Shown: positions 1 through 64,000 of the stretch, one piece after another | Layout: each line of letters starts with the position of its first letter | Position numbering within the stretch: position 1 is the first letter of the stretch | Source: Squalus acanthias | Taxonomy: Eukaryota | Direction of reading: 5' to 3' | Assembly: GCA_030390025.1 (NCBI GenBank) | Contig: JASTWF010000288.1 | Span: 372,001 to 436,000 of the forward strand | DNA length: 64,000 nt | Position numbers and translations under genes: made by a program | Notes under the pieces: model-generated | Databases searched by the model: none | What the model was told of the DNA's origin: nothing | The model's input: the letters and a program-made list of their open reading frames with translations, nothing else

Positions 1-3000
1 ACAAACATCTCTCCATTACCAATAAACAAACATCTGCCCATTACCAATAAACAAACATGTCTCCATTACCAATAAACAAACATCTCCCCATTACCAATAA
101 ACAAACATCTCCCCATTACCAATAAACAAACATCTCCCCATTACCAATAAACAAACATCTCCCCATTACCAATAAACAAAACTGTCTCCATTACCAATAA
201 ACAAACATGTCTCCATTACCAATAAACAAATATCTCTCCATTACCAATAAACAAACATCTCTCCATTACCAATAAACAAACATGTCTCCATTACCAATAA
301 ACAAATATCTCCCCATTACCAATAATCAAACATCTCTCCATTACCAATAAACAAACATCTCCCCATTACCAATAAAAAAACATCTCCCCATTACCAATAA
401 ACAAACACCTCCCCATTACCAATAAACAAACATCTCCCCATTACCAATGAACAAACATCTCCCCATTACCAATAAACAAACCTGTCTCCATTACCAATAA
501 ACAAACATCTCTCCATTACCAATAAACAAACATCTGCCCATTACCAATAAACAAACATGTCTCCATTACCAATAACAAACATCTCTCCATTACCAATAAA
601 CAAACATCTGCCCATTACAAATAAACAAACATCTCCCCATTACCAGTAAACAAACATGTCCCCATTACCAATAAACAAACATGTCCCCATTACCAATAAA
701 CAAACATCTCCCCATTACCAATAAACAAACATGTCCCCATTACCAATAAACAAACATCTCCCCATTACCAATAAACAAACATGTCCCCATTACGAATAAA
801 CAAACATCTCCCCATTACCAATAAACAAACATGTCCCCATTACCAATAAACAAACATCTCTCCATTACCAATAAACAAACATGTCCCCATTACCAATAAA
901 CAAACATCTCCCCATTACCAATAAACAAACATGTCCCCATTACCAATAAACAAACATCTCCCCATTACCAATAAACATACATCTCTCCATTACCAATAAA
1001 CAAATATCTCCCCATTACCAATAAACAAACATGTCCCCATTACCAATAAACAAACATGTCCCCATTACCAATAAACAAATATCTCCCCATTACCAATAAA
1101 CATACATCTCTCCATTACCAATAAACAAATATCTCCCCATTACCAATAAACAAACATGTCCCCATTACCAATAAACAAACATGTCTCCATTACCAATAAA
1201 CAAACATGTCCCCATTACCAATAAACAAACATCTCCCCAATACCAATAAACAAACAACTCCCCATTACCAATAAACAAACATCGCCCCATTACCAAGAAA
1301 CAAATATCTCCCCATTACCAATAAACAAACATCTCCCCATTACCAATAAACAAATATCTCCCCATTACCAATAAACAAACATCTCCCCTTTACCAATAAA
1401 CAAACAACTCCCCATTACCAATAAACAAACATGTCCCCATTACCAATAAACAAACATCTGCCCATTACCAATAAACAAACATGTCCTCATTACCAATAAA
1501 CAAACATCTCTCCATTACCAATAAACAAACATCTCCCCATTACCAATAAACAAACATCTCCCCATTACCAATAAACAAACATCTCTCCATTACCAATAAA
1601 CAAACATGTCTCCATTACCAATAAACAAATATCTCTCCATTACCAATAAACAAACATCTCTCCATTACCAATAAACAAACATCTCCCCATTACCAATAAA
1701 CAAACATGTCTCCATTACCAATAAACAAACATGTCCCCATTACCAATAAACAAACATCTCCCCATTACCAATAAACAAACATCTCTCCATTACAATAAAC
1801 AAACATCTCGCCATTACCAATAAACAAACATCTCTCCATTACCAATAAACAAACATGTCCCCATTACCAATAAACAAATATCTCCCCATTACCAATAAAC
1901 AAACATCTCCCCATTACCAATAAACAAACATCTCTCCATTACCAATAAACAAACATCTCTCCATTACCAATAAACAAACATGTCTCCATTACCAATAAAC
2001 AAATATCTCCCCATTACCAATAAAGAAACATCTCTCCATTACCAATAAACAAACATCTCCCCATTACCAATAAACAAACATGTCCCCATTACCAATAAAC
2101 AAATATCTCCCCATTACCAATAAACAAACATCTCCCCATTACCAATAAACAAACATCTCCCCATTACAAGTAAACAAACATCTCTCCATTACCAATAAAC
2201 AAATATCTCTCCATTACCAATAAACAAATATCTCTCCATTACCAATAAACAAATATCTCTCCATTACAAATAAACAAACATCTCCCCATTACCAATAAAC
2301 AAACATGTCCCCATTACCAATAAACAAACATGTCCCCATTACCAATAAACAAACATCTCTCCATTACAAATAAACAAACATCTCCCCATTACCAATAAAC
2401 AAACATGTCCCCATTACCAATAAACAAACATGTCCCCATTACCAATAAACAAACATCTCTCCATTACCAATAAACAAACATGTCCCCATTACCAATAAAC
2501 AAATATCTCCCCATTACCAATAAACAAATATCTCCCCATTACCAATAAACAAACATCTCCCCTTTACCAATAAACAAACAACTCCCCATTACCAATAAAC
2601 AAACATGTCCCCATTACCAATAAACAAACATCTGCCCATTACCAATAAACAAACATGTCCTCATTACCAATAAACAAACATCTCTCCATTACCTATAAAC
2701 AAACATCTCCCCATTGCCAATAAACAAACATCTCCCCATTACCAATAAACAAACATCTCTCCATTACCAATAAACAAACATGTCTCCATTACCAATAAAC
2801 AAATATCTCTCCATTACCAATAAACAAATATCTCTCCATTACCAATAAACAAACATCTCCCCATTACCAATAAACAAACATGTCTCCATTACCAATAAAC
2901 AAACATGTCCCCATTACCAATAAACAAACATCTCCCCATTACCAATAAACAAACATCTCTCCATTTACAATAAACAAACATCTCGCCATTACCAATAAAC

Positions 3001-3780
3001 AAACATCTCTCCATTACCAATAAACAAACATGTCCCCATTACCAATAAACAAATATCTCCCCATTACCAATAAACAAACATCTCCCCATTACCAATAAAC
3101 AAACATCTCTCCATTACCAATAAACAAACATCTCTCCATTACCAATAAACAAACATGTCTCCATTACCAATAAACAAATATCTCCCCATTACCAATAAAG
3201 AAACATCTCTCCATTACCAATAAACAAACATCTCCCCATTACCAATAAACAAACATGTCCCCATTACCAATAAACAAATATCTCCCCATTACCAATAAAC
3301 AAACATCTCCCCATTACCAATAAACAAACATCTCCCCATTACAAGTAAACAAACATCTCTCCATTACCAATAAACAAATATCTCTCCATTACCAATAAAC
3401 AAATATCTCTCCATTACCAATAAACAAATATCTCTCCATTACAAATAAACAAACATCTCCCCATTACCAATAAACAAACATGTCCCCATTACCAATAAAC
3501 AAACATGTCCCCATTACCAATAAACAAACATCTCTCCATTACAAATAAACAAACATCTCCCCATTACCAATAAACAAACATGTCCCCATTACCAATAAAC
3601 AAACATGTCCCCATTACCAATAAACAAACATCTCTCCATTACCAATAAACAAACATGTCCCCATTACCAATAAACAAATATCTCTCCATTACCAATAAAC
3701 AAACATGTCCCCATTACCAATAAACAAACATCTCGCCATTACCAAAACAGCTGCCTATTACCAATAACAAACATGTCCCC
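1..3780. repeat. 25-bp tandem satellite, consensus CCATTACCAATAAACAAACATCTCC (runs off the left edge)
   Basis: About 150 head-to-tail 25-bp units; variants concentrated in the TCTCC/TGTCC/TCTCT part; + strand almost G-free. Confidence 0.98.
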
Positions 3781-3920
3781 TGCAGAAAGCACGTACAATC
3801 TGGTTTTCTGTCAGTAATATCTATACAACACAATTGAATGAAAAAAGTTACACTATATATAGCAATGCTTTTCAAAGAGCAGAGAGGAACTGCAGATCGA
3901 TGTGTTATGGGTCCAACGAA

Positions 3921-4255
3921 GTACTGAGGGAGTGCTGCACTGTCCGAGGTGCCGACATTCGGATGAGACGTTAAACCGTGTCTGCTCTCTCAGGTAGACA
4001 TAAAAGATCCCATGGCACTATTTTGAAGAAAAGCAGGGGAGTTATCCCAGTGTCCTGGCCAGTGTTTATCCCTCAAAGAACATAACAAAAACAGGTTATC
4101 TGGTCATTTTCACATTGCTGTCTCTGGGAGCTTGCTGAGTGCAATTTGGCAGCTACATTTCAACAGTGACTCCACTTCAAAAGTACTTCATTGACTGTAA
4201 AGTGCTTTAGGACGTCCTGAGGTCGTGAAAGGGGCTATAGAAATGCGAGTCTTTG
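3921..4255 (+). mobile_element. 5'-truncated Deu-domain SINE (SacSINE1/AmnSINE1-like) with L2-type tail
   Basis: GTACTGAGGGAGTGCTGCACTGTC...GATGAGACGTTAAACCG...AAAGATCCCATGGCAC...CTGTAAAGTGCTTTAGGACGTCCTGAGGTCGTGAAAGG..TATAGAAATGC recognised from memory of this family; no tRNA head visible. Confidence 0.75.
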
Positions 4256-4440
4256 TTTTTCTTTGTCTGTCCTCTCACACCAACACGAGGAATTTCTGGC
4301 TCCCAAACAATGTAGTCAGAATTTTAATTGTCCACTGTCCTCACACACTGCAGCAATGTGAGAATGAGAGAACCCAATGAGATCAAAAATTTTCTACACC
4401 CGGCTCCTAATATTATAAAGGGAAATATCTGAATACTGAC

Positions 4441-4500
4441 CTGCGCAGATGCTTCTAACACCCTGTCATTCCTCTCAATAGTCGTCCTGGTCCTTGCAGC
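4441..4500 (-). other. Candidate 60-nt phase-0 exon of an unknown minus-strand gene (AARTRTTIERNDRVLEASAQ)
   Basis: Minus strand: GACTAAT branch-like motif, TTCTTCATTTCAAG acceptor, 60 nt open only in phase 0, CAG|GTCAGT donor; lies in non-repeat DNA. Confidence 0.35.
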
Positions 4501-4794
4501 CTTGAAATGAAGAACTGACATTAGTCAATAAATGTTGGCGTGACACTCCTTTACGCAGTCTTTGAAAACCAGCTAATCGCTTCAAATAAAATGGTGCATT
4601 TCTGTACGGGAACCATGGGCGGGGAATGCCATAGCAACATTTTCATCATTAGTCTGTTACTATCATAATCAGTAATTATGTACCTGCTGCTAAACATCGC
4701 GAACAGGTCAACTGTTCCATGCACCCTAAGGTAGAAGCACTGAATAATATTTCAACGGGTCTCTAATTATTGCCATAGCAATTCTCTGGAATTC

Positions 4795-5601
4795 AGTCTG
4801 GAGAAGTGTGAGGTAATGCATTTGGGGAGCGCTAACAAGGCAAGGGAATACACTATAAATGGTAGGACACTGAGAAGTGCAGAAGATCAGAGGGACCGTG
4901 GACTGCATGTCCACAGATCACTGAAGGTAGCAGACCAGGTAGATAAGGTGGTTAAGAAGGCATACAGAATGCTTGCCTTTATTAGCTGAGGCATAGAATA
5001 TAGAGCAGGGAGGTTATGCTTGAACTGATAAAACACTAGTTATGCCACAGCTAGATTACTGCGTGCAGTTCTGGCCACCACATTACAGGAAGGATGTGAT
5101 TGCACTAGAGAGGGTGCAGAGGAGATTTGTGAGGATGTTGCCTGGTCTGGGGAATTTTAGCAATGAGGAAAGATTGGATAGGCTGGGATTGTTTTCTTTG
5201 AAACAGAGAAGGCTGAGGGGGGACTTAATTGAGGTGTATAAAATTATGAGGGGCCCAGATAGAGTGGATAGGAAGGACCTATTTCTCTTAGCAGAAGGGT
5301 CAATAACCAGGGGGGCACCGATTTAAAGTAATTGGTCGGAGGTTTAGAGGGGATTTGAGGAGAATTTGTTGCACTCAGAGGATTGTGGGGGCTCTGGAAC
5401 TCACTGCCTGAAAGGGTGGTAGAGGCAGACTCCCTCATCACATTTAAAAATTACTTGGATATGCACTTGTAGTGCCGTAACCTACAGGGCTACAGACCAA
5501 GTGCTGGAAAGTGGGATAGGGGGGAAAGCTCTTTGTCGGCCGGCACGCACAAGATGGGCCGAATGGCCAACTTCTGTGCTGTAAATTTCTATGATTCTAT
5601 G
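4795..5601 (+). mobile_element. CR1 LINE 3' fragment
   Basis: ORF2 C-terminal motifs (LDYCVQFW, ERVQRRF, RLRGDLIEVYKI); tail TTCTATGATTCTATGA. Confidence 0.92.
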
Positions 5602-5669
5602 AACAATTAGCCCCTAATTGACCCATTTACAGCGAGGAGGCTTGTGACTTTAAAGGGGCAGGCCTTTTA

Positions 5670-5737
5670 CACATGTCTCCCATCCCTCCTCATCCTACTT
5701 GGCCTGTCTGCAGCCTTTGACACAGTTGATCACTCCA
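5670..5737 (+). mobile_element. L2 LINE RT fragment
   Basis: CTCATCCTACTTGGCCTGTCTGCAGCCTTTGACACAGTTGATCAC encodes L-S-A-A-F-D-T-V-D-H, an L2-type RT motif. Confidence 0.6.
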
Positions 5738-6287
5738 TAAGAACATAAGAAATAAGAGCAGGAGTAGGTCATATGGCCCCTCGAGCCTGCTCCGCCATTC
5801 AATAAGATCATGGCTGATCATCGACCTCAACTCCACTTTCCCACCTGATCTCCATATCCCGTGATTCCCCGAGAGTCCAAAAATCTATCGATCTCAACCC
5901 TGAATATACTCAATGACTCAGCATCCACAGCCCTCTGGGGCAGAGAATTCCAAAGATTCACAACCCTCTGAGTGAAGAAATTCCTCCTCATCTCAGTCTT
6001 AAAGACAACAAAAAGTAACTAAAGGATTGATTAAGAAAGGGAAAATAGACTATGAAAATAAATTAGCAAAAAATATAAAAACAGATAGCAAGAGTTTCTA
6101 TAGTTATATAAAAAGAAAAAGGGTGGTTAAGGCAAATGTAGGTCCCTTAGAAGATGAGACCGGGAAATTAATGGTGGGAAACATGGAGATGGCAAAAATT
6201 CTGAACAAATATTTTGTTTCAGTCTTTACGGTAGAGGACACTCAGAATATCCCAAACACTGGACAAACAGGGGGCTCTAGTGGGGGA

Positions 6288-7921
6288 TGTAGAATTCGCA
6301 ATATTAATCGCGATTTTATAAATAAGGAGGAGACACATAGTTTCGTACAAACAGCTTTATTTCAGCAGAATGCTGTCAGGTTTTCAAAGTGGACACAAGC
6401 AGCCTGTAAAATGACCGCCACGCCTCGTGGCAGAACGTTCTAGACTTTTCGATAAGCAGACAAGATGGCGTTCCAATAAACACTTGTGCGAGATCGGACA
6501 AGACTCAGCACATTTGAGATAAATCACAAGACATAATGGGTTTGCATTTTACACATAAATACTGGAATCGGTCTCCCAGGTGCGAATAAGGGCTATTGTA
6601 CCAAGCGATCAAGAACCCATCCAAAGACATTAATATGCAAAATCCCCACGACTCTACGATGAGAGAGCCGTTTGCGGGTAGTTACAGAAACATTTGGAAG
6701 CCCCAAAAGCCCTCCAGGGAGAATACTGACCGGTGACACAATGGGAGAAGTATTAACGGGTACTCAGGCAGTTACAAGTATCACCGAAACCCATTAAAAC
6801 GGAGATCACCCTATACAAGAAGTTTGAGCGCCAAAACCCTGACAAAAGAAAAGACATTAAGATTGGGCGGGAAAAGAGAAATTACAACCGTCCATCTGTC
6901 TCTTGACTCTTGATCTTGACTCCTTGCCGCTCGACTTGCTGGAAGACTATTGAACTTTCTGATCCGCCAGGATCAACCTCGTGGCTTGCCGCGAAGATCT
7001 GTGTGGAACTGGGCTGTGAAGCCTTGAAACGGGCACACCATCCCGAGAAGTCGGTAAACGGTGTTGGAACCGAAGGCCCGAGATGAGATGAGATGAGATG
7101 AGATGAGAAGAGAAGAAGACGACCATACGTATCGCCACGGTCAGTAAGCCCCGACCGCGCCTGTAGGTCGAATAAACACTTTCTTGCCCAGGAAGACTAT
7201 TCTTTGAGTTTTACAAACTGGCGTGAGGGCACAGGAAGACCATTCTTCGAGTTTTATCGCATCGGGGCGAGGGCACAGGAAGACTATTTTTCGAGTCGTG
7301 TCGGAACTCCGAGGACAACACAGATCTTCATGACAGCAGACGGTCCAGCCTGCTAGCCGGAGCAGAAACGAGTAAACAAGTGGGGTACAGAGACCCCTGA
7401 TCAACACGTGGGTGGTCAGGTGCTGCGGTAAAAACATCCGAGCAGAGTTTCGGAATTCTCCGAGTTATCACGAGTGGTGAGCATGAGTCTCGATCCTACA
7501 AATCTAGTTTAGGGCAGGTATTGATAGGGGAGGGTTTAAGTTTTAAGGATAATTGTAATGTGTGCCCCCTTTTACGATGTGTCGTGCGCTCCTCGTTTCC
7601 CTAAAATTAGTTACATAACTGCGTGTAAGATTGTACTGTCATTAATCTGTGCTTATGACATGTATTTCGTAATCTTGAATAATATGCAATAAAGATTTTC
7701 CATTTCGCACTATTCAACCGGGTCTACCTGAGTTTTTCTCTGCATTATTGCTCTCGCATCTAAGTCCAGTGTCAGAACCGTAAGGGCGAGTGGGTCGAAC
7801 CACTCACAGGTGTTTAGTGCTACCAGGCTGGCTGGAGACCAGAACAGGCAACAAGGCCTAACCCCGCACTAGCACCCAGGCTACGCACAGAGCCTCAGGC
7901 GTGCCACACAAAACCCTTACA
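6288..7921 (+). mobile_element. Solo LTR (1634 bp) of an LTR retrotransposon or ERV
   Basis: TG...CA ends (TGTAGA...CTTACA); 4-bp TSD GGGA; AATAAA near 7688; cleanly interrupts CR1 ORF2; no internal gag/pol. Confidence 0.85.
7080..7106. repeat. (GAGAT)n microsatellite within the LTR
   Basis: GAGATGAGATGAGATGAGATGAGATGA. Confidence 0.9.
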
Positions 7922-10614
7922 GGGAGGAGCTAAATACGATTAAAATTACTAAGGAATTGGTACTCAGTAAAATAATGGGACTCAAGCCAGATAAATCCCC
8001 TGGACCTGATAGCTTACATCCTAGGGTCTTGCGGGAAGTGGCAGTAGGAATTGTGGATGCTTTGGTAATAATTTTCCAAAACTCCCTGAACTCAGCAAAG
8101 GTCCCGGCAGATTGGAAAACTGCTAATGTAACACCCTTATTTAAAAAGGGTTGTAGGCAGAAGGCTGGAAATTATAGACCAGTTAGCCTAACATCTGTGG
8201 TGGGTAAAATTTTGGAGTCTATTATTAAGGAGACAGTAACGGAACATTTAGATAAACATAATTTAATAGGACAAAGTCAGCATGGCTTTATGAAGGGGAA
8301 GTCACGTCTGACAAATTTGCTCGAGTTCTTTGAGGACATAACGTACAGGGTGGATAAAGGGGAACCAGTGGATGTAGTGTATTTAGACTTCCAGAAGGCA
8401 TTCGACAAGGTGCCACATAAAAGATTATTACTCAAGATAAAAAATCACTGGATTGGGGGTAATATTCTGGCATGGGTGGAGGATTGGTTATCTAACAGGA
8501 AGCAGAGAGTTGGGATAAATGGTTCATTCTCGGACTGGCAACCAGTAGCCAGTGGTGTTCCACAGGGGTCGGTGCTGGGTCCCCAACTCTTTACAATCTA
8601 TATTAACGATTTGGAGGAGGGGACCGAGTGTAACATATCAAAGTTTGCAGATTATACAAAGATGGGAGGGAAAGTAGAGAGTGAGGAGGACATAAAAAAC
8701 CTACAAGGGGATATAGACAGGCTGGGAGAGTGGGCAGAGATTTGGCAGATGCAATACAATATTGGAAAATGTGAGGTTATGCACTTTGGCAGGAAAAATC
8801 AGAGAGCAAGTTATTATCTTAATGGCGAGAAACTGGAAAGTACTGCAGTACAAAGGGATCTGGGGGTCATGTGCAAGAAAATCAAAAAGTTAGTATGCAG
8901 GTGCAGCAGGTGATCAAGAAAGCCAATGGAATGTTGGCTTTTATTGCTAGGGGGATAGAATATAAAAACAGGGAGGTATTGCTGCAGTTGTATAGGGTAT
9001 TGGTGAGACCGCACCTGGAGTACTGCATACAGTTTTGGTGTCCATACTTAAGAAAAGACATACTTGCTCTCGAGGCAGTACAAAGAAGGTTCACTCGGTT
9101 AATTTCGGGATGAGGGGGTGGACATACGAGGAGAGGTTGAGTAGATTGGGACTCTACTCATTGGAGTTCAGAAGAATGAGAGGCGATCTTATTGAAACAT
9201 ATAAGATTGTGAAGGGGCTTGATCGGGTGGACGCGGTGAGGATGTTCCCAATGATGGGTGAAACTAGAACTAGGGGACATAATCTTAGAATAAGGGGCTC
9301 CTCTTTCAAAACTGAGATGAGGAGAAACTTTTTCACTCAGAGGGTAGTGGGTCTGTGGAATTTGCTACCCCAGGAAGCTGTGGAAGCTACTTCATTAAAT
9401 AAATTTAAAACAGAAATAGACCGTTTCCTAGAAGTAAAGGGAATCAGGGTTTACGGGGAGCGGGTTGGAAATTGGACATGAGTTTCAGTTCGGATCGGTC
9501 AAGGCCCTGTGGGTGGCGGAGCCGAGTGGCCTGGTCCTGCTCCTGCTTCTTGTGTTCTTTAGAGTTGAGGTTGGATCAGATCAGCCATGATCTCATTGAA
9601 TGGCGGAGCAGGCTCGAGGGGCCGATTGATCTACTCCTGCTCCTATTTCTTATGTTCTTATGTTCTTATGTAAATGGCCTACCCCTTATCCTGACACTGT
9701 GCCCCCTAGTTCTAGACACTCCAGCCAGGGGAAACAACCTCTCAGCATCTACCCTGTCAATCCCCTTCAGAATCTTGTATGTTTCAATGAGATCACCTCT
9801 CATTCTTTTAAACTCCAGAGAGTATAGGTCCATTCTACACAATTTCTCATCATAGGACAGCCCTCTCATCCCAGAAATCAATCTAGTGAACCTTCGTTGC
9901 ACCGCCTCCAAGGCAAGTATATCTTTCCTTAGATAAGGAGACCAAAACTGTGCACAGTACTCCAGGTGTGGTCTCACCAAGGCCCTGTACAATTGTAGCA
10001 AGACTTCCTTACTCTTATACTCCAACCCCCTTTGCATTAAAGGCCAACATGCCATCTGCCTTCCTTATTGCTTGATGTACCTGCATGCTAGCTCTCTGTG
10101 TTTCTTGCACGAGGACACCCAAATCACTCTGAACACCAACATTTGAAAGTTTCTCACCATTTAAAAAATATTCTGTTTTTCTATTCTTCCTACCAAAGTG
10201 AATAACCTCACATTTCCCTCCATTATACTCCATCTGCCACCTTACTGCCCACTCACTTAGTCTGTCTATATACCTTTGCAGACTCTGTGTTATCCTCACA
10301 GCTTACTGTCCCACCTAGATTTGTATCAGCAAACTTAGATACATTACACTCTGTCCCTTCATCAAGGTCATTAATATAGATTATAAATAGCCGAGGCCCC
10401 AACACTGACCCTTGCGGCTCCCCACTAGTTACAGCCTGCCAACCTGAAAAAGATCCGTTTCGCCCTACTCTCTGTTTTCTGTCCGTCAACCAGTCCTCTA
10501 TACAATCCTCAACATATTACTCCCAACCCCATGAGCCCATATCTTGTCTAATAACCTTTTATGTGGCACCTTATCGAATGCCTTTTGGAAATCCAAAATA
10601 TACTACAACCACTG

Positions 10615-10790
10615 GTTCTCCTTTTGCTTTGTACAATCATACCTTCTTGTCACGTAATCTCTCCTATCTTCCACCCTAGCACAGACCTTCCTTTTTTGTT
10701 CTTTCCTCCCCTCCCCTTTCCCTGCCTCTGCACTTGCTTAAAATCCATTACATCTCTAACTTCTTCCAGTTCTGATGAAAGGTTAACTCG
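10615..10790 (+). mobile_element. Penelope-like element 3' remnant
   Basis: Pyrimidine-rich end similar to 60840-60910, ending TTCTGATGAAAGG-TTAACTC. Confidence 0.55.
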
Positions 10791-13700
10791 GTTTCATGGA
10801 AGGAGAAAAACAAAAGTAGAAGGCAAAGAACTCAACGGTTTAAATCAAACATGGTCACAGTAAATAATAATTCATATAGGTCTGAGAGCATTAAAAAAAC
10901 AAGCCTGAAGGCTTTGTGTCTTAATGCAAGGAGCATTCGGAACAAGGTGGATGAATTAGCTGCGCAAATAGAGGTAAATGAATACGATTTGATTGGGATC
11001 ACAGAAACATGGCTCCAGGGTGGCCAAGGCTGGGAACTCAACATCCAGGGTTATTCAATATTTAGGAAAGATAGGCAAAAAAGAAAGGGAGGTGGGGTAG
11101 CATTGCTGGTTAAAGAGGGGATTAACACAATTGAAAGGAAGGATATTGGCCCAGAAATTTGACTCGGAGGCTTGCCGCGGGGGTAAGGATCTTGCGCGAT
11201 ATCACACTCCGCGCCGGCCGTTGTATTTCGGGCCCACAGGAACTTCGGGTCCTGGGCCTCTCCCTGGTGCCGGCGCGCAGTGTGTGCGTGTCCCAGAGGC
11301 GCAGTTAGTGCGATGCGACCTCTGGGATCACGTGGGCCATGGAGAGCCAATGGCAGCAGACTATCTTTCATTCATCGATTTGACATGAGACCTGTCAAAT
11401 CTATGAATACAAATTGCCCCCAAAAGAACAGCTAAACCTCAAATAATTTTTTTTTAAAAACCATCACATTAATAAAATAACTATAGTTAAATAAATTAAC
11501 CACTTTAAACAAAAATTTAAATTTGAAAAAATTTAAATTCTTTTTAAAAGTTATAAAAATAAACTTACCTTTCTTTAAAGTCTCTAAAAAAGATAAACCT
11601 GTTGAAAAAAATTTAAAATTATACTTAATTAGCTACTTACCTTGTTAAAAGGGGGTCTTACGCCTCCTTTTTTCATGTGTAAAATCTTCAACACTTACCC
11701 TCGCGTTGAAACCTGAAAAAAAACCTAAGTGTGCTGCGTGCGCACAGCCTGTAGTGCGCATGCGGTTCACCTAGGAACCGCCCCCTTCGCCATACCGGAA
11801 GTGCCGGTTTCCCGCGCATGCGCAGTGCATGCAGGAAATCGGCACTTCGGGATCTAATACGGGTGAGTACACAGTGCGTACTCTCCCGTATTAGGCCGAA
11901 TTTTTGGGCCATTAGCTCTGATGATGCGGAATCTGTATGGGTAGAACTGAGAAATAACAAGGGGCAGAAAACGTTAGTGGGAGTGGTATATAGACCTCCA
12001 AACAGTAATACGGAGGTTGGGGACGGCATTAAAAGGCAAATTGGAGAAGCATGCAGTAAGGGCACAGCAGTCATCATGGGTGACTTTAATTTACATATAG
12101 ATTGGGCAAACCAAATTAGTAAAAATACTGTGGAGGAGGAATTCCTAGAATGTTTACGGGATGATTTTCTGGAACAATATGTCGAGGAACCAACCAGAGA
12201 TCAGGCCATCTTAGCCTGGGTATTATGTAACAAGAAAGGATTAATTAGCAATCTTGTTGTACGAGGCCCCTTGGGTCAGGGTGATCATAATATGATAGAA
12301 TTCTTCATTAGGATGGAGAGTGAAGTAGTTGAATCAGAGACTCGGGTCCTGAAATTAAATAAAGGAAACTACGATGGTATGAGGCGTGAATTGGGTAGGA
12401 TTGATTGGGGAATGTCACTCAAAGGGTTGACGGTGGATAGGCAATGGCAAACATTCAAAGACTGTATGGATGAACTACAGAATTTGTTCATCCCAGTGTG
12501 GCATAAGAATAAAACAAAAAGGGTGACTCAACCGTGGCTAACAAGGGAAATTAGGGATAGCATAAGATTCAAGGAGAGGGCATATAAATTGGCCAGAAAA
12601 AGCAGTAACCCTGAGGATTGGGAGCAGTTTAGGATTCAACAAAGGAGGACAAAGGGATTAATTAAGAAGGGGAAAATAGAATATGAAAGTAAGCTTGCTG
12701 GGAACATAAAAACTGACTGTAAAAGCTTTTATAGATATGCGAAGAGAAAAAGATTAGTGAAATCAAGTGTAGCTCCCTTGCAGTCAGAAGCGGGGGAGGT
12801 TATAGTGGGGAACAAAGAAATGGCAGCCCAATTAAATGCATATTTTGGTTCTGTCTTCACAAAGGAGGATGCAAATAACCTCCCAGAGATGTTGGAGAAC
12901 ATATGGTCTGATGAAAGGGAGGAACTGAAAGAAATAGCTGAGCACTTGAAAAACAGTGACAGGATCGGACAAAGTCAACATGGATTTACAAAAGGTAAAT
13001 CGTGCTTGACTAATCTACTGGAATTTTTTGAGGATGTAACTGGGAAAATAGATAAGGGAGAACCAGTAGATATGGTGTATTTGGACTTTCAAAAGGCTTT
13101 CGATAAGGTCCCACATAAGAGATTAGCGTGTAAAGTTAAGGCACATGGGATTGGGGGCAAGGTATTGACTTGGATAGAGAACTGGTTGGCGGACAGAAAG
13201 CAGAGAGTAGAAATGAATGGGTCTTTTGCCGAGTGGCAAGCAGTGACTAGTGGAGTACCGCAGGGATCGGTCCTTGGACCCCAGCTATTCACAATATACA
13301 TTAATGATCTAGATAAGGGAACTAAATGTAATATCTCCAAGTTTGCAGATGACACAAAGCTGGGTGGGAGTGTGTGCTGCGAGGAGGATACCGAGAAACT
13401 CCAGGATGATTTGGACAGGTTGGGTGAGTGGGCAGAAGCGTGGCAGATGCAATATAACGTGGATAAATGCAAGGTTATCCACTTTGGTGTCAAACACAAA
13501 AAGGCAGACTATTATCTGAATGGCAATAGATTGGGAGAAGGGGAAGTGCAACGAGACCTGGGTGTCCTTGTGCACCAGTCGCTGAAGGTAAGCATGCAGG
13601 TGCAGCATGCGGTGAAGAAGGCAAATGGTATGTTGGCCTTCATAGCGAAAGGGTTTGAGTATAGGAACAGGGATGTCCTGCTGCAGTTGTACAGGGCCTT

Positions 13701-14208
13701 GGTGAGACCACACCTTGAGTACTGTGTGCAGTTTTGGTCGCCTTATCTGAGGAAGGATGTTCTTGCCATGGAAGGAGTTCAGCGAAGATTCACAAGGCTG
13801 ATACCTGGGATGGCAGGAATGACATATGAGGAGAGATTGGGTCGATTGGGCTTATACTCGCTGGAGTATAGAAGAATGAGAGGGGATCTCATCGAAACAT
13901 ATAAAATTCTGACAGGTCTGGACAAACTAGATGCAGGAAGAATGTTCCTGGTGGTCGGAGAGTCCAGAACCAGGGGTCATAATCTAAGGATAAGGGGTAA
14001 GCCATTTAGGACAGAAATGAGGAAGAATTTCTTCACCCAGAGAGTGGTGAACCTGTGGAATTCTCTAACCACAGAAGGTAGTTGAGGCCAAGTCATTAAA
14101 TATATTCAAGAATGAGTTAGATATATTTCTAAAAGCTAAAGGTATCAAGGGATATGGGGAGAAGGCAGGTACAGGGTACTGAGTTTGGATGATCAGCCAT
14201 GATCTCAT
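10790..14208 (+). mobile_element. CR1 LINE with near-complete ORF2 (APE endonuclease + RT), interrupted by a MITE and carrying an internal deletion
   Basis: LNARSIRNK, GITETW, GDFN, DHN (APE); YLDFQKAFDKV, GVPQGS, FADD (RT); ORFs 10851-11162 and 11818-14085 join in frame once the MITE is removed. Confidence 0.95.
11148..11910. mobile_element. Non-autonomous PIF/Harbinger-type MITE (763 bp)
   Basis: TIRs GGCCCAGAAATT / AATTTTTGGGCC (11/12); 3-bp TSD ATT; AT-rich core. Confidence 0.85.
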
Positions 14209-14696
14209 CCATGTTGTCTTTGTCCGATCCTGTCACTGTTTTCCAAGTGCTCTGCTATTACATCTTTTATAATGGACTCTAGCATTTTCCCCACTACCGA
14301 TGTCAGGCTTACCGATCTGTAATTCCCCGCTTTCTCTCTACCACCCTTTTTGAATAATGGGGTAACATTAGCTACCCTCCAATCCATGGGTACAGTTCCA
14401 GTTTCCATCGAATTTTGGAAGATGACCAGCAATGCATCTACTATTTCTAGGGCAACTTCCTTAAGTACCCTAGGATGTAGATTATCAGGCCCTGGGGATT
14501 TATCGACCTTCAATCCCGTCAATTTCCCTAACACTGTTTCCCTGCAAATACTGATTTCTTTCAGTTCCTCCCTTTCATCAGACCCTATGTTCTCCAACAT
14601 CTCTGGGAAGTTATTTGTGACCTCCTTTGTGAAGACGGAACCAAAATATGCATTTAATTGGTCTGCCATTACTTTGTTCCCCATTATAACTTCCCC
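14209..14696 (-). mobile_element. Inverted CR1 ORF2 fragment fused to the 3' UTR of the preceding CR1
   Basis: ORF 14205-14684 on minus strand (KSPGPD, NYRSVSLTS); flanks closely similar to about 12790-12985. Confidence 0.9.
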
Positions 14697-14699
14697 CGT

Positions 14700-15325
14700 G
14701 CCCTGGGTATATCTAGACCTGACTCTTCCAATTGTCCTGGGCGCCTCTCATCTTCCACCCTCCATAAACTTGAGCTCATCCAAAACTGCCCGTATCCTAA
14801 CTCGCACCAAGCCCTGTACACCCACCACCGCTGTGCTCATTGACCTGTATTGCCTCCCAGTCCATCTATGCCTCGATTTTACACTTATTATCCTTGTGTT
14901 CAAATCCCTTCCTGGCCTTGCCTCTCCCCATCACTAACGTCCTCCTGTAGCCCCTTTAATGTAGGAATACATGCCAAGGTGCTTCACAGGAGTGTTATCG
15001 AAGAAAATCTGGCACCGAGCCACTTAAGGAGAAATTAGGGCTGGCGACCATGAGCTTGGTCAAAGAGACAGGTTTTCAGGAGCATCTTAAAGGAGGGCAG
15101 AAAGTTCGAGAGGCGGAGAGGTTTAGCGAGGGGTTTCCAGAACTAATGGCCTAGGCAACAGAAGCACGGCCACCAATGGTGGAGCAATTATAATCAGGGA
15201 TGCTCAAGAGCCCACAATTAGAGGAACGCAGATATCTCGGGAGAGTTGTAGGGCAGGAGGAGGCTACAGAGATAGGGAGGGGCGAGGCCATGGAGGGATA
15301 TGAAAACAAGGATGAGAATTTTAAA
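14700..15325. mobile_element. Two L2 LINE 3' fragments, tail-to-tail (+ about 14700-14955, - about 14960-15325)
   Basis: KLELIQN..ARILTRTK and FKILILVF..LHGLAPPYL L2-type ORF2 C-terminal motifs. Confidence 0.75.
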
Positions 15326-15460
15326 AGAACTATTCATCAATGAGGCACAATAAGCTTTGGTTTTCTGCCCAATGATGCTTCCCTCTTTTCTTTGCATTTC
15401 CTCCGCACCAACTCGAGGCTCACAAGGAAAATTCGGGAAAGACAAATCAAATAGGTTTAC

Positions 15461-15558
15461 TTCAAAAAACTCCAGAGGAGTATCAGAATCCTCAGACCAG
15501 CGGTCATCCAGCCGGATGCTGTTCTCCAGTCGTTGGCGGGCCATTATTGAAGAGTCGC
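15461..15558 (-). other. Candidate exon with start codon of an unknown minus-strand gene (MARQRLENSIRLDDRWSEDSDTPLEFFE)
   Basis: Minus strand: ATTTCCTTCAG acceptor, ATAATGG strong Kozak at 15544, weak GAA|GTAAAC donor in phase 0; non-repeat island. Confidence 0.3.
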
Positions 15559-15902
15559 CTGAAGGAAATCAGTGCTGGTTTCACAATTTGACTGCAGAGC
15601 AACAGATGGTCCTTCTGATCGATACTTAGTTCTGTGAGTGAAGTAAAGTAAAAGACTGATCAGGAACATGTTAAAAGAAACAATTCCACCTTGCAGAGGG
15701 GTGAAGGAGGGAGGATTATTCCATCAAACACTCCCAGGGCAGGTACAACACATTTTAGATACAGAGTAAAGCTCCCTCTTCACAGTCCCATCGAATACTC
15801 TCAGGGCTGGTTAAGCCTGAGTTAGAAAGAGTGTAAAGCTCCCTCTACACTGTCAAATCAAACACTCCCAGGGCAGTAGCGCACGGGTTAGTTACAGGGT
15901 AA

Positions 15903-16921
15903 ATAGAATCATACAGCACAGAAAGAGGCCCTTCGGCCCATCGTGTCTGCGCCGGCCATCAAGCCCGATCTATTCTAATACCATTTTCCAGCACTTGGTC
16001 CGTAGCCTTGTATGCTATGGCGTTTCAACTGCTCATCTAAATACTTCTTGAATGTTGTGAGGGTTCCTGCCTCTACCACCCTTTCAGGCAGTGAGTTCCA
16101 GATTCCAACCACCCTCTGGGTGAAAAAGTCTTCTCTCAAATCCCCTCAAAACCTCCTGCCCCTCACCTTGAAACTATGCCCCCTGGTTATTGACCCCCTC
16201 TACTAAGGGGAAAAGTTCCTTTCTATCTACCCTATCCATGCCCCTCATAATTTTGTACACCTCAATCAGGTCCCCCCTCAGCCTTCTATGCTCCAAGGAA
16301 AATAACACCAGCCTGTCCAGTCTCTCTTCGTACCTGTCCTGCTGCCTTCAGGGATCTATGTACAGGCACACCAAGGTCCCTCTGATCCTCTGTCCTTCCA
16401 AGGGTCCTACCATTCATTGTGTATTCCCTTGCCTTGTTAGTCCTCCCAAAATGTATCACCTCACACTTTTCAGGGTTAAATTCCATTTGCCATTGTTCTG
16501 CCTGTCTAACCAACCCGTCTATATCGTCCTGTAACCTGAGGCTTCCCTCCTCGCTATTTGCCACTCCACCAATTTTCGTGTCAACTGCGAACTTACTGAT
16601 CATACCTCCTACATTCATATCTAAATAATTAATGTACACTACAAACAGCAAAGGACCCAGCACCGATCCCTGCGGTACACCACTGGACACAGGCTTCCAG
16701 TCATAAAAACAACCTTCGACCATCACACTCTGCCTCCTGCCACTAAGCCAACTTTGGATCCAATGTGCCAAATTGCCCTGGATCCCATGGGCTCTTACCT
16801 TCTTGACCAGTCTCCCATGCGGGACTGTGTCAAAAGCCTTACTGAAGCCCATGTAGACTACATCAACTGCACTACCCTCATCCACACAGCTAGTCAATCC
16901 CTTGAAAAATTCAATCACTTC
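15903..16921 (-). mobile_element. 5'-truncated CR1 LINE with internal deletion, inserted in the 67-bp satellite
   Basis: RT ORF 16286-16918 on minus strand; 3' end TAGAATCATACAGC at left. Confidence 0.9.
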
Positions 16922-17794
16922 AAGCTCCCTCTAAACTGTCCACATCAAACACTCCCAGGGCAGGTACAACACGTTTTAGATACAGAGTAAAGCTTCCTCT
17001 ACACTGTCCCATCAAACACTTCCAGGGCAGGTACAGCACGGGTTAGATACAGAGTAAAGCTTCCTCTACACTGTCCCATCAAACACTTCCAGGGCAGATA
17101 CAGCACAGGTTAGATAGAGAGTAAAAATACCTCTACACTGTCCCATCAAACACTCCCAGGGCAGTTGCAGCACGGGTTAGATACAGAGATAAGCTCACTT
17201 TAACCTGTGCCATCAAACACTCCCAGGGCAAGTACAGCATGGGTTAGATATAAAGTAAAGCTCCCTCTACACTGTCCCATCAAACACTCACATTGCAGGT
17301 AAAGCACGGTTTAGATAGAGTAAAGCTCCCTCTACACCGTCCCATCCACCATTTCCAGGGCAGGTACAGCACGGGTTAGATACAGAGTAAAGCTCTCTCT
17401 ACACTGTCCCACCAAACACTCAGAGCACGTATTCGATACAGAGTAAAGCTTCCAATACACAGTCCCATCGAACACTCCCAGGGCAGAAACGCATGGGTTA
17501 GATAGCGTAAAGCTCCCTCTAAACTGTCCACATCAAACTCTCCCAGGGCAGGAACAACATGTTTTAGATACAGAGTAAAGCTCCCTCTATACTGTCCCAA
17601 CAAACACTCCCAGGGCAGGTACAGCACGGGTTAGATACAGAGTAAAGCTCCCTCTACACTGTCCAATCAAACACTCCCAGGGCAGGTACAACACGGATAA
17701 GATATAGAGTAAAGCTTCCGCTACACTGTCCCATCAAACACTCCCGGGGCAGCAATAGCACGGGTTAGATACAGAGTAAAGCTCCCTCTACACT

Positions 17795-19000
17795 TGTAGG
17801 GTTCTCAAAATTCCCACATTCCCCAGGAGTTATTAATAAGGGGTACCCTGGACAAAGTGGCTTCTAGACCTCATGGCAGAAGCCTGCGACATTGACCAGA
17901 AACCAGGGCCCTGCAAAAACAGCAGGCCAGGTGACATGCCTGGGTCTGGAAGAGAGTTGCGAAATTCCCAGAGCCCCAAAAGACTCAGAGGAAAAGAGAG
18001 ACACCCTAAGAAAAAGGGGCTTGGGACATTTTAAAACCAATTGAGTGGATTGGACCAGGGACATTTTTAAATATGCCTGGGCAGATCTCAGTACAGGCTG
18101 CCAAAGGAGGTGGGGCTGGCCTCTACAGACAATGTTGTATATTCGACCTATCTCCAGCCCCATCAAACTGTTTAGCATTTATACAAAGAAGTAAAGGCAA
18201 CACAAATGAACAACCATCAGACCAGCAATCATCCTCCACTTAACAAATATTTAATATCGTTAAAGGCCATCTCCTGCCATTAAAGTTAACGACCTTAACG
18301 AGCCCACCAGAATTAAACAAAGCATTGGGAAGATTTGGTGGGCAAATAAGGAACAATCGAGGAGTATAACTTTAGACCTGTGCTGGAACAAGCCGGAGTT
18401 CTACAGAGACGAGACTGGCAGTTTTGCAGACTAGCAGTTTAAACAAGCTGTTCAAGCCACACAGACAGGCCACAAGCAGGACAGCTGAAGCACAGGAGTT
18501 CTCCAGTACACAGGTCAACAGAAAACAAGACCGTTCAACAAAGGTGGCCAGCAGCTCCAGAGACAGACCGACACGCAAGAAACCAGAGCAACGGTTCCAG
18601 TGACCATCAAACACCTCGAGGCACAAGGGCCTTATGAAACTTTTTACTTAAAAGGACTTTAAACCATATCTCAACTGTCAAAGGATTCGTTTGGTGAGCA
18701 TTATCCCTGGTCCTCAAGAGTCTAACTTAGCTAGTAAAGTGGGGTTGGGAGGGGTGAGGTATTGTTCCTCGTTTGTACCGAAGTTAAGATTGACATGTTA
18801 TGTTTCATCTCTGTTAAATAAACATTGGTTTTCCTCGCACCAATCCACGGGTCTGTTCGTTTGTCCTTATCGCCGCTCGATAAGTCCTGGGCTCAGAACT
18901 AGGAAGGGGATAGCGATTCGCAACCGCACAACGGGCAGGACAGTCCAGGAAAACATAACTGGCTGACCTACAAATAAGCCCGAGACAAAAACCCCTTGCA
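17795..19000 (+). mobile_element. Solo LTR (1206 bp)
   Basis: TGTAGGG...CCCTTGCA termini; 4-bp TSD CACT; AATAAA near 18817; satellite register resumes after it. Confidence 0.85.
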
Positions 19001-19020
19001 CACTGCCCCATGAAACACTC

Positions 19021-22000
19021 AGCGGCAGAGGTGGAGGTGGAGCCTGAGCGAGGCCACCGAGGATTTAAGCAGCAGGAGAGCGAGTGAGGCCCAGACTCAC
19101 CGGCAGCGGCGGAGGCGGCCCTGGGTGGAGCCCTGAGTGCGGTTTAAACAGAGTGCTGCGAATTGGGAATTGGTTCTTACTTTACACCAAGGAAAGAGTC
19201 CGAGAGCAGGAGCAGTCAAACAACAAGAACTGCGAAACCACTAAAGTGACGTCATAACCAGGGAAGGAGCTGATTGGTAAGTAGGACCTGGTGAGTATTT
19301 CTACAGTCCAGTCGTTAAAGTAAAAGTAAGGTCTCTAGTTTAGAGTAAGTAGTGTTTAAAGGGAAGTAAGGTCCCTAGTGTATTTAATATTCTTTAATTT
19401 AAAGGGAGTAAATTAAGGGTAGGACATGGCAGGGCAGCTCGGCAGCGTGGAGTGCTCCTCCTGTGCTCTGTGGGAAGTCAGGGACACTTTTGGTGTCCAG
19501 GGCAAACACATGTGCAGGAAGTGTCTCCAGCTGCAGCTACTTGAAATCCGCGTTTCGGAGCTGGAGCTGCGGCTGGAGTCACTGTGGAGCATCCGCGAAG
19601 CTGAGATATTCGTGGATAGCACATTTAACGAGGTGGTCACACCGCAGGTAAAGAGTGCACAGGCAGACAGGGAATGGGTGACCACCAGAAAGAGTAAAAG
19701 GACTAGGAAAGTAGTGCAGGAGTCCTCTGGGTCCATTTCCCTCTCCAACAGATTTTCCGTTTTGGATACTGATGGGGGAGATGGTTTCTCAGGGGAATGC
19801 AGCAAGAGCCAAGTCCGTGGCACTACGAGTGGCTCAGCTGCACAGGAGGGGAGGAAAATGAGTGGGAGAGCAATAGTGATAGGGGATACAGAGTGGAGCT
19901 ATAGTAGGGGGTGATGGACAGCCAAATATAGAGGAAAAAACAAGTCAGCCTGGAAGGCAGAGCAAATATGTAACGGCACAAGGGAGTATGGCAAGGCTGG
20001 ATGGCATTTATTTTAATGCAAGGAGTCTTGCGAGTAAGGCAGATGAATTGAAGGTGTTGATGAACACATGGGAGTATGATATTGTTGCTATCACAGAGAC
20101 ATGGTTGAGGGAGGGGCAGGACTGGTAGCTCAATATTCCGGGGTATAGAATCTTCAGGCAAGACAGAGGGGGGAGGTTGTATATTAATCAAGGAGTCAGT
20201 TACTGCTGTAAGGAGGGATGATATCTTAGCAGGTTCCTCGAATGAGGCCATATGGGTAGAACTTAAAAACAAAAAGGGGGCAAAAGTGCATCCAGGAGAC
20301 CTTTTCAGCCAGCATGTAGAAAGTCCTAAAAGAGAGAGGGGGCGGTACTGGACCTAATTCTCGGGAATGTAGCCGGGCAAGTGGTAGAAGCGTCAGTCGG
20401 AGAGCATTTTGGTGACAGTGACCAAAATTCGGTGAGATTTAAGATAGTCATGGAAAAGGGCAAAGATGGACCGGAAATAAAGGTTCTAAATTGGGGGAAG
20501 GCCAATTTTAATATGATAAGGCAGGATCTGGCCAAAGTGGACTGGGATCAGCTACTTGTAGGAAAATCCACATCAAAGCAGTGGGAGTCTTTCAGAAAGG
20601 AAACAGAGAGAGTACAACGTCAACATGTTCCCGTAAAGGTCAAGGGTGGGACCAACAAGCCTAGGGAACCCTGGATGTCAAGGGATATACAAGAATGGAT
20701 TAGGGAAAAAAAGGAAGGCTTTTGGCAGATACAAAGGAGTATAGAAAGTGTAGGAGGGCGCTTAAAAAATTAGGAGAGCGAAGAGGGGGCATGAAAAAAT
20801 ACTGGCGGGCAAAATAAAGGAAAATCCCAAGGTGTCTTATAAGTATATTAAGGGCAAGGGGATAACCAGGGAAAGAGTAGGGCCCATTAGGGACCAAAGT
20901 GGCAATCTGTGTGTAGAGCCGGAAGATGTGGGTGAGGTTTTAAATGAATATTTTGCATCTGTGTTCACTATGGAGAAGGACGATGTAGGCATAGAAATCA
21001 GGCAGGGGGAATTGTGATATACTTGAACAAATTAGTATTGAGAGGGAGGAGGCACTAGTGGTTTTAGCGGGCTGAAAAGTGGATAAATCCCCAGGCCCAG
21101 ACGAGATGTATCCCAGGCTGCTGTGTGAGGCAAGGGAGGAGATTGCAGGGGCTCTGACACAAATTTTCAGATCCTCTCTGGCCACAGGGGAGGTGCCAGA
21201 GGACTGGAGGACAGCTAACATCGTACCATTATTCAAGAAGGGTAGTCGGGATAAACCAGGGAATTACAGGCCAGTGAGCCGGACATCAGTGGTAGGGAAA
21301 TTATTGGAAAAAATTCTGAGGGACAGAATTGGTCTCCACTTGGAGAGGCAAGGATTAATTAAGGATAATCAGCATGGCTTTGTCAGGGGGAGATCATGTC
21401 TAACCAATTTGATTGAATCTTTTGAGGGGGTGACCAGGTGTGTGGATGAGGGTAGTGCAGTTGATGTAGTCTACATGGACTTCAGTAAGGCTTTTGACAA
21501 AGTCCCACATGGGAGACTGGTCAAGAAGGTAAGAGCCCATGCGACCCAAGGCAATTTGACACATTGGATCAAAAATTGGCTTAGTGGCAGGAGGCAGAGG
21601 GTGATGGTCGAAGGTTGTTTTTGTGACTGGAAGCCTGTGTCCAGTGGTGTACCGCAGGGATCGGTGCTGGGTCCTTTGCTGTTTGTAGTGTACATTAATG
21701 ATTTAGATATGAATGTAGGAGGTATGATCAGTAAGTTCGCAGATGACATGAAAATTGGAGGAGTGGTAAATAGCGAGGAGGGAAGCCTCAGGTTACAGGA
21801 CGATATAGATGGGTTAGTCAGATGGGCAGAACAATGGCAAATGGAATTTAACCCTGAAAAGTGTGAGGTGATGCATTTTGGGAGGACTAACAAGGCAAGG
21901 GAATACACAATGAATGGTAGGACAGCTGATCAGAGGGACCTTGGTATGCATGTACATAGATCCCTGAAGGCAGCACGACAGGTAGATAAGGTAGTTAAAA

Positions 22001-22648
22001 AGGCATATGGGATACTTGCCTTCATTAACCGAGGCATAGAATACAAGAGCAGGGAGGTTATGACGAAGCTGTACAAAACGTTAGTTAGGCCACAGCTGGA
22101 ATACTGTGTGCAGTTCTGATCGCCACACTATAGGAAGGATGTGATTGCATTGGAGAGGGTGCAGAGGAGATTCACCAGGATGTTACCTGGGCTGGAGCGC
22201 TTCAGCTACGAAGAGAGAGACTGGACAGGCTGGTGTTGTTTTCCTTAGAGCAGAGAAGGCTAAGGGGGGACCTGTGAGGTGTACAAAATTATGAGGGGCA
22301 TGGATAGGGTAGATAGAAAGGAACTTTTCCCCTTAGTAGAGGGGTCAATAACCAGGGGGCATAGTTTCAAGGTAAGGGGCAGGAGGTTTAGAGGGGATTT
22401 GAGGAAAAACTTTTTCACCCAGAGGGTGGTTGGAATCGGGAACTCACTGCCTGAAAGGGTGGTAGAGGCAGGAACCCTCACAACATTCAAGGAGCATTTA
22501 GATGAGCACTTGAAATGCCATAGCATACAAGGCTACGGACCAAGTGCTGGAAAATGGGATTAGAATAGACAGGGCTTGATGGCTGGCGCGGACACGATGG
22601 GCCAAAGGGCCTCTTTCTGTGCTGTATAACTCTATGTCTCTATGACTC
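19021..22648 (+). mobile_element. CR1 LINE retaining 5' UTR, ORF1 N-terminus and degenerate ORF2
   Basis: ORF1 19426-19914 with CxxC..CxxC zinc finger plus leucine zipper, cut at IVIGD; ORF2 pieces to 22563; tail ACTCTATG; ACTC on both sides. Confidence 0.93.
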
Positions 22649-23038
22649 CCTGGGCAGGTACAGCATGGGTTAGGTACAGAGTAAAGCTCCCTCTACACAG
22701 TCCACTCAAACACTCCCAGGGAAAGTACAGCACGGGTTACAGAGTGAAGCTCCCTCTACACTGTCCCATCAAACACACCCAGGGCTAATACAACACGGGT
22801 TAGATACATAGTAAAGCTCCCTCTACACTGTCCCATCAAACACACCCAGGGCAGGTACAACATGGGTTAGATACAGAGTAAAGCTCCCTCTACACTGACC
22901 CATCAAACACTCCCAGGGAAAGTACAGCACGGGTTACAGAGTGAAGCTCCCTCTACACTGTCCCATCAAACACACCCAGGGCAGGTACAACACAGGTTAG
23001 ATACAGAGTAAAGCTCCCTCTACACTGTCCCATCAAAC

Positions 23039-25067
23039 TTCTTCTTAGGCAGTCTCTCGGAACCGAGGATGCCTTGCTTCCACATTAAAAATGAGTTCGC
23101 AGGTGACTGAGTCCAATGCGGGACCTACAGTCTCTGTCACAGGTGGGGCAGACGGTAGTTGAATGGGCAGGTGGGTGGGGTGCTTGGGTTGACATGTGCT
23201 CCTTGCGCTGCCTGCGCTTGGCTTCCGCTTGCTCCCGAAGAGACTCGAGTTGTTCGGCGCCTTCCCGAATGCTTCTCCTCCACTTTGTGCAGTCTTGGGC
23301 CAGGGATTCCCAGGTGTCAGTGGGGATGTTACACTTTTTCAAGGAGGCTTTGAGGGTGTCCTTGAAGCGTTTCCTCTGCCCACCTGGGGCTCTCGTGCCG
23401 TGCCGGAGCTCCGAATAGAGAGCTTGTTTTGGGAGTCTCGTATCGGGCATGTGGACGATGTGACCCGTCCATCGGAGCTGATCGAGCGTGGTCAAAGCTT
23501 CGATGCTGGGGATGTTGGCCTGAGCAAGAACACCGACGTTGGTGCGCCTATCCTGCCAATGGATTTGCAGGATCTTGCGGAGGCAGCGTTGGTGGTACCC
23601 CTCCAGTACTTTGAGGTGCCTGCTGTACATGGTCCAGGTCTCTGAGGCATACAGCAGGGCGGGTACCACTACTGCTCTGTAGGAGGTGTGATCGGCAGAG
23701 AGGGGGTAGGGAAAGCCAACTCCAACGGTACCCTCCTCCTGTCGAAATGCTTAGAACATGGCCTTGTCATAACCAACACCATGTTCCGTCAGAGAGACAA
23801 ATAAAAGGCTTCATGGCAGCATCCTCGCTCCAAGCACTGGCATCTGCTGGACTATGTCATCGTCCGAGCGAGGGACCGCAAGGACATCCGCATCACCCGC
23901 GTCATGACAGGAGCTGATGACTGCTGGACAGACCACCGCCTAATCCGCTCTGTCATCTCCATCAATGTAGCCCCAAAACAGCGGCGGCAACAGAAACAAT
24001 GCCGCAGGAAAATCAACGCAGGAGCACTCAAAGACCCCGCTAAGAAAGCCCTATTCAGCCTGCGCCTCACAACCAACCTGACGACTCCCAGTGATTCAGA
24101 GACACAGAGTGTCCACAGCGCCTGGTCTGCACTCAAGGCCTCCATAATCAGCACCTGTGAAGAGACGCTCAGTCACTCGATCAGGAAACACCAAGGCTGG
24201 TTCGACGAGAACGACCAAGAGATCCGGGAGCTAATAAGCCGCAAGTGCAAGGCATTCCTGATCTGGAAACAGCAACAGAACTCGAGAGCAAGAAAGCAGC
24301 TCGACAGACGCCTGAAGGCCGAGGTCCAATAAAAAACTCGCGACCTAAAGAACAGATGGTGGGTGGAGAAAGCGCAGGAGATCCAGCAGCTAGCCGACAA
24401 CCACGACGTGCGTGGATTCTTTAGCGCAGTCAAGACCGCCTACGGCCCAAGCACCCAAGGCCCTACCCCACTGTGGGCCAAGAACGGACAGGTACTCATC
24501 AAGGACAGAGAGGCAGTCAGTGCCCGCTGGAAGGAGCACTTCGAAGATCTCCTTAACCGCGACTCTGTCTTCGACGCGAGTGTCCTCAACTCCATCCCGC
24601 AGCATGCTACCCGTCACCACCTCAGCACAATCCCAGCCCGGCATGAGGTTGAAAAGGCCATCCGACAACTGAAGAACAACAAGGCCTCAGGAGCAGATGG
24701 AATCCCCGCCGAGGCACTAAAGCATAGGGAAGAAGCACTACTGGTGCGAATTCATGAACTCATTTCTCTTCTATGGCAGGAGGAGAGCATGCCAGGGGAT
24801 CTCGAGACGCCGTAATTGTGACCATCTTCAAGAAAGGTGACAAGTCCAATTGCGGTAATTACAAAGGAGTTTCCCTGCTGTCTTCCACAGGGAAAATCAT
24901 CGCAAGAATCCTCCTCAATCGCCTTCTCCCAGTGGCCGAAGAGCTCCTCCCAGAGTCGCAATGTGGATTCCGCCCATAAGGGGCACAATGGACATTATCT
25001 TCACCGCGCGTCAATTACAAGAGAAATGCAGGGAACAGCACCAACCGCTGTACATGGCATTCTTCGA
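23039..25067. mobile_element. RTE-clade LINE with 5' inversion (3' part on minus strand 23039-23682; inverted 5' part on plus strand 23683-25067)
   Basis: (AAG)n tail; WQDRRTN, QLRWTGH, GGQRKRFKD, CPTC..HLRTH; APE/RT motifs HWHLLDY, KASGADGIPAE, LPESQCGFR; 11-bp TSD TCCCATCAAAC. Confidence 0.9.
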
Positions 25068-26854
25068 TCCCATCAAACACTCCCAGGGCAGGTACAGCAT
25101 GGGTTAAAAACAGAGTAAAGCTCCCTCTACACTGTCCCATCAAACACTCCCAGGGCAGGTACAGCACGGGGTTAGATAAAGAGTAAAGCTCCCTCTACAC
25201 TGTCCCATCAAACACTCCCAGGGCAGGTACCGCACGGGTTAAATACAGAGTAAAGCTCCCTCTACACTGTCCCATCAAACACTCCCAGGGCAGGTACAGC
25301 ACGGGGTTAGATACAGAGTAAAGCTCCCTCTACACTGTCCCATCAAACACTCCCAGGGCAGGTACAGCACGGGTTAGAAACAGAGTAAAGCTCCCTCTAC
25401 ACTGCCCCATCAAACACTCCCAGGGCAGGTACAGCACGGGTTAGATACAGAGTAAAGCTCCCTCTACACTGTCCCATCAAACACCCCCAGGGCAGGTACA
25501 GCACGGGTTAGATACAGAGTAAAGCTTCCTCTACACTGTCCCATCAAACACTCCCAGGGCAGGTACAGCACCGGTTAGATACAGAGTAAAGCTTCCTCTA
25601 CACTGTCCCATCAAACACTCCCAGGGCAGGTACAGCACGGGTTAGATACAGAGTAAAGCTTCCTCTACACTGTCCCATCAAACACTCCCAGGGCAGGTAC
25701 AGCACGGGTTAGATACAGAGTAAAGCTTCCTCTACACTGTGCCATCAAACACTCCCAGGACAGGTACAGCACGGGTTAGATACAGAGTAAAGCTCCCTCT
25801 ACACTGTCCCATCAAACACTCCCAGGGCAGGTACAGCACGGGTTAGATACAGAGTAAAGCTTCCTCTACACTGTCCCATCAAACACTCCCAGGGCAGGTA
25901 CAGCACAGGTTAGATACAGAGTAAAGCTCCCTCTACACTGTCCCATCAAACACTCCCAGGGCAGGTACAGCACAGGTTAGATACAGAGTAAAGCTTCCTC
26001 TACACTGTGCCATCAAACACTCCCAGGACAGGTACAGCACGGGTTAGATACAGAGTAAAGCTCCCTCTACACTGTCCCATCAAACACTCCCAGGGCAGGT
26101 ACAGCACGGGTTAGATACAGAGTAAAGCTTCCTCTACACTGTCCCATCAAACACTCCCAGGGCAGGTACAGCACGGGTTAGATACAGAGTAAAGCTTCCT
26201 CTACACTGTCCCATCAAACACTCCCAGGGCAGGTACAGCACAGGTTAGATACAGAGTAAAGCTCCCTCTACACTGTCCCATCAAACACTCCCAGGGCAGG
26301 TACAGCACGTGTAAGATACAGAGTAAAGCTCCCTCTACACTGTCCCATCAAACACTCCCACGGTAGGTACAGCACGGTTAGATACAGAGTAAAGCTCCCT
26401 CTACACTGTCCCATCAAACACTCCCAGGGCAGGTACAGCACGGGTTAGATATAGAGTAAAGCTCCCTCTACATTGTCCCATCAAACACTCCCAGGGCAGG
26501 TACAGCACGGGTTAGATACAGAGTAAAGCTCCCTCTACACTGTCCCATCAAACACTCCCAGGGCAGGTACAGCACGTGTTAGATACAGAGTAAATCTCCC
26601 TCTACACTGTCCCATCAAACACTCCCAGGGCAGGTACAGCACGTGTAAGATACAGAGTAAATCTCCCTCTACACTGTCCCATCAAACACTCCCAGGGCAG
26701 GTACAGCACGTGTAAGATACAGAGTAAATCTCCCTCTACACTGTCCCCATCAAACACTCCCAGGGCAGGTACAGCACGTGTAAGATACAGAGTAAATCTC
26801 CCTCTACACTGCCATCTTGTGCTCTTCTGAGCTGGAATACCGTGTGTTTGATTG

Positions 26855-26883
26855 TGATTGGATAGGAGCTGCCGTGGCCAATC
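26855..26883 (+). promoter_or_regulatory. Putative proximal promoter of the MHC class I-like gene: inverted CCAAT (Y-box) followed by a CCAAT box
   Basis: TGATTGG at 26855-26861 and CCAAT at 26878-26882, 70-95 nt upstream of the ATG; same order as in class I promoters. Confidence 0.5.
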
Positions 26884-26950
26884 CCCTTCTGTTCAAGTGA
26901 CTGCTGATATCTGAGAGAGAGGAGACGAATTTGCGGCCATCAATGCTCCA

Positions 26951-27017
26951 ATGGCTTCTCTGCTGACAGCATGTTTCTTTTTTATCTTCCTGTGCTGTTT
27001 TCACGATGCATATTCTG
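26951..27017 (+). CDS. MHC class I-like heavy chain exon 1, signal peptide MASLLTACFFFIFLCCFHDAYS(G)
   Basis: ATGG start; hydrophobic core; A-Y-S cleavage motif; 67 nt ending at phase-1 donor G|GTAAGA; splices in frame to give mature N-terminus GAHSL. Confidence 0.85.
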
Positions 27018-27106
27018 GTAAGACAGCCATCTATCTAACTCTCTAATTTCCTCTATTGAGAACTCTGAGCGCTTTCTCTCGGAACAGTTTTTGGAGATTC
27101 ACTTAC

Positions 27107-27300
27107 CTGCAAGTTTTCTTTGATCTGAGAGAGGTTCTGCTTCTCTCGCTCTCCCTCCTCCTTTCTTCTGTGTTCACTGATGGGACTCGGGAGCTCTGCC
27201 CGGCCTCGATCCTCCGATGTCCTTCACAAACTGCACTGGGCTACGAACATCGAACGGGCAATGGAGCGATCTTTTCAAACCACTGAATGCTGTGCATGCG
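27107..27300 (-). other. Candidate non-coding first exon of an antisense transcript (5' end unknown)
   Basis: Perfect minus-strand donor CAG|GTAAGT (ACTTACCTG at 27101-27109) in unique, CpG-containing DNA. Confidence 0.25.
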
Positions 27301-27994
27301 ACACAAAACAGGAAATGCGACAGACGGAGGGGTCTGGTTCGCATTAGCAGGAACAGGATTGGTCTGCGTGGCTGCAAACAACTCAAAACTGAAAGTGTTT
27401 CACGAAAGTGATTTATCGGAAACGAGGTGGCAGTGGCTGGAAATTACAGCAAAAAGCCAAGTTGAAGGGATGAGATGGCCGTGCGGCTGGTCTCCATGAC
27501 TTCTAGTATAGAAGAGGAAGTTAGCATTTGGGTGTCACTGGTTGTAAATTGTATCGGGACATCTTGAAGAGGTTACAAAAGAGAGTTCTTATCAGATCTC
27601 TGAGGCTAGTCCTCAAAGAAAGCAGCTGATCACATCTCATAGAAAGTACATGGGGGCTAAATTAGATGATGCGATGATCCGGGGCGATACAGGCAGCAGA
27701 TTAAACTGCTGCTCCCGGCTGTTTGAGATGATCGCTGCGTGCAGCCAGCGCTACCTGTGCTGTTCAATGGCTACACATCAGCAGTGGGTCCGATATCACC
27801 AGTGCAGAGCGCTACTTAAAGGCAGCTTGCAGCGGGTAAAGGGGAGGTGCATTGTAGCTGCAGGAAGTGGTGGGATTCAGTTGTCAATTGAGCCTGTGCT
27901 GTCAAAGGTTGAAGAAAGGGTGGCCATTGGAGAGAGCATGCACCAAGGCTTTCAGACAATGCACTGGAGGTCTTAGTGGAAGAGGTGGAATGTA

Positions 27995-29038
27995 ATGCTC
28001 CTTCTACATTTTGTCCAACAAACACTCACAGGGCAGGTACAGTAAGGGTTAAAATAGAATACTGCTCGCTCTATACTGTCCCATCAAACACTCCCAGGGC
28101 AGGTACAGCACGGTTTAGCTACAGAGTAAGGCTCCTTCGACACTGTTCCATCAAACACGCTCTGGGCAGGCACAGTACGGATTTGATTCCGAGTAAAGCT
28201 CCCTCGACAGTGTCCCATCAAACACTCCTAGCACAAGTATAGCAATGGTTAGAAACAGAGTAAAGCACCCTGCACAGTGACCCATCAAATACACCCAAGA
28301 CAAGTACAGCACGTTAGATACAGAGTGAAGCTTCCTCTACAGTGACCCATCATACACTCCCTGGACAGGTACAGCACGGTTTAGATACAGAATAAAGCTA
28401 CCTCTACAGTGTCCCATCAAACACGCCATGGGCAGGGACATCACTGATTAAATACAGAGTAAAGCTCCCTCTACGCTGTCGCATCAAATCTTCCCAGAAA
28501 ATGTACAGCACGGTTTAGATGCAAAGTAAAGCTCCCTCTACACTTTCCCATCAAACACTCTAAGGGCTTACAGCAGGTAAGATACACAGTAAAACTCCCT
28601 CTAAACCTTCCCATCAAACACTCCCAGGGCAGGTACAGCACGGGTTAGATACCAAGTAAAGCTCCCTCTACACTGTCCCATCAAACACTCCCAGGGCAGG
28701 TACAGCACGGGTTAGATACCAAGTAAAGCTCCCTCTACACTGTCCCATCAAACACTCCCAGGGCAGGTACACCACGGGTTAGATACCAAGTAAAGCTCCC
28801 TCTACACTGTCCCATCAAACACTCCCAGGGCAGGTACACCATGGGTTAGATACCAAGTAAAGCTCCCTCTACACTGTCCCATCAAACACTCCCAGGGCAG
28901 GTACAGCACAGGTTAGATACCAAGTAAAGCTCCCTCTACACTGTCCCATCAAACACTCTCAGGGCAGGTACAGCACAGGTTAGATACAGAGTAAAGCTCC
29001 CTCGATACAATCCTGTCAAACACTCCCAGGCAGGTACA
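27995..29038. repeat. Block of 67-bp satellite, degenerate at left and homogeneous at right
   Basis: Same consensus as 25068-26811. Confidence 0.93.
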
Positions 29039-30182
29039 GAGCATGCACCAAGGTTTTCAGACAATGCTCTTAAGGTCCTGGTGGATGAGGTGGACTGTAC
29101 CAGCTGGGCGGTCAGTGGGGGGCGAGGGGGGTTGTTGGCGTATTGGGGCGTGCAGGGGGCCCTCCAGGCACATGCTATGGTGGCAGTGAGAATAAGTTGC
29201 GGCGGAGCTCAGTACCAGGAGTGTCTCTCCAAGAACATGGGAAAAGTTTAACAATCTCGCACGAGTTGCAAGGTCAGTGAATCCATCTACCCATTGCACC
29301 ACTAGCCTCATCCACTGCACAGTTCACTACCCCCCCATCACCCATCTATCAATCAGGAATGAACAGTGACACTCACATGCTTTACCTCCCCCTCACAATC
29401 TTAGCACTGTTGCAAGCCGAGCACCCTTAACTCACAGTTCGCACACACTGACATCTCTTCAACCATGACAGCCACATCACCCAAACATATATTACAGGAC
29501 ACTCACTGACACACTTCCCTCTTTCTTGCTGGATAATGTAGCGCCTAACAGCAGACAACAGGAAAGAACTGGAGGAGGACAAGTGCTCATGCTTGTTTTA
29601 ACTTCATGGAAAGAACAGTGCTGACCATCACAGAAAGTGGCTTCGCTGAGGCCGTGGCCACTGGCCGGGCTGAAGCGATTGATTAGGAGGGTATCTGTAT
29701 GAGGTGCTGCCCCTGCTGTCCTCTCTCAGGCTGACAACATTCCTGCTCCCATCCCTGCTACTCTGCCTGTCAGCCAGCCAGCCCAGTCTGCTGCAGCCCG
29801 GCCAAGATGGTGCAGTCTGAAGCCGGGCCCTCTCGGCCCAGAGGTGCTCGAGGTCGCCCTCCAAGCCCATCTGCCGTCTCCCCCATTGAAGGTCAGCAGC
29901 CTTTCACCAGCCATGCTACAGCCATTGGGGAAGCACCTGGTAGGAGCACCAGCAGAGACAAAGGCACACGGAAGAGGCACTAAGGGAATGCACGAGGGTG
30001 ATTAGTTTATTTTTGCATGCATTATGTCATGATTTAATATACAAATTTGGATTGGAATTTGCATTTTTTATTGGCTATGTTGTCGGAAAGAGGACGATGT
30101 GATAGAGTAAAAGTAAGGATTGTGAGACTGTTGGTGAATGGGGAGTTGTGGTTGAGGTTACTGACATCGCGCATCAATTATT

Positions 30183-31144
30183 TTATCATGTAGAGCCCGG
30201 GCAGAAAGGGGCTGTCTATGTCTACGGCTCTCTTCACTTTCCCAGTCATGCTCAATTCCAAGAGGAAGGCCTATCAGGCCGCCCATGTCTGGGAGCAACT
30301 TCTTTCCGCACAAGCCTTTAAATCACCAAAAAAGTACTTCAGCGTCAACCAGACCACTCCCTGTAGACTATTGAAATGTGAGGCAAGTATAGGAGAGCTG
30401 GAAAAATGCGTAGAATTGCACCAGCAGTCAGAAGAAATAATCCAGCGAATAACCTATCATTAGTGGATGATCCCTTGAAGTAGCGCTGGTGGGTGGGGGT
30501 GGGGGGATCCTTCATGCCATATAACATCATGTTCAGCTGTGTGAGGTTAAGACAGGGCATATACTGGAGCATGGCATTCAACAATGGCAGCGCTGGCATC
30601 AAATCAGTGATTGAGGTCCAAATCTGCCTACTCTGCCTGCTGCCAGCGGTCGTTAGTTGAGCGTGCACAAGCTATTGCACCAAGTTTGCGTCCGGTGCAC
30701 TTCACAGAATCACAGAATCCCCACAGTGCAGATAGAGGCCATTTCGGCCCATCGAGCCTGCACCGACACATATCCCACCCTATCCCCGTATTTAATCCCC
30801 CCTAACACTAAGGGTCAATTTATCATAGCCAAATCAACCTAACCCGCACATCTTTGGACTGTGGGAGGAAACCGGAGCACCTGGAGGAAACCCACGCAGA
30901 CACGGGGAGAATGTGCAAACTCCACACAGACAGTCACCCAAGGCCGGATTCGAACCCGGGTCCCTGGCGCTGTGAGGCAACAGTGCTAACCACTATGCCA
31001 CCGTGTTGCCCTTAGGCTCCCAGACATGTTGCTCCCAGACATGGGTGGCCTGATAGGCCTTCCTCTTGGAATTAAGCATGACTGGGAAAGTGAAGAGAGC
31101 CGTAGACATAGACAGCCCCTTTCTGCCCGGGCTCTACATGATAA
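30183..31144. repeat. 117-bp inverted repeat, arms 30183-30299 and 31028-31144
   Basis: Arms are reverse complements with 2 mismatches by manual comparison. Confidence 0.92.
30702..31011 (-). mobile_element. Full-length tRNA-derived V-SINE (HE1-like)
   Basis: Minus strand A box TGGCATAGTGG, B box GGTTCGAATCC, V-domain (GGGAGGAAACCGGAGCACC..GAAACCCACGCAG on +), CR1-like (ATTCTGTG)n tail. Confidence 0.9.
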
Positions 31145-31275
31145 CGTCATATTAGGTGGCTGATTAGTGCCGGAAACAAGGGGCAAACACAACCCAATTT
31201 ACCCCCCCCCCCCCATGTATTTATATCGCACTTTATCACATCTCAGAAACATCCCACAGAAGGAATTTGTATTTC

Positions 31276-32860
31276 ATAGAATCGGAGAAACTTGCAGCAC
31301 AGAAGGAGGCCATTCGGCCCGCCGTGCCTGTGCTGGCACTTTGAAAGTACAGTCGTGCTTATTCCCACATCCCCGCTTTTTATCCGTAACCCTGCAAGTT
31401 CCGGATCCCCAAGTACCCGTCCAACTCCCTTTGAAAATTATTGATGGAAACTGCTTCCATCACCTTTTCAGGTCGAGCGTTCCCGATCCCCACAACTCTC
31501 CGAGTGAAAGACTGTCTCCTCTTCTCCCCTCGAGATCTTTTGCCCATGATTATAAATCTATGACCTCTGGTCATTGGCCCACTCGCCAGAGGGAACAGTT
31601 TTCCTCTCTCTACTCTATCAAAACCTCTCATCATCTTGAGAACCTCTATTAGGTCGCCTCTTCCGAGGAGAACAGTCCAACAGTCAGTGGAACTGAATAT
31701 CAGGCACTGCGTAAAACGGTTGGCCAATCCCGTAGCGCTAGTTTTGCGCCATGACCTGAGATGAATTTCTGGGCCTATAACTATCCTCATCATGACCTGC
31801 TACTTTACCAAGTTTCGTGTCATCTGCAAACTTTATAACGCTGCTCCCTACACCTGAGTCTAGCTCGTTTATAAAAATTGAAGATTAAAGGACCCAAAAC
31901 TGACCCTGGGGGAACACCACTGCAAACCACCTCCGTGTCTGAAAAATATCCATCTACCACCACCCTGTGCTTCCTGTCACTGAGCCAAGTCCATATCTAT
32001 CCCACCACTTTCCCCTTAATTCCTTGGGCTTCCATCTTCTTAATAAGCCTCCTGTGTGGCACTTTGTCGAATGGCTTCCGAATGTTCATATATACAACAT
32101 CAACTGCACTACGTTGATCTGTCACTACCTTCTCTGTTACCTCATCAATGAATTCAACCAAGCTTGATTGGCACCCCATCCACCACCTTAAACATTCACT
32201 CCCTCCACCACCGGCGCACCGTGGCTGCAGTGTGTACCATCTACAAGAGGCACTGCAGCAACTTGCCAAGGCTTCTTCGGCAGCACCTCCCAAACCCGCG
32301 ACCTCTTCCACCTAAACGGACAAGGGCAGCAGGCGCATGGGAACACCACCACCTCCAAGTTCCCCTCCAAGTCAAACACCATCCTGACTTAGAAGTATAT
32401 CGCCGATCCTTCATCGTCGCTGGGTTAAAATCCTGGAACTCCCTCCCTAACAGCACTGTGGGAGAACCTTCAACACACGGACTGCAGCGGTTCAAGAAGG
32501 CGGCTCACCACCATCTTCTCAAGAGTAATTAGGGATGGGCAATAAATGCTGGCCTTGCCAGTGACGCCCACATCCCAAAAACGAATAAAGACAAAGCTAG
32601 ACAGGCACGATTTACCTTTGTCAAATCCATGCTGTCTTGATTAACCCATGCCTTTCCAAATGAAAGTTTATTTTGTCCCTGATACTGGTTTCCAATATCT
32701 TCCCCACCATCGATGTTAGGCTGACTGACCTGTAGTTTCCTGGTTTATCCCTTTGCCCTTTCTTGAATAGTGTTATAACATTAACAACCCTCCAGTCCTC
32801 CGGCCCCTACTCCTGTAACCAATGAGGATTGAAAGATTATGACCAATGCCTCTGCAATTG
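31276..32860 (-). mobile_element. Degenerate CR1 fragments with nested elements
   Basis: RGDLIEVLKMMRGFDRV and VDVVYM..KPFDKVPH on minus strand. Confidence 0.8.
32165..32593 (+). mobile_element. 3' end of a different non-LTR retrotransposon family, TSD AAGCT
   Basis: SLHHRRTVAA..IYK, SWNSLP, FKK ORF2-type C-terminus; GAATAAA tail; AAGCT on both sides. Confidence 0.75.
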
Positions 32861-33099
32861 AAATCGCACATTATCACATCTCAGAAACATCCCACAAAAA
32901 GAACTTCTATTAATGTCCCACTTTATCACATCTCTCAGTGAGTGTGGGAGCCGACACTTCTGGGTAGGGCTCGGCACCAGATTAATGTCCAACACTCTGT
33001 TACCCATATACTGCACGATCGAGCGCTCTTCGGGGGAAGGGGAGGGAACTGCTATGGGGGATGACAGATCAGTCTAACACCTTATTTTCATCCTTCCAG

Positions 33100-33360
33100 G
33101 TGCTCACTCCCTAAGTGTCCTACATACAGAACTGGCGCAGTGCGCTGATTTCCCCGAGTTTCATGCAGTGGTGATGTTGGACGATACTGTGATCATGAAC
33201 TATAACAGTGATACCAGCACTGTCCATCTTAAACATGAATGGATCGCAAAACACTTAACTGCTGATCAGAAGGAGCTTGAAGATCTGTCCGCACGAGAGG
33301 CCCACAATATAATGAAAACAGGACTGAACAATACCATGAGACTGACTAAGAGCACAGTCG
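33100..33360 (+). CDS. MHC class I-like heavy chain exon 2, alpha1 domain: GAHSLSVLHTELAQCADFPEFHAVVMLDDTVIMNYNSDTSTVHLKHEWIAKHLTADQKELEDLSAREAHNIMKTGLNNTMRLTKSTVG
   Basis: Branch CTAAC at 33074 plus TTTTCATCCTTCCAG acceptor; 261 nt, phase 1-1; donor G|GTGAGT; motifs GxHSL, FPEF.AV..LDD, Y.SD, W. Confidence 0.93.
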
Positions 33361-33599
33361 GTGAGTATTGATCAAGCGAATAAACTCAGTTTCCCAATTC
33401 CCCCGTGTGTGGTACTGAGCCCCACACAGAGCAGGAAGAGCACAGGTTCCATCCGTGTCTGTGCACAGTGAGCTGATCTATGACTGGGTGGTAGTGTGTG
33501 TACGGCTCTGAGCTTCATTGTTGCTGCGCTGGGGAGGGCCAGAGTGAGCTAGGGTCCCTGTTCAGAATACCAATTACAGAAGAGATTAGTTTGGAGGAC

Positions 33600-33950
33600 C
33601 CCAGGGATGGGAGCCTTTAGTTCCGAGGGACCAGAGGAACTAGGGTTGTTATGAAAGAAACCGGAGAAGGTTTAGAGGAGATCTTCTGGAGGTTTCAATG
33701 CTGGAAAGGGTTTCAATGAACCATTCCCACTGGTCAGAGAGTTGCTCACTAAAGGGCATCAATTTAAGGTCAACACCGAAGGAATGAAGGAGAGATTAGG
33801 AGGAATATCTTTAAACAGAGGTTTGATACAACAGGGAGTGACTAACCAGAAACAGTGGGGGGAGCGCATTCAAGAACAGCTTCGAGAGAGCAGTGAAACA
33901 TTTAAATTGGACTGGCAAATGTGACAGAGAAGGAGACTGAGGGGGGAACT
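33600..33950 (+). mobile_element. Very degenerate CR1 3' fragment
   Basis: GAGAAGGTTTAGAGGAGAT..TTCCCACTGG..GGGCATCAATTTAAGGT resemble CR1 3' motifs. Confidence 0.5.
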
Positions 33951-33960
33951 CGTTCTGAAA

Positions 33961-34780
33961 GAGAGCACAGGGGGTGATGGGGGAATGGGTCTGAGGGAGA
34001 GCTCGATCAGAGAGAGAGAGAGAGAGAGCACGGGGGGCGATGGGGGAATGGGTCTGAGGGGAGAGCTCGATCAGAGAGAGAGAGAGAGAGAGAGAGCACG
34101 GGGGGCGATGGGGGAATGGGTCTGAGGGAGAGCTCGATCAGAGAGAGAGAGAGAGAGAGAGAGCACGGGGGGCGATGGGGAATGGGTCTGAGGGGAGAGC
34201 TCGATCAGAGAGAGAGAGAGAGAGAGAGAGACACGGGGGGCGATGGGGGAATGGGTCTGAGGGAGAGCTCGATCAGAGAGAGAGAGAGAGAGAGAGCACA
34301 GGGGGTGATGGGAGAATGGGACTGAGGGAGAGAGCTCGATCAGAGAGAGAGAGAGAGAGCGCACAGGGGGCGATGGGGGAATGGGACTGAGGGGGGAGCT
34401 CGATCAGAGAGAGAGAGAGAGAGAGCACGGGGGGTGATGGGGGAATGGGTCTGAGGAGAGAGCTCGATCAGAGAGAGAGAGAGAGAGAGCGAGCGAGCGC
34501 ACGGGGTGATGGGGGAATGGGTCTGAGGGGAGAGCTCGATCAGAGAGAGAGAGAGAGAGCACGGGGGGTGATGGGGGAATGGGTCTGAGGAGAGAGCTCG
34601 ATCAGAGAGAGAGAGAGAGAGAGCACGGGGGGTGATGGGGGAATGGGTCTGAGGAGAGAGCTCGATCAGAGAGAGAGAGAGAGAGAGAGCACGGGGGGTG
34701 ATGGGGGAATGGGTCTGAGGAGAGAGCTCGATCAGAGAGAGAGAGAGAGAGAGCGCACAGGGGGCGATGGGGGAATGGGA
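33961..34780. repeat. Compound tandem repeat of about 60 bp: GCACGGGGGGYGATGGGGGAATGGGTCTGAGGGAGAGCTCGATCA + (GA)n, about 13 copies
   Basis: Directly visible; unit length varies with the GA tract. Confidence 0.95.
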
Positions 34781-37700
34781 CTGTACACTTTCTCTGCGCT
34801 GGTTCCCGGCCCCATCTGCATTGTCTCTGTACTTGTTCTCAGTCCCCTGCACACTGTCTCTGCACTGGTTCCCAGCCCCTGTGCACTATTTCCCAGCCCC
34901 CTGTACACTGTCTCTGCGCTGTTACCCAACCCCTGTGCACTGTCTCTGTACTGGTTCACAGCCCCCTGTGCACTGTCTCTTCACTGGATCCCAGCCCTCT
35001 GTGCACACTGTCTCTGTACTGGTTCCCAGCCCCCTGTGCACTGTCTCTGGACTGGTTCCAGGCCCCCTGTGCACTGTCTCTGTACTGGATCCCTATCTCT
35101 GTGCACTGTCTCTGTACTGGTTCCCAGCCCCCTGTGCACTGTCTCTGTACTTGTTCCCAGCCACCTGTGCACTGTCTCTGTACTGGATCCCAGCCCCCTG
35201 TGCACTGTCTCTTCACTGGATCCCTATCTCTGAGCATTGTCTCTGTCCTGGTTCCCAGCCCTCTTCACAAGTTTCTGCACTAGTTCCAGGCCCACTGCGC
35301 ACTGTCTCTGTACTGGTTCCATGCCCCCTACACACTGTCTCTGTACTGGTTCCAGGCCCCCTGTGCACACTGTCGCTGTACTGGTTCCAGGCCCCCTGCA
35401 CACTGTCTCTGTACTGGTTCCAGGCCCCCTGTGCACACTGTCTCTGCACTGGTTCCAGGCCACCTGTGCACTCTGTCTCTGCACTGGTTCCCAGCCCCCT
35501 GTGCACTGTCTCTGTACTGGTTCCAGGCCCCCTGCACACTGTCTCTGTACTGGTTCCAGGCCCCCTACACACTGTCTCTGCACTGGTTCCAGGCCCCCTA
35601 CACACTGTCTCTGCACTGGTTCCAGGCCCCCTGTGCACCCTGTCTCTTTACTGGTTCCAGGCCCCCTGCACACTGTCTCTGTACTGGTTCCAGGCCCCCT
35701 GCACACTGGCCCTGTACTGGTTCCAGGCCCCCTGCACACTGTCTCTGTACTGGTTCCCGGCCCCCTGCGCACTGTCTCTGCACTGGTTCCAGGCCCCCTG
35801 CACACTGTCCCTGTACTGGTTCCAGGCCCCCTGTACAGTGTCTCTGTACTGGTTCCAGGCCCCCTACACACTGTCTTTGTACTGATTCCAGGCCCCCTAC
35901 ACACTGTCAATGTACTGGTTCCAGGCCCCTGCACACTGTCTCTGTACTGGTTCCAGGCCCCCTGAACACTGTCTCTGTACTGGTTCCAGGCCCCCTGCAC
36001 ACTGTCTCTGTACTGGTTCCAGGCCCCCTGTGCACACTGTCTCTGTACTGGTTCCAGGCCCCCTACACACTGTCTCTGTACTGGTTCCAGGCCCCCTGCA
36101 CACTGTCTCTGCACTGGTTCCAGGCCCCCTACACACTGTCTCTGTACTGGTTCCAGGCCCCCTGCACACTGTCTCTGTACTGGTTCCAGGCCCCCTGCAC
36201 ACTGTCTCTGCACTGGTTCCAGGCCCCCTGCACACTGTCTCTGTACTGGTTCCAGGCCCCCTGCACACTGTCTCTGTACTGGTTCCAGGCCCCCTGCACA
36301 CTGTCTCTGTACTGGTTCCAGGCCCCCTACACACTGCCTCTGTACTGGTTCCAGGCCCCCTGCACACTGTCTCTGTACTGGTTCCAGGCCCCCTGCACAC
36401 TGTCTCTGTACTGGTTCCAGGCCCCCTGCACACTGTCTCTGTACTGGTTCCAGGCCCCCTGCACACTGTCTCTGTACTGGTTCCAGGCCCCCTGCACACT
36501 GTCTCTGCACTGGTTCCAGGCCCCCTGCACACTGTCTCTGTACTGGTTCCAGGCCCCCTGCACACTGTCTCTGTACTGGTTCCAGGCCCCCTACACACTG
36601 TCTCTGTACTGGTTCCAGGCCCCCTGCACACTGTCTCTGCACTGGTTCCAGCCCCCTGCACACTGTCTCTGTACTGGTTCCAGGCCCCCTGCACACTGTC
36701 TCTGTACTGGTTCCAGGCCCCCTGCACACTGTCTCTGTACTGGTTCCAGGCCCCCTGCACACTGTCTCTGTACTGGTTCCAGGCCCCCTGCACACTGTCT
36801 CTGTACTGGTTCCAGGCCCCCTGTGCACACTGTCTCTGTACTGGTTCCAGGCCCCCTGCACACTGTCTCTGTACTGGTTCCAGGCCCCCTGCACACTGTC
36901 TCTGTACTGGTTCCAGGCCCCCTGCACACTGTCTCTGTACTGGTTCCAGGCCCCCTGCAGCACTGTCTCTGTACTGGTTCCAGGCCCCCTGCACACTGTC
37001 TCTGTACTGGTTCCAGGCCCCCTAGCACACTGTCTCTGTACTGGTTCCAGGCCCCCTACACACTGTCTCTGCACTAGTTCCAGGCCCACTGCGCACTGTC
37101 TCTGTACTGGTTCCATGCCCCCTACACACTGTCTCTGTACTGGTTCCAGGCCCCCTGTGCACACTGTCGCTGTACTGGTTCCAGGTCCCCTGCACACTGT
37201 CTCTGTACTGGTTCCAGGCCCCCTGTGCACACTGTCTCTGCACTGGTTCCAGGCCACCTGTGCACTCTGTCTCTGCACTGGTTCCCAGCCCCCTGTGCAC
37301 TGTCTCTGTGCTGGTTCCAGGCCCCCTGCACACTGTCTCTGTACTGGTTCCAGGTCCCCTACACACTGTCTCTGCACTGGTTCCAGGCCCCCTACACACT
37401 GTCTCTGCACTGGTTCCAGGTCCCCTGTGCACCCTGTCTCTTTACTGGTTCCAGGCCCTCTGCACACTGTCTCTGTACTGGTTCCAGGCCCCCTGCACAC
37501 TGGCCCTGTACTGGTTCCAGGCCCCCTGCACACTGTCTCTGTACTGGTTCCCGGCCCCCTGCGCACTGTCTCTGCACTGGTTCCAGGCCCCCTGCACACT
37601 GTCCCTGTACTGGTTCCAGGCCCCCTGTACAGTGTCTCTGTACTGGTTCCAGGCCCCCTACAAACTGTCTTTGTACTGGTTCCAGGCCCCCTACACACTG

Positions 37701-40700
37701 TCAATGTACTGGTTCCAGGACCCCTGCACACTGTCTCTGTACTGGTTCCAGGCCCCCTGAACACTGTCTCTGTACTGGTTCCAGGCCCCCTGTGCACACT
37801 GTCTCTGTACTGGTTCCAGGCCCCCTACACACCATCTCTGTACTGGTTCCAGGCCCCCTGTACACTGTCTCTGCACTGGTTCCAGGCCCCCTACACACTG
37901 TCTCTGTACTGGTTCCAGGCCCCCTGCACACTGTCTCTGTACTTGTTCCAGGCCCCCTGCACACTGGACCTGTACTGGTTCCAGGCTCCCTGCACACTCT
38001 CTCTGTACTGGTTCCAGGCCCCCTACACACTGCCTCTGTACTGGTTCCAGGCCCCCTGCACACTGTCTCTGTACTGGTTCCAGGGCCCCTACACACTGCC
38101 TCTGTACTGGTTCCAGGCTCCCTGCACACTGTCTCTGTACTGGTTCCAGGCCCCCTGCACACTGTCTCTGTACTGGTTCCCGGCCCCCTGTGCACTGTCT
38201 CTTCACTGGATCCCGATCTCAGATCATTGTCTCTGTCCTGGTTCCCAGCCCTCTTCACAAGTTTCTGCACTAGTTCCAGGCCCACTGCGCACTGTCTCTG
38301 TACTGGTTCCATGCCCCCTACACACTGTCTCTGTACTGGTTCCAGGCCCCCTGTGCACACTGTCGCTGTACTGGTTCCAGGCCCCCTGCACACTGTCTCT
38401 GTACTGGTTCCAGGCCCCCTGTGCACACTGTCTCTGCACTGGTTCCAGGCCACCTGTGCACTCTGTCTCTGCACTGGTTCCCAGCCCCCTGTGCACTGTC
38501 TCTGTGCTGGTTCCAGGCCCCCTGCACACTGTCTCTGTACTGGTTCCAGGCCCCCTACACACTGTCTCTGCACTGGTTCCAGGCCCCCTACACACTGTCT
38601 CTGCACTGGTTCCAGGCCCCCTGTGCACCCTGTCTCTTTACTGGTTCCAGGCCCCCTGCACACTGTCTCTGTACTGGTTCCAGGCCCCCTGCACACTGGC
38701 CCTGTACTGGTTCCAGGCCCCCTGCACACTGTCTCTGTACTGGTTCCCGGCCCCCTGCGCACTGTCTCTGCACTGGTTCCAGGCCCCCTGCACACTGTCC
38801 CTGTACTGGTTCCAGGCCCCCTATACAGTGTCTCTGTACTGGTTCCAGGCCCCCTACACACTGTCTTTGTACTGGTTCCAGGCCCCCTACACACTGTCAA
38901 TGTACTGGTTCCAGGACCCCTGCACACTGTCTCTGTACTGGTTCCAGGCCCCCTGAACACTGTCTCTGCACTGGTTCCAGGCCCCCTGCACACTGTCTCT
39001 GTACTGGTTCCAGGCCCCCTGTGCACACTGTCTCTGTACTGGTTCCAGGCCCCCTACACACCATCTCTGTACTGGTTCCAGGCCCCCTGTACACTGTCTC
39101 TGCACTGGTTCCAGGCCCCCTACACACTGTCTCTGTACTGGTTCCAGGCCCCCTGCACACTGTCTCTGTACTGGTTCCAGGCCCCCTGCACACTGGACCT
39201 GTACTGGTTCCAGGCCCCCTACACACTGTCTCTGCACTGGTTCCAGGCCCCCTGTGCACCCTGTCTCTTGACTGGTTCCAGGCCCCCTGCACACTGTCTC
39301 TGTACTGGTTCCAGGCCCCCTGCACACTGGCCCTGTACTGGTTCCAGGCCCCCTGCACACTGTCTCTGTACTGGTTCCCGGCCCCCTGCGCACTGTCTCT
39401 GCACTGGTTCCAGGCCCCCTGCACACTGTCCCTGTACTGGTTCCAGGCCCCCTATACAGTGTCTCTGTACTGGTTCCAGGCCCCCTACACACTGTCTCTG
39501 TACTGGTTCCAGGCCCCCTACACACTGTCACTGTACTGGTTCCAGGCCCCCTGCACACTGTCTCTGTACTGGTTCCAGGCCCCCTGAACACTGTCTCTGT
39601 ACTGGTTCCAGGCCCCCTGCACACTGTCTCTGTACTGGTTCCAGGCCCCCTGTGCACACTGTCTCTGTACTGGTTCCAGGCCCCCTACACACCATCTCTG
39701 TACTGGTTCCAGGCCCCCTGTACACTGTCTCTGCACTGGTTCCAGGCCCCCTACACACTGTCTCTGTACTGGTTCCAGGCCCCCTGCACACTGTCTCTGT
39801 ACTTGTTCCAGGCCCCCTGCACACTGGACCTGTACTGGTTCCAGGCTCCCTGCACACTCTCTCTGTACTGGTTCCAGGCCCCCTACACACTGCCTCTGTA
39901 CTGGTTCCAAGCCCCCTGCACACTGTCTCTATACTGGTTCCAGGCCCCCTACACACTGCCTCTGTACTGGTTCCAGGCTCCCTGCACACTGTCTCTGTAC
40001 TGGTTCCAGGCCCCCTGCACACTGTCTCTGTACTGGTTCCAGGCCCCCTGCACACTATCTCTGCACTGTTTCCCAGCCCCCTGCACACTGCCTCTGTACT
40101 GGTTCCAGGCCCCCTGCACACTGTCTCTGCACTGGTTCCAGGCCCCCTGCACACTGTCTCTGCACTGGTTCCAGGCCCCCTACACACTGTCTCTGCACTG
40201 GTTCCAGGCCCCCTGCACACTGTCTCTGTACTGGTTCCAGGCCCCCTACACACTGTCTCTGTACTGGTTCCAGGCCCCCTGCACACTGTCTCTGTACTGG
40301 TTCCAGGCCCCCTGCACACTGTCTCTGTACTGGTTCCAGGCCCCCTGCACACTGTCTCTGTACTGGTTCCAGGCCCCCTGCACACTGTCTCTGTACTGGT
40401 TCCAGGCCCCCTGCACACTGTCTCTGCACTGGTTCCAGGCCCCCTGCACACTGTCTCTGCACTGGTTCCAGGCCCCCTGTGCACACTGTCTCTGTACTGG
40501 TTCCAGGCCCCCTGCACACTGTCTCTGTACTGGTTCCAGGCCCCCTGCACACTGTCTCTGTACTGGTTCCAGGCCCCCTGCACACTGTCTCTGTACTGGT
40601 TCCAGGCCCCCTGTGCACACTGTCTCTGTACTGGTTCCCGGCCTCCTGTGCACACTGTCTCTGTACTGGTTCCAGGCCCCCTGCACACTGTCTCCGTACT

Positions 40701-43700
40701 GGTTCCAGGCCCCCTACACACTGTCTCTGTACTGGTTCCAGGCCACCTACACAATGTCTCTGTACTGGTTCCAGGCCCCCTGCACACTGTCTCTGTACTG
40801 GTTCCAGGCTCCCTACACACTGTCTCTGTACTGGTTCCAGGCCCCCTAAGCACTGTCTCTGTATTGATTCCAGGCCCCCTACACACTGTCTCTGCACTGG
40901 TTCCAGGCCCCCTGTGCACACTGTCTCTGCACTGGTTCCAGGCCCCCTGCACACTGTCTCTGTACTGGTTCCAGGCCCCCTGCACACTGTCTCTGCACTG
41001 TTTCCCAGCCCCCTACACACTGTCTCTGCACTGGTTCAAGGCCCCCTGTGCACTCATGTCTCTGTACTGTTTCCCAGCCCCCTGTGCACACTGTCTCTGC
41101 ACTGGTTCGAGGCCCCCTACACACTGTCTCTGCACTGTTTCCAGGCCCCCTGCACACTGTCTCTGTCCTGGTTCCAGACCACCTACATACTGTCTCTGCA
41201 CTGGTTCCAGGCCCCCTGTGCACTGTCTCTGTACTGGTTCCAGGCCCCCTGCACACTGTCTCTGTACTGGTTCCAGGCCCCCTGCACACTGTCTCTGTAG
41301 TGGTTCCATGCCCCCTACACACTGTCTCTGTACTGGTTCCAGGCCCCCTGTGCACACTGTCGCTGTACTGGTTCCAGGCCCCCTGCACACTGTCTCTGTA
41401 CTGGTTCCAGGCCCCCTGTGCACACTGTCTCTGCACTGGTTCCAGGCCACCTGTGCACTCTGTCTCTGCACTGGTTCCCAGCCCCCTGTGCACTGTCTCT
41501 GTGCTGGTTCCAAGCCCCCTGCACACTGTCTCTGTACTGGTTCCAGGCCCCCTACACACTGTCTCTGCACTGGTTCCAGGCCCCCTACACACTGTCTCTG
41601 CACTGGTTCCAGGCCCCCTGTGCACCCTGTCTCTTTACTGGTTCCAGGCCCCCTGCACACTGTCTCTGTACTGGTTCCAGGCCCCCTGCACACTGGCCCT
41701 GTACTAGTTCCAGGCCCCCTGCACACTGTCTCTGTACTGGTTCCCAGCCCCCTGCGCACTGTCTCTGCACTGGTTCCAGGCCCCCTGCACACTGTCCCTG
41801 TACTGGTTCCAGGCCCCCTATACAGTGTCTCTGTACCGGTTCCAGGCCCCCTACACACTGTCTTTGTACTGGTTCCAGGCCCCCTACACACTGTCAATGT
41901 ACTGGTTCCAGGACCCCTGCACACTGTCTCTGTACTGGTTCCAGGCCCCCTGAACACTGTCTCTGCACTGGTTCCAGGCCCCCTGCACACTGTCTCTGTA
42001 CTGGTTCCAGGCCCCCTGTGCACACTGTCTCTGTACTGGTTCCAGGCCCCCTACACACCATCTCTGTACTGGTTCCAGGCCCCCTGCACACTGTCTCTGT
42101 ACTGGTTCCAGGCCCCCTGCACACTGTCTCTGTACTGGTTCCATGCCCCTTACACACTGTCTCTGTACTGGTTCCAGGCCCCCTACACACTGTCTCTGCA
42201 CTGGTTCCAGGCCCACTGTGCACCCTGTCTCTTTACTGGTTCCAGGCCCCCTGCACACTGTCTCTGTACTGGTTCCAGGCCCCCTGCACACTGGCCCTGT
42301 ACTGGTTCCAGGCCCCCTGCACACTGTCTCTGTGCTGGTTCCCGGCCCCCTGCGCACTGTCTCTGCACTGGTTCCAGGCCCCCTGCACACTGTCCCTGTA
42401 CTGGTTCCAGGCCCCCTATACAGTGTCTCTGTACTGGTTCCAGGCCCCCTACACACTGTCTCTGCACTGGTTCCAGGCCCCCTGCACACTGTCCCTGTAC
42501 TGGTTCCAAGCCCCCTATACAGTGTCTCTGTACTGGTTCCAGGCCCCCTACACACTGTCTTTGTTCTGGTTCCAGGCCCCCTACACACTGTCAATGTACT
42601 GGTTCCAGGACCCCTGCACACTGTCTCTGTACTGGTTCCAGGCCCCCTGAACACTGTCTCTGTACTGGTTCCAGGCCCCCTGCACACTGTCTCTGTACTG
42701 GTTCCAGGCCCCCTGTGCACACTGTCTCTGTACTGGTTCCAGGCCCCCTACACACCATCTCTGTACTGGTTCCAGGCCCCCTGTACACTGTCTCTGCACT
42801 GGTTCCAGGCCCCCTACACACTGTCTCTGTACTGGTTCCAGGCCCCCTGCACACTGTCTCTGTACTTGTTCCAGGCCCCCTGCACACTGGACCTGTACTG
42901 GTTCCAGGCTCCCTGCACACTCTCTCTGCACTGGTTCCAGGCCCCCTACACACTGCCTCTGTACTGGTTCCAGGCCCCCTACACACTGTCTCTGCACTGG
43001 TTCCAGGCCCCCTACACACTGTCTCTGCACTGGTTCCAGGCCCCCTGTGCACCCTGTCTCTTTACTGGTTCCAGGCCCCCTGCACACTGTCTCTGTACTG
43101 GTTCCAGGCCCCCTGCACACTGGCCCTGTACTGGTTCCAGGCCCCCTGCACACTGTCTCTGTACTGGTTCCCGGCCCCCTGCGCACTGTCTCTGCACTGG
43201 TTCCAGGCCCCCTGCACACTGTCCCTGTACTGGTTCCAGGCCCCCTATACAGTGTCTCTGTACTGGTTCCAGGCCCCCTACACACTGTCTTTGTACTGGT
43301 TCCAGGCCCCCTACACACTGTCAATGTACTGGTTCCAGGACCCCTGCACACTGTCTCTGTACTGGTTCCAGGCCCCCTGAACACTGTCTCTGCACTGGTT
43401 CCAGGCCCCCTGCACACTGTCTCTGTACTGGTTCCAGGCCCCCTGTGCACACTGTCTCTGTACTGGTTCCAGGCCCCCTACACACCATCTCTGTACTGGT
43501 TCCAGGCCCCCTGTACACTGTCTCTGCACTGGTTCCAGGCCCCCTACACACTGTCTCTGTACTGGTTCCAGGCCCCCTGCACACTGTCTCTGTACTTGTT
43601 CCAGGCCCCCTGCACACTGGACCTGTACTGGTTCCAGGCCCCCTACACACTGTCTCTGCACTGGTTCCAGGCCCCCTGTGCACCCTGTCTCTTTACTGGT

Positions 43701-46700
43701 TCCAGGCCCCCTGCACACTGTCTCTGTACTGGTTCCAGGCCCCCTGCACACTGGCCCTGTACTGGTTCCAGGCCCCCTGCACACTGTCTCTGTACTGGTT
43801 CCCGGCCCCCTGCGCACTGTCTCTGCACTGGTTCCAGGCCCCCTGCACACTGTCCCTGTACTGGTTCCAGGCCCCCTATACAGTGTCTCTGTACTGGTTC
43901 CAGGCCCCCTACACACTGTCTCTGCACTGGTTCCAGGCCCCCTGCACACTGTCCCTGTACTGGTTCCAGGCCCCCTATACAGTGTCTCTGTACTGGTTCC
44001 AGGCCCCCTACACACTGTCTTTGTTCTGGTTCCAGGCCCCCTACACACTGTCAATGTACTGGTTCCAGGACCCCTGCACACTGTCTCTGTACTGGTTCCA
44101 GGCCTTCCAGGCCCCCTGCACACTGTCTCTGTACTGGTTCCAGGCCCCCTGCACACTGTCTCTGTACTGGTTCCAGGCCCCCTGCACACTGTCTCTGTAC
44201 TGGTTCCAGGCCCCCTGCACACTGTCTCTGTACTGGTTCCAGGCCCCCTGCACACTGTCTCTGTACTGGTTCCAGGCCCCCTGCACACTGTCTCTGTACT
44301 GGTTCCAGGCCCCCTGCACACTGTCTCTGTACTGGTTCCAGGCCCCCTGCACACTGTCTCTGTACTGGTTCCAGGCCCCCTGCACACTGTCTCTGTACTG
44401 ATTCCAGGCCCCTGCACACTGTCTCTGTACTGGTTCCAGGCCCCCTGCACACTGTCTCTGTACTGGTTCCAGGCCCCCTGCACACTGTCTCTGCACTGGT
44501 TCCAGGCCCCCTGCACACTGTCTCTGTACTGGTTCCAGGCCCCCTGCACACTGTCTCTGTACTGGTTCCAGGCCCCCTGCACACTGTCTCTGCACTGGTT
44601 CCAGGCCCCCTACACACTGTCTCTGTACTGGTTCCAGGCCCCCTGCACACTGTCTCTGTACTGGTTCCAGGCCCCCTGCACACTGTCTCTGTACTGGTTC
44701 CAGGCCCCCTGTGCACACTGTCTCTGTACTGGTTCCAGGCCCCCTGCACACTGTCTCTGCACTGGTTCCAGGCCCCCTGCACACTGTCTCTGTACTGGTT
44801 CCAGGCCCCCTGCACACTGTCTCTGTACTGGTTCCAGGCCCCCTACACACTGTCTCTGTACTGGTTCCAGGCCCCCTGCACACTGTCTCTGTACTGGTTC
44901 CAGGCCCCCTGCACACTGTCTCTGTACTGGTTCCAGGCCCCCTACACACTGTCTCTGTACTGGTTCCAGCCCCCTACACACTGTCTCTGTACTGGTTCCA
45001 GGCCCCCTGTGCACACTGTCTCTGTACTGGTTCCAGGCCCCCTGCACACTGTCTCTGTACTGGTTCCAGGCCCCCTGCACACTGTCTCTGTACTGGTTCC
45101 AGGCCCCCTGCACACTGTCTCTGTACTGGTTCCAGGCCCCCTGCACACTGTCTCTGTACTGTTTCCAGCCCCCTACACACTGTCTCTGTACTGGTTCCAG
45201 GCCCCCTTCACACTGTCTCTGTACTGGTTCCAGGCCCCCTGTGCACACTGTCTCTGTACTGGTTCCAGGCCCCCTGCACACTGTCTCTGTACTGGTTCCA
45301 GGCCCCCTGCACACTGTCTCTGTACTGGTTCCAGGCCCCCTACACACTGTCTCTGTACTGGTTCCAGGCCCCCTACACACTGTCTCTGTACTGGTTCCAG
45401 GCCCCCTGACACACTGTCTCTGTACTGGTTCCAGGCCCCCTGCACACTGTCTCTGTACTGGTTCCAGGCCCCCTGCACACTGTCTCTGTACTGGTTCCAG
45501 GCCCCCTGCACACTGTCTCTGTACTGGTTCCAGGCCCCCTACACACTGTCTCTGTACTGGTTCCAGGCCCCCTGCACACTGTCTCTGTACTGGTTCCAGG
45601 CCCCCTACACACTGTCTCTGTACTGGTTCCAGGCCCCCTGTACACTGTCTCTGTACTGGTTCCAGGCCCCCTGCACACTGTCTCTGTACTGGTTCCAGGC
45701 CCCCTACACACTGTCTCTGTACTGGTTCCAGGCCCCCTGCACACTGTCTCTGTACTGGTTCCAGGCCCCCTACACACTGTCTCTGTACTGGTTCCAGGCC
45801 CCCTGTGCACACTGTCTCTGTACTGGTTCCAGGCCCCCTGCACACTGTCTCTGCACTGGTTCCAGGCCCCCTACACACTGTCTCTGTACTGGTTCCAGGC
45901 CCCCTGCACACTGTCTCTGTACTGGTTCCAGGCCCCCTGCACACTGTCTCTGTACTGGTTCCAGGCCCCCTGCACACTGTCTCTGTACTGGTTCCAGGCC
46001 CCCTGCACACTGTCTCTGCACTGGTTCCAGGCCCCCTGCACACTGTCTCTGTACTGGTTCCAGGCCCCTACACACTGTCTCTGTACTGGTTCCAGGCCCC
46101 CTGCACACTGTCTCTGTACTGGTTCCAGGCCCCCTGTGCACACTGTCCCTGTACTGGTTCCAGGCCCCCTGCGCACTGTCTCTGTACTGGTTCCAGGCCC
46201 CCTGCACACTGTCTCTGCACTGGTTCCAGGCCTCCTACACACTGTCTCTGCACTGGTTCCAGGCCCCCTGCACTCTGTCTCTGTACTGGTTCCAGGCCCC
46301 CTGCACACTGTCTCTGTACTGGTTCCAGGCTCCCTGTACACTGTCTCTGCACTGGTTCCAGGCCCCCTGTGCACACTGTCTCTGCACTGGTTCCAGGCCC
46401 CCTACACACTGTCTCTGCACTGGTTCCCAGCCCCCTGTGCACACTGTCTCTGCACTGGTTCCAGGCCTCCTGTGCACACTGTCTCTGCACTGGTTCCAGG
46501 CCCCCTGCACACTGTCTCTGCACTGGTTCCAGGCCCCCTGTGCACACTGTCTCTGCACTGGTTCCAGGCCTCCTGTGCACACTGTCTCTGCACTGGTTCC
46601 AGGCCCCCTGCACACTGTCTCTGTACTGGTTCCAGGCCCCCTGCACACTGTCTCTGTACTGGTTCCCAGCCCCCTGCCACACTGCCTCTGTACTGGTTCC

Positions 46701-49700
46701 ATGCCCCTTTGCACACTGTCTCTGTACTGGTTCCAGGCCCCTACACACCTGTCTCTGCACTGGTTCCAGGCCCACTGTCACACTGTCTCTGCACTGGTTC
46801 CCAGGCCCCCTGCACACTGTCTCTGTACTGGTTCCAGGCCCCTTGCACACTGTCTCTGTACTGGTTCCCAGGCCCCTTCACACTGTCTCCTGTACTGGTT
46901 CCAGGCCCCCTGCACACCTGTCTCCTGTACTGGTTCCAGGCCCCCTGCACACCTGTCTCTGTACTGGTTCCCAGGCCCCCTGTGCCACACGTGTCTCTGT
47001 ACTGGTTCCAGGCCCCCTGTCACACTGTCTCTGCACTGGTTCCAGGCCCCCCTGTACACTGTCTCTGTACTGGTTCCAAGGACCCCCTACACACTGTCTA
47101 TGTACTGGTCCAGGCCCCCTGACACACTGTCTTCTGTACTGGTTCCAGGCCCCTGCACACTGTCTCTGTACTGGTTCCAGGCCCCCCTGCACACTGTCTC
47201 TGTACTGGTTCCAGGCCCCCTGCACACTGTCTCTGTACTGGTTCCAGGCCCCCTGTGCACTGTCTCTGTACTGGTTCCAGGCCCCCTGTACACTGTCTCT
47301 GTACTGGTTCCAGGCCTCCTGTACACTGTCTCTGTACTGGTTCCAGGCCCCCTACACACTGTCTCTGTACTGGTTCCAGGCCCCCTGTACACTGTCTCTG
47401 CACTGGTTCCAGGCCCCTACACACTGTCTCTGTACTGGTTCCAGGCCCCCTGTGCACACTGTCTCTGTACTGGTTCCAGGCCCCCTACACACTGTCTCTG
47501 TACTGATTCCAGGCCCCCTGTGCACACTGTCTGTACTGGTTCCAGGCCTCCTACACACTGTCTCTGCACTGGTTCCAGGCCCTCTACACACTGTCTCTGC
47601 ACTGGTTCCAGGCCCCCTGTGCACTGTCTCTGTACTGGTTCCAGGCCCCCTACACACTGTCTCTGTACTGGTTCCAGGCCCCCTACACACTGTCTCTGTA
47701 CTGGTTCCAGGCCCCCTGGCACACTGTCTCTGTACTGGTTCCAGGCCCCCTGCACACTGTCTCTGTACTGGTTCCAGGCCCCCTGTACACTGTCTCTGCA
47801 CTGGTTCCAGGCCTCCTACACACTGTCTCTGCACTGGTTCCAGGCCCCCTGCACACTGTCTCTGTACTGGTTCCAGGCCCCCTACACACTGTCTCTGTAC
47901 TGGTTCCAGGCCCCCTGTACACTGTCTCTGCACTGGTTCCAGGCCCCCTGTGCACACTGTCTCTGCACTGGTTCCAGGCCCCCTGCACACTGTCTCTGCA
48001 CTGGTTCCAGGCCCCCTGTGCACACTGTCTCTGCACTGGTTCCCAGCCCCCTGCACACTGTCTCTGCACTGGTTCCAGGCCCCCTGCACACTGTCTCTGC
48101 ACTGGTTCCAGGCCTCCTGTGCACACTGTCTCTGCACTGGTTCCAGGCCCCCTGTGCACACTGTCTCTGCACTGGTTCCAGGCCCCCTGCACACTGTCTC
48201 TGCTACTGTTCCAGGCCCCCTACACACTGTCTCTGTACTGGTTCCAGGCCCCCTACACACTGTCTCTGCTCTGGTTCCAGGCCCCCTGCACACTGTCTCT
48301 GTACTGGTTCCAGGCCCCCTGCACACTGTCTCTGTACTGGTTCCAGGCCCCCTGCACACTGTCTCTGTACTGGTTCCAGCCCCCTGCACACTGTCTCTGT
48401 ACTGGTTCCAGGCCCCCTGTGCACACTGTCTCTGTACTGGTTCCAGGCCCCCTGTCACACTGTCTCTGCACTGGTTCCAGGCCCCCTGAGCACACTGTCT
48501 CTGTACTGGTTCCAGGCCCCCTGCACACTGTCTCTGCACTGGTTCCAGCCCCCTGCACACTGTCTCTGTACTGGTTCCAGGCCCCCTGCACACTGTCTCT
48601 GTACTGGTTCCAGGCCCCCTGCACACTGTCTCTGTACTGGTTCCATGCCCCCTTCACACTGTCTCTGTACTGGTTCCAGGCCCCCTGCACACTGTCTCTG
48701 TACTGGTTCCAGGTCCCCTGTGCACACTGTCTCTGTACTGGTTCCAGGCCCCCTACACACTGTCTCTGTACTGGTTCCAGGCCCCCTGTGCACTGTCTCT
48801 GCACTGGTTCCAGGCCCCCTGCACACTGTCTCTCTACTCGTTCCAGGCCCCCTACACACTGTCTCTGTACTGGTTCCAGGCCCCCTACACACTGTCTCTG
48901 CCTTGGTTCCAGGCCCGCTGTGCACACTGTCTCTGTACTGGTTCCAGGCCCCCTGCACACTGTCTCTGTACTGGTTCCAGGCCCCCTGTGCACACTGTCT
49001 CTGTACTGGTTCCCAGCCCCCTGTGCACACTGTCTCTGTACTGGTTCCAGGCCCCCTGTGCACACTGTCTCTGTACTGGTTCCAGGCCCCCTACACACTG
49101 TCTCTGCACTGGTTCCCAGCCCCCTGTGCACACTGTCTCTGTCTGGTTCCCAGCCCCCTGTGCACACTGTCTCTGCACTGTTTCCCAGCCCCCTGTGCAC
49201 ACTGTCTCTGCACTGGTTCCAGGCAGCCTGTACACTGTCTCTGTACTGGTTCCAGGCCCCCTGCGCACTGTCTCTGTACTGGTTCCAGGCCCCCTGTACG
49301 CTGTCTCTGTACTGGTTCCAGGCCCCCTGTGCACACTGTCTATGTACTGGTTCCAGGCCCCCTGTGCACACTGTCTCTGTACTGGTTCCAGGCCCCCTAC
49401 ACACTGTCTCTGTACTGGTTCCAGGCCCCCTGTGCACTGTCTCTGTACTGGTTCCAGGCCCCCTACACACTGTCTCTGTACTGGTTCCAGGCCCCCTACA
49501 CACTGTCTCTGTACTGGTTCCAGGCCCCCTGCACACTGTCTCTGCACTGGTTCCAGGCCCCCTACACACTGTCTCTGTACTGGTTCCAGGCCCCCTGTCA
49601 CACTGTCTCTGTACTGGTTCCAGGCCCCCTGTACACTGTCTCTGTACTGGTTCCAGGCCCCTGCACACTGTCTCTGTACTGGTTCCAGGCCCCCTGCACA

Positions 49701-52700
49701 CTGTCTCTGCACTGGTTCCAGGCCCCCTACACACTGTCTCTGTACTGGTTCCAGGCCCCCTGTGCACACTGTCTCTGTACTGGTTCCAGGCCCCCTACAC
49801 ACTGTCTCTGTACTGGTTCCAGGCCCCCTACACACTGTCTCTGTACTGGTTCCAGGCCCCCTGCACACTGTCTCTGTACTGGTTCCAGGCCCCCTGCACA
49901 CTGTCTCTGCACTGGTTCCAGGCCCCCTGTGCACACTGTCTCTGTACTGGTTCCAGGCCCCTACACACTGTCTCTGCACTGGTTCCAGGCCCCCTGCACA
50001 CTGTCTCTGTACTGGTTCCAGGCCCCCTACACACTGTCTCTGTACTGGTTCCAGGCCCCCTGTACACTGTCTCTGTACTGGTTCCAGGCCCCCTGTGCAC
50101 ACTGTCTCTGTACTGGTTCCAGGCCCCCTGTCACACTGTCTCTGCACTGGTTCCAGGCCCCCTGTGCACACTGTCTCTGTACTGGTTCCAGGCCCCCTTG
50201 CACACTGTCTCTGTACTGGTTCCAGTCCCCTGCACACTGTCTCTGTACTGGTTCCAGGCCCCTGCACACTGTCTCTGAACTGGTTCCAGGCCCCCTGCAC
50301 ACTGTCTCTGTACTGGTTCCAGGCCCCCTGCACACTGTCTCTGTACTGGTTCCAGGCCTCCTGCACACTGTCTCTGTACTGGTTCCAGGCCCCCTACACA
50401 CTGTCTCTGTACTGGTTCCAGGCCCCCTGTACACTGTCTCTGTACTGGTTCCAGGCCCCCTGCACACTGTCTCTGTACTGGTTCCAGGCCCCCTGTACAC
50501 TGTCTCTGTACTGGTTCCAGGCCCCCTACACACTGTCTCTGTACTGGTTCCAGGCCCCCTGCACACTGTCTCTGTACTGGTTCCAGGCCCCCTGCACACT
50601 GTCTCTGTACTGGTTCCAGGCCCCCTGTCACACTGTCTCTGTACTGGTTCCAGGCCCCCTGTGCACACTGTCTCTGCACTGGTTCCAGGCCCCCTGCACA
50701 CTGTCTCTGCACTGGTTCCAGCCCCCTGCACACTGTCTCTGTACTGGTTCCAGGCCCCCTGCACACTGTCTCTGTACTGGTTCCAGGCCCCCTGCACACT
50801 GTCTCTGTACTGGTTCCAGGCCCCCTGCACACTGTCTCTGTACTGGTTCCAGGCCCCCTGCACACTGTCTCTGTACTGGTTCCAGGCCCCCTGCACACTG
50901 TCTCTGTACTGGTTCCAGGCCCCCTGTGCACTGTCTCTGCACTGGTTCCAGGCCCCCTGCACACTGTCTCTCTACTCGTTCCAGGCCCCCTACACACTGT
51001 CTCTGTACTGGTTCCAGGCCCCCTACACACTGTCTCTGCACTGGTTCCAGGCCCCCTGTGCACACTGTCTCTGTACTGGTTCCAGGCCCCCTGCACACTG
51101 TCTCTGTACTGGTTCCAGGCCCCCTGTGCACACTGTCTCTGTACTGGTTCCCAGCCCCCTGTGCACACTGTCTCTGTACTGGTTCCAGGCCCCCTGTGCA
51201 CACTGTCTCTGTACTGGTTCCAGGCCCCCTACACACTGTCTCTGCACTGGTTCCCAGCCCCCTGTGCACACTGTCTCTGTCTGGTTCCCAGCCCCCTGTG
51301 CACACTGTCTCTGCACTGTTTCCCAGCCCCCTGTGCACACTGTCTCTGCACTGGTTCCAGGCAGCCTGTACACTGTCTCTGTACTGGTTCCAGGCCCCCT
51401 GCGCACTGTCTCTGTACTGGTTCCAGGACCCCTGTACGCTGTCTCTGTACTGGTTCCAGGCCCCCTGTGCACACTGTCTATGTACTGGTTCCAGGCCCCC
51501 TGTGCACACTGTCTCTGTACTGGTTCCATGCCCCCTACACACTGTCTCTGTACTGGTTCCAGGCCCCCTGTGCACTGTCTCTGTACTGGTTCCAGGCCCC
51601 CTACACACTGTCTCTGTACTGGTTCCAGGCCCCCTACACACTGTCTCTGTACTGGTTCCAGGCCCCCTGCACACTGTCTCTGCACTGGTTCCAGGCCCCC
51701 TACACACTGTCTCTGAACTGGTTCCAGGCCTCCTGTACACTGTCTCTGTACTGGTTCCAGGCCTCCTGTACACTGTCTCTGTACTGGTTCCAGGCCCTCT
51801 GCACACTGTCTCTGTACTGGTTCCAGGCCCCCTGCACACTGTCTCTTCACTGGTTCCAGGCCCCCTACACACCGTCTCTGTACTGTTTCCCAGCCCCCTG
51901 TGCACACTGTCTCTGCACTGGTTCCAGGCCCCCTACACACTGTCTCTGTACTGGTTCCAGGCCCCCGACACACTGTCTCTGTGCTGGTTCCAGACCCCTG
52001 CACACTGTCTCTGTGCTGGTTCCAGGCCCCCTGCACACTGTCTCTGCACTGGTTCCAGGCCCCCTGTGCACACTGTCTCTGTACTGGTTCCAGGCCCTCT
52101 ACACACTGTCTCTGCACTGGTTCCAGGCCCGCTACACCCTGTCTCTGAACAGGTTCCAGGCCCCCTACACACTGTCTTTGTACTGGTTCCAGGCCTCCTG
52201 TACACTGTCTCTGTACTGGTTCCAGGCCTCCTGTTCACTGTCTCTGTCCTGGTTGCAGGCTCCCTGTGCACACTGTCTCTGCACTGGTTCCAGGCCCCCT
52301 GTGCACACTGTCTCTGTACTGGTTCCAGGCCCCCTACACACTGTCTCTGTGCTGATTACAGTCCCCTGCACACTGTCTCTGTACTGGTTCCAGGCCCTCT
52401 ACACCCTGTCTCTGAACAGGTTCCAGGCCCCCTGCACACTGTCTCTGTACTGGTTCCAGGCCTCCTTTACACTGTCTCTGTACTGGTTCCAGGCCTCCTG
52501 TACACTGTCTCTGTACTGGTTCCAGGCCTCCTGTACACAGTCTCTGTACTGGTTCCAGGCCCCCTGTACACTGTCTGTGTACTGGTTCCAGGCCCCCTGC
52601 ACACTGTCTCTGTCCTCGTTCCAGGCCCCCTGTACACTGTCTCTGCACTGGTTCCAGGCCTCCTACACACTGTCTTTGCACTGGTTCCAGGACCCCTGCA

Positions 52701-55700
52701 CTCTATCTCTGTACTGGTTCCAGGCCCCCTGCACACTGTCTCTGTACTGGTTCCAGGCCCCCTGTACACTGTCTCTGCACTGGTTCCAGGCCCCCTGTGC
52801 ACACTGTCTCTGCACTGGTTCCAGGCCCCCTACACACTGTCTCTGCACTGGTTCCCAGCCCCCTGTGCACACTGTCTCTCCACTGGTTCCCAGCAACCTG
52901 TGCACACTGTCTCTGCACTGGTTCCAGTCCCCCTGCACACTGTCTCTGCACTGGTTCCAGGCCTCCTACACACTGTCTTTGCACTGGTTCCAGGACCCCT
53001 GCACTCTATCTCTGTACTGGTTCCAGGCCCCCTGCACACTGTCTCTGTACTGGTTCCAGGCCCCCTGTGCACTGTCTCTGCACTGGTTCCAGGCCCCCTG
53101 CACACTGTCTCTCTACTCGTTCCAGGCCCCCTACACACTGTCTCTGTACTGGTTCCAGGCCCCCTACACACTGTCTCTGCATTGGTTCCAGGCCCGCTGT
53201 GCACACTGTCTCTGTACTGGTTCCAGGCCCCCTGCACACTGTATCTGTACTGGTTCCAGGCCCCCTGTGCACACTGTCTCTGTACTGGTTCCCAGCCCCC
53301 TGTGCACACTGTCTCTGTACTGGTTCCAGGCCCCCTGTGCACACTGTCTCTGTACTGGTTCCAGGCCCCCTACACACTGTCTCTGCACTGGTTCCCAGCC
53401 CCCTGTGCACACTGTCTCTGTCTGGTTCCCAGCCCCCTGTGCACACTGTCTCTGCACTGTTTCCCAGCCCCCTGTGCACACTGTCTCTGCACTGGTTCCA
53501 GGCAGCCTGTACACTGTCTCTGTACTGGTTCCAGGCCCCCTGCGCACTGTCTCTGTACTGGTTCCAGGACCCCTGTACGCTGTCTCTGTACTGGTTCCAG
53601 GCCCCCTGTGCACACTGTCTATGTACTGGTTCCAGGCCCCCTGTGCACACTGTCTCTGTACTGGTTCCATGCCCCCTACACACTGTCTCTGTACTGGTTC
53701 CAGGCCCCCTGTGCACTGTCTCTGTACTGGTTCCAGGCCCCCTACACACTGTCTCTGTACTGGTTCCAGGCCCCCTACACACTGTCTCTGTACTGGTTCC
53801 AGGCCCCCTGCACACTGTCTCTGCACTGGTTCCAGGCCCCCTACACACTGTCTCTGAACTGGTTCCAGGCCTCCTGTACACTGTCTCTGTACTGGTTCCA
53901 GGCCTCCTGTACACTGTCTCTGTACTGGTTCCAGGCCCTCTGCACACTGTCTCTGTACTGGTTCCAGGCCCCCTGCACACTGTCTCTTCACTGGTTCCAG
54001 GCCCCCTACACACCGTCTCTGTACTGTTTCCCAGCCCCCTGTGCACACTGTCTCTGCACTGGTTCCAGGCCCCCTACACACTGTCTCTGTACTGGTTCCA
54101 GGCCCCCGACACACTGTCTCTGTGCTGGTTCCAGGCCCCCTGCACACTGTCTCTGTGCTGGTTCCAGGCCCCCTGCACACTGTCTCTGCACTGGTTCCAG
54201 GCCCCCTGTGCACACTGTCTCTGTACTGGTTCCAGGCCCTCTACACACTGTCTCTGCACTGGTTCCAGGCCCGCTACACCCTGTCTCTGAACAGGTTCCA
54301 GGCCCCCTACACACTGTCTTTGTACTGGTTCCAGGCCTCCTGTACACTGTCTCTGTACTGGTTCCAGGCCTCCTGTTCACTGTCTCTGTCCTGGTTCCAG
54401 GCTCCCTGTGCACACTGTCTCTGCACTGGTTCCAGGCCCCCTGTGCACACTGTCTCTGTACTGGTTCCAGGCCCCCTACACACTGTCTCTGTGCTGATTA
54501 CAGTCCCCTGCACACTGTCTCTGTACTGGTTCCAGGCCCTCTACACCCTGTCTCTGAACAGGTTCCAGGCCCCCTGCACACTGTCTCTGTACTGGTTCCA
54601 GGCCTCCTTTACACTGTCTCTGTACTGGTTCCAGGCCTCCTGTACACTGTCTCTGTACTGGTTCCAGGCCTCCTGTACACAGTCTCTGTACTGGTTCCAG
54701 GCCCCCTGTACACTGTCTGTGTACTGGTTCCAGGCCCCCTGCACACTGTCTCTGTACTGGTTGCAGGCCCCCTACACACTGCCTCTGCACTGGTTCCAGG
54801 CCCCCTACACACCGTCTCTGTACTGTTTCCCAGCCCCCTGTACACACTGTCCCTGCACTGGTTCATGGCCCCCTGTGCACACTGTCTCTGCACTGGTTCC
54901 AGGCCCCCTGTGCACACTGTCTCTGCACTGGTTCCAGGCCCCCTGTGCACTGTCTCTGTACTGGTTCCAGGCCCCCTACACACTGTCTCTGTACTGGTTT
55001 CAGGTCCCCTGTGCACTGTCTCTGTACTGGTTCCAGGCCCCCTACACACTGTCTCTGTACAGGATTCAGGCCCCCTTTACACTGTCACTGTCGTGGTTCC
55101 AGGCCCACTACACACTGTCTCTGCACTGGTTCACGGCCCCCTGTGCACACTGTCTCTGCACTGGTTCCAGGCCCCCTGCGCACTGTCTCTGTACTGGTTC
55201 CAGGCCCCCTACACACTGTCTCTGCACTGATTCCAGGCCCCCTGTACACTGTCTCTGTACTGATTCCAGGCCCCCTGTACACTGTCTCTGTACTGGTTCC
55301 AGGCCCCCTACACACTGTCTCTGTACTGATTCCCCGCCCCCTGTACACTGTCTTTGTACTGGTTCCAGGCCCCCTGCGCACTGAATCTGTACTGGTTCCA
55401 GGCCCCCTGTGTACACTGTCTCTGTAATGGTTCCAGGCCCCCTGCACACTGTCTCTGCACTGGTTCCAGGCCCCCAGAGCACACTGTCTCTGCACTGGTT
55501 CCAGGCCCCCTGTGCACACTGTCTCTGTACTGGTTCCAGGCCCCCTACACACTGTCCCTGCACTGGTTCCAGGCCCCCTGTGCACTGTCTCTGTACTGGT
55601 TCCAGGCCTCCTACACACTGTCTCTGTACTGGTTCCAGTCCCCCTACACACTGTCTCTGCACTGGTTCCAGGCCCCCTGTGCACTGTCTCTGTACTGGTT

Positions 55701-56135
55701 CCAGGCCCCCTGTGCACACTGTCCCTGTACTGGTTCCAGGCCCCCTGCGCACTGTCTCTGTCCTGGTTCCAGGCCCCCTGTACACTGTCTCTGCACTGGT
55801 TCCAGGCCTCCTACACACTTTCTTTGTACTGGTTCCAGGACCCCTGCACTCTGTCTCTGTACTGGTTCCAGGCCCCCTGCACACTGTCTCTGTACTGGTT
55901 CCAGGCCTCCTGTGCACACTGTCTCTGCACTGGTTCCCGGCCCCCTGCACACTGTCTCTGTATTGGTTCCAGGCCTCCTGTGCACACTGTCTCTGTACTG
56001 GTTCCCGGCCCCCTGCACACTGTCTCTGTACTGGTTCCAGGCCTCCTGTGCACACTGTCTCTGTACTGGTTCCAGTCCACCTGTGCACACTGTCCCTGCA
56101 CTGGTTCCCAGCCCCCTGTGCACTGTCTCTGCATT
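34781..56135. repeat. 21.3-kb 33-bp minisatellite CACACTGTCTCTGTACTGGTTCCAGGCCCCCTG (35-bp and 32-bp variants), in MHC intron 2
   Basis: About 640 units; degenerate edges; higher-order duplications. Confidence 0.99.
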
Positions 56136-56344
56136 GGAGAACACCAAGGACCCCAGGCATACAGTAGGCCTCATGCCTCCAGCTTAATTTCCTTAGGAGT
56201 GGCACCCAAGGCTCCTTAATGCCCACCATCGTATTCTCATGCCCAATAGTCTGAATCTGGCCCAACCGATCATCTCTACAGGTGCAACATTCATTCTTCA
56301 TTACGAGTTTGGTGATTCTTTTCCGAATGTTCATTCTCTTTCAG

Positions 56345-56620
56345 GCCCCCACCTATTTCAGTGGATGAAGAAGGTCGAGGTAAACGATGATGTCCTTGTG
56401 AAGTGGGACGTACTCTTCCGGTTCGATGGCAAGGATTTCATTCGCCTGGACCAGCAGACCATGAACTGGGTCGTGGTGAGATCTGAAGCTCAGAGCTTAG
56501 AGAGACAGTTTACCAAAGAGCCAGACTGGAGAAACACCTGGAGGGAAAATCTCGAACACACCGTGGTCGTTGGATTGAACGATCTGCTTCAGAAAGGCAA
56601 ACAGTTTGTGGAAAGAAAGA
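56345..56620 (+). CDS. MHC class I-like heavy chain exon 3, alpha2 domain: GPHLFQWMKKVEVNDDVLVKWDVLFRFDGKDFIRLDQQTMNWVVVRSEAQSLERQFTKEPDWRNTWRENLEHTVVVGLNDLLQKGKQFVERK
   Basis: TTCATTCTCTTTCAG acceptor; 276 nt (canonical alpha2 exon size), phase 1-1; donor A|GTACGT; motifs G.H..QWM, FDGKDFI.LD..T..W, LL..GK...ERK. Confidence 0.93.
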
Positions 56621-56630
56621 GTACGTTTGG

Positions 56631-57250
56631 TTATAGGAACAGGAGGAGGCCATTCAGCCCATCGAGCTAGCTCCACCATTCAATTATATCACGGCTGATC
56701 TGTATCTTAACTCTATCTACCCACCTTGGTTCCATAACCCTTGGTACCCTTGACTAACAAAAATCTATCAATTTCAGTTTTGAAATTTTCAATTGACCCC
56801 CCCCCAGCCGCAACAGCTTTTTGCGGGGGAGTGTTCCAGATTTCCACGACCCTTTGTGTGAAGAAGTGCTTCCTGACATCACCCCTGAACGGCCTGGCTC
56901 TGATTTTAAGGTTATGTCCCCTTGCTGTGGACTCCCCCCACCAGAGGCAATAGTTTCTCCCCATCTACCCTATCAACTCCTTTAATCATCTTACACACCT
57001 CAATTAGATCACCCTTTAATCTTCTATATTCAAGGGAATAGAAGCCTAGTCTGTGCAACCTGTCCTCATAATTGAGCCCTTTTAGCTCCGGTGTCATTCT
57101 GGTGAATGTGCGCTGCACCCACTCCAAGGCCAGTATATCCTTCCTGAGATGCGGTGCCCAGAACTGAATGCAGTTCTCCAGGTGGGGTCTAACCAGAGCT
57201 CTGTCCAGCTCCAACATCTCTTCCACCCTCCAGCCCTCTTGAGATAATTC
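56631..57250 (-). mobile_element. CR1 LINE 3' fragment
   Basis: RALVRPHLE.C.QFW, RLKGDLIE and FFTQRVV on minus strand. Confidence 0.9.
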
Positions 57251-57674
57251 TGTTCGTTCGGATCATTTGTGGATACGGATTCGGCGAAGGGACAGAAAGC
57301 AGAGAGTAGTGGTGAATGTATGTTTATCAGACTGGGGGGAAGTATACAGTGGTGAGCCCCAGAGGTCGGTATTGTGACCACTGCTGATTTTGATATATAT
57401 TAATGCCCTGGATTTTGAGATACAGGGCATCATTTCAAAGATTGCAATTGACATGAAACTCGAAAAAGTAGTAAAGAGTGAGGAGGTTAGTAACAAACCT
57501 CAGGAGCAGCGAGAAAGACTGGTCAAATAGGCAGACACATGGCAGATGATACTTACTGCTGACAAGTATGAAGTGATGCATTTTGGAAGGAAGAAGTCTT
57601 TGAAGGGAACAGCGCAAGTTGAGAAGGCTGATAAAAAAACTTACGAGATGCTTGGCTTTATTGATAGAGGCATA

Positions 57675-58447
57675 GGGCTGGATTTTGTCTTGGGGTCGGG
57701 TTGGGGTCGTGTTATCCGCATTTCGTGTTCCCCCCCGACTCCAGATTAATGTGGATGAATGATGCAATTTTCACTTAATTGGGTAATTGAGTTCCAGCAT
57801 GTGGGAACCCATGAACTAATTAGTGTTTTCAGTCTGAAAGTCACCTCTGATGATGTCATCATTGCTGACTGCCTAGTCTCAGAGACTGTTGGTGAGAGAG
57901 GACCTGCGTGGCTTGCTTTTGATGTGAGTGGACCTGGATGCAAATATGGGGGGGAGAGAGAGAGAGAGAGAGAGAATTAGAATTAGAATTTTTTTGCATC
58001 CAAGTCCTCTCACAGCAAAGGCCAGGCAGTCTCTGAACACATTCAATGCAGCAGCATCAGAGGCGACTTTCAGACCTAATACTACTACTACCTTCATCAC
58101 ATCTCCGTTGTAATAGTGGACCTGCAGCTGATAGTCAGCTATCCACTTGTGCTCCCACCAGGTTTCACTGGAGTGTTTCACACCAGGCGTATTTCACGTC
58201 AGAAAAGGGTTAAACTAGCTAAAACGTTTCAAAATGGCATTACAGAGCCAATTTAGGGCTTGTTAAGGGCTTTAATGGCCTTTCCGCCTCTTGGAGGCGG
58301 GACGGAGTTGGCAACCCCGCGACTGATTTTGTCAAAATTGCGTGGAGACGGGATGGAGTCGGGATGGGGTCGGGACCCCCGACTCCACAAATTTAACCCC
58401 CCACACGCCTCCAAACCCGACTCCATGGGTCATTCAAAATCCAGCCC
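57675..58447. mobile_element. PIF/Harbinger-type MITE (773 bp)
   Basis: Perfect 13-bp TIR GGGCTGGATTTTG / CAAAATCCAGCCC; 3-bp TSD ATA. Confidence 0.88.
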
Positions 58448-58640
58448 ATAGAGTACAAAAGCAAGGAAATAATGCTAAACCTTCCTAAATCACTGGTTAC
58501 GCCTCACCTGGAGTGCTGTGTTCAATTCTGGGCGCCACATTTTAGGAAGGATGTCAAGGCCTTGCAGGGATGAGAGACTTCAGTTATGTGGAGAGACTAT
58601 AAAAGCTGGGGTTGTGCTCTTTAGAGCAGAGAAGGTTAAG

Positions 58641-60986
58641 GGCCTCAGCTTCATTCCACGTCAGTGAATTTCGAGCTCGGCATGATGCTGAGCTCTTCTT
58701 CCACCACCTTCTTCTCCCTGCCCACTTATTTGACCAGGAGTCTTCCCCCCCACACAGCGGACCCATCTTCAGAATTCTCGTTCTACCTGGACCTCTCCCT
58801 CTGGCCTCTTACCCTCTCTGGATCTTTTCATTACGAACAGCCGGTGTGACATCAGCCGTCTCAATTTCTCTGCTCCCCTCACTCACTCCAACCTACCTCC
58901 CTCTGAACTTGCAACGCTCCGTTCTCTCTGATCCAACCACAACATTGTCATTAAGCCTGCTGACAAGGGTGGTGCTGTTGTTGTTTGGCGAACCGAGCTC
59001 TACCGTGCGGAGGCTAAACGCCAACTCTCTGACACCTCCTCCTACCTCCCCCTGGACCATGACCCCACTACCGAACATCAAGCCATTGTTTCCAAGACTG
59101 TCACTGACCTCATCTCATCTGGAGATCTTCCCTCCACGGCTGCCAACCTCATAGTTCACCCAACCCCGCACAGCCCGCTTCTCCCTCCTTCCCAAGATCC
59201 ACAAACAGGACTGCCCAGGTAGACCCATCGTTTCGGCCTGTTCTTGCCCCACGGAACTGATTTCTTCCTATCTCGACACTATTTTTTCTCCCCTTGCCCA
59301 GTCCCTTCCCACTTACATCCGTGACTCTTCCAACACCCTCCGCCACTTTAACAGTTTCTAGTTTCCTCACACTTACCGTCTCCTCTTCACTATGGACGTC
59401 CACCCGCTCTACACCTCCATCCCCGACCAGGATGGCCTGAGGGCGCTCCGCTTCTTCCTTGAACAGAGGCCCAACCAGTCCTCATCCACCACCACCCTCC
59501 TCTGCCTGGCTGAACTTGTTCTCACATTGACCAACTTCTCCTTTGACTCCACTCACTTCCTCCAAATTTAAAGGTGTTGCTATGGGAACCCGCATGGGTC
59601 CTAGCTATGCCTGCCTTTTCGTGGGATATGTGGAACATTCTTTGTTCCAGTCCTACTCAGGTCCCCTCCCTCACCTCTTTTTCCGGTACATTGACGACTG
59701 TATCGGTGCCGTTTCCTGCTCTCGCCCTGAACTGGAAAATTTCATCAACTTTGCTTCCAATTTCCACCCTTCCCTCACCTTCACATGGTCCATCTCTGAC
59801 TCTACCCTTCCCTTCCTCAACTTCTCCGTCTCCATCTCTGGGGATAGGTTATTGACAAACATTTACTACAAGCCCACTGACTCCCACAGCTACCTGGACT
59901 ACACTTCCTCCCACCCCGCCTCCTGTAAGGACTCTATTCCATTCTCCCAGTTTCTTCATCTCTGTTGCCTCTGCTCTGACGATGCCACCTTCCATACCAG
60001 TGCTTCCGAGATGTCTTCCTTTTTCCTCAACCGAGGATTCCCCTCTACCGTGGATGACATGGCCTTCGACCGTTTCTGTTCTATCTCCCGCACTTCTGCT
60101 CTCACCTCTTCCCCTCCCTCCCGGAACCACGATAGAGTTCCACTTGTCCTCACCTTTCACCCCGCCAGCTTCCACATTCAACGGATCATCCTCCGCCATT
60201 TCCGCCACCTCCAGCGTGATCCCAGCACCAAACACATCTTCCCCCTCACCTCTCCTTTCAGCATTCCGAAGGGACCGCTCCCTCTGCGACACCCCAGTCC
60301 ACTCCTCTACCACCCCTAACACCCCTTCCCCTTTGCCTGGCACCTTCCCGTGCAAGCGCAGGAGATGCAACACCTGCCCTTTTACCTCCCCCCTCCCCAG
60401 TGTCCAGGGCCCCAAACATCCCTGCCAGGTGAAGCAGTGATTTACTTGTACTTCTTGCAATCTAGTATACTGTATTCGCTGCTCACGATGTGGTCTCCTC
60501 TACATTGGGGAGTCCAAACGTAGATTGGGTGACCGCTTTGCGGAACACCTCCGTTCAGTCCGTAAGGGTGACCCCGAGCTTCCGGTCGCCTGTCACTTTA
60601 ATTCTCCGCTCCACTCTGACCTCTTTGTCTTCAGCCTCCTCCATTGTTCCAACGAAGCTCAACGTAAGCTCGAGGAACAGCACCTCATCTTTCGATGATG
60701 CACCTTCTGCTTCTTCTTCTTACAGCCCCCCGGACTCAACATTCAGTTCAACAATTGATCATATCCATTGTTTAGTGCAGCAGCCGTTGGTAATGATTCT
60801 GCCATTGCCACTTACACCTCCTCCAGACCCACCTTTTTGTTTCTTTACGTCTCCCATTACCATCTCCTTTTGCCTTGCACCGTCATCCCTTTCGTCATTT
60901 AAGCACTCCTGGCCTGCTGAGTACTTCCAGCATTTTCTGTTTTTATTTCAGATTTTCAGCATCTGCAGTATTTTGCTTTTGTATTG
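58641..60986 (+). mobile_element. Penelope-like retroelement (RT + GIY-YIG endonuclease), frameshifted
   Basis: KPADKGG, LPKIHK, GVAMGTRMGP, FRYIDD, Cys linker CKRRRCNTC, VYCIRC..CGLLYIGESKRRLGDRFAEH. Confidence 0.9.
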
Positions 60987-61419
60987 AGGTGAAGAGGAGA
61001 TTTGACAGAGGCGTTCAATATCATGAACCGTTTTGATAGAGTAAATAAAACAGAAATTCTTTCCAGTGGCTGAAGGGTCGGTAACCAGAGGACACAGATT
61101 TAAGGTGATTGGCAAAATAGCCGGAGCTGACATGAGGAAACATTATTTCACACAGCGAGTTGTTGTGATCTGGAATGCGCTGCCTGAAAGGGCGGTGGAA
61201 GCAGATTCAGTAATAACTTTCAAATGGGAATTGGATAAATACTTGAAGGGGAGAAATTTGCAGGGCTATGGGGAAAGAGCAGGGGAGTGGGACTAATTGG
61301 AGAGCTCTTTCAAAGAGCCGGCCCAGGCACGATGGGCCGAATAGCCTCCTCCTGTGCTGTATCATTCTATGATTTATTTTGGTGATCAAAAACTTCACTC
61401 ACACCTTGTGATACAATTA

Positions 61420-64000
61420 TTAATGCTCTCTCTCTCTCTCTCCTCCCTGTCCCCGTATCTGTTTGTATCTCTTGCTGTCTCTCCCTCTTTCTGTCTCTCT
61501 CTCTCGCTTCCTATACCTGTTTCTTGTTCTCTGTCCTGTATCTCTCTTTTCCTCTTTGACTGTTTCTCTCTAAATGTGCCTTTTTCTGTCGCCTTTATGT
61601 TCCTCTCACCTCCCTCCATCCCTTCCCATCTCTCCAACTCTCCTTCGCTGTTCCTCTCTCACCTTCTGTCTCTGGTTTTCCCTCACTTTGTCACTATCTC
61701 CCCTTACATCCAACATGTCTTTCTCTCTCTCACCTTCCTGTCCCTCTTTCTCTAACTTTGCCCCCTTTGTCTTATTTCCATCACTCCCTGTATCTATCTC
61801 TTTTTCTTTCACCCTATCTCTTGTGCTCTCCAACTCTTATTTGTTCCCTTCACTTCCTCGCTCCATCTCTGGTTTTTCTCTCCCCCTTTTACTCTCTTTC
61901 CTCACTCTTCATATTTCTCTCTCGGTTGCTGTTCCACTCTGTTCCGCTCCCTCTCTACTTCTCGTCTCTCCCTCTGGTTATTTCACTTGCTCTCTGTTCC
62001 TTTCCCTGTCTCGCTGTTCTTTTCAATCTTACCCTCTCGTTCTCTGCTCCTTGCTGTCTGTCCCTCTCTGTCCTTCTCCCTCTCTGTTCCTCTCTTTCTC
62101 TTCCTCTCTGACTGACTCTCTATTTCCCTCACTCTCTGCTCCTCTCTTCTCCTCTCGCACTGTTACACACTTTATTCTGTTCCTCTTCCTCTGTTTTTCT
62201 CTTTTTCTAATTCTGTTACTATTACTGTATCTCCCTTTCTCTATCTGTTGGTTGTGCTTTCTGTCCCTCACTCCCTGTCTGTCACACTCACTGACCCTCT
62301 ACCTCTCGGTCCCACGATTTCTGTTTTTTTCAAAACTCTATCCCCATTCCTGTCTCTGTCCCTGTCACTCTCTGTCTCTGTCCCTGTTCTTGTCCCTGTC
62401 ACTCTCTGTCTCTGTTCCTGTCCCTGTTACTCTCTGTCTCTGTCCCTGTCCCTGTTACTCTCTGTCTCTGTTCCTGTTCTTGTCCCTGTTACTCTCTCCC
62501 TGTTCCTGTCCCTGTCACTCTCTGTCTCTGTTCCTGTTCCTGTCCCTGTCACTCTCTGTCTCTGTCCCTGTTCTTGTCTCTGTTACTCTCTCCCTGTTCC
62601 TGTACTTGTCCCTGTCACTCTCTGTCTCTGTCCCTGTTCTTGTCCCTGTCACTCTCTGTCCCTGTTCCTGTCCCTGTCACTCTCTGTCTCTGTTCCTGTT
62701 CTTGTCCCTGTTACTCTCTCCCTGTTCCTGTACTTGTCCCTGTCACTCTCTGTCCCTGTTCTTATTCCTGTCCCTGTCACTCTCTGTCTCTGTTCCTGTT
62801 CCTGTCCCTGTCACTCTCTGTCTCTGTCCCTGTTCTTGTCTCTGTTACTCTCTCCCTGTTCCTGTACTTGTCCCTGTCACTCTCTGTCTCTGTCCCTGTT
62901 CTTGTCCCTGTCACTCTCTGTCTCTGTTCCTGTCCCTGTCACTCTCTGTCTCTGTTCCTGTTCTTGTCCCTGTTACTCTCTCCCTGTTCCTGTACTTGTC
63001 CCTGTCACTCTCTGTCCCTGTTCTTATTCCTGTCCCTGTTACTCTCTGTCTTTGTTCCTGTTCTTGTCCCTGTTACTCTCTCTCCCTGTTCTTGTGCCTG
63101 TCATTCTCTGCACATGTTCCTTTCCTCTCTCTCTCTCTACCTATCCCTCTCTGTGTTATTGTCATGACCCTCTATCACTGTCTCCCTGTCCCTCTCTCTG
63201 TCTCACTCTCTGTTCCTGTCATGTCACTATCTCTCCCACTCTCTACCCGTCCCTCTCTCTGTCCCACTCTCTGTTCCTCTTCCTCTCTCTCTCTCTCTCA
63301 CTATCTGTCATGCTCTCTCTCTCACTCTTTGTCCCTGTCTCTCTCTCTCTGTATCTGTCACTCTCCCCGTACCTGTTACTCTCTCTGTACTGGTCACTCT
63401 TTCTGTCTCACTCGCTGTTCCTGTTCCTGTCCCACTCTCTTGCGCTCATTCTCTCTCTCTCTCTCTCTACCTGTTTAACTCTCTGTCTCACTCTCTGTCT
63501 CTCTCGGTACCCTTCACTCTCTGTTCCTCTCTCTCTCTACACCTGTCCCTCCCTCTGTCTCACTCTCTGTCCCTGTCTCTCTCTCTCTCTGTACCTGTCA
63601 CTCTCTCTGTCTCACTCTCTGTCCCTGTCAACCCCCCTCTCTGCACCTGTCTCTCTGTCTTGCTCTTTGTTTCTGTCACTCTCTTTGTATCATTCTCTGT
63701 TCCTGTCCCTCTCTCTCTCTCACTCCCTGTTCCTGTCCCACTCTCTCTCCCTGCCTCACTCTCTGTCCCTCTCTCTCTCTACCTGTCATTTGCTCTGTCT
63801 CACTCTCTGTCCCTGTCCCTCTCTCTTTCTCTCTCTCTCTACCTGTCATTCTCTCTCTCTCACTCGGTCCCTGTCCCCCTCTCTCTCTCTCTTCCTGTAC
63901 CTATCCCTCTCACTCTATCTCTGTCCCTGTCCCTCTCTCTTTTTCTGCACCTGTCACTCTCTCTCTCGCTCTCACTCTCTTTCTCTGTCACTCTCTGTCT
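61420..64000. repeat. Pyrimidine-rich low-complexity tract with a hexamer-based (TGTCCC/TGTTCC/ACTCTC) repeat at about 62340-63100
   Basis: C+T dominated, (CT)n runs, 6-bp periodicity. Confidence 0.95.

What the first reader, a model, noticed from the sequence alone, without database searches (positions are those of the whole stretch)
26951..56620. Intact-looking, highly divergent non-classical MHC class I gene hidden among repeats
Seen: three exons of 67, 261 and 276 nt with GT-AG phase-1 junctions splice into an uninterrupted leader-alpha1-alpha2 frame with mature N-terminus GAHSL. The ORF track shows only fragments of it. Known: this is the canonical class I exon layout. By-eye alignment to HLA-A2 numbering suggests all terminal peptide anchors are replaced (Y7V, Y59Q, R84L, T143L, K146Q, W147F, Y159N, Y171L; also W167G). 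Fold and beta2m-contact residues remain (H3, D29, H93, Q96, D119, G120, D122, W133). Inference: a beta2m-binding molecule that does not present peptides classically. It may belong to a described shark non-classical lineage (UBA/UCA/UDA/UEA/UFA) or to a new one; I cannot tell without a tree.
Basis: partly seen in the sequence, partly recalled or inferred. Interest (0 to 1): 0.85.

Follow-up and report, generated by a model that had tools for sequence, protein, structure and literature searches.

The report
Divergent expressed shark MHC class Ib gene
This is a real, transcribed but very divergent MHC class I-like gene of a shark that has lost the residues used to hold peptides; it is an unannotated, unusually divergent addition to the many non-classical class I genes already known in sharks.

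Summary
The three exons (26951-27017, 33100-33360, 56345-56620) have GT-AG borders, phase 1 and open frames. Pfam MHC_I matches the alpha1 exon at 21.6 bits and the alpha2 exon at 43.9 bits (cut-off 28.3), in profile order.

Transcript-like contigs in two studies hold exon 3 with exactly the predicted borders. Their 333-337 upstream letters fit exons 1+2 (328 nt).

All eight peptide-terminus anchors are replaced. C101, C164, W60 and the N86 sequon are lost too.

An exhaustive search of 1.84 billion representatives found nothing above about 40% identity to alpha2. The nearest kin are a multicopy, shark-only family that also lacks the alpha2 disulphide, probably UEA (name inferred). Both domain trees put the gene beside or at the base of that family on very long branches. 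AU tests do not exclude other placements.

No alpha3 or TM exon lies in the window. The transcripts run at least 478-609 nt past exon 3.

Verdict: an expressed, unannotated, highly divergent class Ib gene. It is a new member of a known kind. Its function and beta2m binding are untested. The scan also noted the cysteine loss on this window (s1-889992).

The parts
26812..26950 (+). Short unique upstream stretch between a 67-bp tandem array and the ATG. It holds ATTGG (26857-26861), CCAAT (26878-26882) and an out-of-frame upstream ATG (26943-26945). Putative promoter and 5' UTR.
   Evidence: Read directly; array end. No functional test. The contig 5' ends lie about 4-9 nt before the ATG; this is inferred from lengths.
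26951..27017 (+). Exon 1: start codon and signal peptide (22 codons plus 1 nt), donor G|gtaaga, phase 1.
   Evidence: No Pfam hit, as expected for a leader.
27018..33099 (+). Intron 1 (6,082 nt) with a 67-bp tandem array (27992-29039) and retroelement fragments.
33100..33360 (+). Exon 2: alpha1 domain (261 nt), acceptor ccag|G, donor G|gtgagt, phase 1.
   Evidence: (MHC_I 21.6 bits, profile 3-79). tblastn: 34 of 153 class I proteins hit it at E<=1e-3.
33361..56344 (+). Intron 2 (22,984 nt): a 64/198-bp array (33960-34783) and a 33-bp satellite (34896-56131, 636.6 copies, 90% matches).
   Evidence: The acceptor-like TTCCAG|GCCCCC occurs 455 times; every row printed (200 of 455) is on the + strand.
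56345..56620 (+). Exon 3: alpha2 domain (276 nt), acceptor tcag|G, donor A|gtacgt, phase 1. It lacks both disulphide cysteines.
   Evidence: (43.9 bits, profile 93-177). Contigs of 1,093 and 1,220 nt lie on 56344-56621 only, with 0 differences. 144 of 153 class I proteins hit it at E<=1e-3.
56621..64000 (+). Start of intron 3: retroelement fragments and CT-rich low-complexity arrays. No further class I exon was found here.
   Evidence: In one search the parts of the contigs beyond exon 3 lie nowhere in 56622-62100.

Best explanation
This is the 5' half (leader, alpha1, alpha2) of a transcribed, highly divergent non-classical MHC class I (class Ib) gene of a shark. Its remaining exons lie beyond the window. 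Its introns are swollen by tandem repeats; intron 2 holds a 21-kb satellite. The product enters the secretory pathway through a cleavable signal peptide and forms an alpha1/alpha2 platform. This platform cannot hold peptide N- and C-termini in the classical way, because every conserved anchor is replaced, five of the eight by hydrophobic residues (V, L, L, F, L). It also has no alpha2 disulphide. I infer that it is either a carrier of a non-peptide, hydrophobic ligand or a ligand-free surface marker read by a lymphocyte receptor. It is not an antigen-presenting molecule of the classical kind. In evolution it is closest to the multicopy, shark-only, disulphide-less class Ib family (probably UEA). 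It is a long-branched sister or basal offshoot of that family, not a crown member. Shown: exon structure, family assignment, residue pattern, use of exon 3 in spliced RNA. Inferred: linkage of exons 1 and 2 to exon 3 in one mRNA, ligand type, beta2m binding, lineage name.
For: Exons and frames. MHC_I profile in the right order. PDB class I hits. Atlas: 23 of 30 hits are in MHC_I-only clusters, best score 0.97. Expression: 8 runs from 2 studies hold exon 3. Contigs of 1,093 nt (depth 15) and 1,220 nt (depth 30) match 56344-56621 with 0 differences and are not collinear on either side. Depth is 0 in the 199 nt before the exon in all 4 runs. Upstream lengths of 337 and 333 nt compare with 328 nt for exons 1+2. 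Residues: 0 of 8 anchors kept, V101 and V164. Kinship: the best single-domain hits of 1.84e9 representatives are shark proteins P0005 and P0006. That family has no C101 in 0 of 72 rows and V7 in 45 of 70. It shares the two alpha2-helix tryptophans with this gene: 70 of 72 and 72 of 72 rows, against D/N and K in famB. In the alpha2 tree the gene is sister to all 72 family rows (97/73). In the alpha1 tree it lies inside the family branch (97/95*). Both exons have similar extreme end branches (1.96 and 1.82), as expected for one gene. About 200 codons are open despite that divergence, which argues for constraint (inference).
Against: No alpha3, TM or cytoplasmic exon is in the window, so completeness is unproven. 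I did not see the contig letters outside exon 3, so the exon 2-exon 3 junction rests on lengths and one matching letter. The run type of X2 and X5 is only guessed as RNA. Two single-cell RNA runs gave almost no reads on exon 3 (depth 0.04 and 0.28). AU tests do not reject a placement with the other shark family: p 0.375 for alpha2 and 0.277 for alpha1. W60 and W147 are invariant in both shark families (70/70 and 12/12; 72/72 and 12/12), and the N86 sequon is present in 69 of 70 famA rows. All three are lost here, which could mean decay. No orthologue was found, so no dN/dS is possible.
Confidence: 0.68

Rival explanations
1. It is a transcribed but decaying gene (an expressed pseudogene or gene remnant). 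The class I fold signature survives, but function is lost. The long branch and the loss of otherwise invariant residues reflect relaxed constraint.
For: End branches are 1.82 and 1.96, against medians of 0.099 and 0.13. W60K, W147F and loss of the N86 sequon occur where both shark families are (near-)invariant. No alpha3 or TM exon is in the window. No annotated relative exists above about 40% identity. Exon 3 is almost absent from two single-cell RNA runs.
Against: Three exons with about 200 codons have no stop or frameshift and consensus-like splice sites, despite more than one substitution per site of divergence. Contigs of depth 15 and 30 in two studies are spliced at the exact borders and continue 478-609 nt. 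The fold and floor residues H3, D29, H93, Q96, D119, G120, D122 and W133 are kept.
Confidence: 0.2
2. Exons 1-2 and exon 3 belong to two different genes or gene remnants, brought together by the satellite array or by assembly across it. In that case the three-exon model is a chimera.
For: The 23-kb intron is 92% satellite. The exon 2-exon 3 junction was not seen letter by letter. Any class I mRNA would have about 330 nt before its alpha2 exon.
Against: The exons share strand, order and matching phase 1. The window has no N and no other alpha1 or alpha2 exon. Both exons are equally and unusually divergent and go to the same family in separate trees. The contig letter before exon 3 equals the last letter of exon 2 (weak, 1 in 4 by chance).
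Confidence: 0.07
3. It is the local orthologue of an already named but unpublished or little-sampled shark lineage (UCA of dogfish, or the CD1-like UFA/UGA), not an offshoot of the multicopy family.
For: UFA and UGA are described only by personal communication, as CD1-like, single or low copy and MHC-linked (passages read in PMC10751288 and PMC12562908). The hydrophobic replacement of anchors would fit. AU tests leave the placement open.
Against: Single-copy genes conserved in sharks and rays should be annotated in the more than 12 elasmobranch proteomes present in the library. Yet no representative exceeds about 40% identity to alpha2. No solved structure scores above 37 bits. The derived residues V101 and the two helix tryptophans are shared with the multicopy family.
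Confidence: 0.1

Closest known systems
Multicopy shark class Ib family typified by Heterodontus XP_067865876.1 (P0005) and Cetorhinus XP_078422955.1 (P0006). Probably the UEA lineage of Almeida et al. 2021; the name is inferred, that paper was not readable here.
   Same: Best hits for alpha2. No C101 (0 of 72) and no disulphide. V7 in 45 of 70 rows. H93, Q96, D119, G120, D122 and W133 kept. Two helix tryptophans shared. Same alpha1 and alpha2 lengths without gaps. Both ML domain trees join them.
   Different: Global identity is only 28.6-38.5% in alpha2 (median 34.1%) and 12.9-31.6% in alpha1. Within the family it is at least 52.7% in alpha2 and has a median of 49.4% in alpha1. This gene keeps H3 and D29 where the family has N (51/70, 66/70). 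It loses W60, K146, W147, Y171 and the N86 sequon, which the family keeps (70/70, 65/72, 72/72, 52/72, 69/70). It has a different leader peptide. No annotated orthologue exists.
Single-copy elasmobranch class Ib family typified by the nurse shark 'nonclassical MHC class I antigen' (P0130). Probably UDA; the name is inferred.
   Same: MHC_I fold. H3 and D29 shared. Alpha1 identity up to 37.5%. A clade with it is not rejected by AU tests.
   Different: That family keeps C101 and C164 (12/12) and the anchors (Y7 in 11/12, Y59 in 10/12, R84, T143, W147, Y159 and Y171 in 12/12, K146 in 11/12). It occurs in rays as well. This gene keeps none of the anchors.
Classical MHC class I (for example the solved chains 5gjx, 7cpo and 5h5z, and HLA-E 6ggm)
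   Same: Exon layout leader/alpha1/alpha2 with phase-1 introns. Profile match over both domains.
   Different: 0 of 8 terminus-binding residues, no alpha2 disulphide, no N86 sequon. Alpha3 not seen.
CD1 and the CD1-like shark UFA/UGA (described only in passages of PMC10751288 and PMC12562908)
   Same: A class I-like platform whose anchors are replaced largely by hydrophobic residues. A non-peptide ligand is conceivable.
   Different: No sequence of UFA or UGA was available, and no CD1 family appeared among the Pfam, PDB or Atlas hits. The resemblance is functional speculation only.

Membership tests
MHC class I superfamily (Pfam PF00129 MHC_I) | Alpha1 and alpha2 domains match the MHC_I profile in order | tested here: met
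   alpha1 exon 21.6 bits (profile 3-79; below the 28.3 cut-off on its own); alpha2 exon 43.9 bits (profile 93-177; above the cut-off). Searches agree.
MHC class I superfamily (Pfam PF00129 MHC_I) | One exon per domain, phase-1 introns, leader exon first | tested here: met
MHC class I superfamily (Pfam PF00129 MHC_I) | Ig C1-set alpha3 domain, then transmembrane and cytoplasmic exons | tested here: inconclusive
   tblastn of 36 and then 153 class I proteins found none in the window. The contigs extend 478-609 nt past exon 3, outside 56622-62100. Relatives P0006 and P0014 join alpha2 directly to a TM segment.
MHC class I superfamily (Pfam PF00129 MHC_I) | Alpha2 intradomain disulphide C101-C164 | tested here: not met
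   V at both positions. The same loss is seen in the nearest shark family (0 of 72 rows with both Cys).
MHC class I superfamily (Pfam PF00129 MHC_I) | Association with beta2-microglobulin | not tested
   The joined model was not folded. Only the floor residues Q96, D119, G120 and D122 are kept.
Classical (peptide-presenting) class I | Conserved residues binding peptide termini (7, 59, 84, 143, 146, 147, 159, 171) | tested here: not met
   V, Q, L, L, Q, F, N, L: 0 of 8 kept.
Multicopy disulphide-less shark class Ib family (probably UEA) | Clusters with the family in phylogeny | tested here: inconclusive
   Alpha2: sister to all 72 rows, 97/73. Alpha1: inside the family branch, 97/95*. AU tests do not reject a clade with the other family (p 0.375 and 0.277) or the family as a clade without it (p 0.432).
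Multicopy disulphide-less shark class Ib family (probably UEA) | Family-typical residues: no C101, V7, the two alpha2-helix tryptophans | tested here: met
Multicopy disulphide-less shark class Ib family (probably UEA) | Family invariants W60, W147 and N86; identity within the family range | tested here: not met
   K60, F147 and K86 here, against 70/70, 72/72 and 69/70 in the family. Alpha2 identity is at most 38.5% against a family minimum of 52.7%.
UCA, UFA, UGA (named shark lineages) | Orthology to the named reference sequences | not testable with these tools
   No named sequences were available. The J Immunol 2020 and 2021 papers are not held. Supplements are closed.

The most novel reading that the evidence does not exclude
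The gene founds a so far unnamed shark class Ib lineage that split from the disulphide-less multicopy family before that family diversified. It has been kept as an expressed gene with a remodelled groove (no terminus anchors, no W60 or W147, no disulphide, glycan site moved). It would then be a dedicated non-peptide-binding or ligand-free recognition molecule, possibly without alpha3 like some relatives.
Probability: 0.3. Interest if true: 0.55.

Novelty: new member of a known kind. Interest (0 to 1): 0.42.

Why it matters
Sharks are the oldest living vertebrates with an MHC. Their non-classical class I lineages are used to ask how early non-peptide or innate-type recognition arose. This would be an expressed gene that automated annotation missed, probably because a 21-kb satellite sits in an intron. 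It lies outside the sampled families. If confirmed, it adds one more old, structurally odd lineage. It is also a test case for how far the class I platform can drift (no disulphide, no W60 or W147) and still be kept. For gene finding it shows that class I genes can hide behind repeat-filled introns. It does not overturn anything known: sharks are already known to hold many divergent class Ib genes.

Tried and rejected
Alpha3 and TM search: tblastn with 36 and then 153 class I proteins found only exons 2 and 3. The one alpha3-like hit (24474-24662, E 0.003) is a LINE reverse-transcriptase segment carried by fused gene models. A hit of P0055 at 8726-8824 is also retroelement sequence.

An orthologue or closer relative was not found. 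Of 1.84e9 representatives, 36 reached E<=1e-3, none above 36% identity over a full single domain. The best in the enlarged set was 40%. The search for homologous proteins with the alpha1 exon found no candidate. That search sees only proteins of 47-150 aa, so the blank says little.

Lineage names: the two J Immunol papers that define UDA and UEA are not held. The names used here are inferred from copy number and taxon range and from passages of PMC10751288 and PMC12562908. What I say about the UEA and UCA abstract is recalled, not seen. Searches for UFA/UGA and for a disulphide-less shark class I listed nothing relevant; I read the listings only. Supplement S10 of PMC10751288 (reference sequences) is closed and would bear on the naming.

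AU tests could not fix the placement.

Rows dropped before the trees: of 150 proteins then held, 125 of 250-470 aa were aligned. Fused multi-copy models and short fragments were left out. Domains outside 78-95 aa (alpha1) or 85-100 aa (alpha2), those with X, and rows at least 95% identical to a kept row were dropped. That left 90 and 94 rows. No shark UAA, UBA or UCA sequence was in the set.

The joined exon 1-2-3 protein was never built, searched or folded. So there is no full-length search, no fold and no beta2m complex.


Full report
OBSERVATION. Exon 1 is 26951-27017: ATG, 22 codons plus 1 nt, donor G|gtaaga. Exon 2 is 33100-33360: acceptor ccag|G, donor G|gtgagt. Exon 3 is 56345-56620: acceptor tcag|G, donor A|gtacgt. 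The in-frame parts translate without stops into 22, 86 and 91 residues. The split codons read GGT and GGC. The window holds no N.

Pfam MHC_I matches the alpha1 exon (E 1.8e-4, 21.6 bits, profile positions 3-79) and the alpha2 exon (E 2.6e-11, 43.9 bits, positions 93-177, cut-off 28.3). Against solved structures the alpha2 exon matches 457 chains at E<=1 (best 5gjx at 2e-8, 7cpo, HLA-E). The alpha1 exon matches 112 (best 5h5z at 2.4e-7). The protein atlas puts the alpha1 exon in MHC_I clusters (best score 0.97; 23 of 30 hits in MHC_I-only clusters). This is far beyond chance: two exons in the right order, strand and phase, each matching its own half of one profile.

SURROUNDINGS. Intron 1 is 6,082 nt and intron 2 is 22,984 nt. 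A 33-bp satellite (34896-56131, 636.6 copies, 90% matches) makes up 92% of intron 2. A 64/198-bp array lies at 33960-34783. A 67-bp array (25068-26811) ends 140 nt before the ATG. The rest of the window is retroelement debris.

tblastn with 36 and later 153 class I proteins hit only exons 2 and 3: 34 and 144 queries at E<=1e-3. No alpha3, TM or cytoplasmic exon was found on either strand. One apparent alpha3 hit at 24474-24662 is LINE reverse transcriptase.

EXPRESSION. Eight runs from two studies and two organism labels hold exon 3 (share of words 0.56-1.00). Their type is only guessed as RNA. I laid window:56140-62100 on four runs.

In run X2 a 1,093-nt contig (depth 15) lies on 56344-56621 only, with 0 differences and 0 gaps. 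It has 337 letters before that part and 478 after, and these lie nowhere on the stretch. In run X5 a 1,220-nt contig (depth 30, opposite strand) does the same, with 333 letters upstream and 609 downstream in mRNA sense. Depth in the 199 nt before the exon is 0 in all four runs.

So exon 3 is used with the predicted borders. One letter at each end is ambiguous because it fits both ways. The molecules are not collinear with the genome, which is the signature of spliced RNA. The upstream lengths fit exons 1+2 (328 nt) plus 4-9 nt of leader. The letter before exon 3 equals the last letter of exon 2.

I did not see the contig letters, so the exon 2-exon 3 junction is inferred, not shown. Two single-cell RNA runs gave almost nothing on exon 3 (mean depth 0.04 and 0.28). 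The downstream exons, at least 609 nt of mRNA, are not in 56622-62100.

RESIDUES. I mapped positions through HMMER alignments to solved chains and through a MAFFT alignment with a classical-like reference, P0018. The position numbers are HLA-A2-style labels from my recall. All eight terminus-binding positions are replaced: V7, Q59, L84, L143, Q146, F147, N159, L171. W167 is G.

Further losses are both alpha2 cysteines (V101, V164; also noted by the scan as s1-889992), W60 (now K) and the N86 sequon. An NNT sequon lies six residues earlier.

RELATIVES. phmmer of the alpha2 exon against 1.84 billion cluster representatives gave 36 hits at E<=1e-3 and none at E<=1e-30. The best single-domain hits are shark proteins at 33-36% identity: P0005 of Heterodontus and P0006 of Cetorhinus. 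I looked up 30 of the 36. The other cartilaginous-fish hits are three more sharks of the same family and two Callorhinchus proteins. The rest are teleosts, reptiles and amphibians.

No model of this gene itself is in the library, so the gene is unannotated there. Because that search reads every representative, no annotated protein above about 40% identity to this alpha2 exists in the collection.

P0005 belongs to a large multicopy family found only in sharks among the 100 proteins returned. I call it famA. A second family, famB, is typified by the nurse shark 'nonclassical MHC class I antigen' (P0130). It has about one copy per species and includes rays.

From the passages I read (PMC10751288; PMC12562908), UEA and UBA are multicopy. 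UDA, UFA and UGA are single or low copy, and UBA derives from the classical lineage. I therefore take famA as probably UEA and famB as probably UDA. This is inference. The defining papers are not held and supplements are closed.

In famA, 0 of 72 non-redundant rows have C101 and none has both cysteines. V7 occurs in 45 of 70 rows. The two alpha2-helix tryptophans are shared with this gene (70/72 and 72/72), where famB has D/N and K. So the lost disulphide and V7 are family traits, not peculiarities of this gene.

This gene nevertheless stands apart. Global alpha2 identity to famA is 28.6-38.5% (median 34.1%), against at least 52.7% within famA. Alpha1 identity is 12.9-31.6% (median 24.1%). That is about as far as famA is from famB (medians 29-30%). 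It keeps H3 and D29 where famA has N. It loses W60, K146, W147, Y171 and N86, which famA keeps.

TREES. The domains were analysed separately and never joined. For alpha2 (95 rows, 91 columns), the gene is sister to all 72 famA rows, with support 97/73 and an end branch of 1.82 against a median of 0.099. For alpha1 (91 rows, 87 columns), it falls inside the branch that separates famA from everything else, with support 97/95*. There it sits in the basal polytomy, with an end branch of 1.96.

Both ML trees agree, and the two exons are equally divergent, which fits one gene. But AU tests do not reject a clade with famB (p 0.375 and 0.277; lnL differences 5.2 and 4.8) or famA as a clade without it (p 0.432). 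No UAA, UBA, UCA, UFA or UGA sequence was in the set.

HOW IT LIKELY WORKS. The signal peptide sends the chain into the ER. Alpha1 and alpha2 form the usual platform, whose floor residues are kept. The hydrogen-bond network that clamps peptide ends is gone, and five of the eight replaced anchors are hydrophobic. I therefore read it as a non-classical molecule that carries a non-peptide ligand or none, and that serves as a target for a lymphocyte receptor. That last step is inference by analogy with other class Ib molecules. Whether it has alpha3 and binds beta2m is open. Some famA relatives (P0006, P0014) join alpha2 directly to a TM segment.

An intact frame of about 200 codons despite more than one substitution per site argues for constraint. 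The loss of W60, W147 and N86 and the long branch leave a decaying transcribed gene as the main rival (0.2).

STEPS LEFT OUT. As the operators require, the joined exon 1-2-3 protein was not built, searched or folded.

VERDICT. This is a real, expressed, unannotated and highly divergent class Ib gene fragment (leader, alpha1, alpha2). It is nearest to the disulphide-less multicopy shark family but outside its crown. It is a new member of a known kind and of moderate interest.

Noticed in passing
window 34896-56131: The 33-bp intronic satellite carries on the sense strand an acceptor-like TTCCAG|GCCCCC, found 455 times exactly where none is expected by chance (every row printed, 200 of 455, is on the + strand). 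Exon 3 itself begins CAG|GCCCCC. So hundreds of decoy acceptors precede the real one, yet the contigs use the real border.
   Followed up: partly
window 1-3745: A 25-bp satellite with about 150 copies and 93% matches has an extreme GC skew (-0.76 to -0.90).
   Followed up: no
window 16922-17794, 22648-23038, 25068-26811, 27992-29039: The same 67-bp unit forms four separate tandem arrays. One ends 140 nt before the gene's ATG and another lies in intron 1.
   Followed up: no
window 26943-26966: An out-of-frame upstream ATG lies 8 nt before the start codon. It opens a 7-codon frame that overlaps the start codon. The inferred contig 5' ends lie about here.
   Followed up: no
proteins P0006 (Cetorhinus) and P0014 (Chiloscyllium): In these annotated relatives alpha2 is followed directly by a hydrophobic TM segment, with no alpha3 domain. 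P0005 has alpha3. The scan also noted an alpha3-less class I-like gene elsewhere in this genome (s1-890156).
   Followed up: partly
window 11755-14082, 7873-8910, 21076-22116, 59531-60316: Long stop-free retroelement frames are present: an endonuclease/reverse-transcriptase type of 776 aa, and an RT-like frame with a YIDD motif downstream of exon 3. These stretches are heavily covered in all four runs.
   Followed up: no
window 56633-56667: Reads and contigs show 'goes back 32-35' joints with about 9 extra letters, in up to 388 reads in X9. This suggests that most transcribed copies of this repeat family carry a roughly 33-nt duplication that this copy lacks.
   Followed up: no

Follow-up and report, generated by a model that had tools for sequence, protein, structure and literature searches.

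[quoted passage not shown]

Introduction

The disulfide bond between C101 and C164 of the alpha2 domain is regarded as a near-universal requirement for the folding of MHC class I molecules and for their chaperone-assisted loading. As a rule W167 shuts the groove at its A-pocket end, and nine positions (Y7, Y59, Y/R84, Y/F123, T143, K146, W147, Y159 and Y171) are the peptide-terminus residues. The class I-like molecules YF1 and MR1 keep both alpha2 cysteines. In MIC/ULBP, HFE and FcRn the groove is closed or collapsed, and HFE, FcRn and MIC work without groove cargo. Among shark class I genes, UCA was reportedly first described from Squalus acanthias by Wang et al. in 2003 (PMID 12715247). Almeida et al. 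(J Immunol 207:824, 2021) are said to treat UEA as a shark multigene class Ib family distantly related to UCA, to limit the UCA lineage to dogfish sharks and to note the loss of the alpha2 bond in UCA/UEA.

According to PMC9359109, the C101-C164 bond is one of two conserved bonds. McShan 2019 (PMC6926029) locates it at the A-pocket, linking the alpha2-2 helix with the sheet, and reports that its mutation abolishes TAPBPR binding. In the alpha2 part of Supplementary File 10 of Verissimo et al. 2023 (PMC10751288), 23 of the 26 rows keep both cysteines, the exceptions being the UCA of Squalus, a row from the nurse shark that also bears the label UCA, and one from a stingray under the label UHA. 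Section 9 of the same paper names UEA multicopy and MHC-linked and states that elasmobranch class Ib genes all map to the MHC. We found no text in the open literature that discusses the bond loss in UCA or UEA, and the word 'disulfide' is absent from PMC10751288 and PMC12562908; the loss may still be reported.

Results

Our analysis covered a 64,000-nucleotide stretch of Squalus acanthias DNA (the window), which carries the leader, alpha1 and alpha2 exons of a class I gene (Table 1). The alpha2 exon comprises 276 nt in phase 1/1 between a TTTCAG acceptor and a GTACGT donor, and its 91-codon open frame encodes no cysteine at all (the frame used in the initial annotation begins at 56347, the frame from 56345 being closed). 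Searches with HMMER against class I chains of the PDB aligned QWMKKV with QWMYGC and LEHTVVVGL with LENTCIEWL, so that both valines fall on the cysteines of 5gjx, 7cpo and HLA-E (6ggm), and the Verissimo 2023 alignment (PMC10751288) gives the same register. Because these sources agree, the register of V101 and V164 is not in doubt. All that the initial annotation had read from the letters, namely the two motifs, the open frame and the cysteine-free exon, was thus confirmed, and its concern that the cysteine equivalents might lie elsewhere was answered by the PDB and published alignments, both of which put valine on both cysteines. An independent protein record (100% over 91 aa), a contig assembled from a public sequencing run (0 differences over 278 nt) and an upstream tandem copy of the gene, with identical valine codons, all carry the same residues. 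Given this agreement, the two valines reflect neither chance nor an assembly error.

Table 1. Features of the UCA locus, with positions counted from the first letter of the window
Feature	Position	Strand	Remark
UCA leader exon, coding part (signal peptide, 22 codons + 1 nt)	26951..27017	+	100% to protein residues 1-23
UCA alpha1 exon, 261 nt, phase 1/1; Y7V, Y59Q, Y/R84L	33100..33360	+	
33-bp minisatellite, ~637 copies (21 kb), filling the alpha1-alpha2 intron	34896..56131	.	Tandem Repeats Finder
alpha2 exon without Cys, UCA (Q8HWI9 / AF515705)	56345..56620	+	sequence identity
K99-K100 in place of the usual Y/F99-G100	56368..56373	+	
Val (GTC) at the C101 position	56374..56376	+	V in 66/71 UEA-type sequences
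Trp at position 112, usually Gly	56404..56406	+	candidate accompanying change, close to the lost bond
Val (GTG) at the C164 position	56563..56565	+	V in 0/71 UEA-type sequences
Gly in place of W167	56572..56574	+	

At 100% identity, the exon matches a section of a Squalus acanthias protein of 370 residues (Q8HWI9 / AAN78091.1) annotated as an MHC class I antigen of the non-classical kind. Its alpha1, alpha2 and alpha3 domains also appear under the label Sacanthias_UCA_AF515705 in the part of Supplementary File 10 of Verissimo et al. 2023 (PMC10751288) that holds these domains, with valine in both cysteine columns. On this identity the gene is the published non-classical class I gene UCA, and the pair of valines is a real feature of an already known gene. 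The caution that the loss might already be reported for shark non-classical lineages was therefore well placed, the valines standing in that 2023 supplement.

The whole UCA gene lies on contig C2098, where the alpha3, transmembrane (TM) and last exons follow beyond the window at 437.6, 438.6 and 453.3 kb. Its exon plan is that of a class I gene with phase 1 introns (leader, alpha1, alpha2, C1-set alpha3, TM and cytoplasmic), a GT donor directly follows the leader exon, and the protein matches PF00129 (E 8e-21) and PF07654 (E 3e-15). Leader, alpha1 and alpha2 are identical to Q8HWI9, alpha3 and the last exon each differ by one residue, and, over the first five exons, the residues at the junctions of the database protein are those expected from the splice phases in the genome. 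Both cysteines of the alpha3 disulfide are present. The alpha1 domain carries a lone unpaired cysteine in a loop near position 16, which could permit dimers, and an N-glycan sequon (NNT) at position 79 in place of 86. At C2098:438716-438740 the TM exon lacks one base relative to the database protein and the tandem copy, so that the cytoplasmic tail would be frameshifted and short; this discrepancy is either an assembly indel or an allele.

Sampled sequence words of UCA were all held by 6 of the 24 listed public sequencing runs, from two studies, and the search of these runs listed no RNA run as a holder of the sequence. In run X1, a contig covers exactly positions 56344-56621 with 0 differences, preceded by 262 other bases (alpha1 comprises 261 nt), and the depth in the intron upstream of the alpha2 exon is zero; a contig of run X8, from another study, begins at the same exon boundary. 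Runs X1 and X8 were only guessed to be RNA, and it is their exon-exact contig ends that identify spliced molecules. Two further runs were not counted as support, namely X15 (RNA, raw reads, ~26% read), with a depth of 1-2 on part of the exon, and X9 (organism C), with single short pieces off position 101. UCA is thus complete in its extracellular exons and is spliced. Within the few individuals covered it is also nearly monomorphic, alpha1 and alpha2 being identical to the independent record and the X1 and X8 contigs showing 0 differences; the high groove polymorphism expected of a classical class Ia gene (UAA) is absent from these individuals.

The tandem copy (C2098:269640-298700), about 130-146 kb upstream, is 93% identical in alpha1 and 87% in alpha2. 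Its alpha2 is frameshifted, its alpha3 lacks two codons and the stretch searched gave no counterpart of the last exon, so that this copy is probably a pseudogene. Its alpha1-alpha2 intron is only ~6.8 kb long. Protein searches for UCA orthologues found the type sequence alone, the other Squaliformes being perhaps poorly sampled, and a search of representative proteins returned UEA-type and distant class I matches.

AlphaFold2, run on a 72-row alignment, predicted a normal class I ectodomain (mean pLDDT of 81.6) with a platform of strands and two helices, in which block pLDDT over alpha1/alpha2 was mostly 85-97, position 101 lay in a strand and position 164 in the long helix; such confidence leans on the alignment and says nothing of stability. 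The model superposed on chicken, duck and shark class I structures at ~2-2.5 A (chicken class I, Z of 26.9 and rmsd of 2.1 A over 269 residues), in fold searches whose top rows are tied and template-like and do not separate ligand classes. The structure prediction proposed by the initial annotation thus returned a retained class I fold. Of the beta2m-contact residues, UCA keeps Q96, D119, G120, D122 and P235, and position 117 is arginine where a small residue is usual.

The groove itself is predicted to be remodelled, as the initial annotation had supposed from the two valines. At the nine peptide-terminus positions UCA has V, Q, L, F, L, Q, F, N and L, so that a single one (F123) is kept, and the A-pocket corner is changed by G100K, G112W, Y159N, W167G and Y171L together with Y7V and Y59Q of alpha1. 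W112 is a candidate co-change, its nearness to the lost bond being judged by the known class I fold; UEA-type proteins mostly have arginine here (66 of 75 rows). The mean hydropathy over 40 groove positions was 1.12 in UCA versus 0.39-0.49 in three UAA/UBA-type genes of the same genome. The hydrophobicity is not a consequence of the missing bond, since values of 0.89 and 1.18 were obtained for two cysteine-keeping genes on contig C26 and no more than 0.02-0.76 for the UEA-type rows.

We propose that V101 would stand in for the covalent staple through non-polar packing under the alpha2 helix and that the A-pocket corner may have been rebuilt around it by the seven replacements named above. The resulting groove would combine an aromatic F-half (W97, F116, F147, W152 and W156) with an opened A-half holding a few polar residues (H9, K99, N159 and T163), and UCA would no longer depend on classical peptide loading. 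With one of nine anchors kept and a hydrophobic groove, its ligand would likely be something other than a peptide. Going further, UCA may be a near-monomorphic class Ib molecule of the cell surface, and what it displays there would be hydrophobic or amphipathic and not a peptide. This reading, suggested by the sequence, we hold tentatively, as just short of evenly balanced.

The main rival to non-peptide display is a closed groove without any ligand. UCA would then resemble MIC/ULBP, HFE and FcRn, whose grooves are closed or collapsed, and its outer surface would do the work, either in transport or by engaging a receptor. The loss of eight of the nine peptide anchors and the near-monomorphism suit this explanation, the five bulky aromatic residues could fill the F-half, R117 stands where a small residue usually faces beta2m, and HFE, FcRn and MIC set a precedent for function without cargo. 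However, the A-half loses bulk through Y7V, Y59Q, Y159N, W167G and Y171L, which suggests a cavity, and the structures closest to the model, in their tied and template-like rows, include open-groove class I molecules and the lipid-binding YF1. We therefore consider an empty groove possible but rather doubtful.

UCA is not the only bond-less gene of its genome. A cluster on contig C3663 likewise has alpha2 exons without both cysteines, and among 23 translated alpha2 exons (part of 50 family matches, some of them probably haplotype duplicates) 8 lack both cysteines and 15 keep both. A search with one member of the C3663 family retrieved 80 proteins from many shark genera. From sequence, we infer the label 'UEA type' for this family (P0007/C3663), because it is multicopy, matches a nurse-shark row of the published supplement by eye and agrees with UEA as reportedly described by Almeida 2021. 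The nurse-shark member is labelled 'Gcirratum_UCA' in the relevant row of Supplementary File 10 (PMC10751288).

C101 occurs in none of the 79 alignable alpha2 sequences of these 80 proteins (P0112, which has no alpha2, was left out). After removal of the partial or mis-spliced P0072, P0013, P0115 and P0022 and collapse of duplicates, 71 distinct sequences remained, in which the two positions behave very differently. Position 101 is nearly fixed (V66, I2, A2 and L1), whereas position 164 takes nine residues (L23, F23, C6, Y6, S5, G4, T1, W1 and H1, with one gap), never valine, so that V/V at 101/164 occurs in 0/71. The initial annotation had proposed a paired, compensating change of both cysteines to valine; the positions instead change separately. 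Ranked by entropy among 91 columns, position 164 comes 7th and position 101 60th. The surrounding positions 163, 167, 159, 99 and 100 rank 3, 4, 5, 9 and 14, and positions 114, 147, 152 and 156 are nearly invariant. Because several other top-ranked columns (158, 180, 170 and 166) probably face outward, the variability is not confined to the groove.

A lone C164 without C101 is found in 7 of the 79 rows (P0041, P0054, P0082, P0089, P0102, P0103 and P0109), or 6 of the 71 distinct sequences, and constitutes a free thiol in the groove wall of these proteins. On a 64-row FastTree tree, from which further isoform, fused or partial rows had been dropped, position 164 required 20 changes, and the lone C164 rows were scattered over four genera, their 5 rows costing 5 changes. 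A single base separates a cysteine codon from codons of F, Y, S, G and W, and the change from TGY to GTN requires two. The scattered C164 may fit retention after the loss of C101 and also reversion from F, Y or S; since the scatter admits reversion, it weakens the order of events.

Trees of the alpha2 domain joined UCA with the UEA-type family at a support of 97/94, and of 75/91 when columns 99-101, 164 and 167 were removed, and a 22-row tree of alpha1+2+3 without the trait columns did so at 94/90, short of the starred threshold of the tool. Alpha3 alone grouped them in 0% and 4% of bootstrap trees without rejecting the clade (AU p=0.25), and alpha1 alone did not resolve it (16%; AU p=0.54). 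UCA formed a long branch outside the UEA clade in every tree, at best as its sister, and two of the four data sets placed it as sister to the UEA-type family; the rows used included neither UDA nor a UFA of the nurse-shark type. On this evidence we regard a single origin of the bond loss in UCA and the UEA-type family as probable. Because a large related shark family also lacks the bond, the loss is likely to be ancient and to have come about in steps, and not by a dedicated paired exchange for valine. Most likely, C101V was fixed once in the common ancestor of UCA and the UEA-type family, and position 164 was then free to vary.

Alternatively, the two lineages may have lost the bond independently, and V101 would then be convergent because valine suits a beta-strand position under the helix. 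The failure of alpha3 trees to group them, the very long branch of UCA and the stingray UHA row without both cysteines in the part of the PMC10751288 supplement noted above, which indicates that loss can recur, all fit this course. It is, however, opposed by the 94/90 support obtained without the trait columns and by the fact that no single domain rejects the clade. Both groups also share, beyond the cysteines, W152 and W156 and the loss of G100, G112 and W167, and each independent change from TGY to GTN would cost two base changes. We consider independent loss unlikely.

A gene-specific swap of both cysteines, in which packing of V101 against V164 replaces the bond, was the reading of the initial annotation, and it accommodates the two valines, the retention of both codons in the tandem copy and the usual secondary structure of both positions in the model. 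As a history it is largely refuted by the family, where V101 is general and V164 is not, where V/V is missing from all 71 sequences, and where position 164 tolerates G, S, F, Y, W and a lone C and changes freely over the tree, so that we hold it to be very improbable. That UCA is simply decaying and shed its cysteines under relaxed selection, as the frameshifted tandem copy with no matching last exon in the searched stretch, the one-base discrepancy at the TM exon end and the long branch might suggest, is scarcely credible given that all extracellular exons are open and have good splice sites, that an independent protein record shows the identical alpha1 and alpha2, and that spliced contigs come from two studies, and given a retained alpha3 disulfide, a pN/pS against the tandem copy of 0.40 (on the small counts of 20.5 N and 14.5 S) and a bond-less family that spans many shark genera. 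The initial argument against decay is thus upheld by the complete and spliced extracellular exons, the near-monomorphism and the predicted class I fold.

About 40 kb past the last exon of UCA, on the same strand, we identified one exon for an I-domain and two for FG-GAP repeats, and their best matches over a single stretch were to integrins alphaM, alphaL, alphaE and alphaX; a leukocyte-type I-domain integrin alpha gene (C2098:494190-515963) thus adjoins UCA. A partial scan of 119 long frames revealed no MHC marker on C2098, an unplaced contig, and a class II beta family search of the genome gave no match and was uninformative. In the reedfish, the neighbours of the alphaM/X genes include mapk3, fus and armc5, and a pair of beta2m-like genes lies at a distance of 1-3 Mb. 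Given its leukocyte integrin neighbour, UCA may lie outside the MHC, on its as yet unplaced contig, as an exception to the rule for elasmobranch class Ib genes. Near the start of the contig, a long frame (C2098:64003-65202) encodes an IIGP-type interferon-inducible GTPase (PF05049, E 4.5e-98). LTR-element-like pol pieces lie downstream of UCA and a Harbinger-type transposase upstream (L020:5966-8550, L107, L112), and LINE reverse-transcriptase-like frames were recognised by eye in the window at 7873-8910, 11755-14082 and 21076-22116.

Discussion

Taken as a whole, the account that we favour, with somewhat more confidence than doubt, is that V101 was fixed a single time, that position 164 was thereby freed, that the A-pocket corner was rebuilt and that UCA became a class Ib molecule without classical peptide loading. 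For specialists the surprise is limited, as the gene and its sequences are published. What is added is the asymmetry between positions 101 and 164, a variable corner at the site of the lost bond, support from trees for a sister position of UCA to the UEA-type family and a possible location outside the MHC. With a natural and expressed family that lacks the bond, its purpose can readily be tested, and the natural series of residues at position 164 (L, F, Y, S, G, W, C and V) can be used in stability studies.

A wider picture, which we put forward as speculative and rather improbable in its entirety, would make UCA and UEA one shark-wide class I clade that has done without the alpha2 disulfide for hundreds of millions of years. 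V101 would have unlocked the A-pocket corner (positions 99, 100, 159, 163, 164 and 167) as the main diversifying site beside a constant aromatic F-half, so that one half of the groove would hold lipid and stay fixed and the other could be tuned to the head group. UCA would have branched off, evolved fast and moved out of the MHC to its present place next to a leukocyte integrin gene, and, if this is true, it breaks the published rule that elasmobranch class Ib genes are located in the MHC.

Compared with known systems, UCA shares the exon plan and predicted fold of the classical shark genes UAA and UBA, and its model matches the nurse shark structure 6lup with a Z of 26.1 and an rmsd of 2.4 A over 265 residues. 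However, UAA and UBA keep C101-C164 and most peptide anchors, and UCA keeps neither. The UEA-type proteins resemble UCA in lacking C101, usually with V101 in its place, but they are only ~30-36% identical to it, multicopy and variable. They never have V164, mostly keep T143, K146 and W147 and often Y171, all of which UCA has lost, and their groove hydropathy, by our own measure, is lower.

Among the genes that keep both cysteines, we observed ~20 alpha2 matches of a class Ib family at C26:30.7-38.4 Mb and on C99, C1054, C2252 and C3263, of which five were translated and some may be haplotype duplicates. This family resembles rows labelled UGA in the part of the PMC10751288 supplement that covers them, and it may be expanded in Squalus acanthias, as a review calls UGA single- or low-copy in the passage that treats it. 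Its sister is a divergent class I gene (C26:30699747-30710387) with both cysteines, an extra cysteine at position 99 and a groove of very high hydrophobicity.

Low polymorphism, lost peptide anchors and a hydrophobic groove are features that UCA has in common with chicken YF1 (3p73, 9eb3), MR1, CD1 and the shark UFA and UGA, the last two being named as lipid- or metabolite-binding in a passage of PMC12562908 that refers to a personal communication. Unlike UCA, the CD1, UFA and UGA rows of the published alignment (PMC10751288) keep both alpha2 cysteines. By analogy, UCA may work in the manner of the lipid and metabolite presenters of the CD1, YF1 and MR1 kind.
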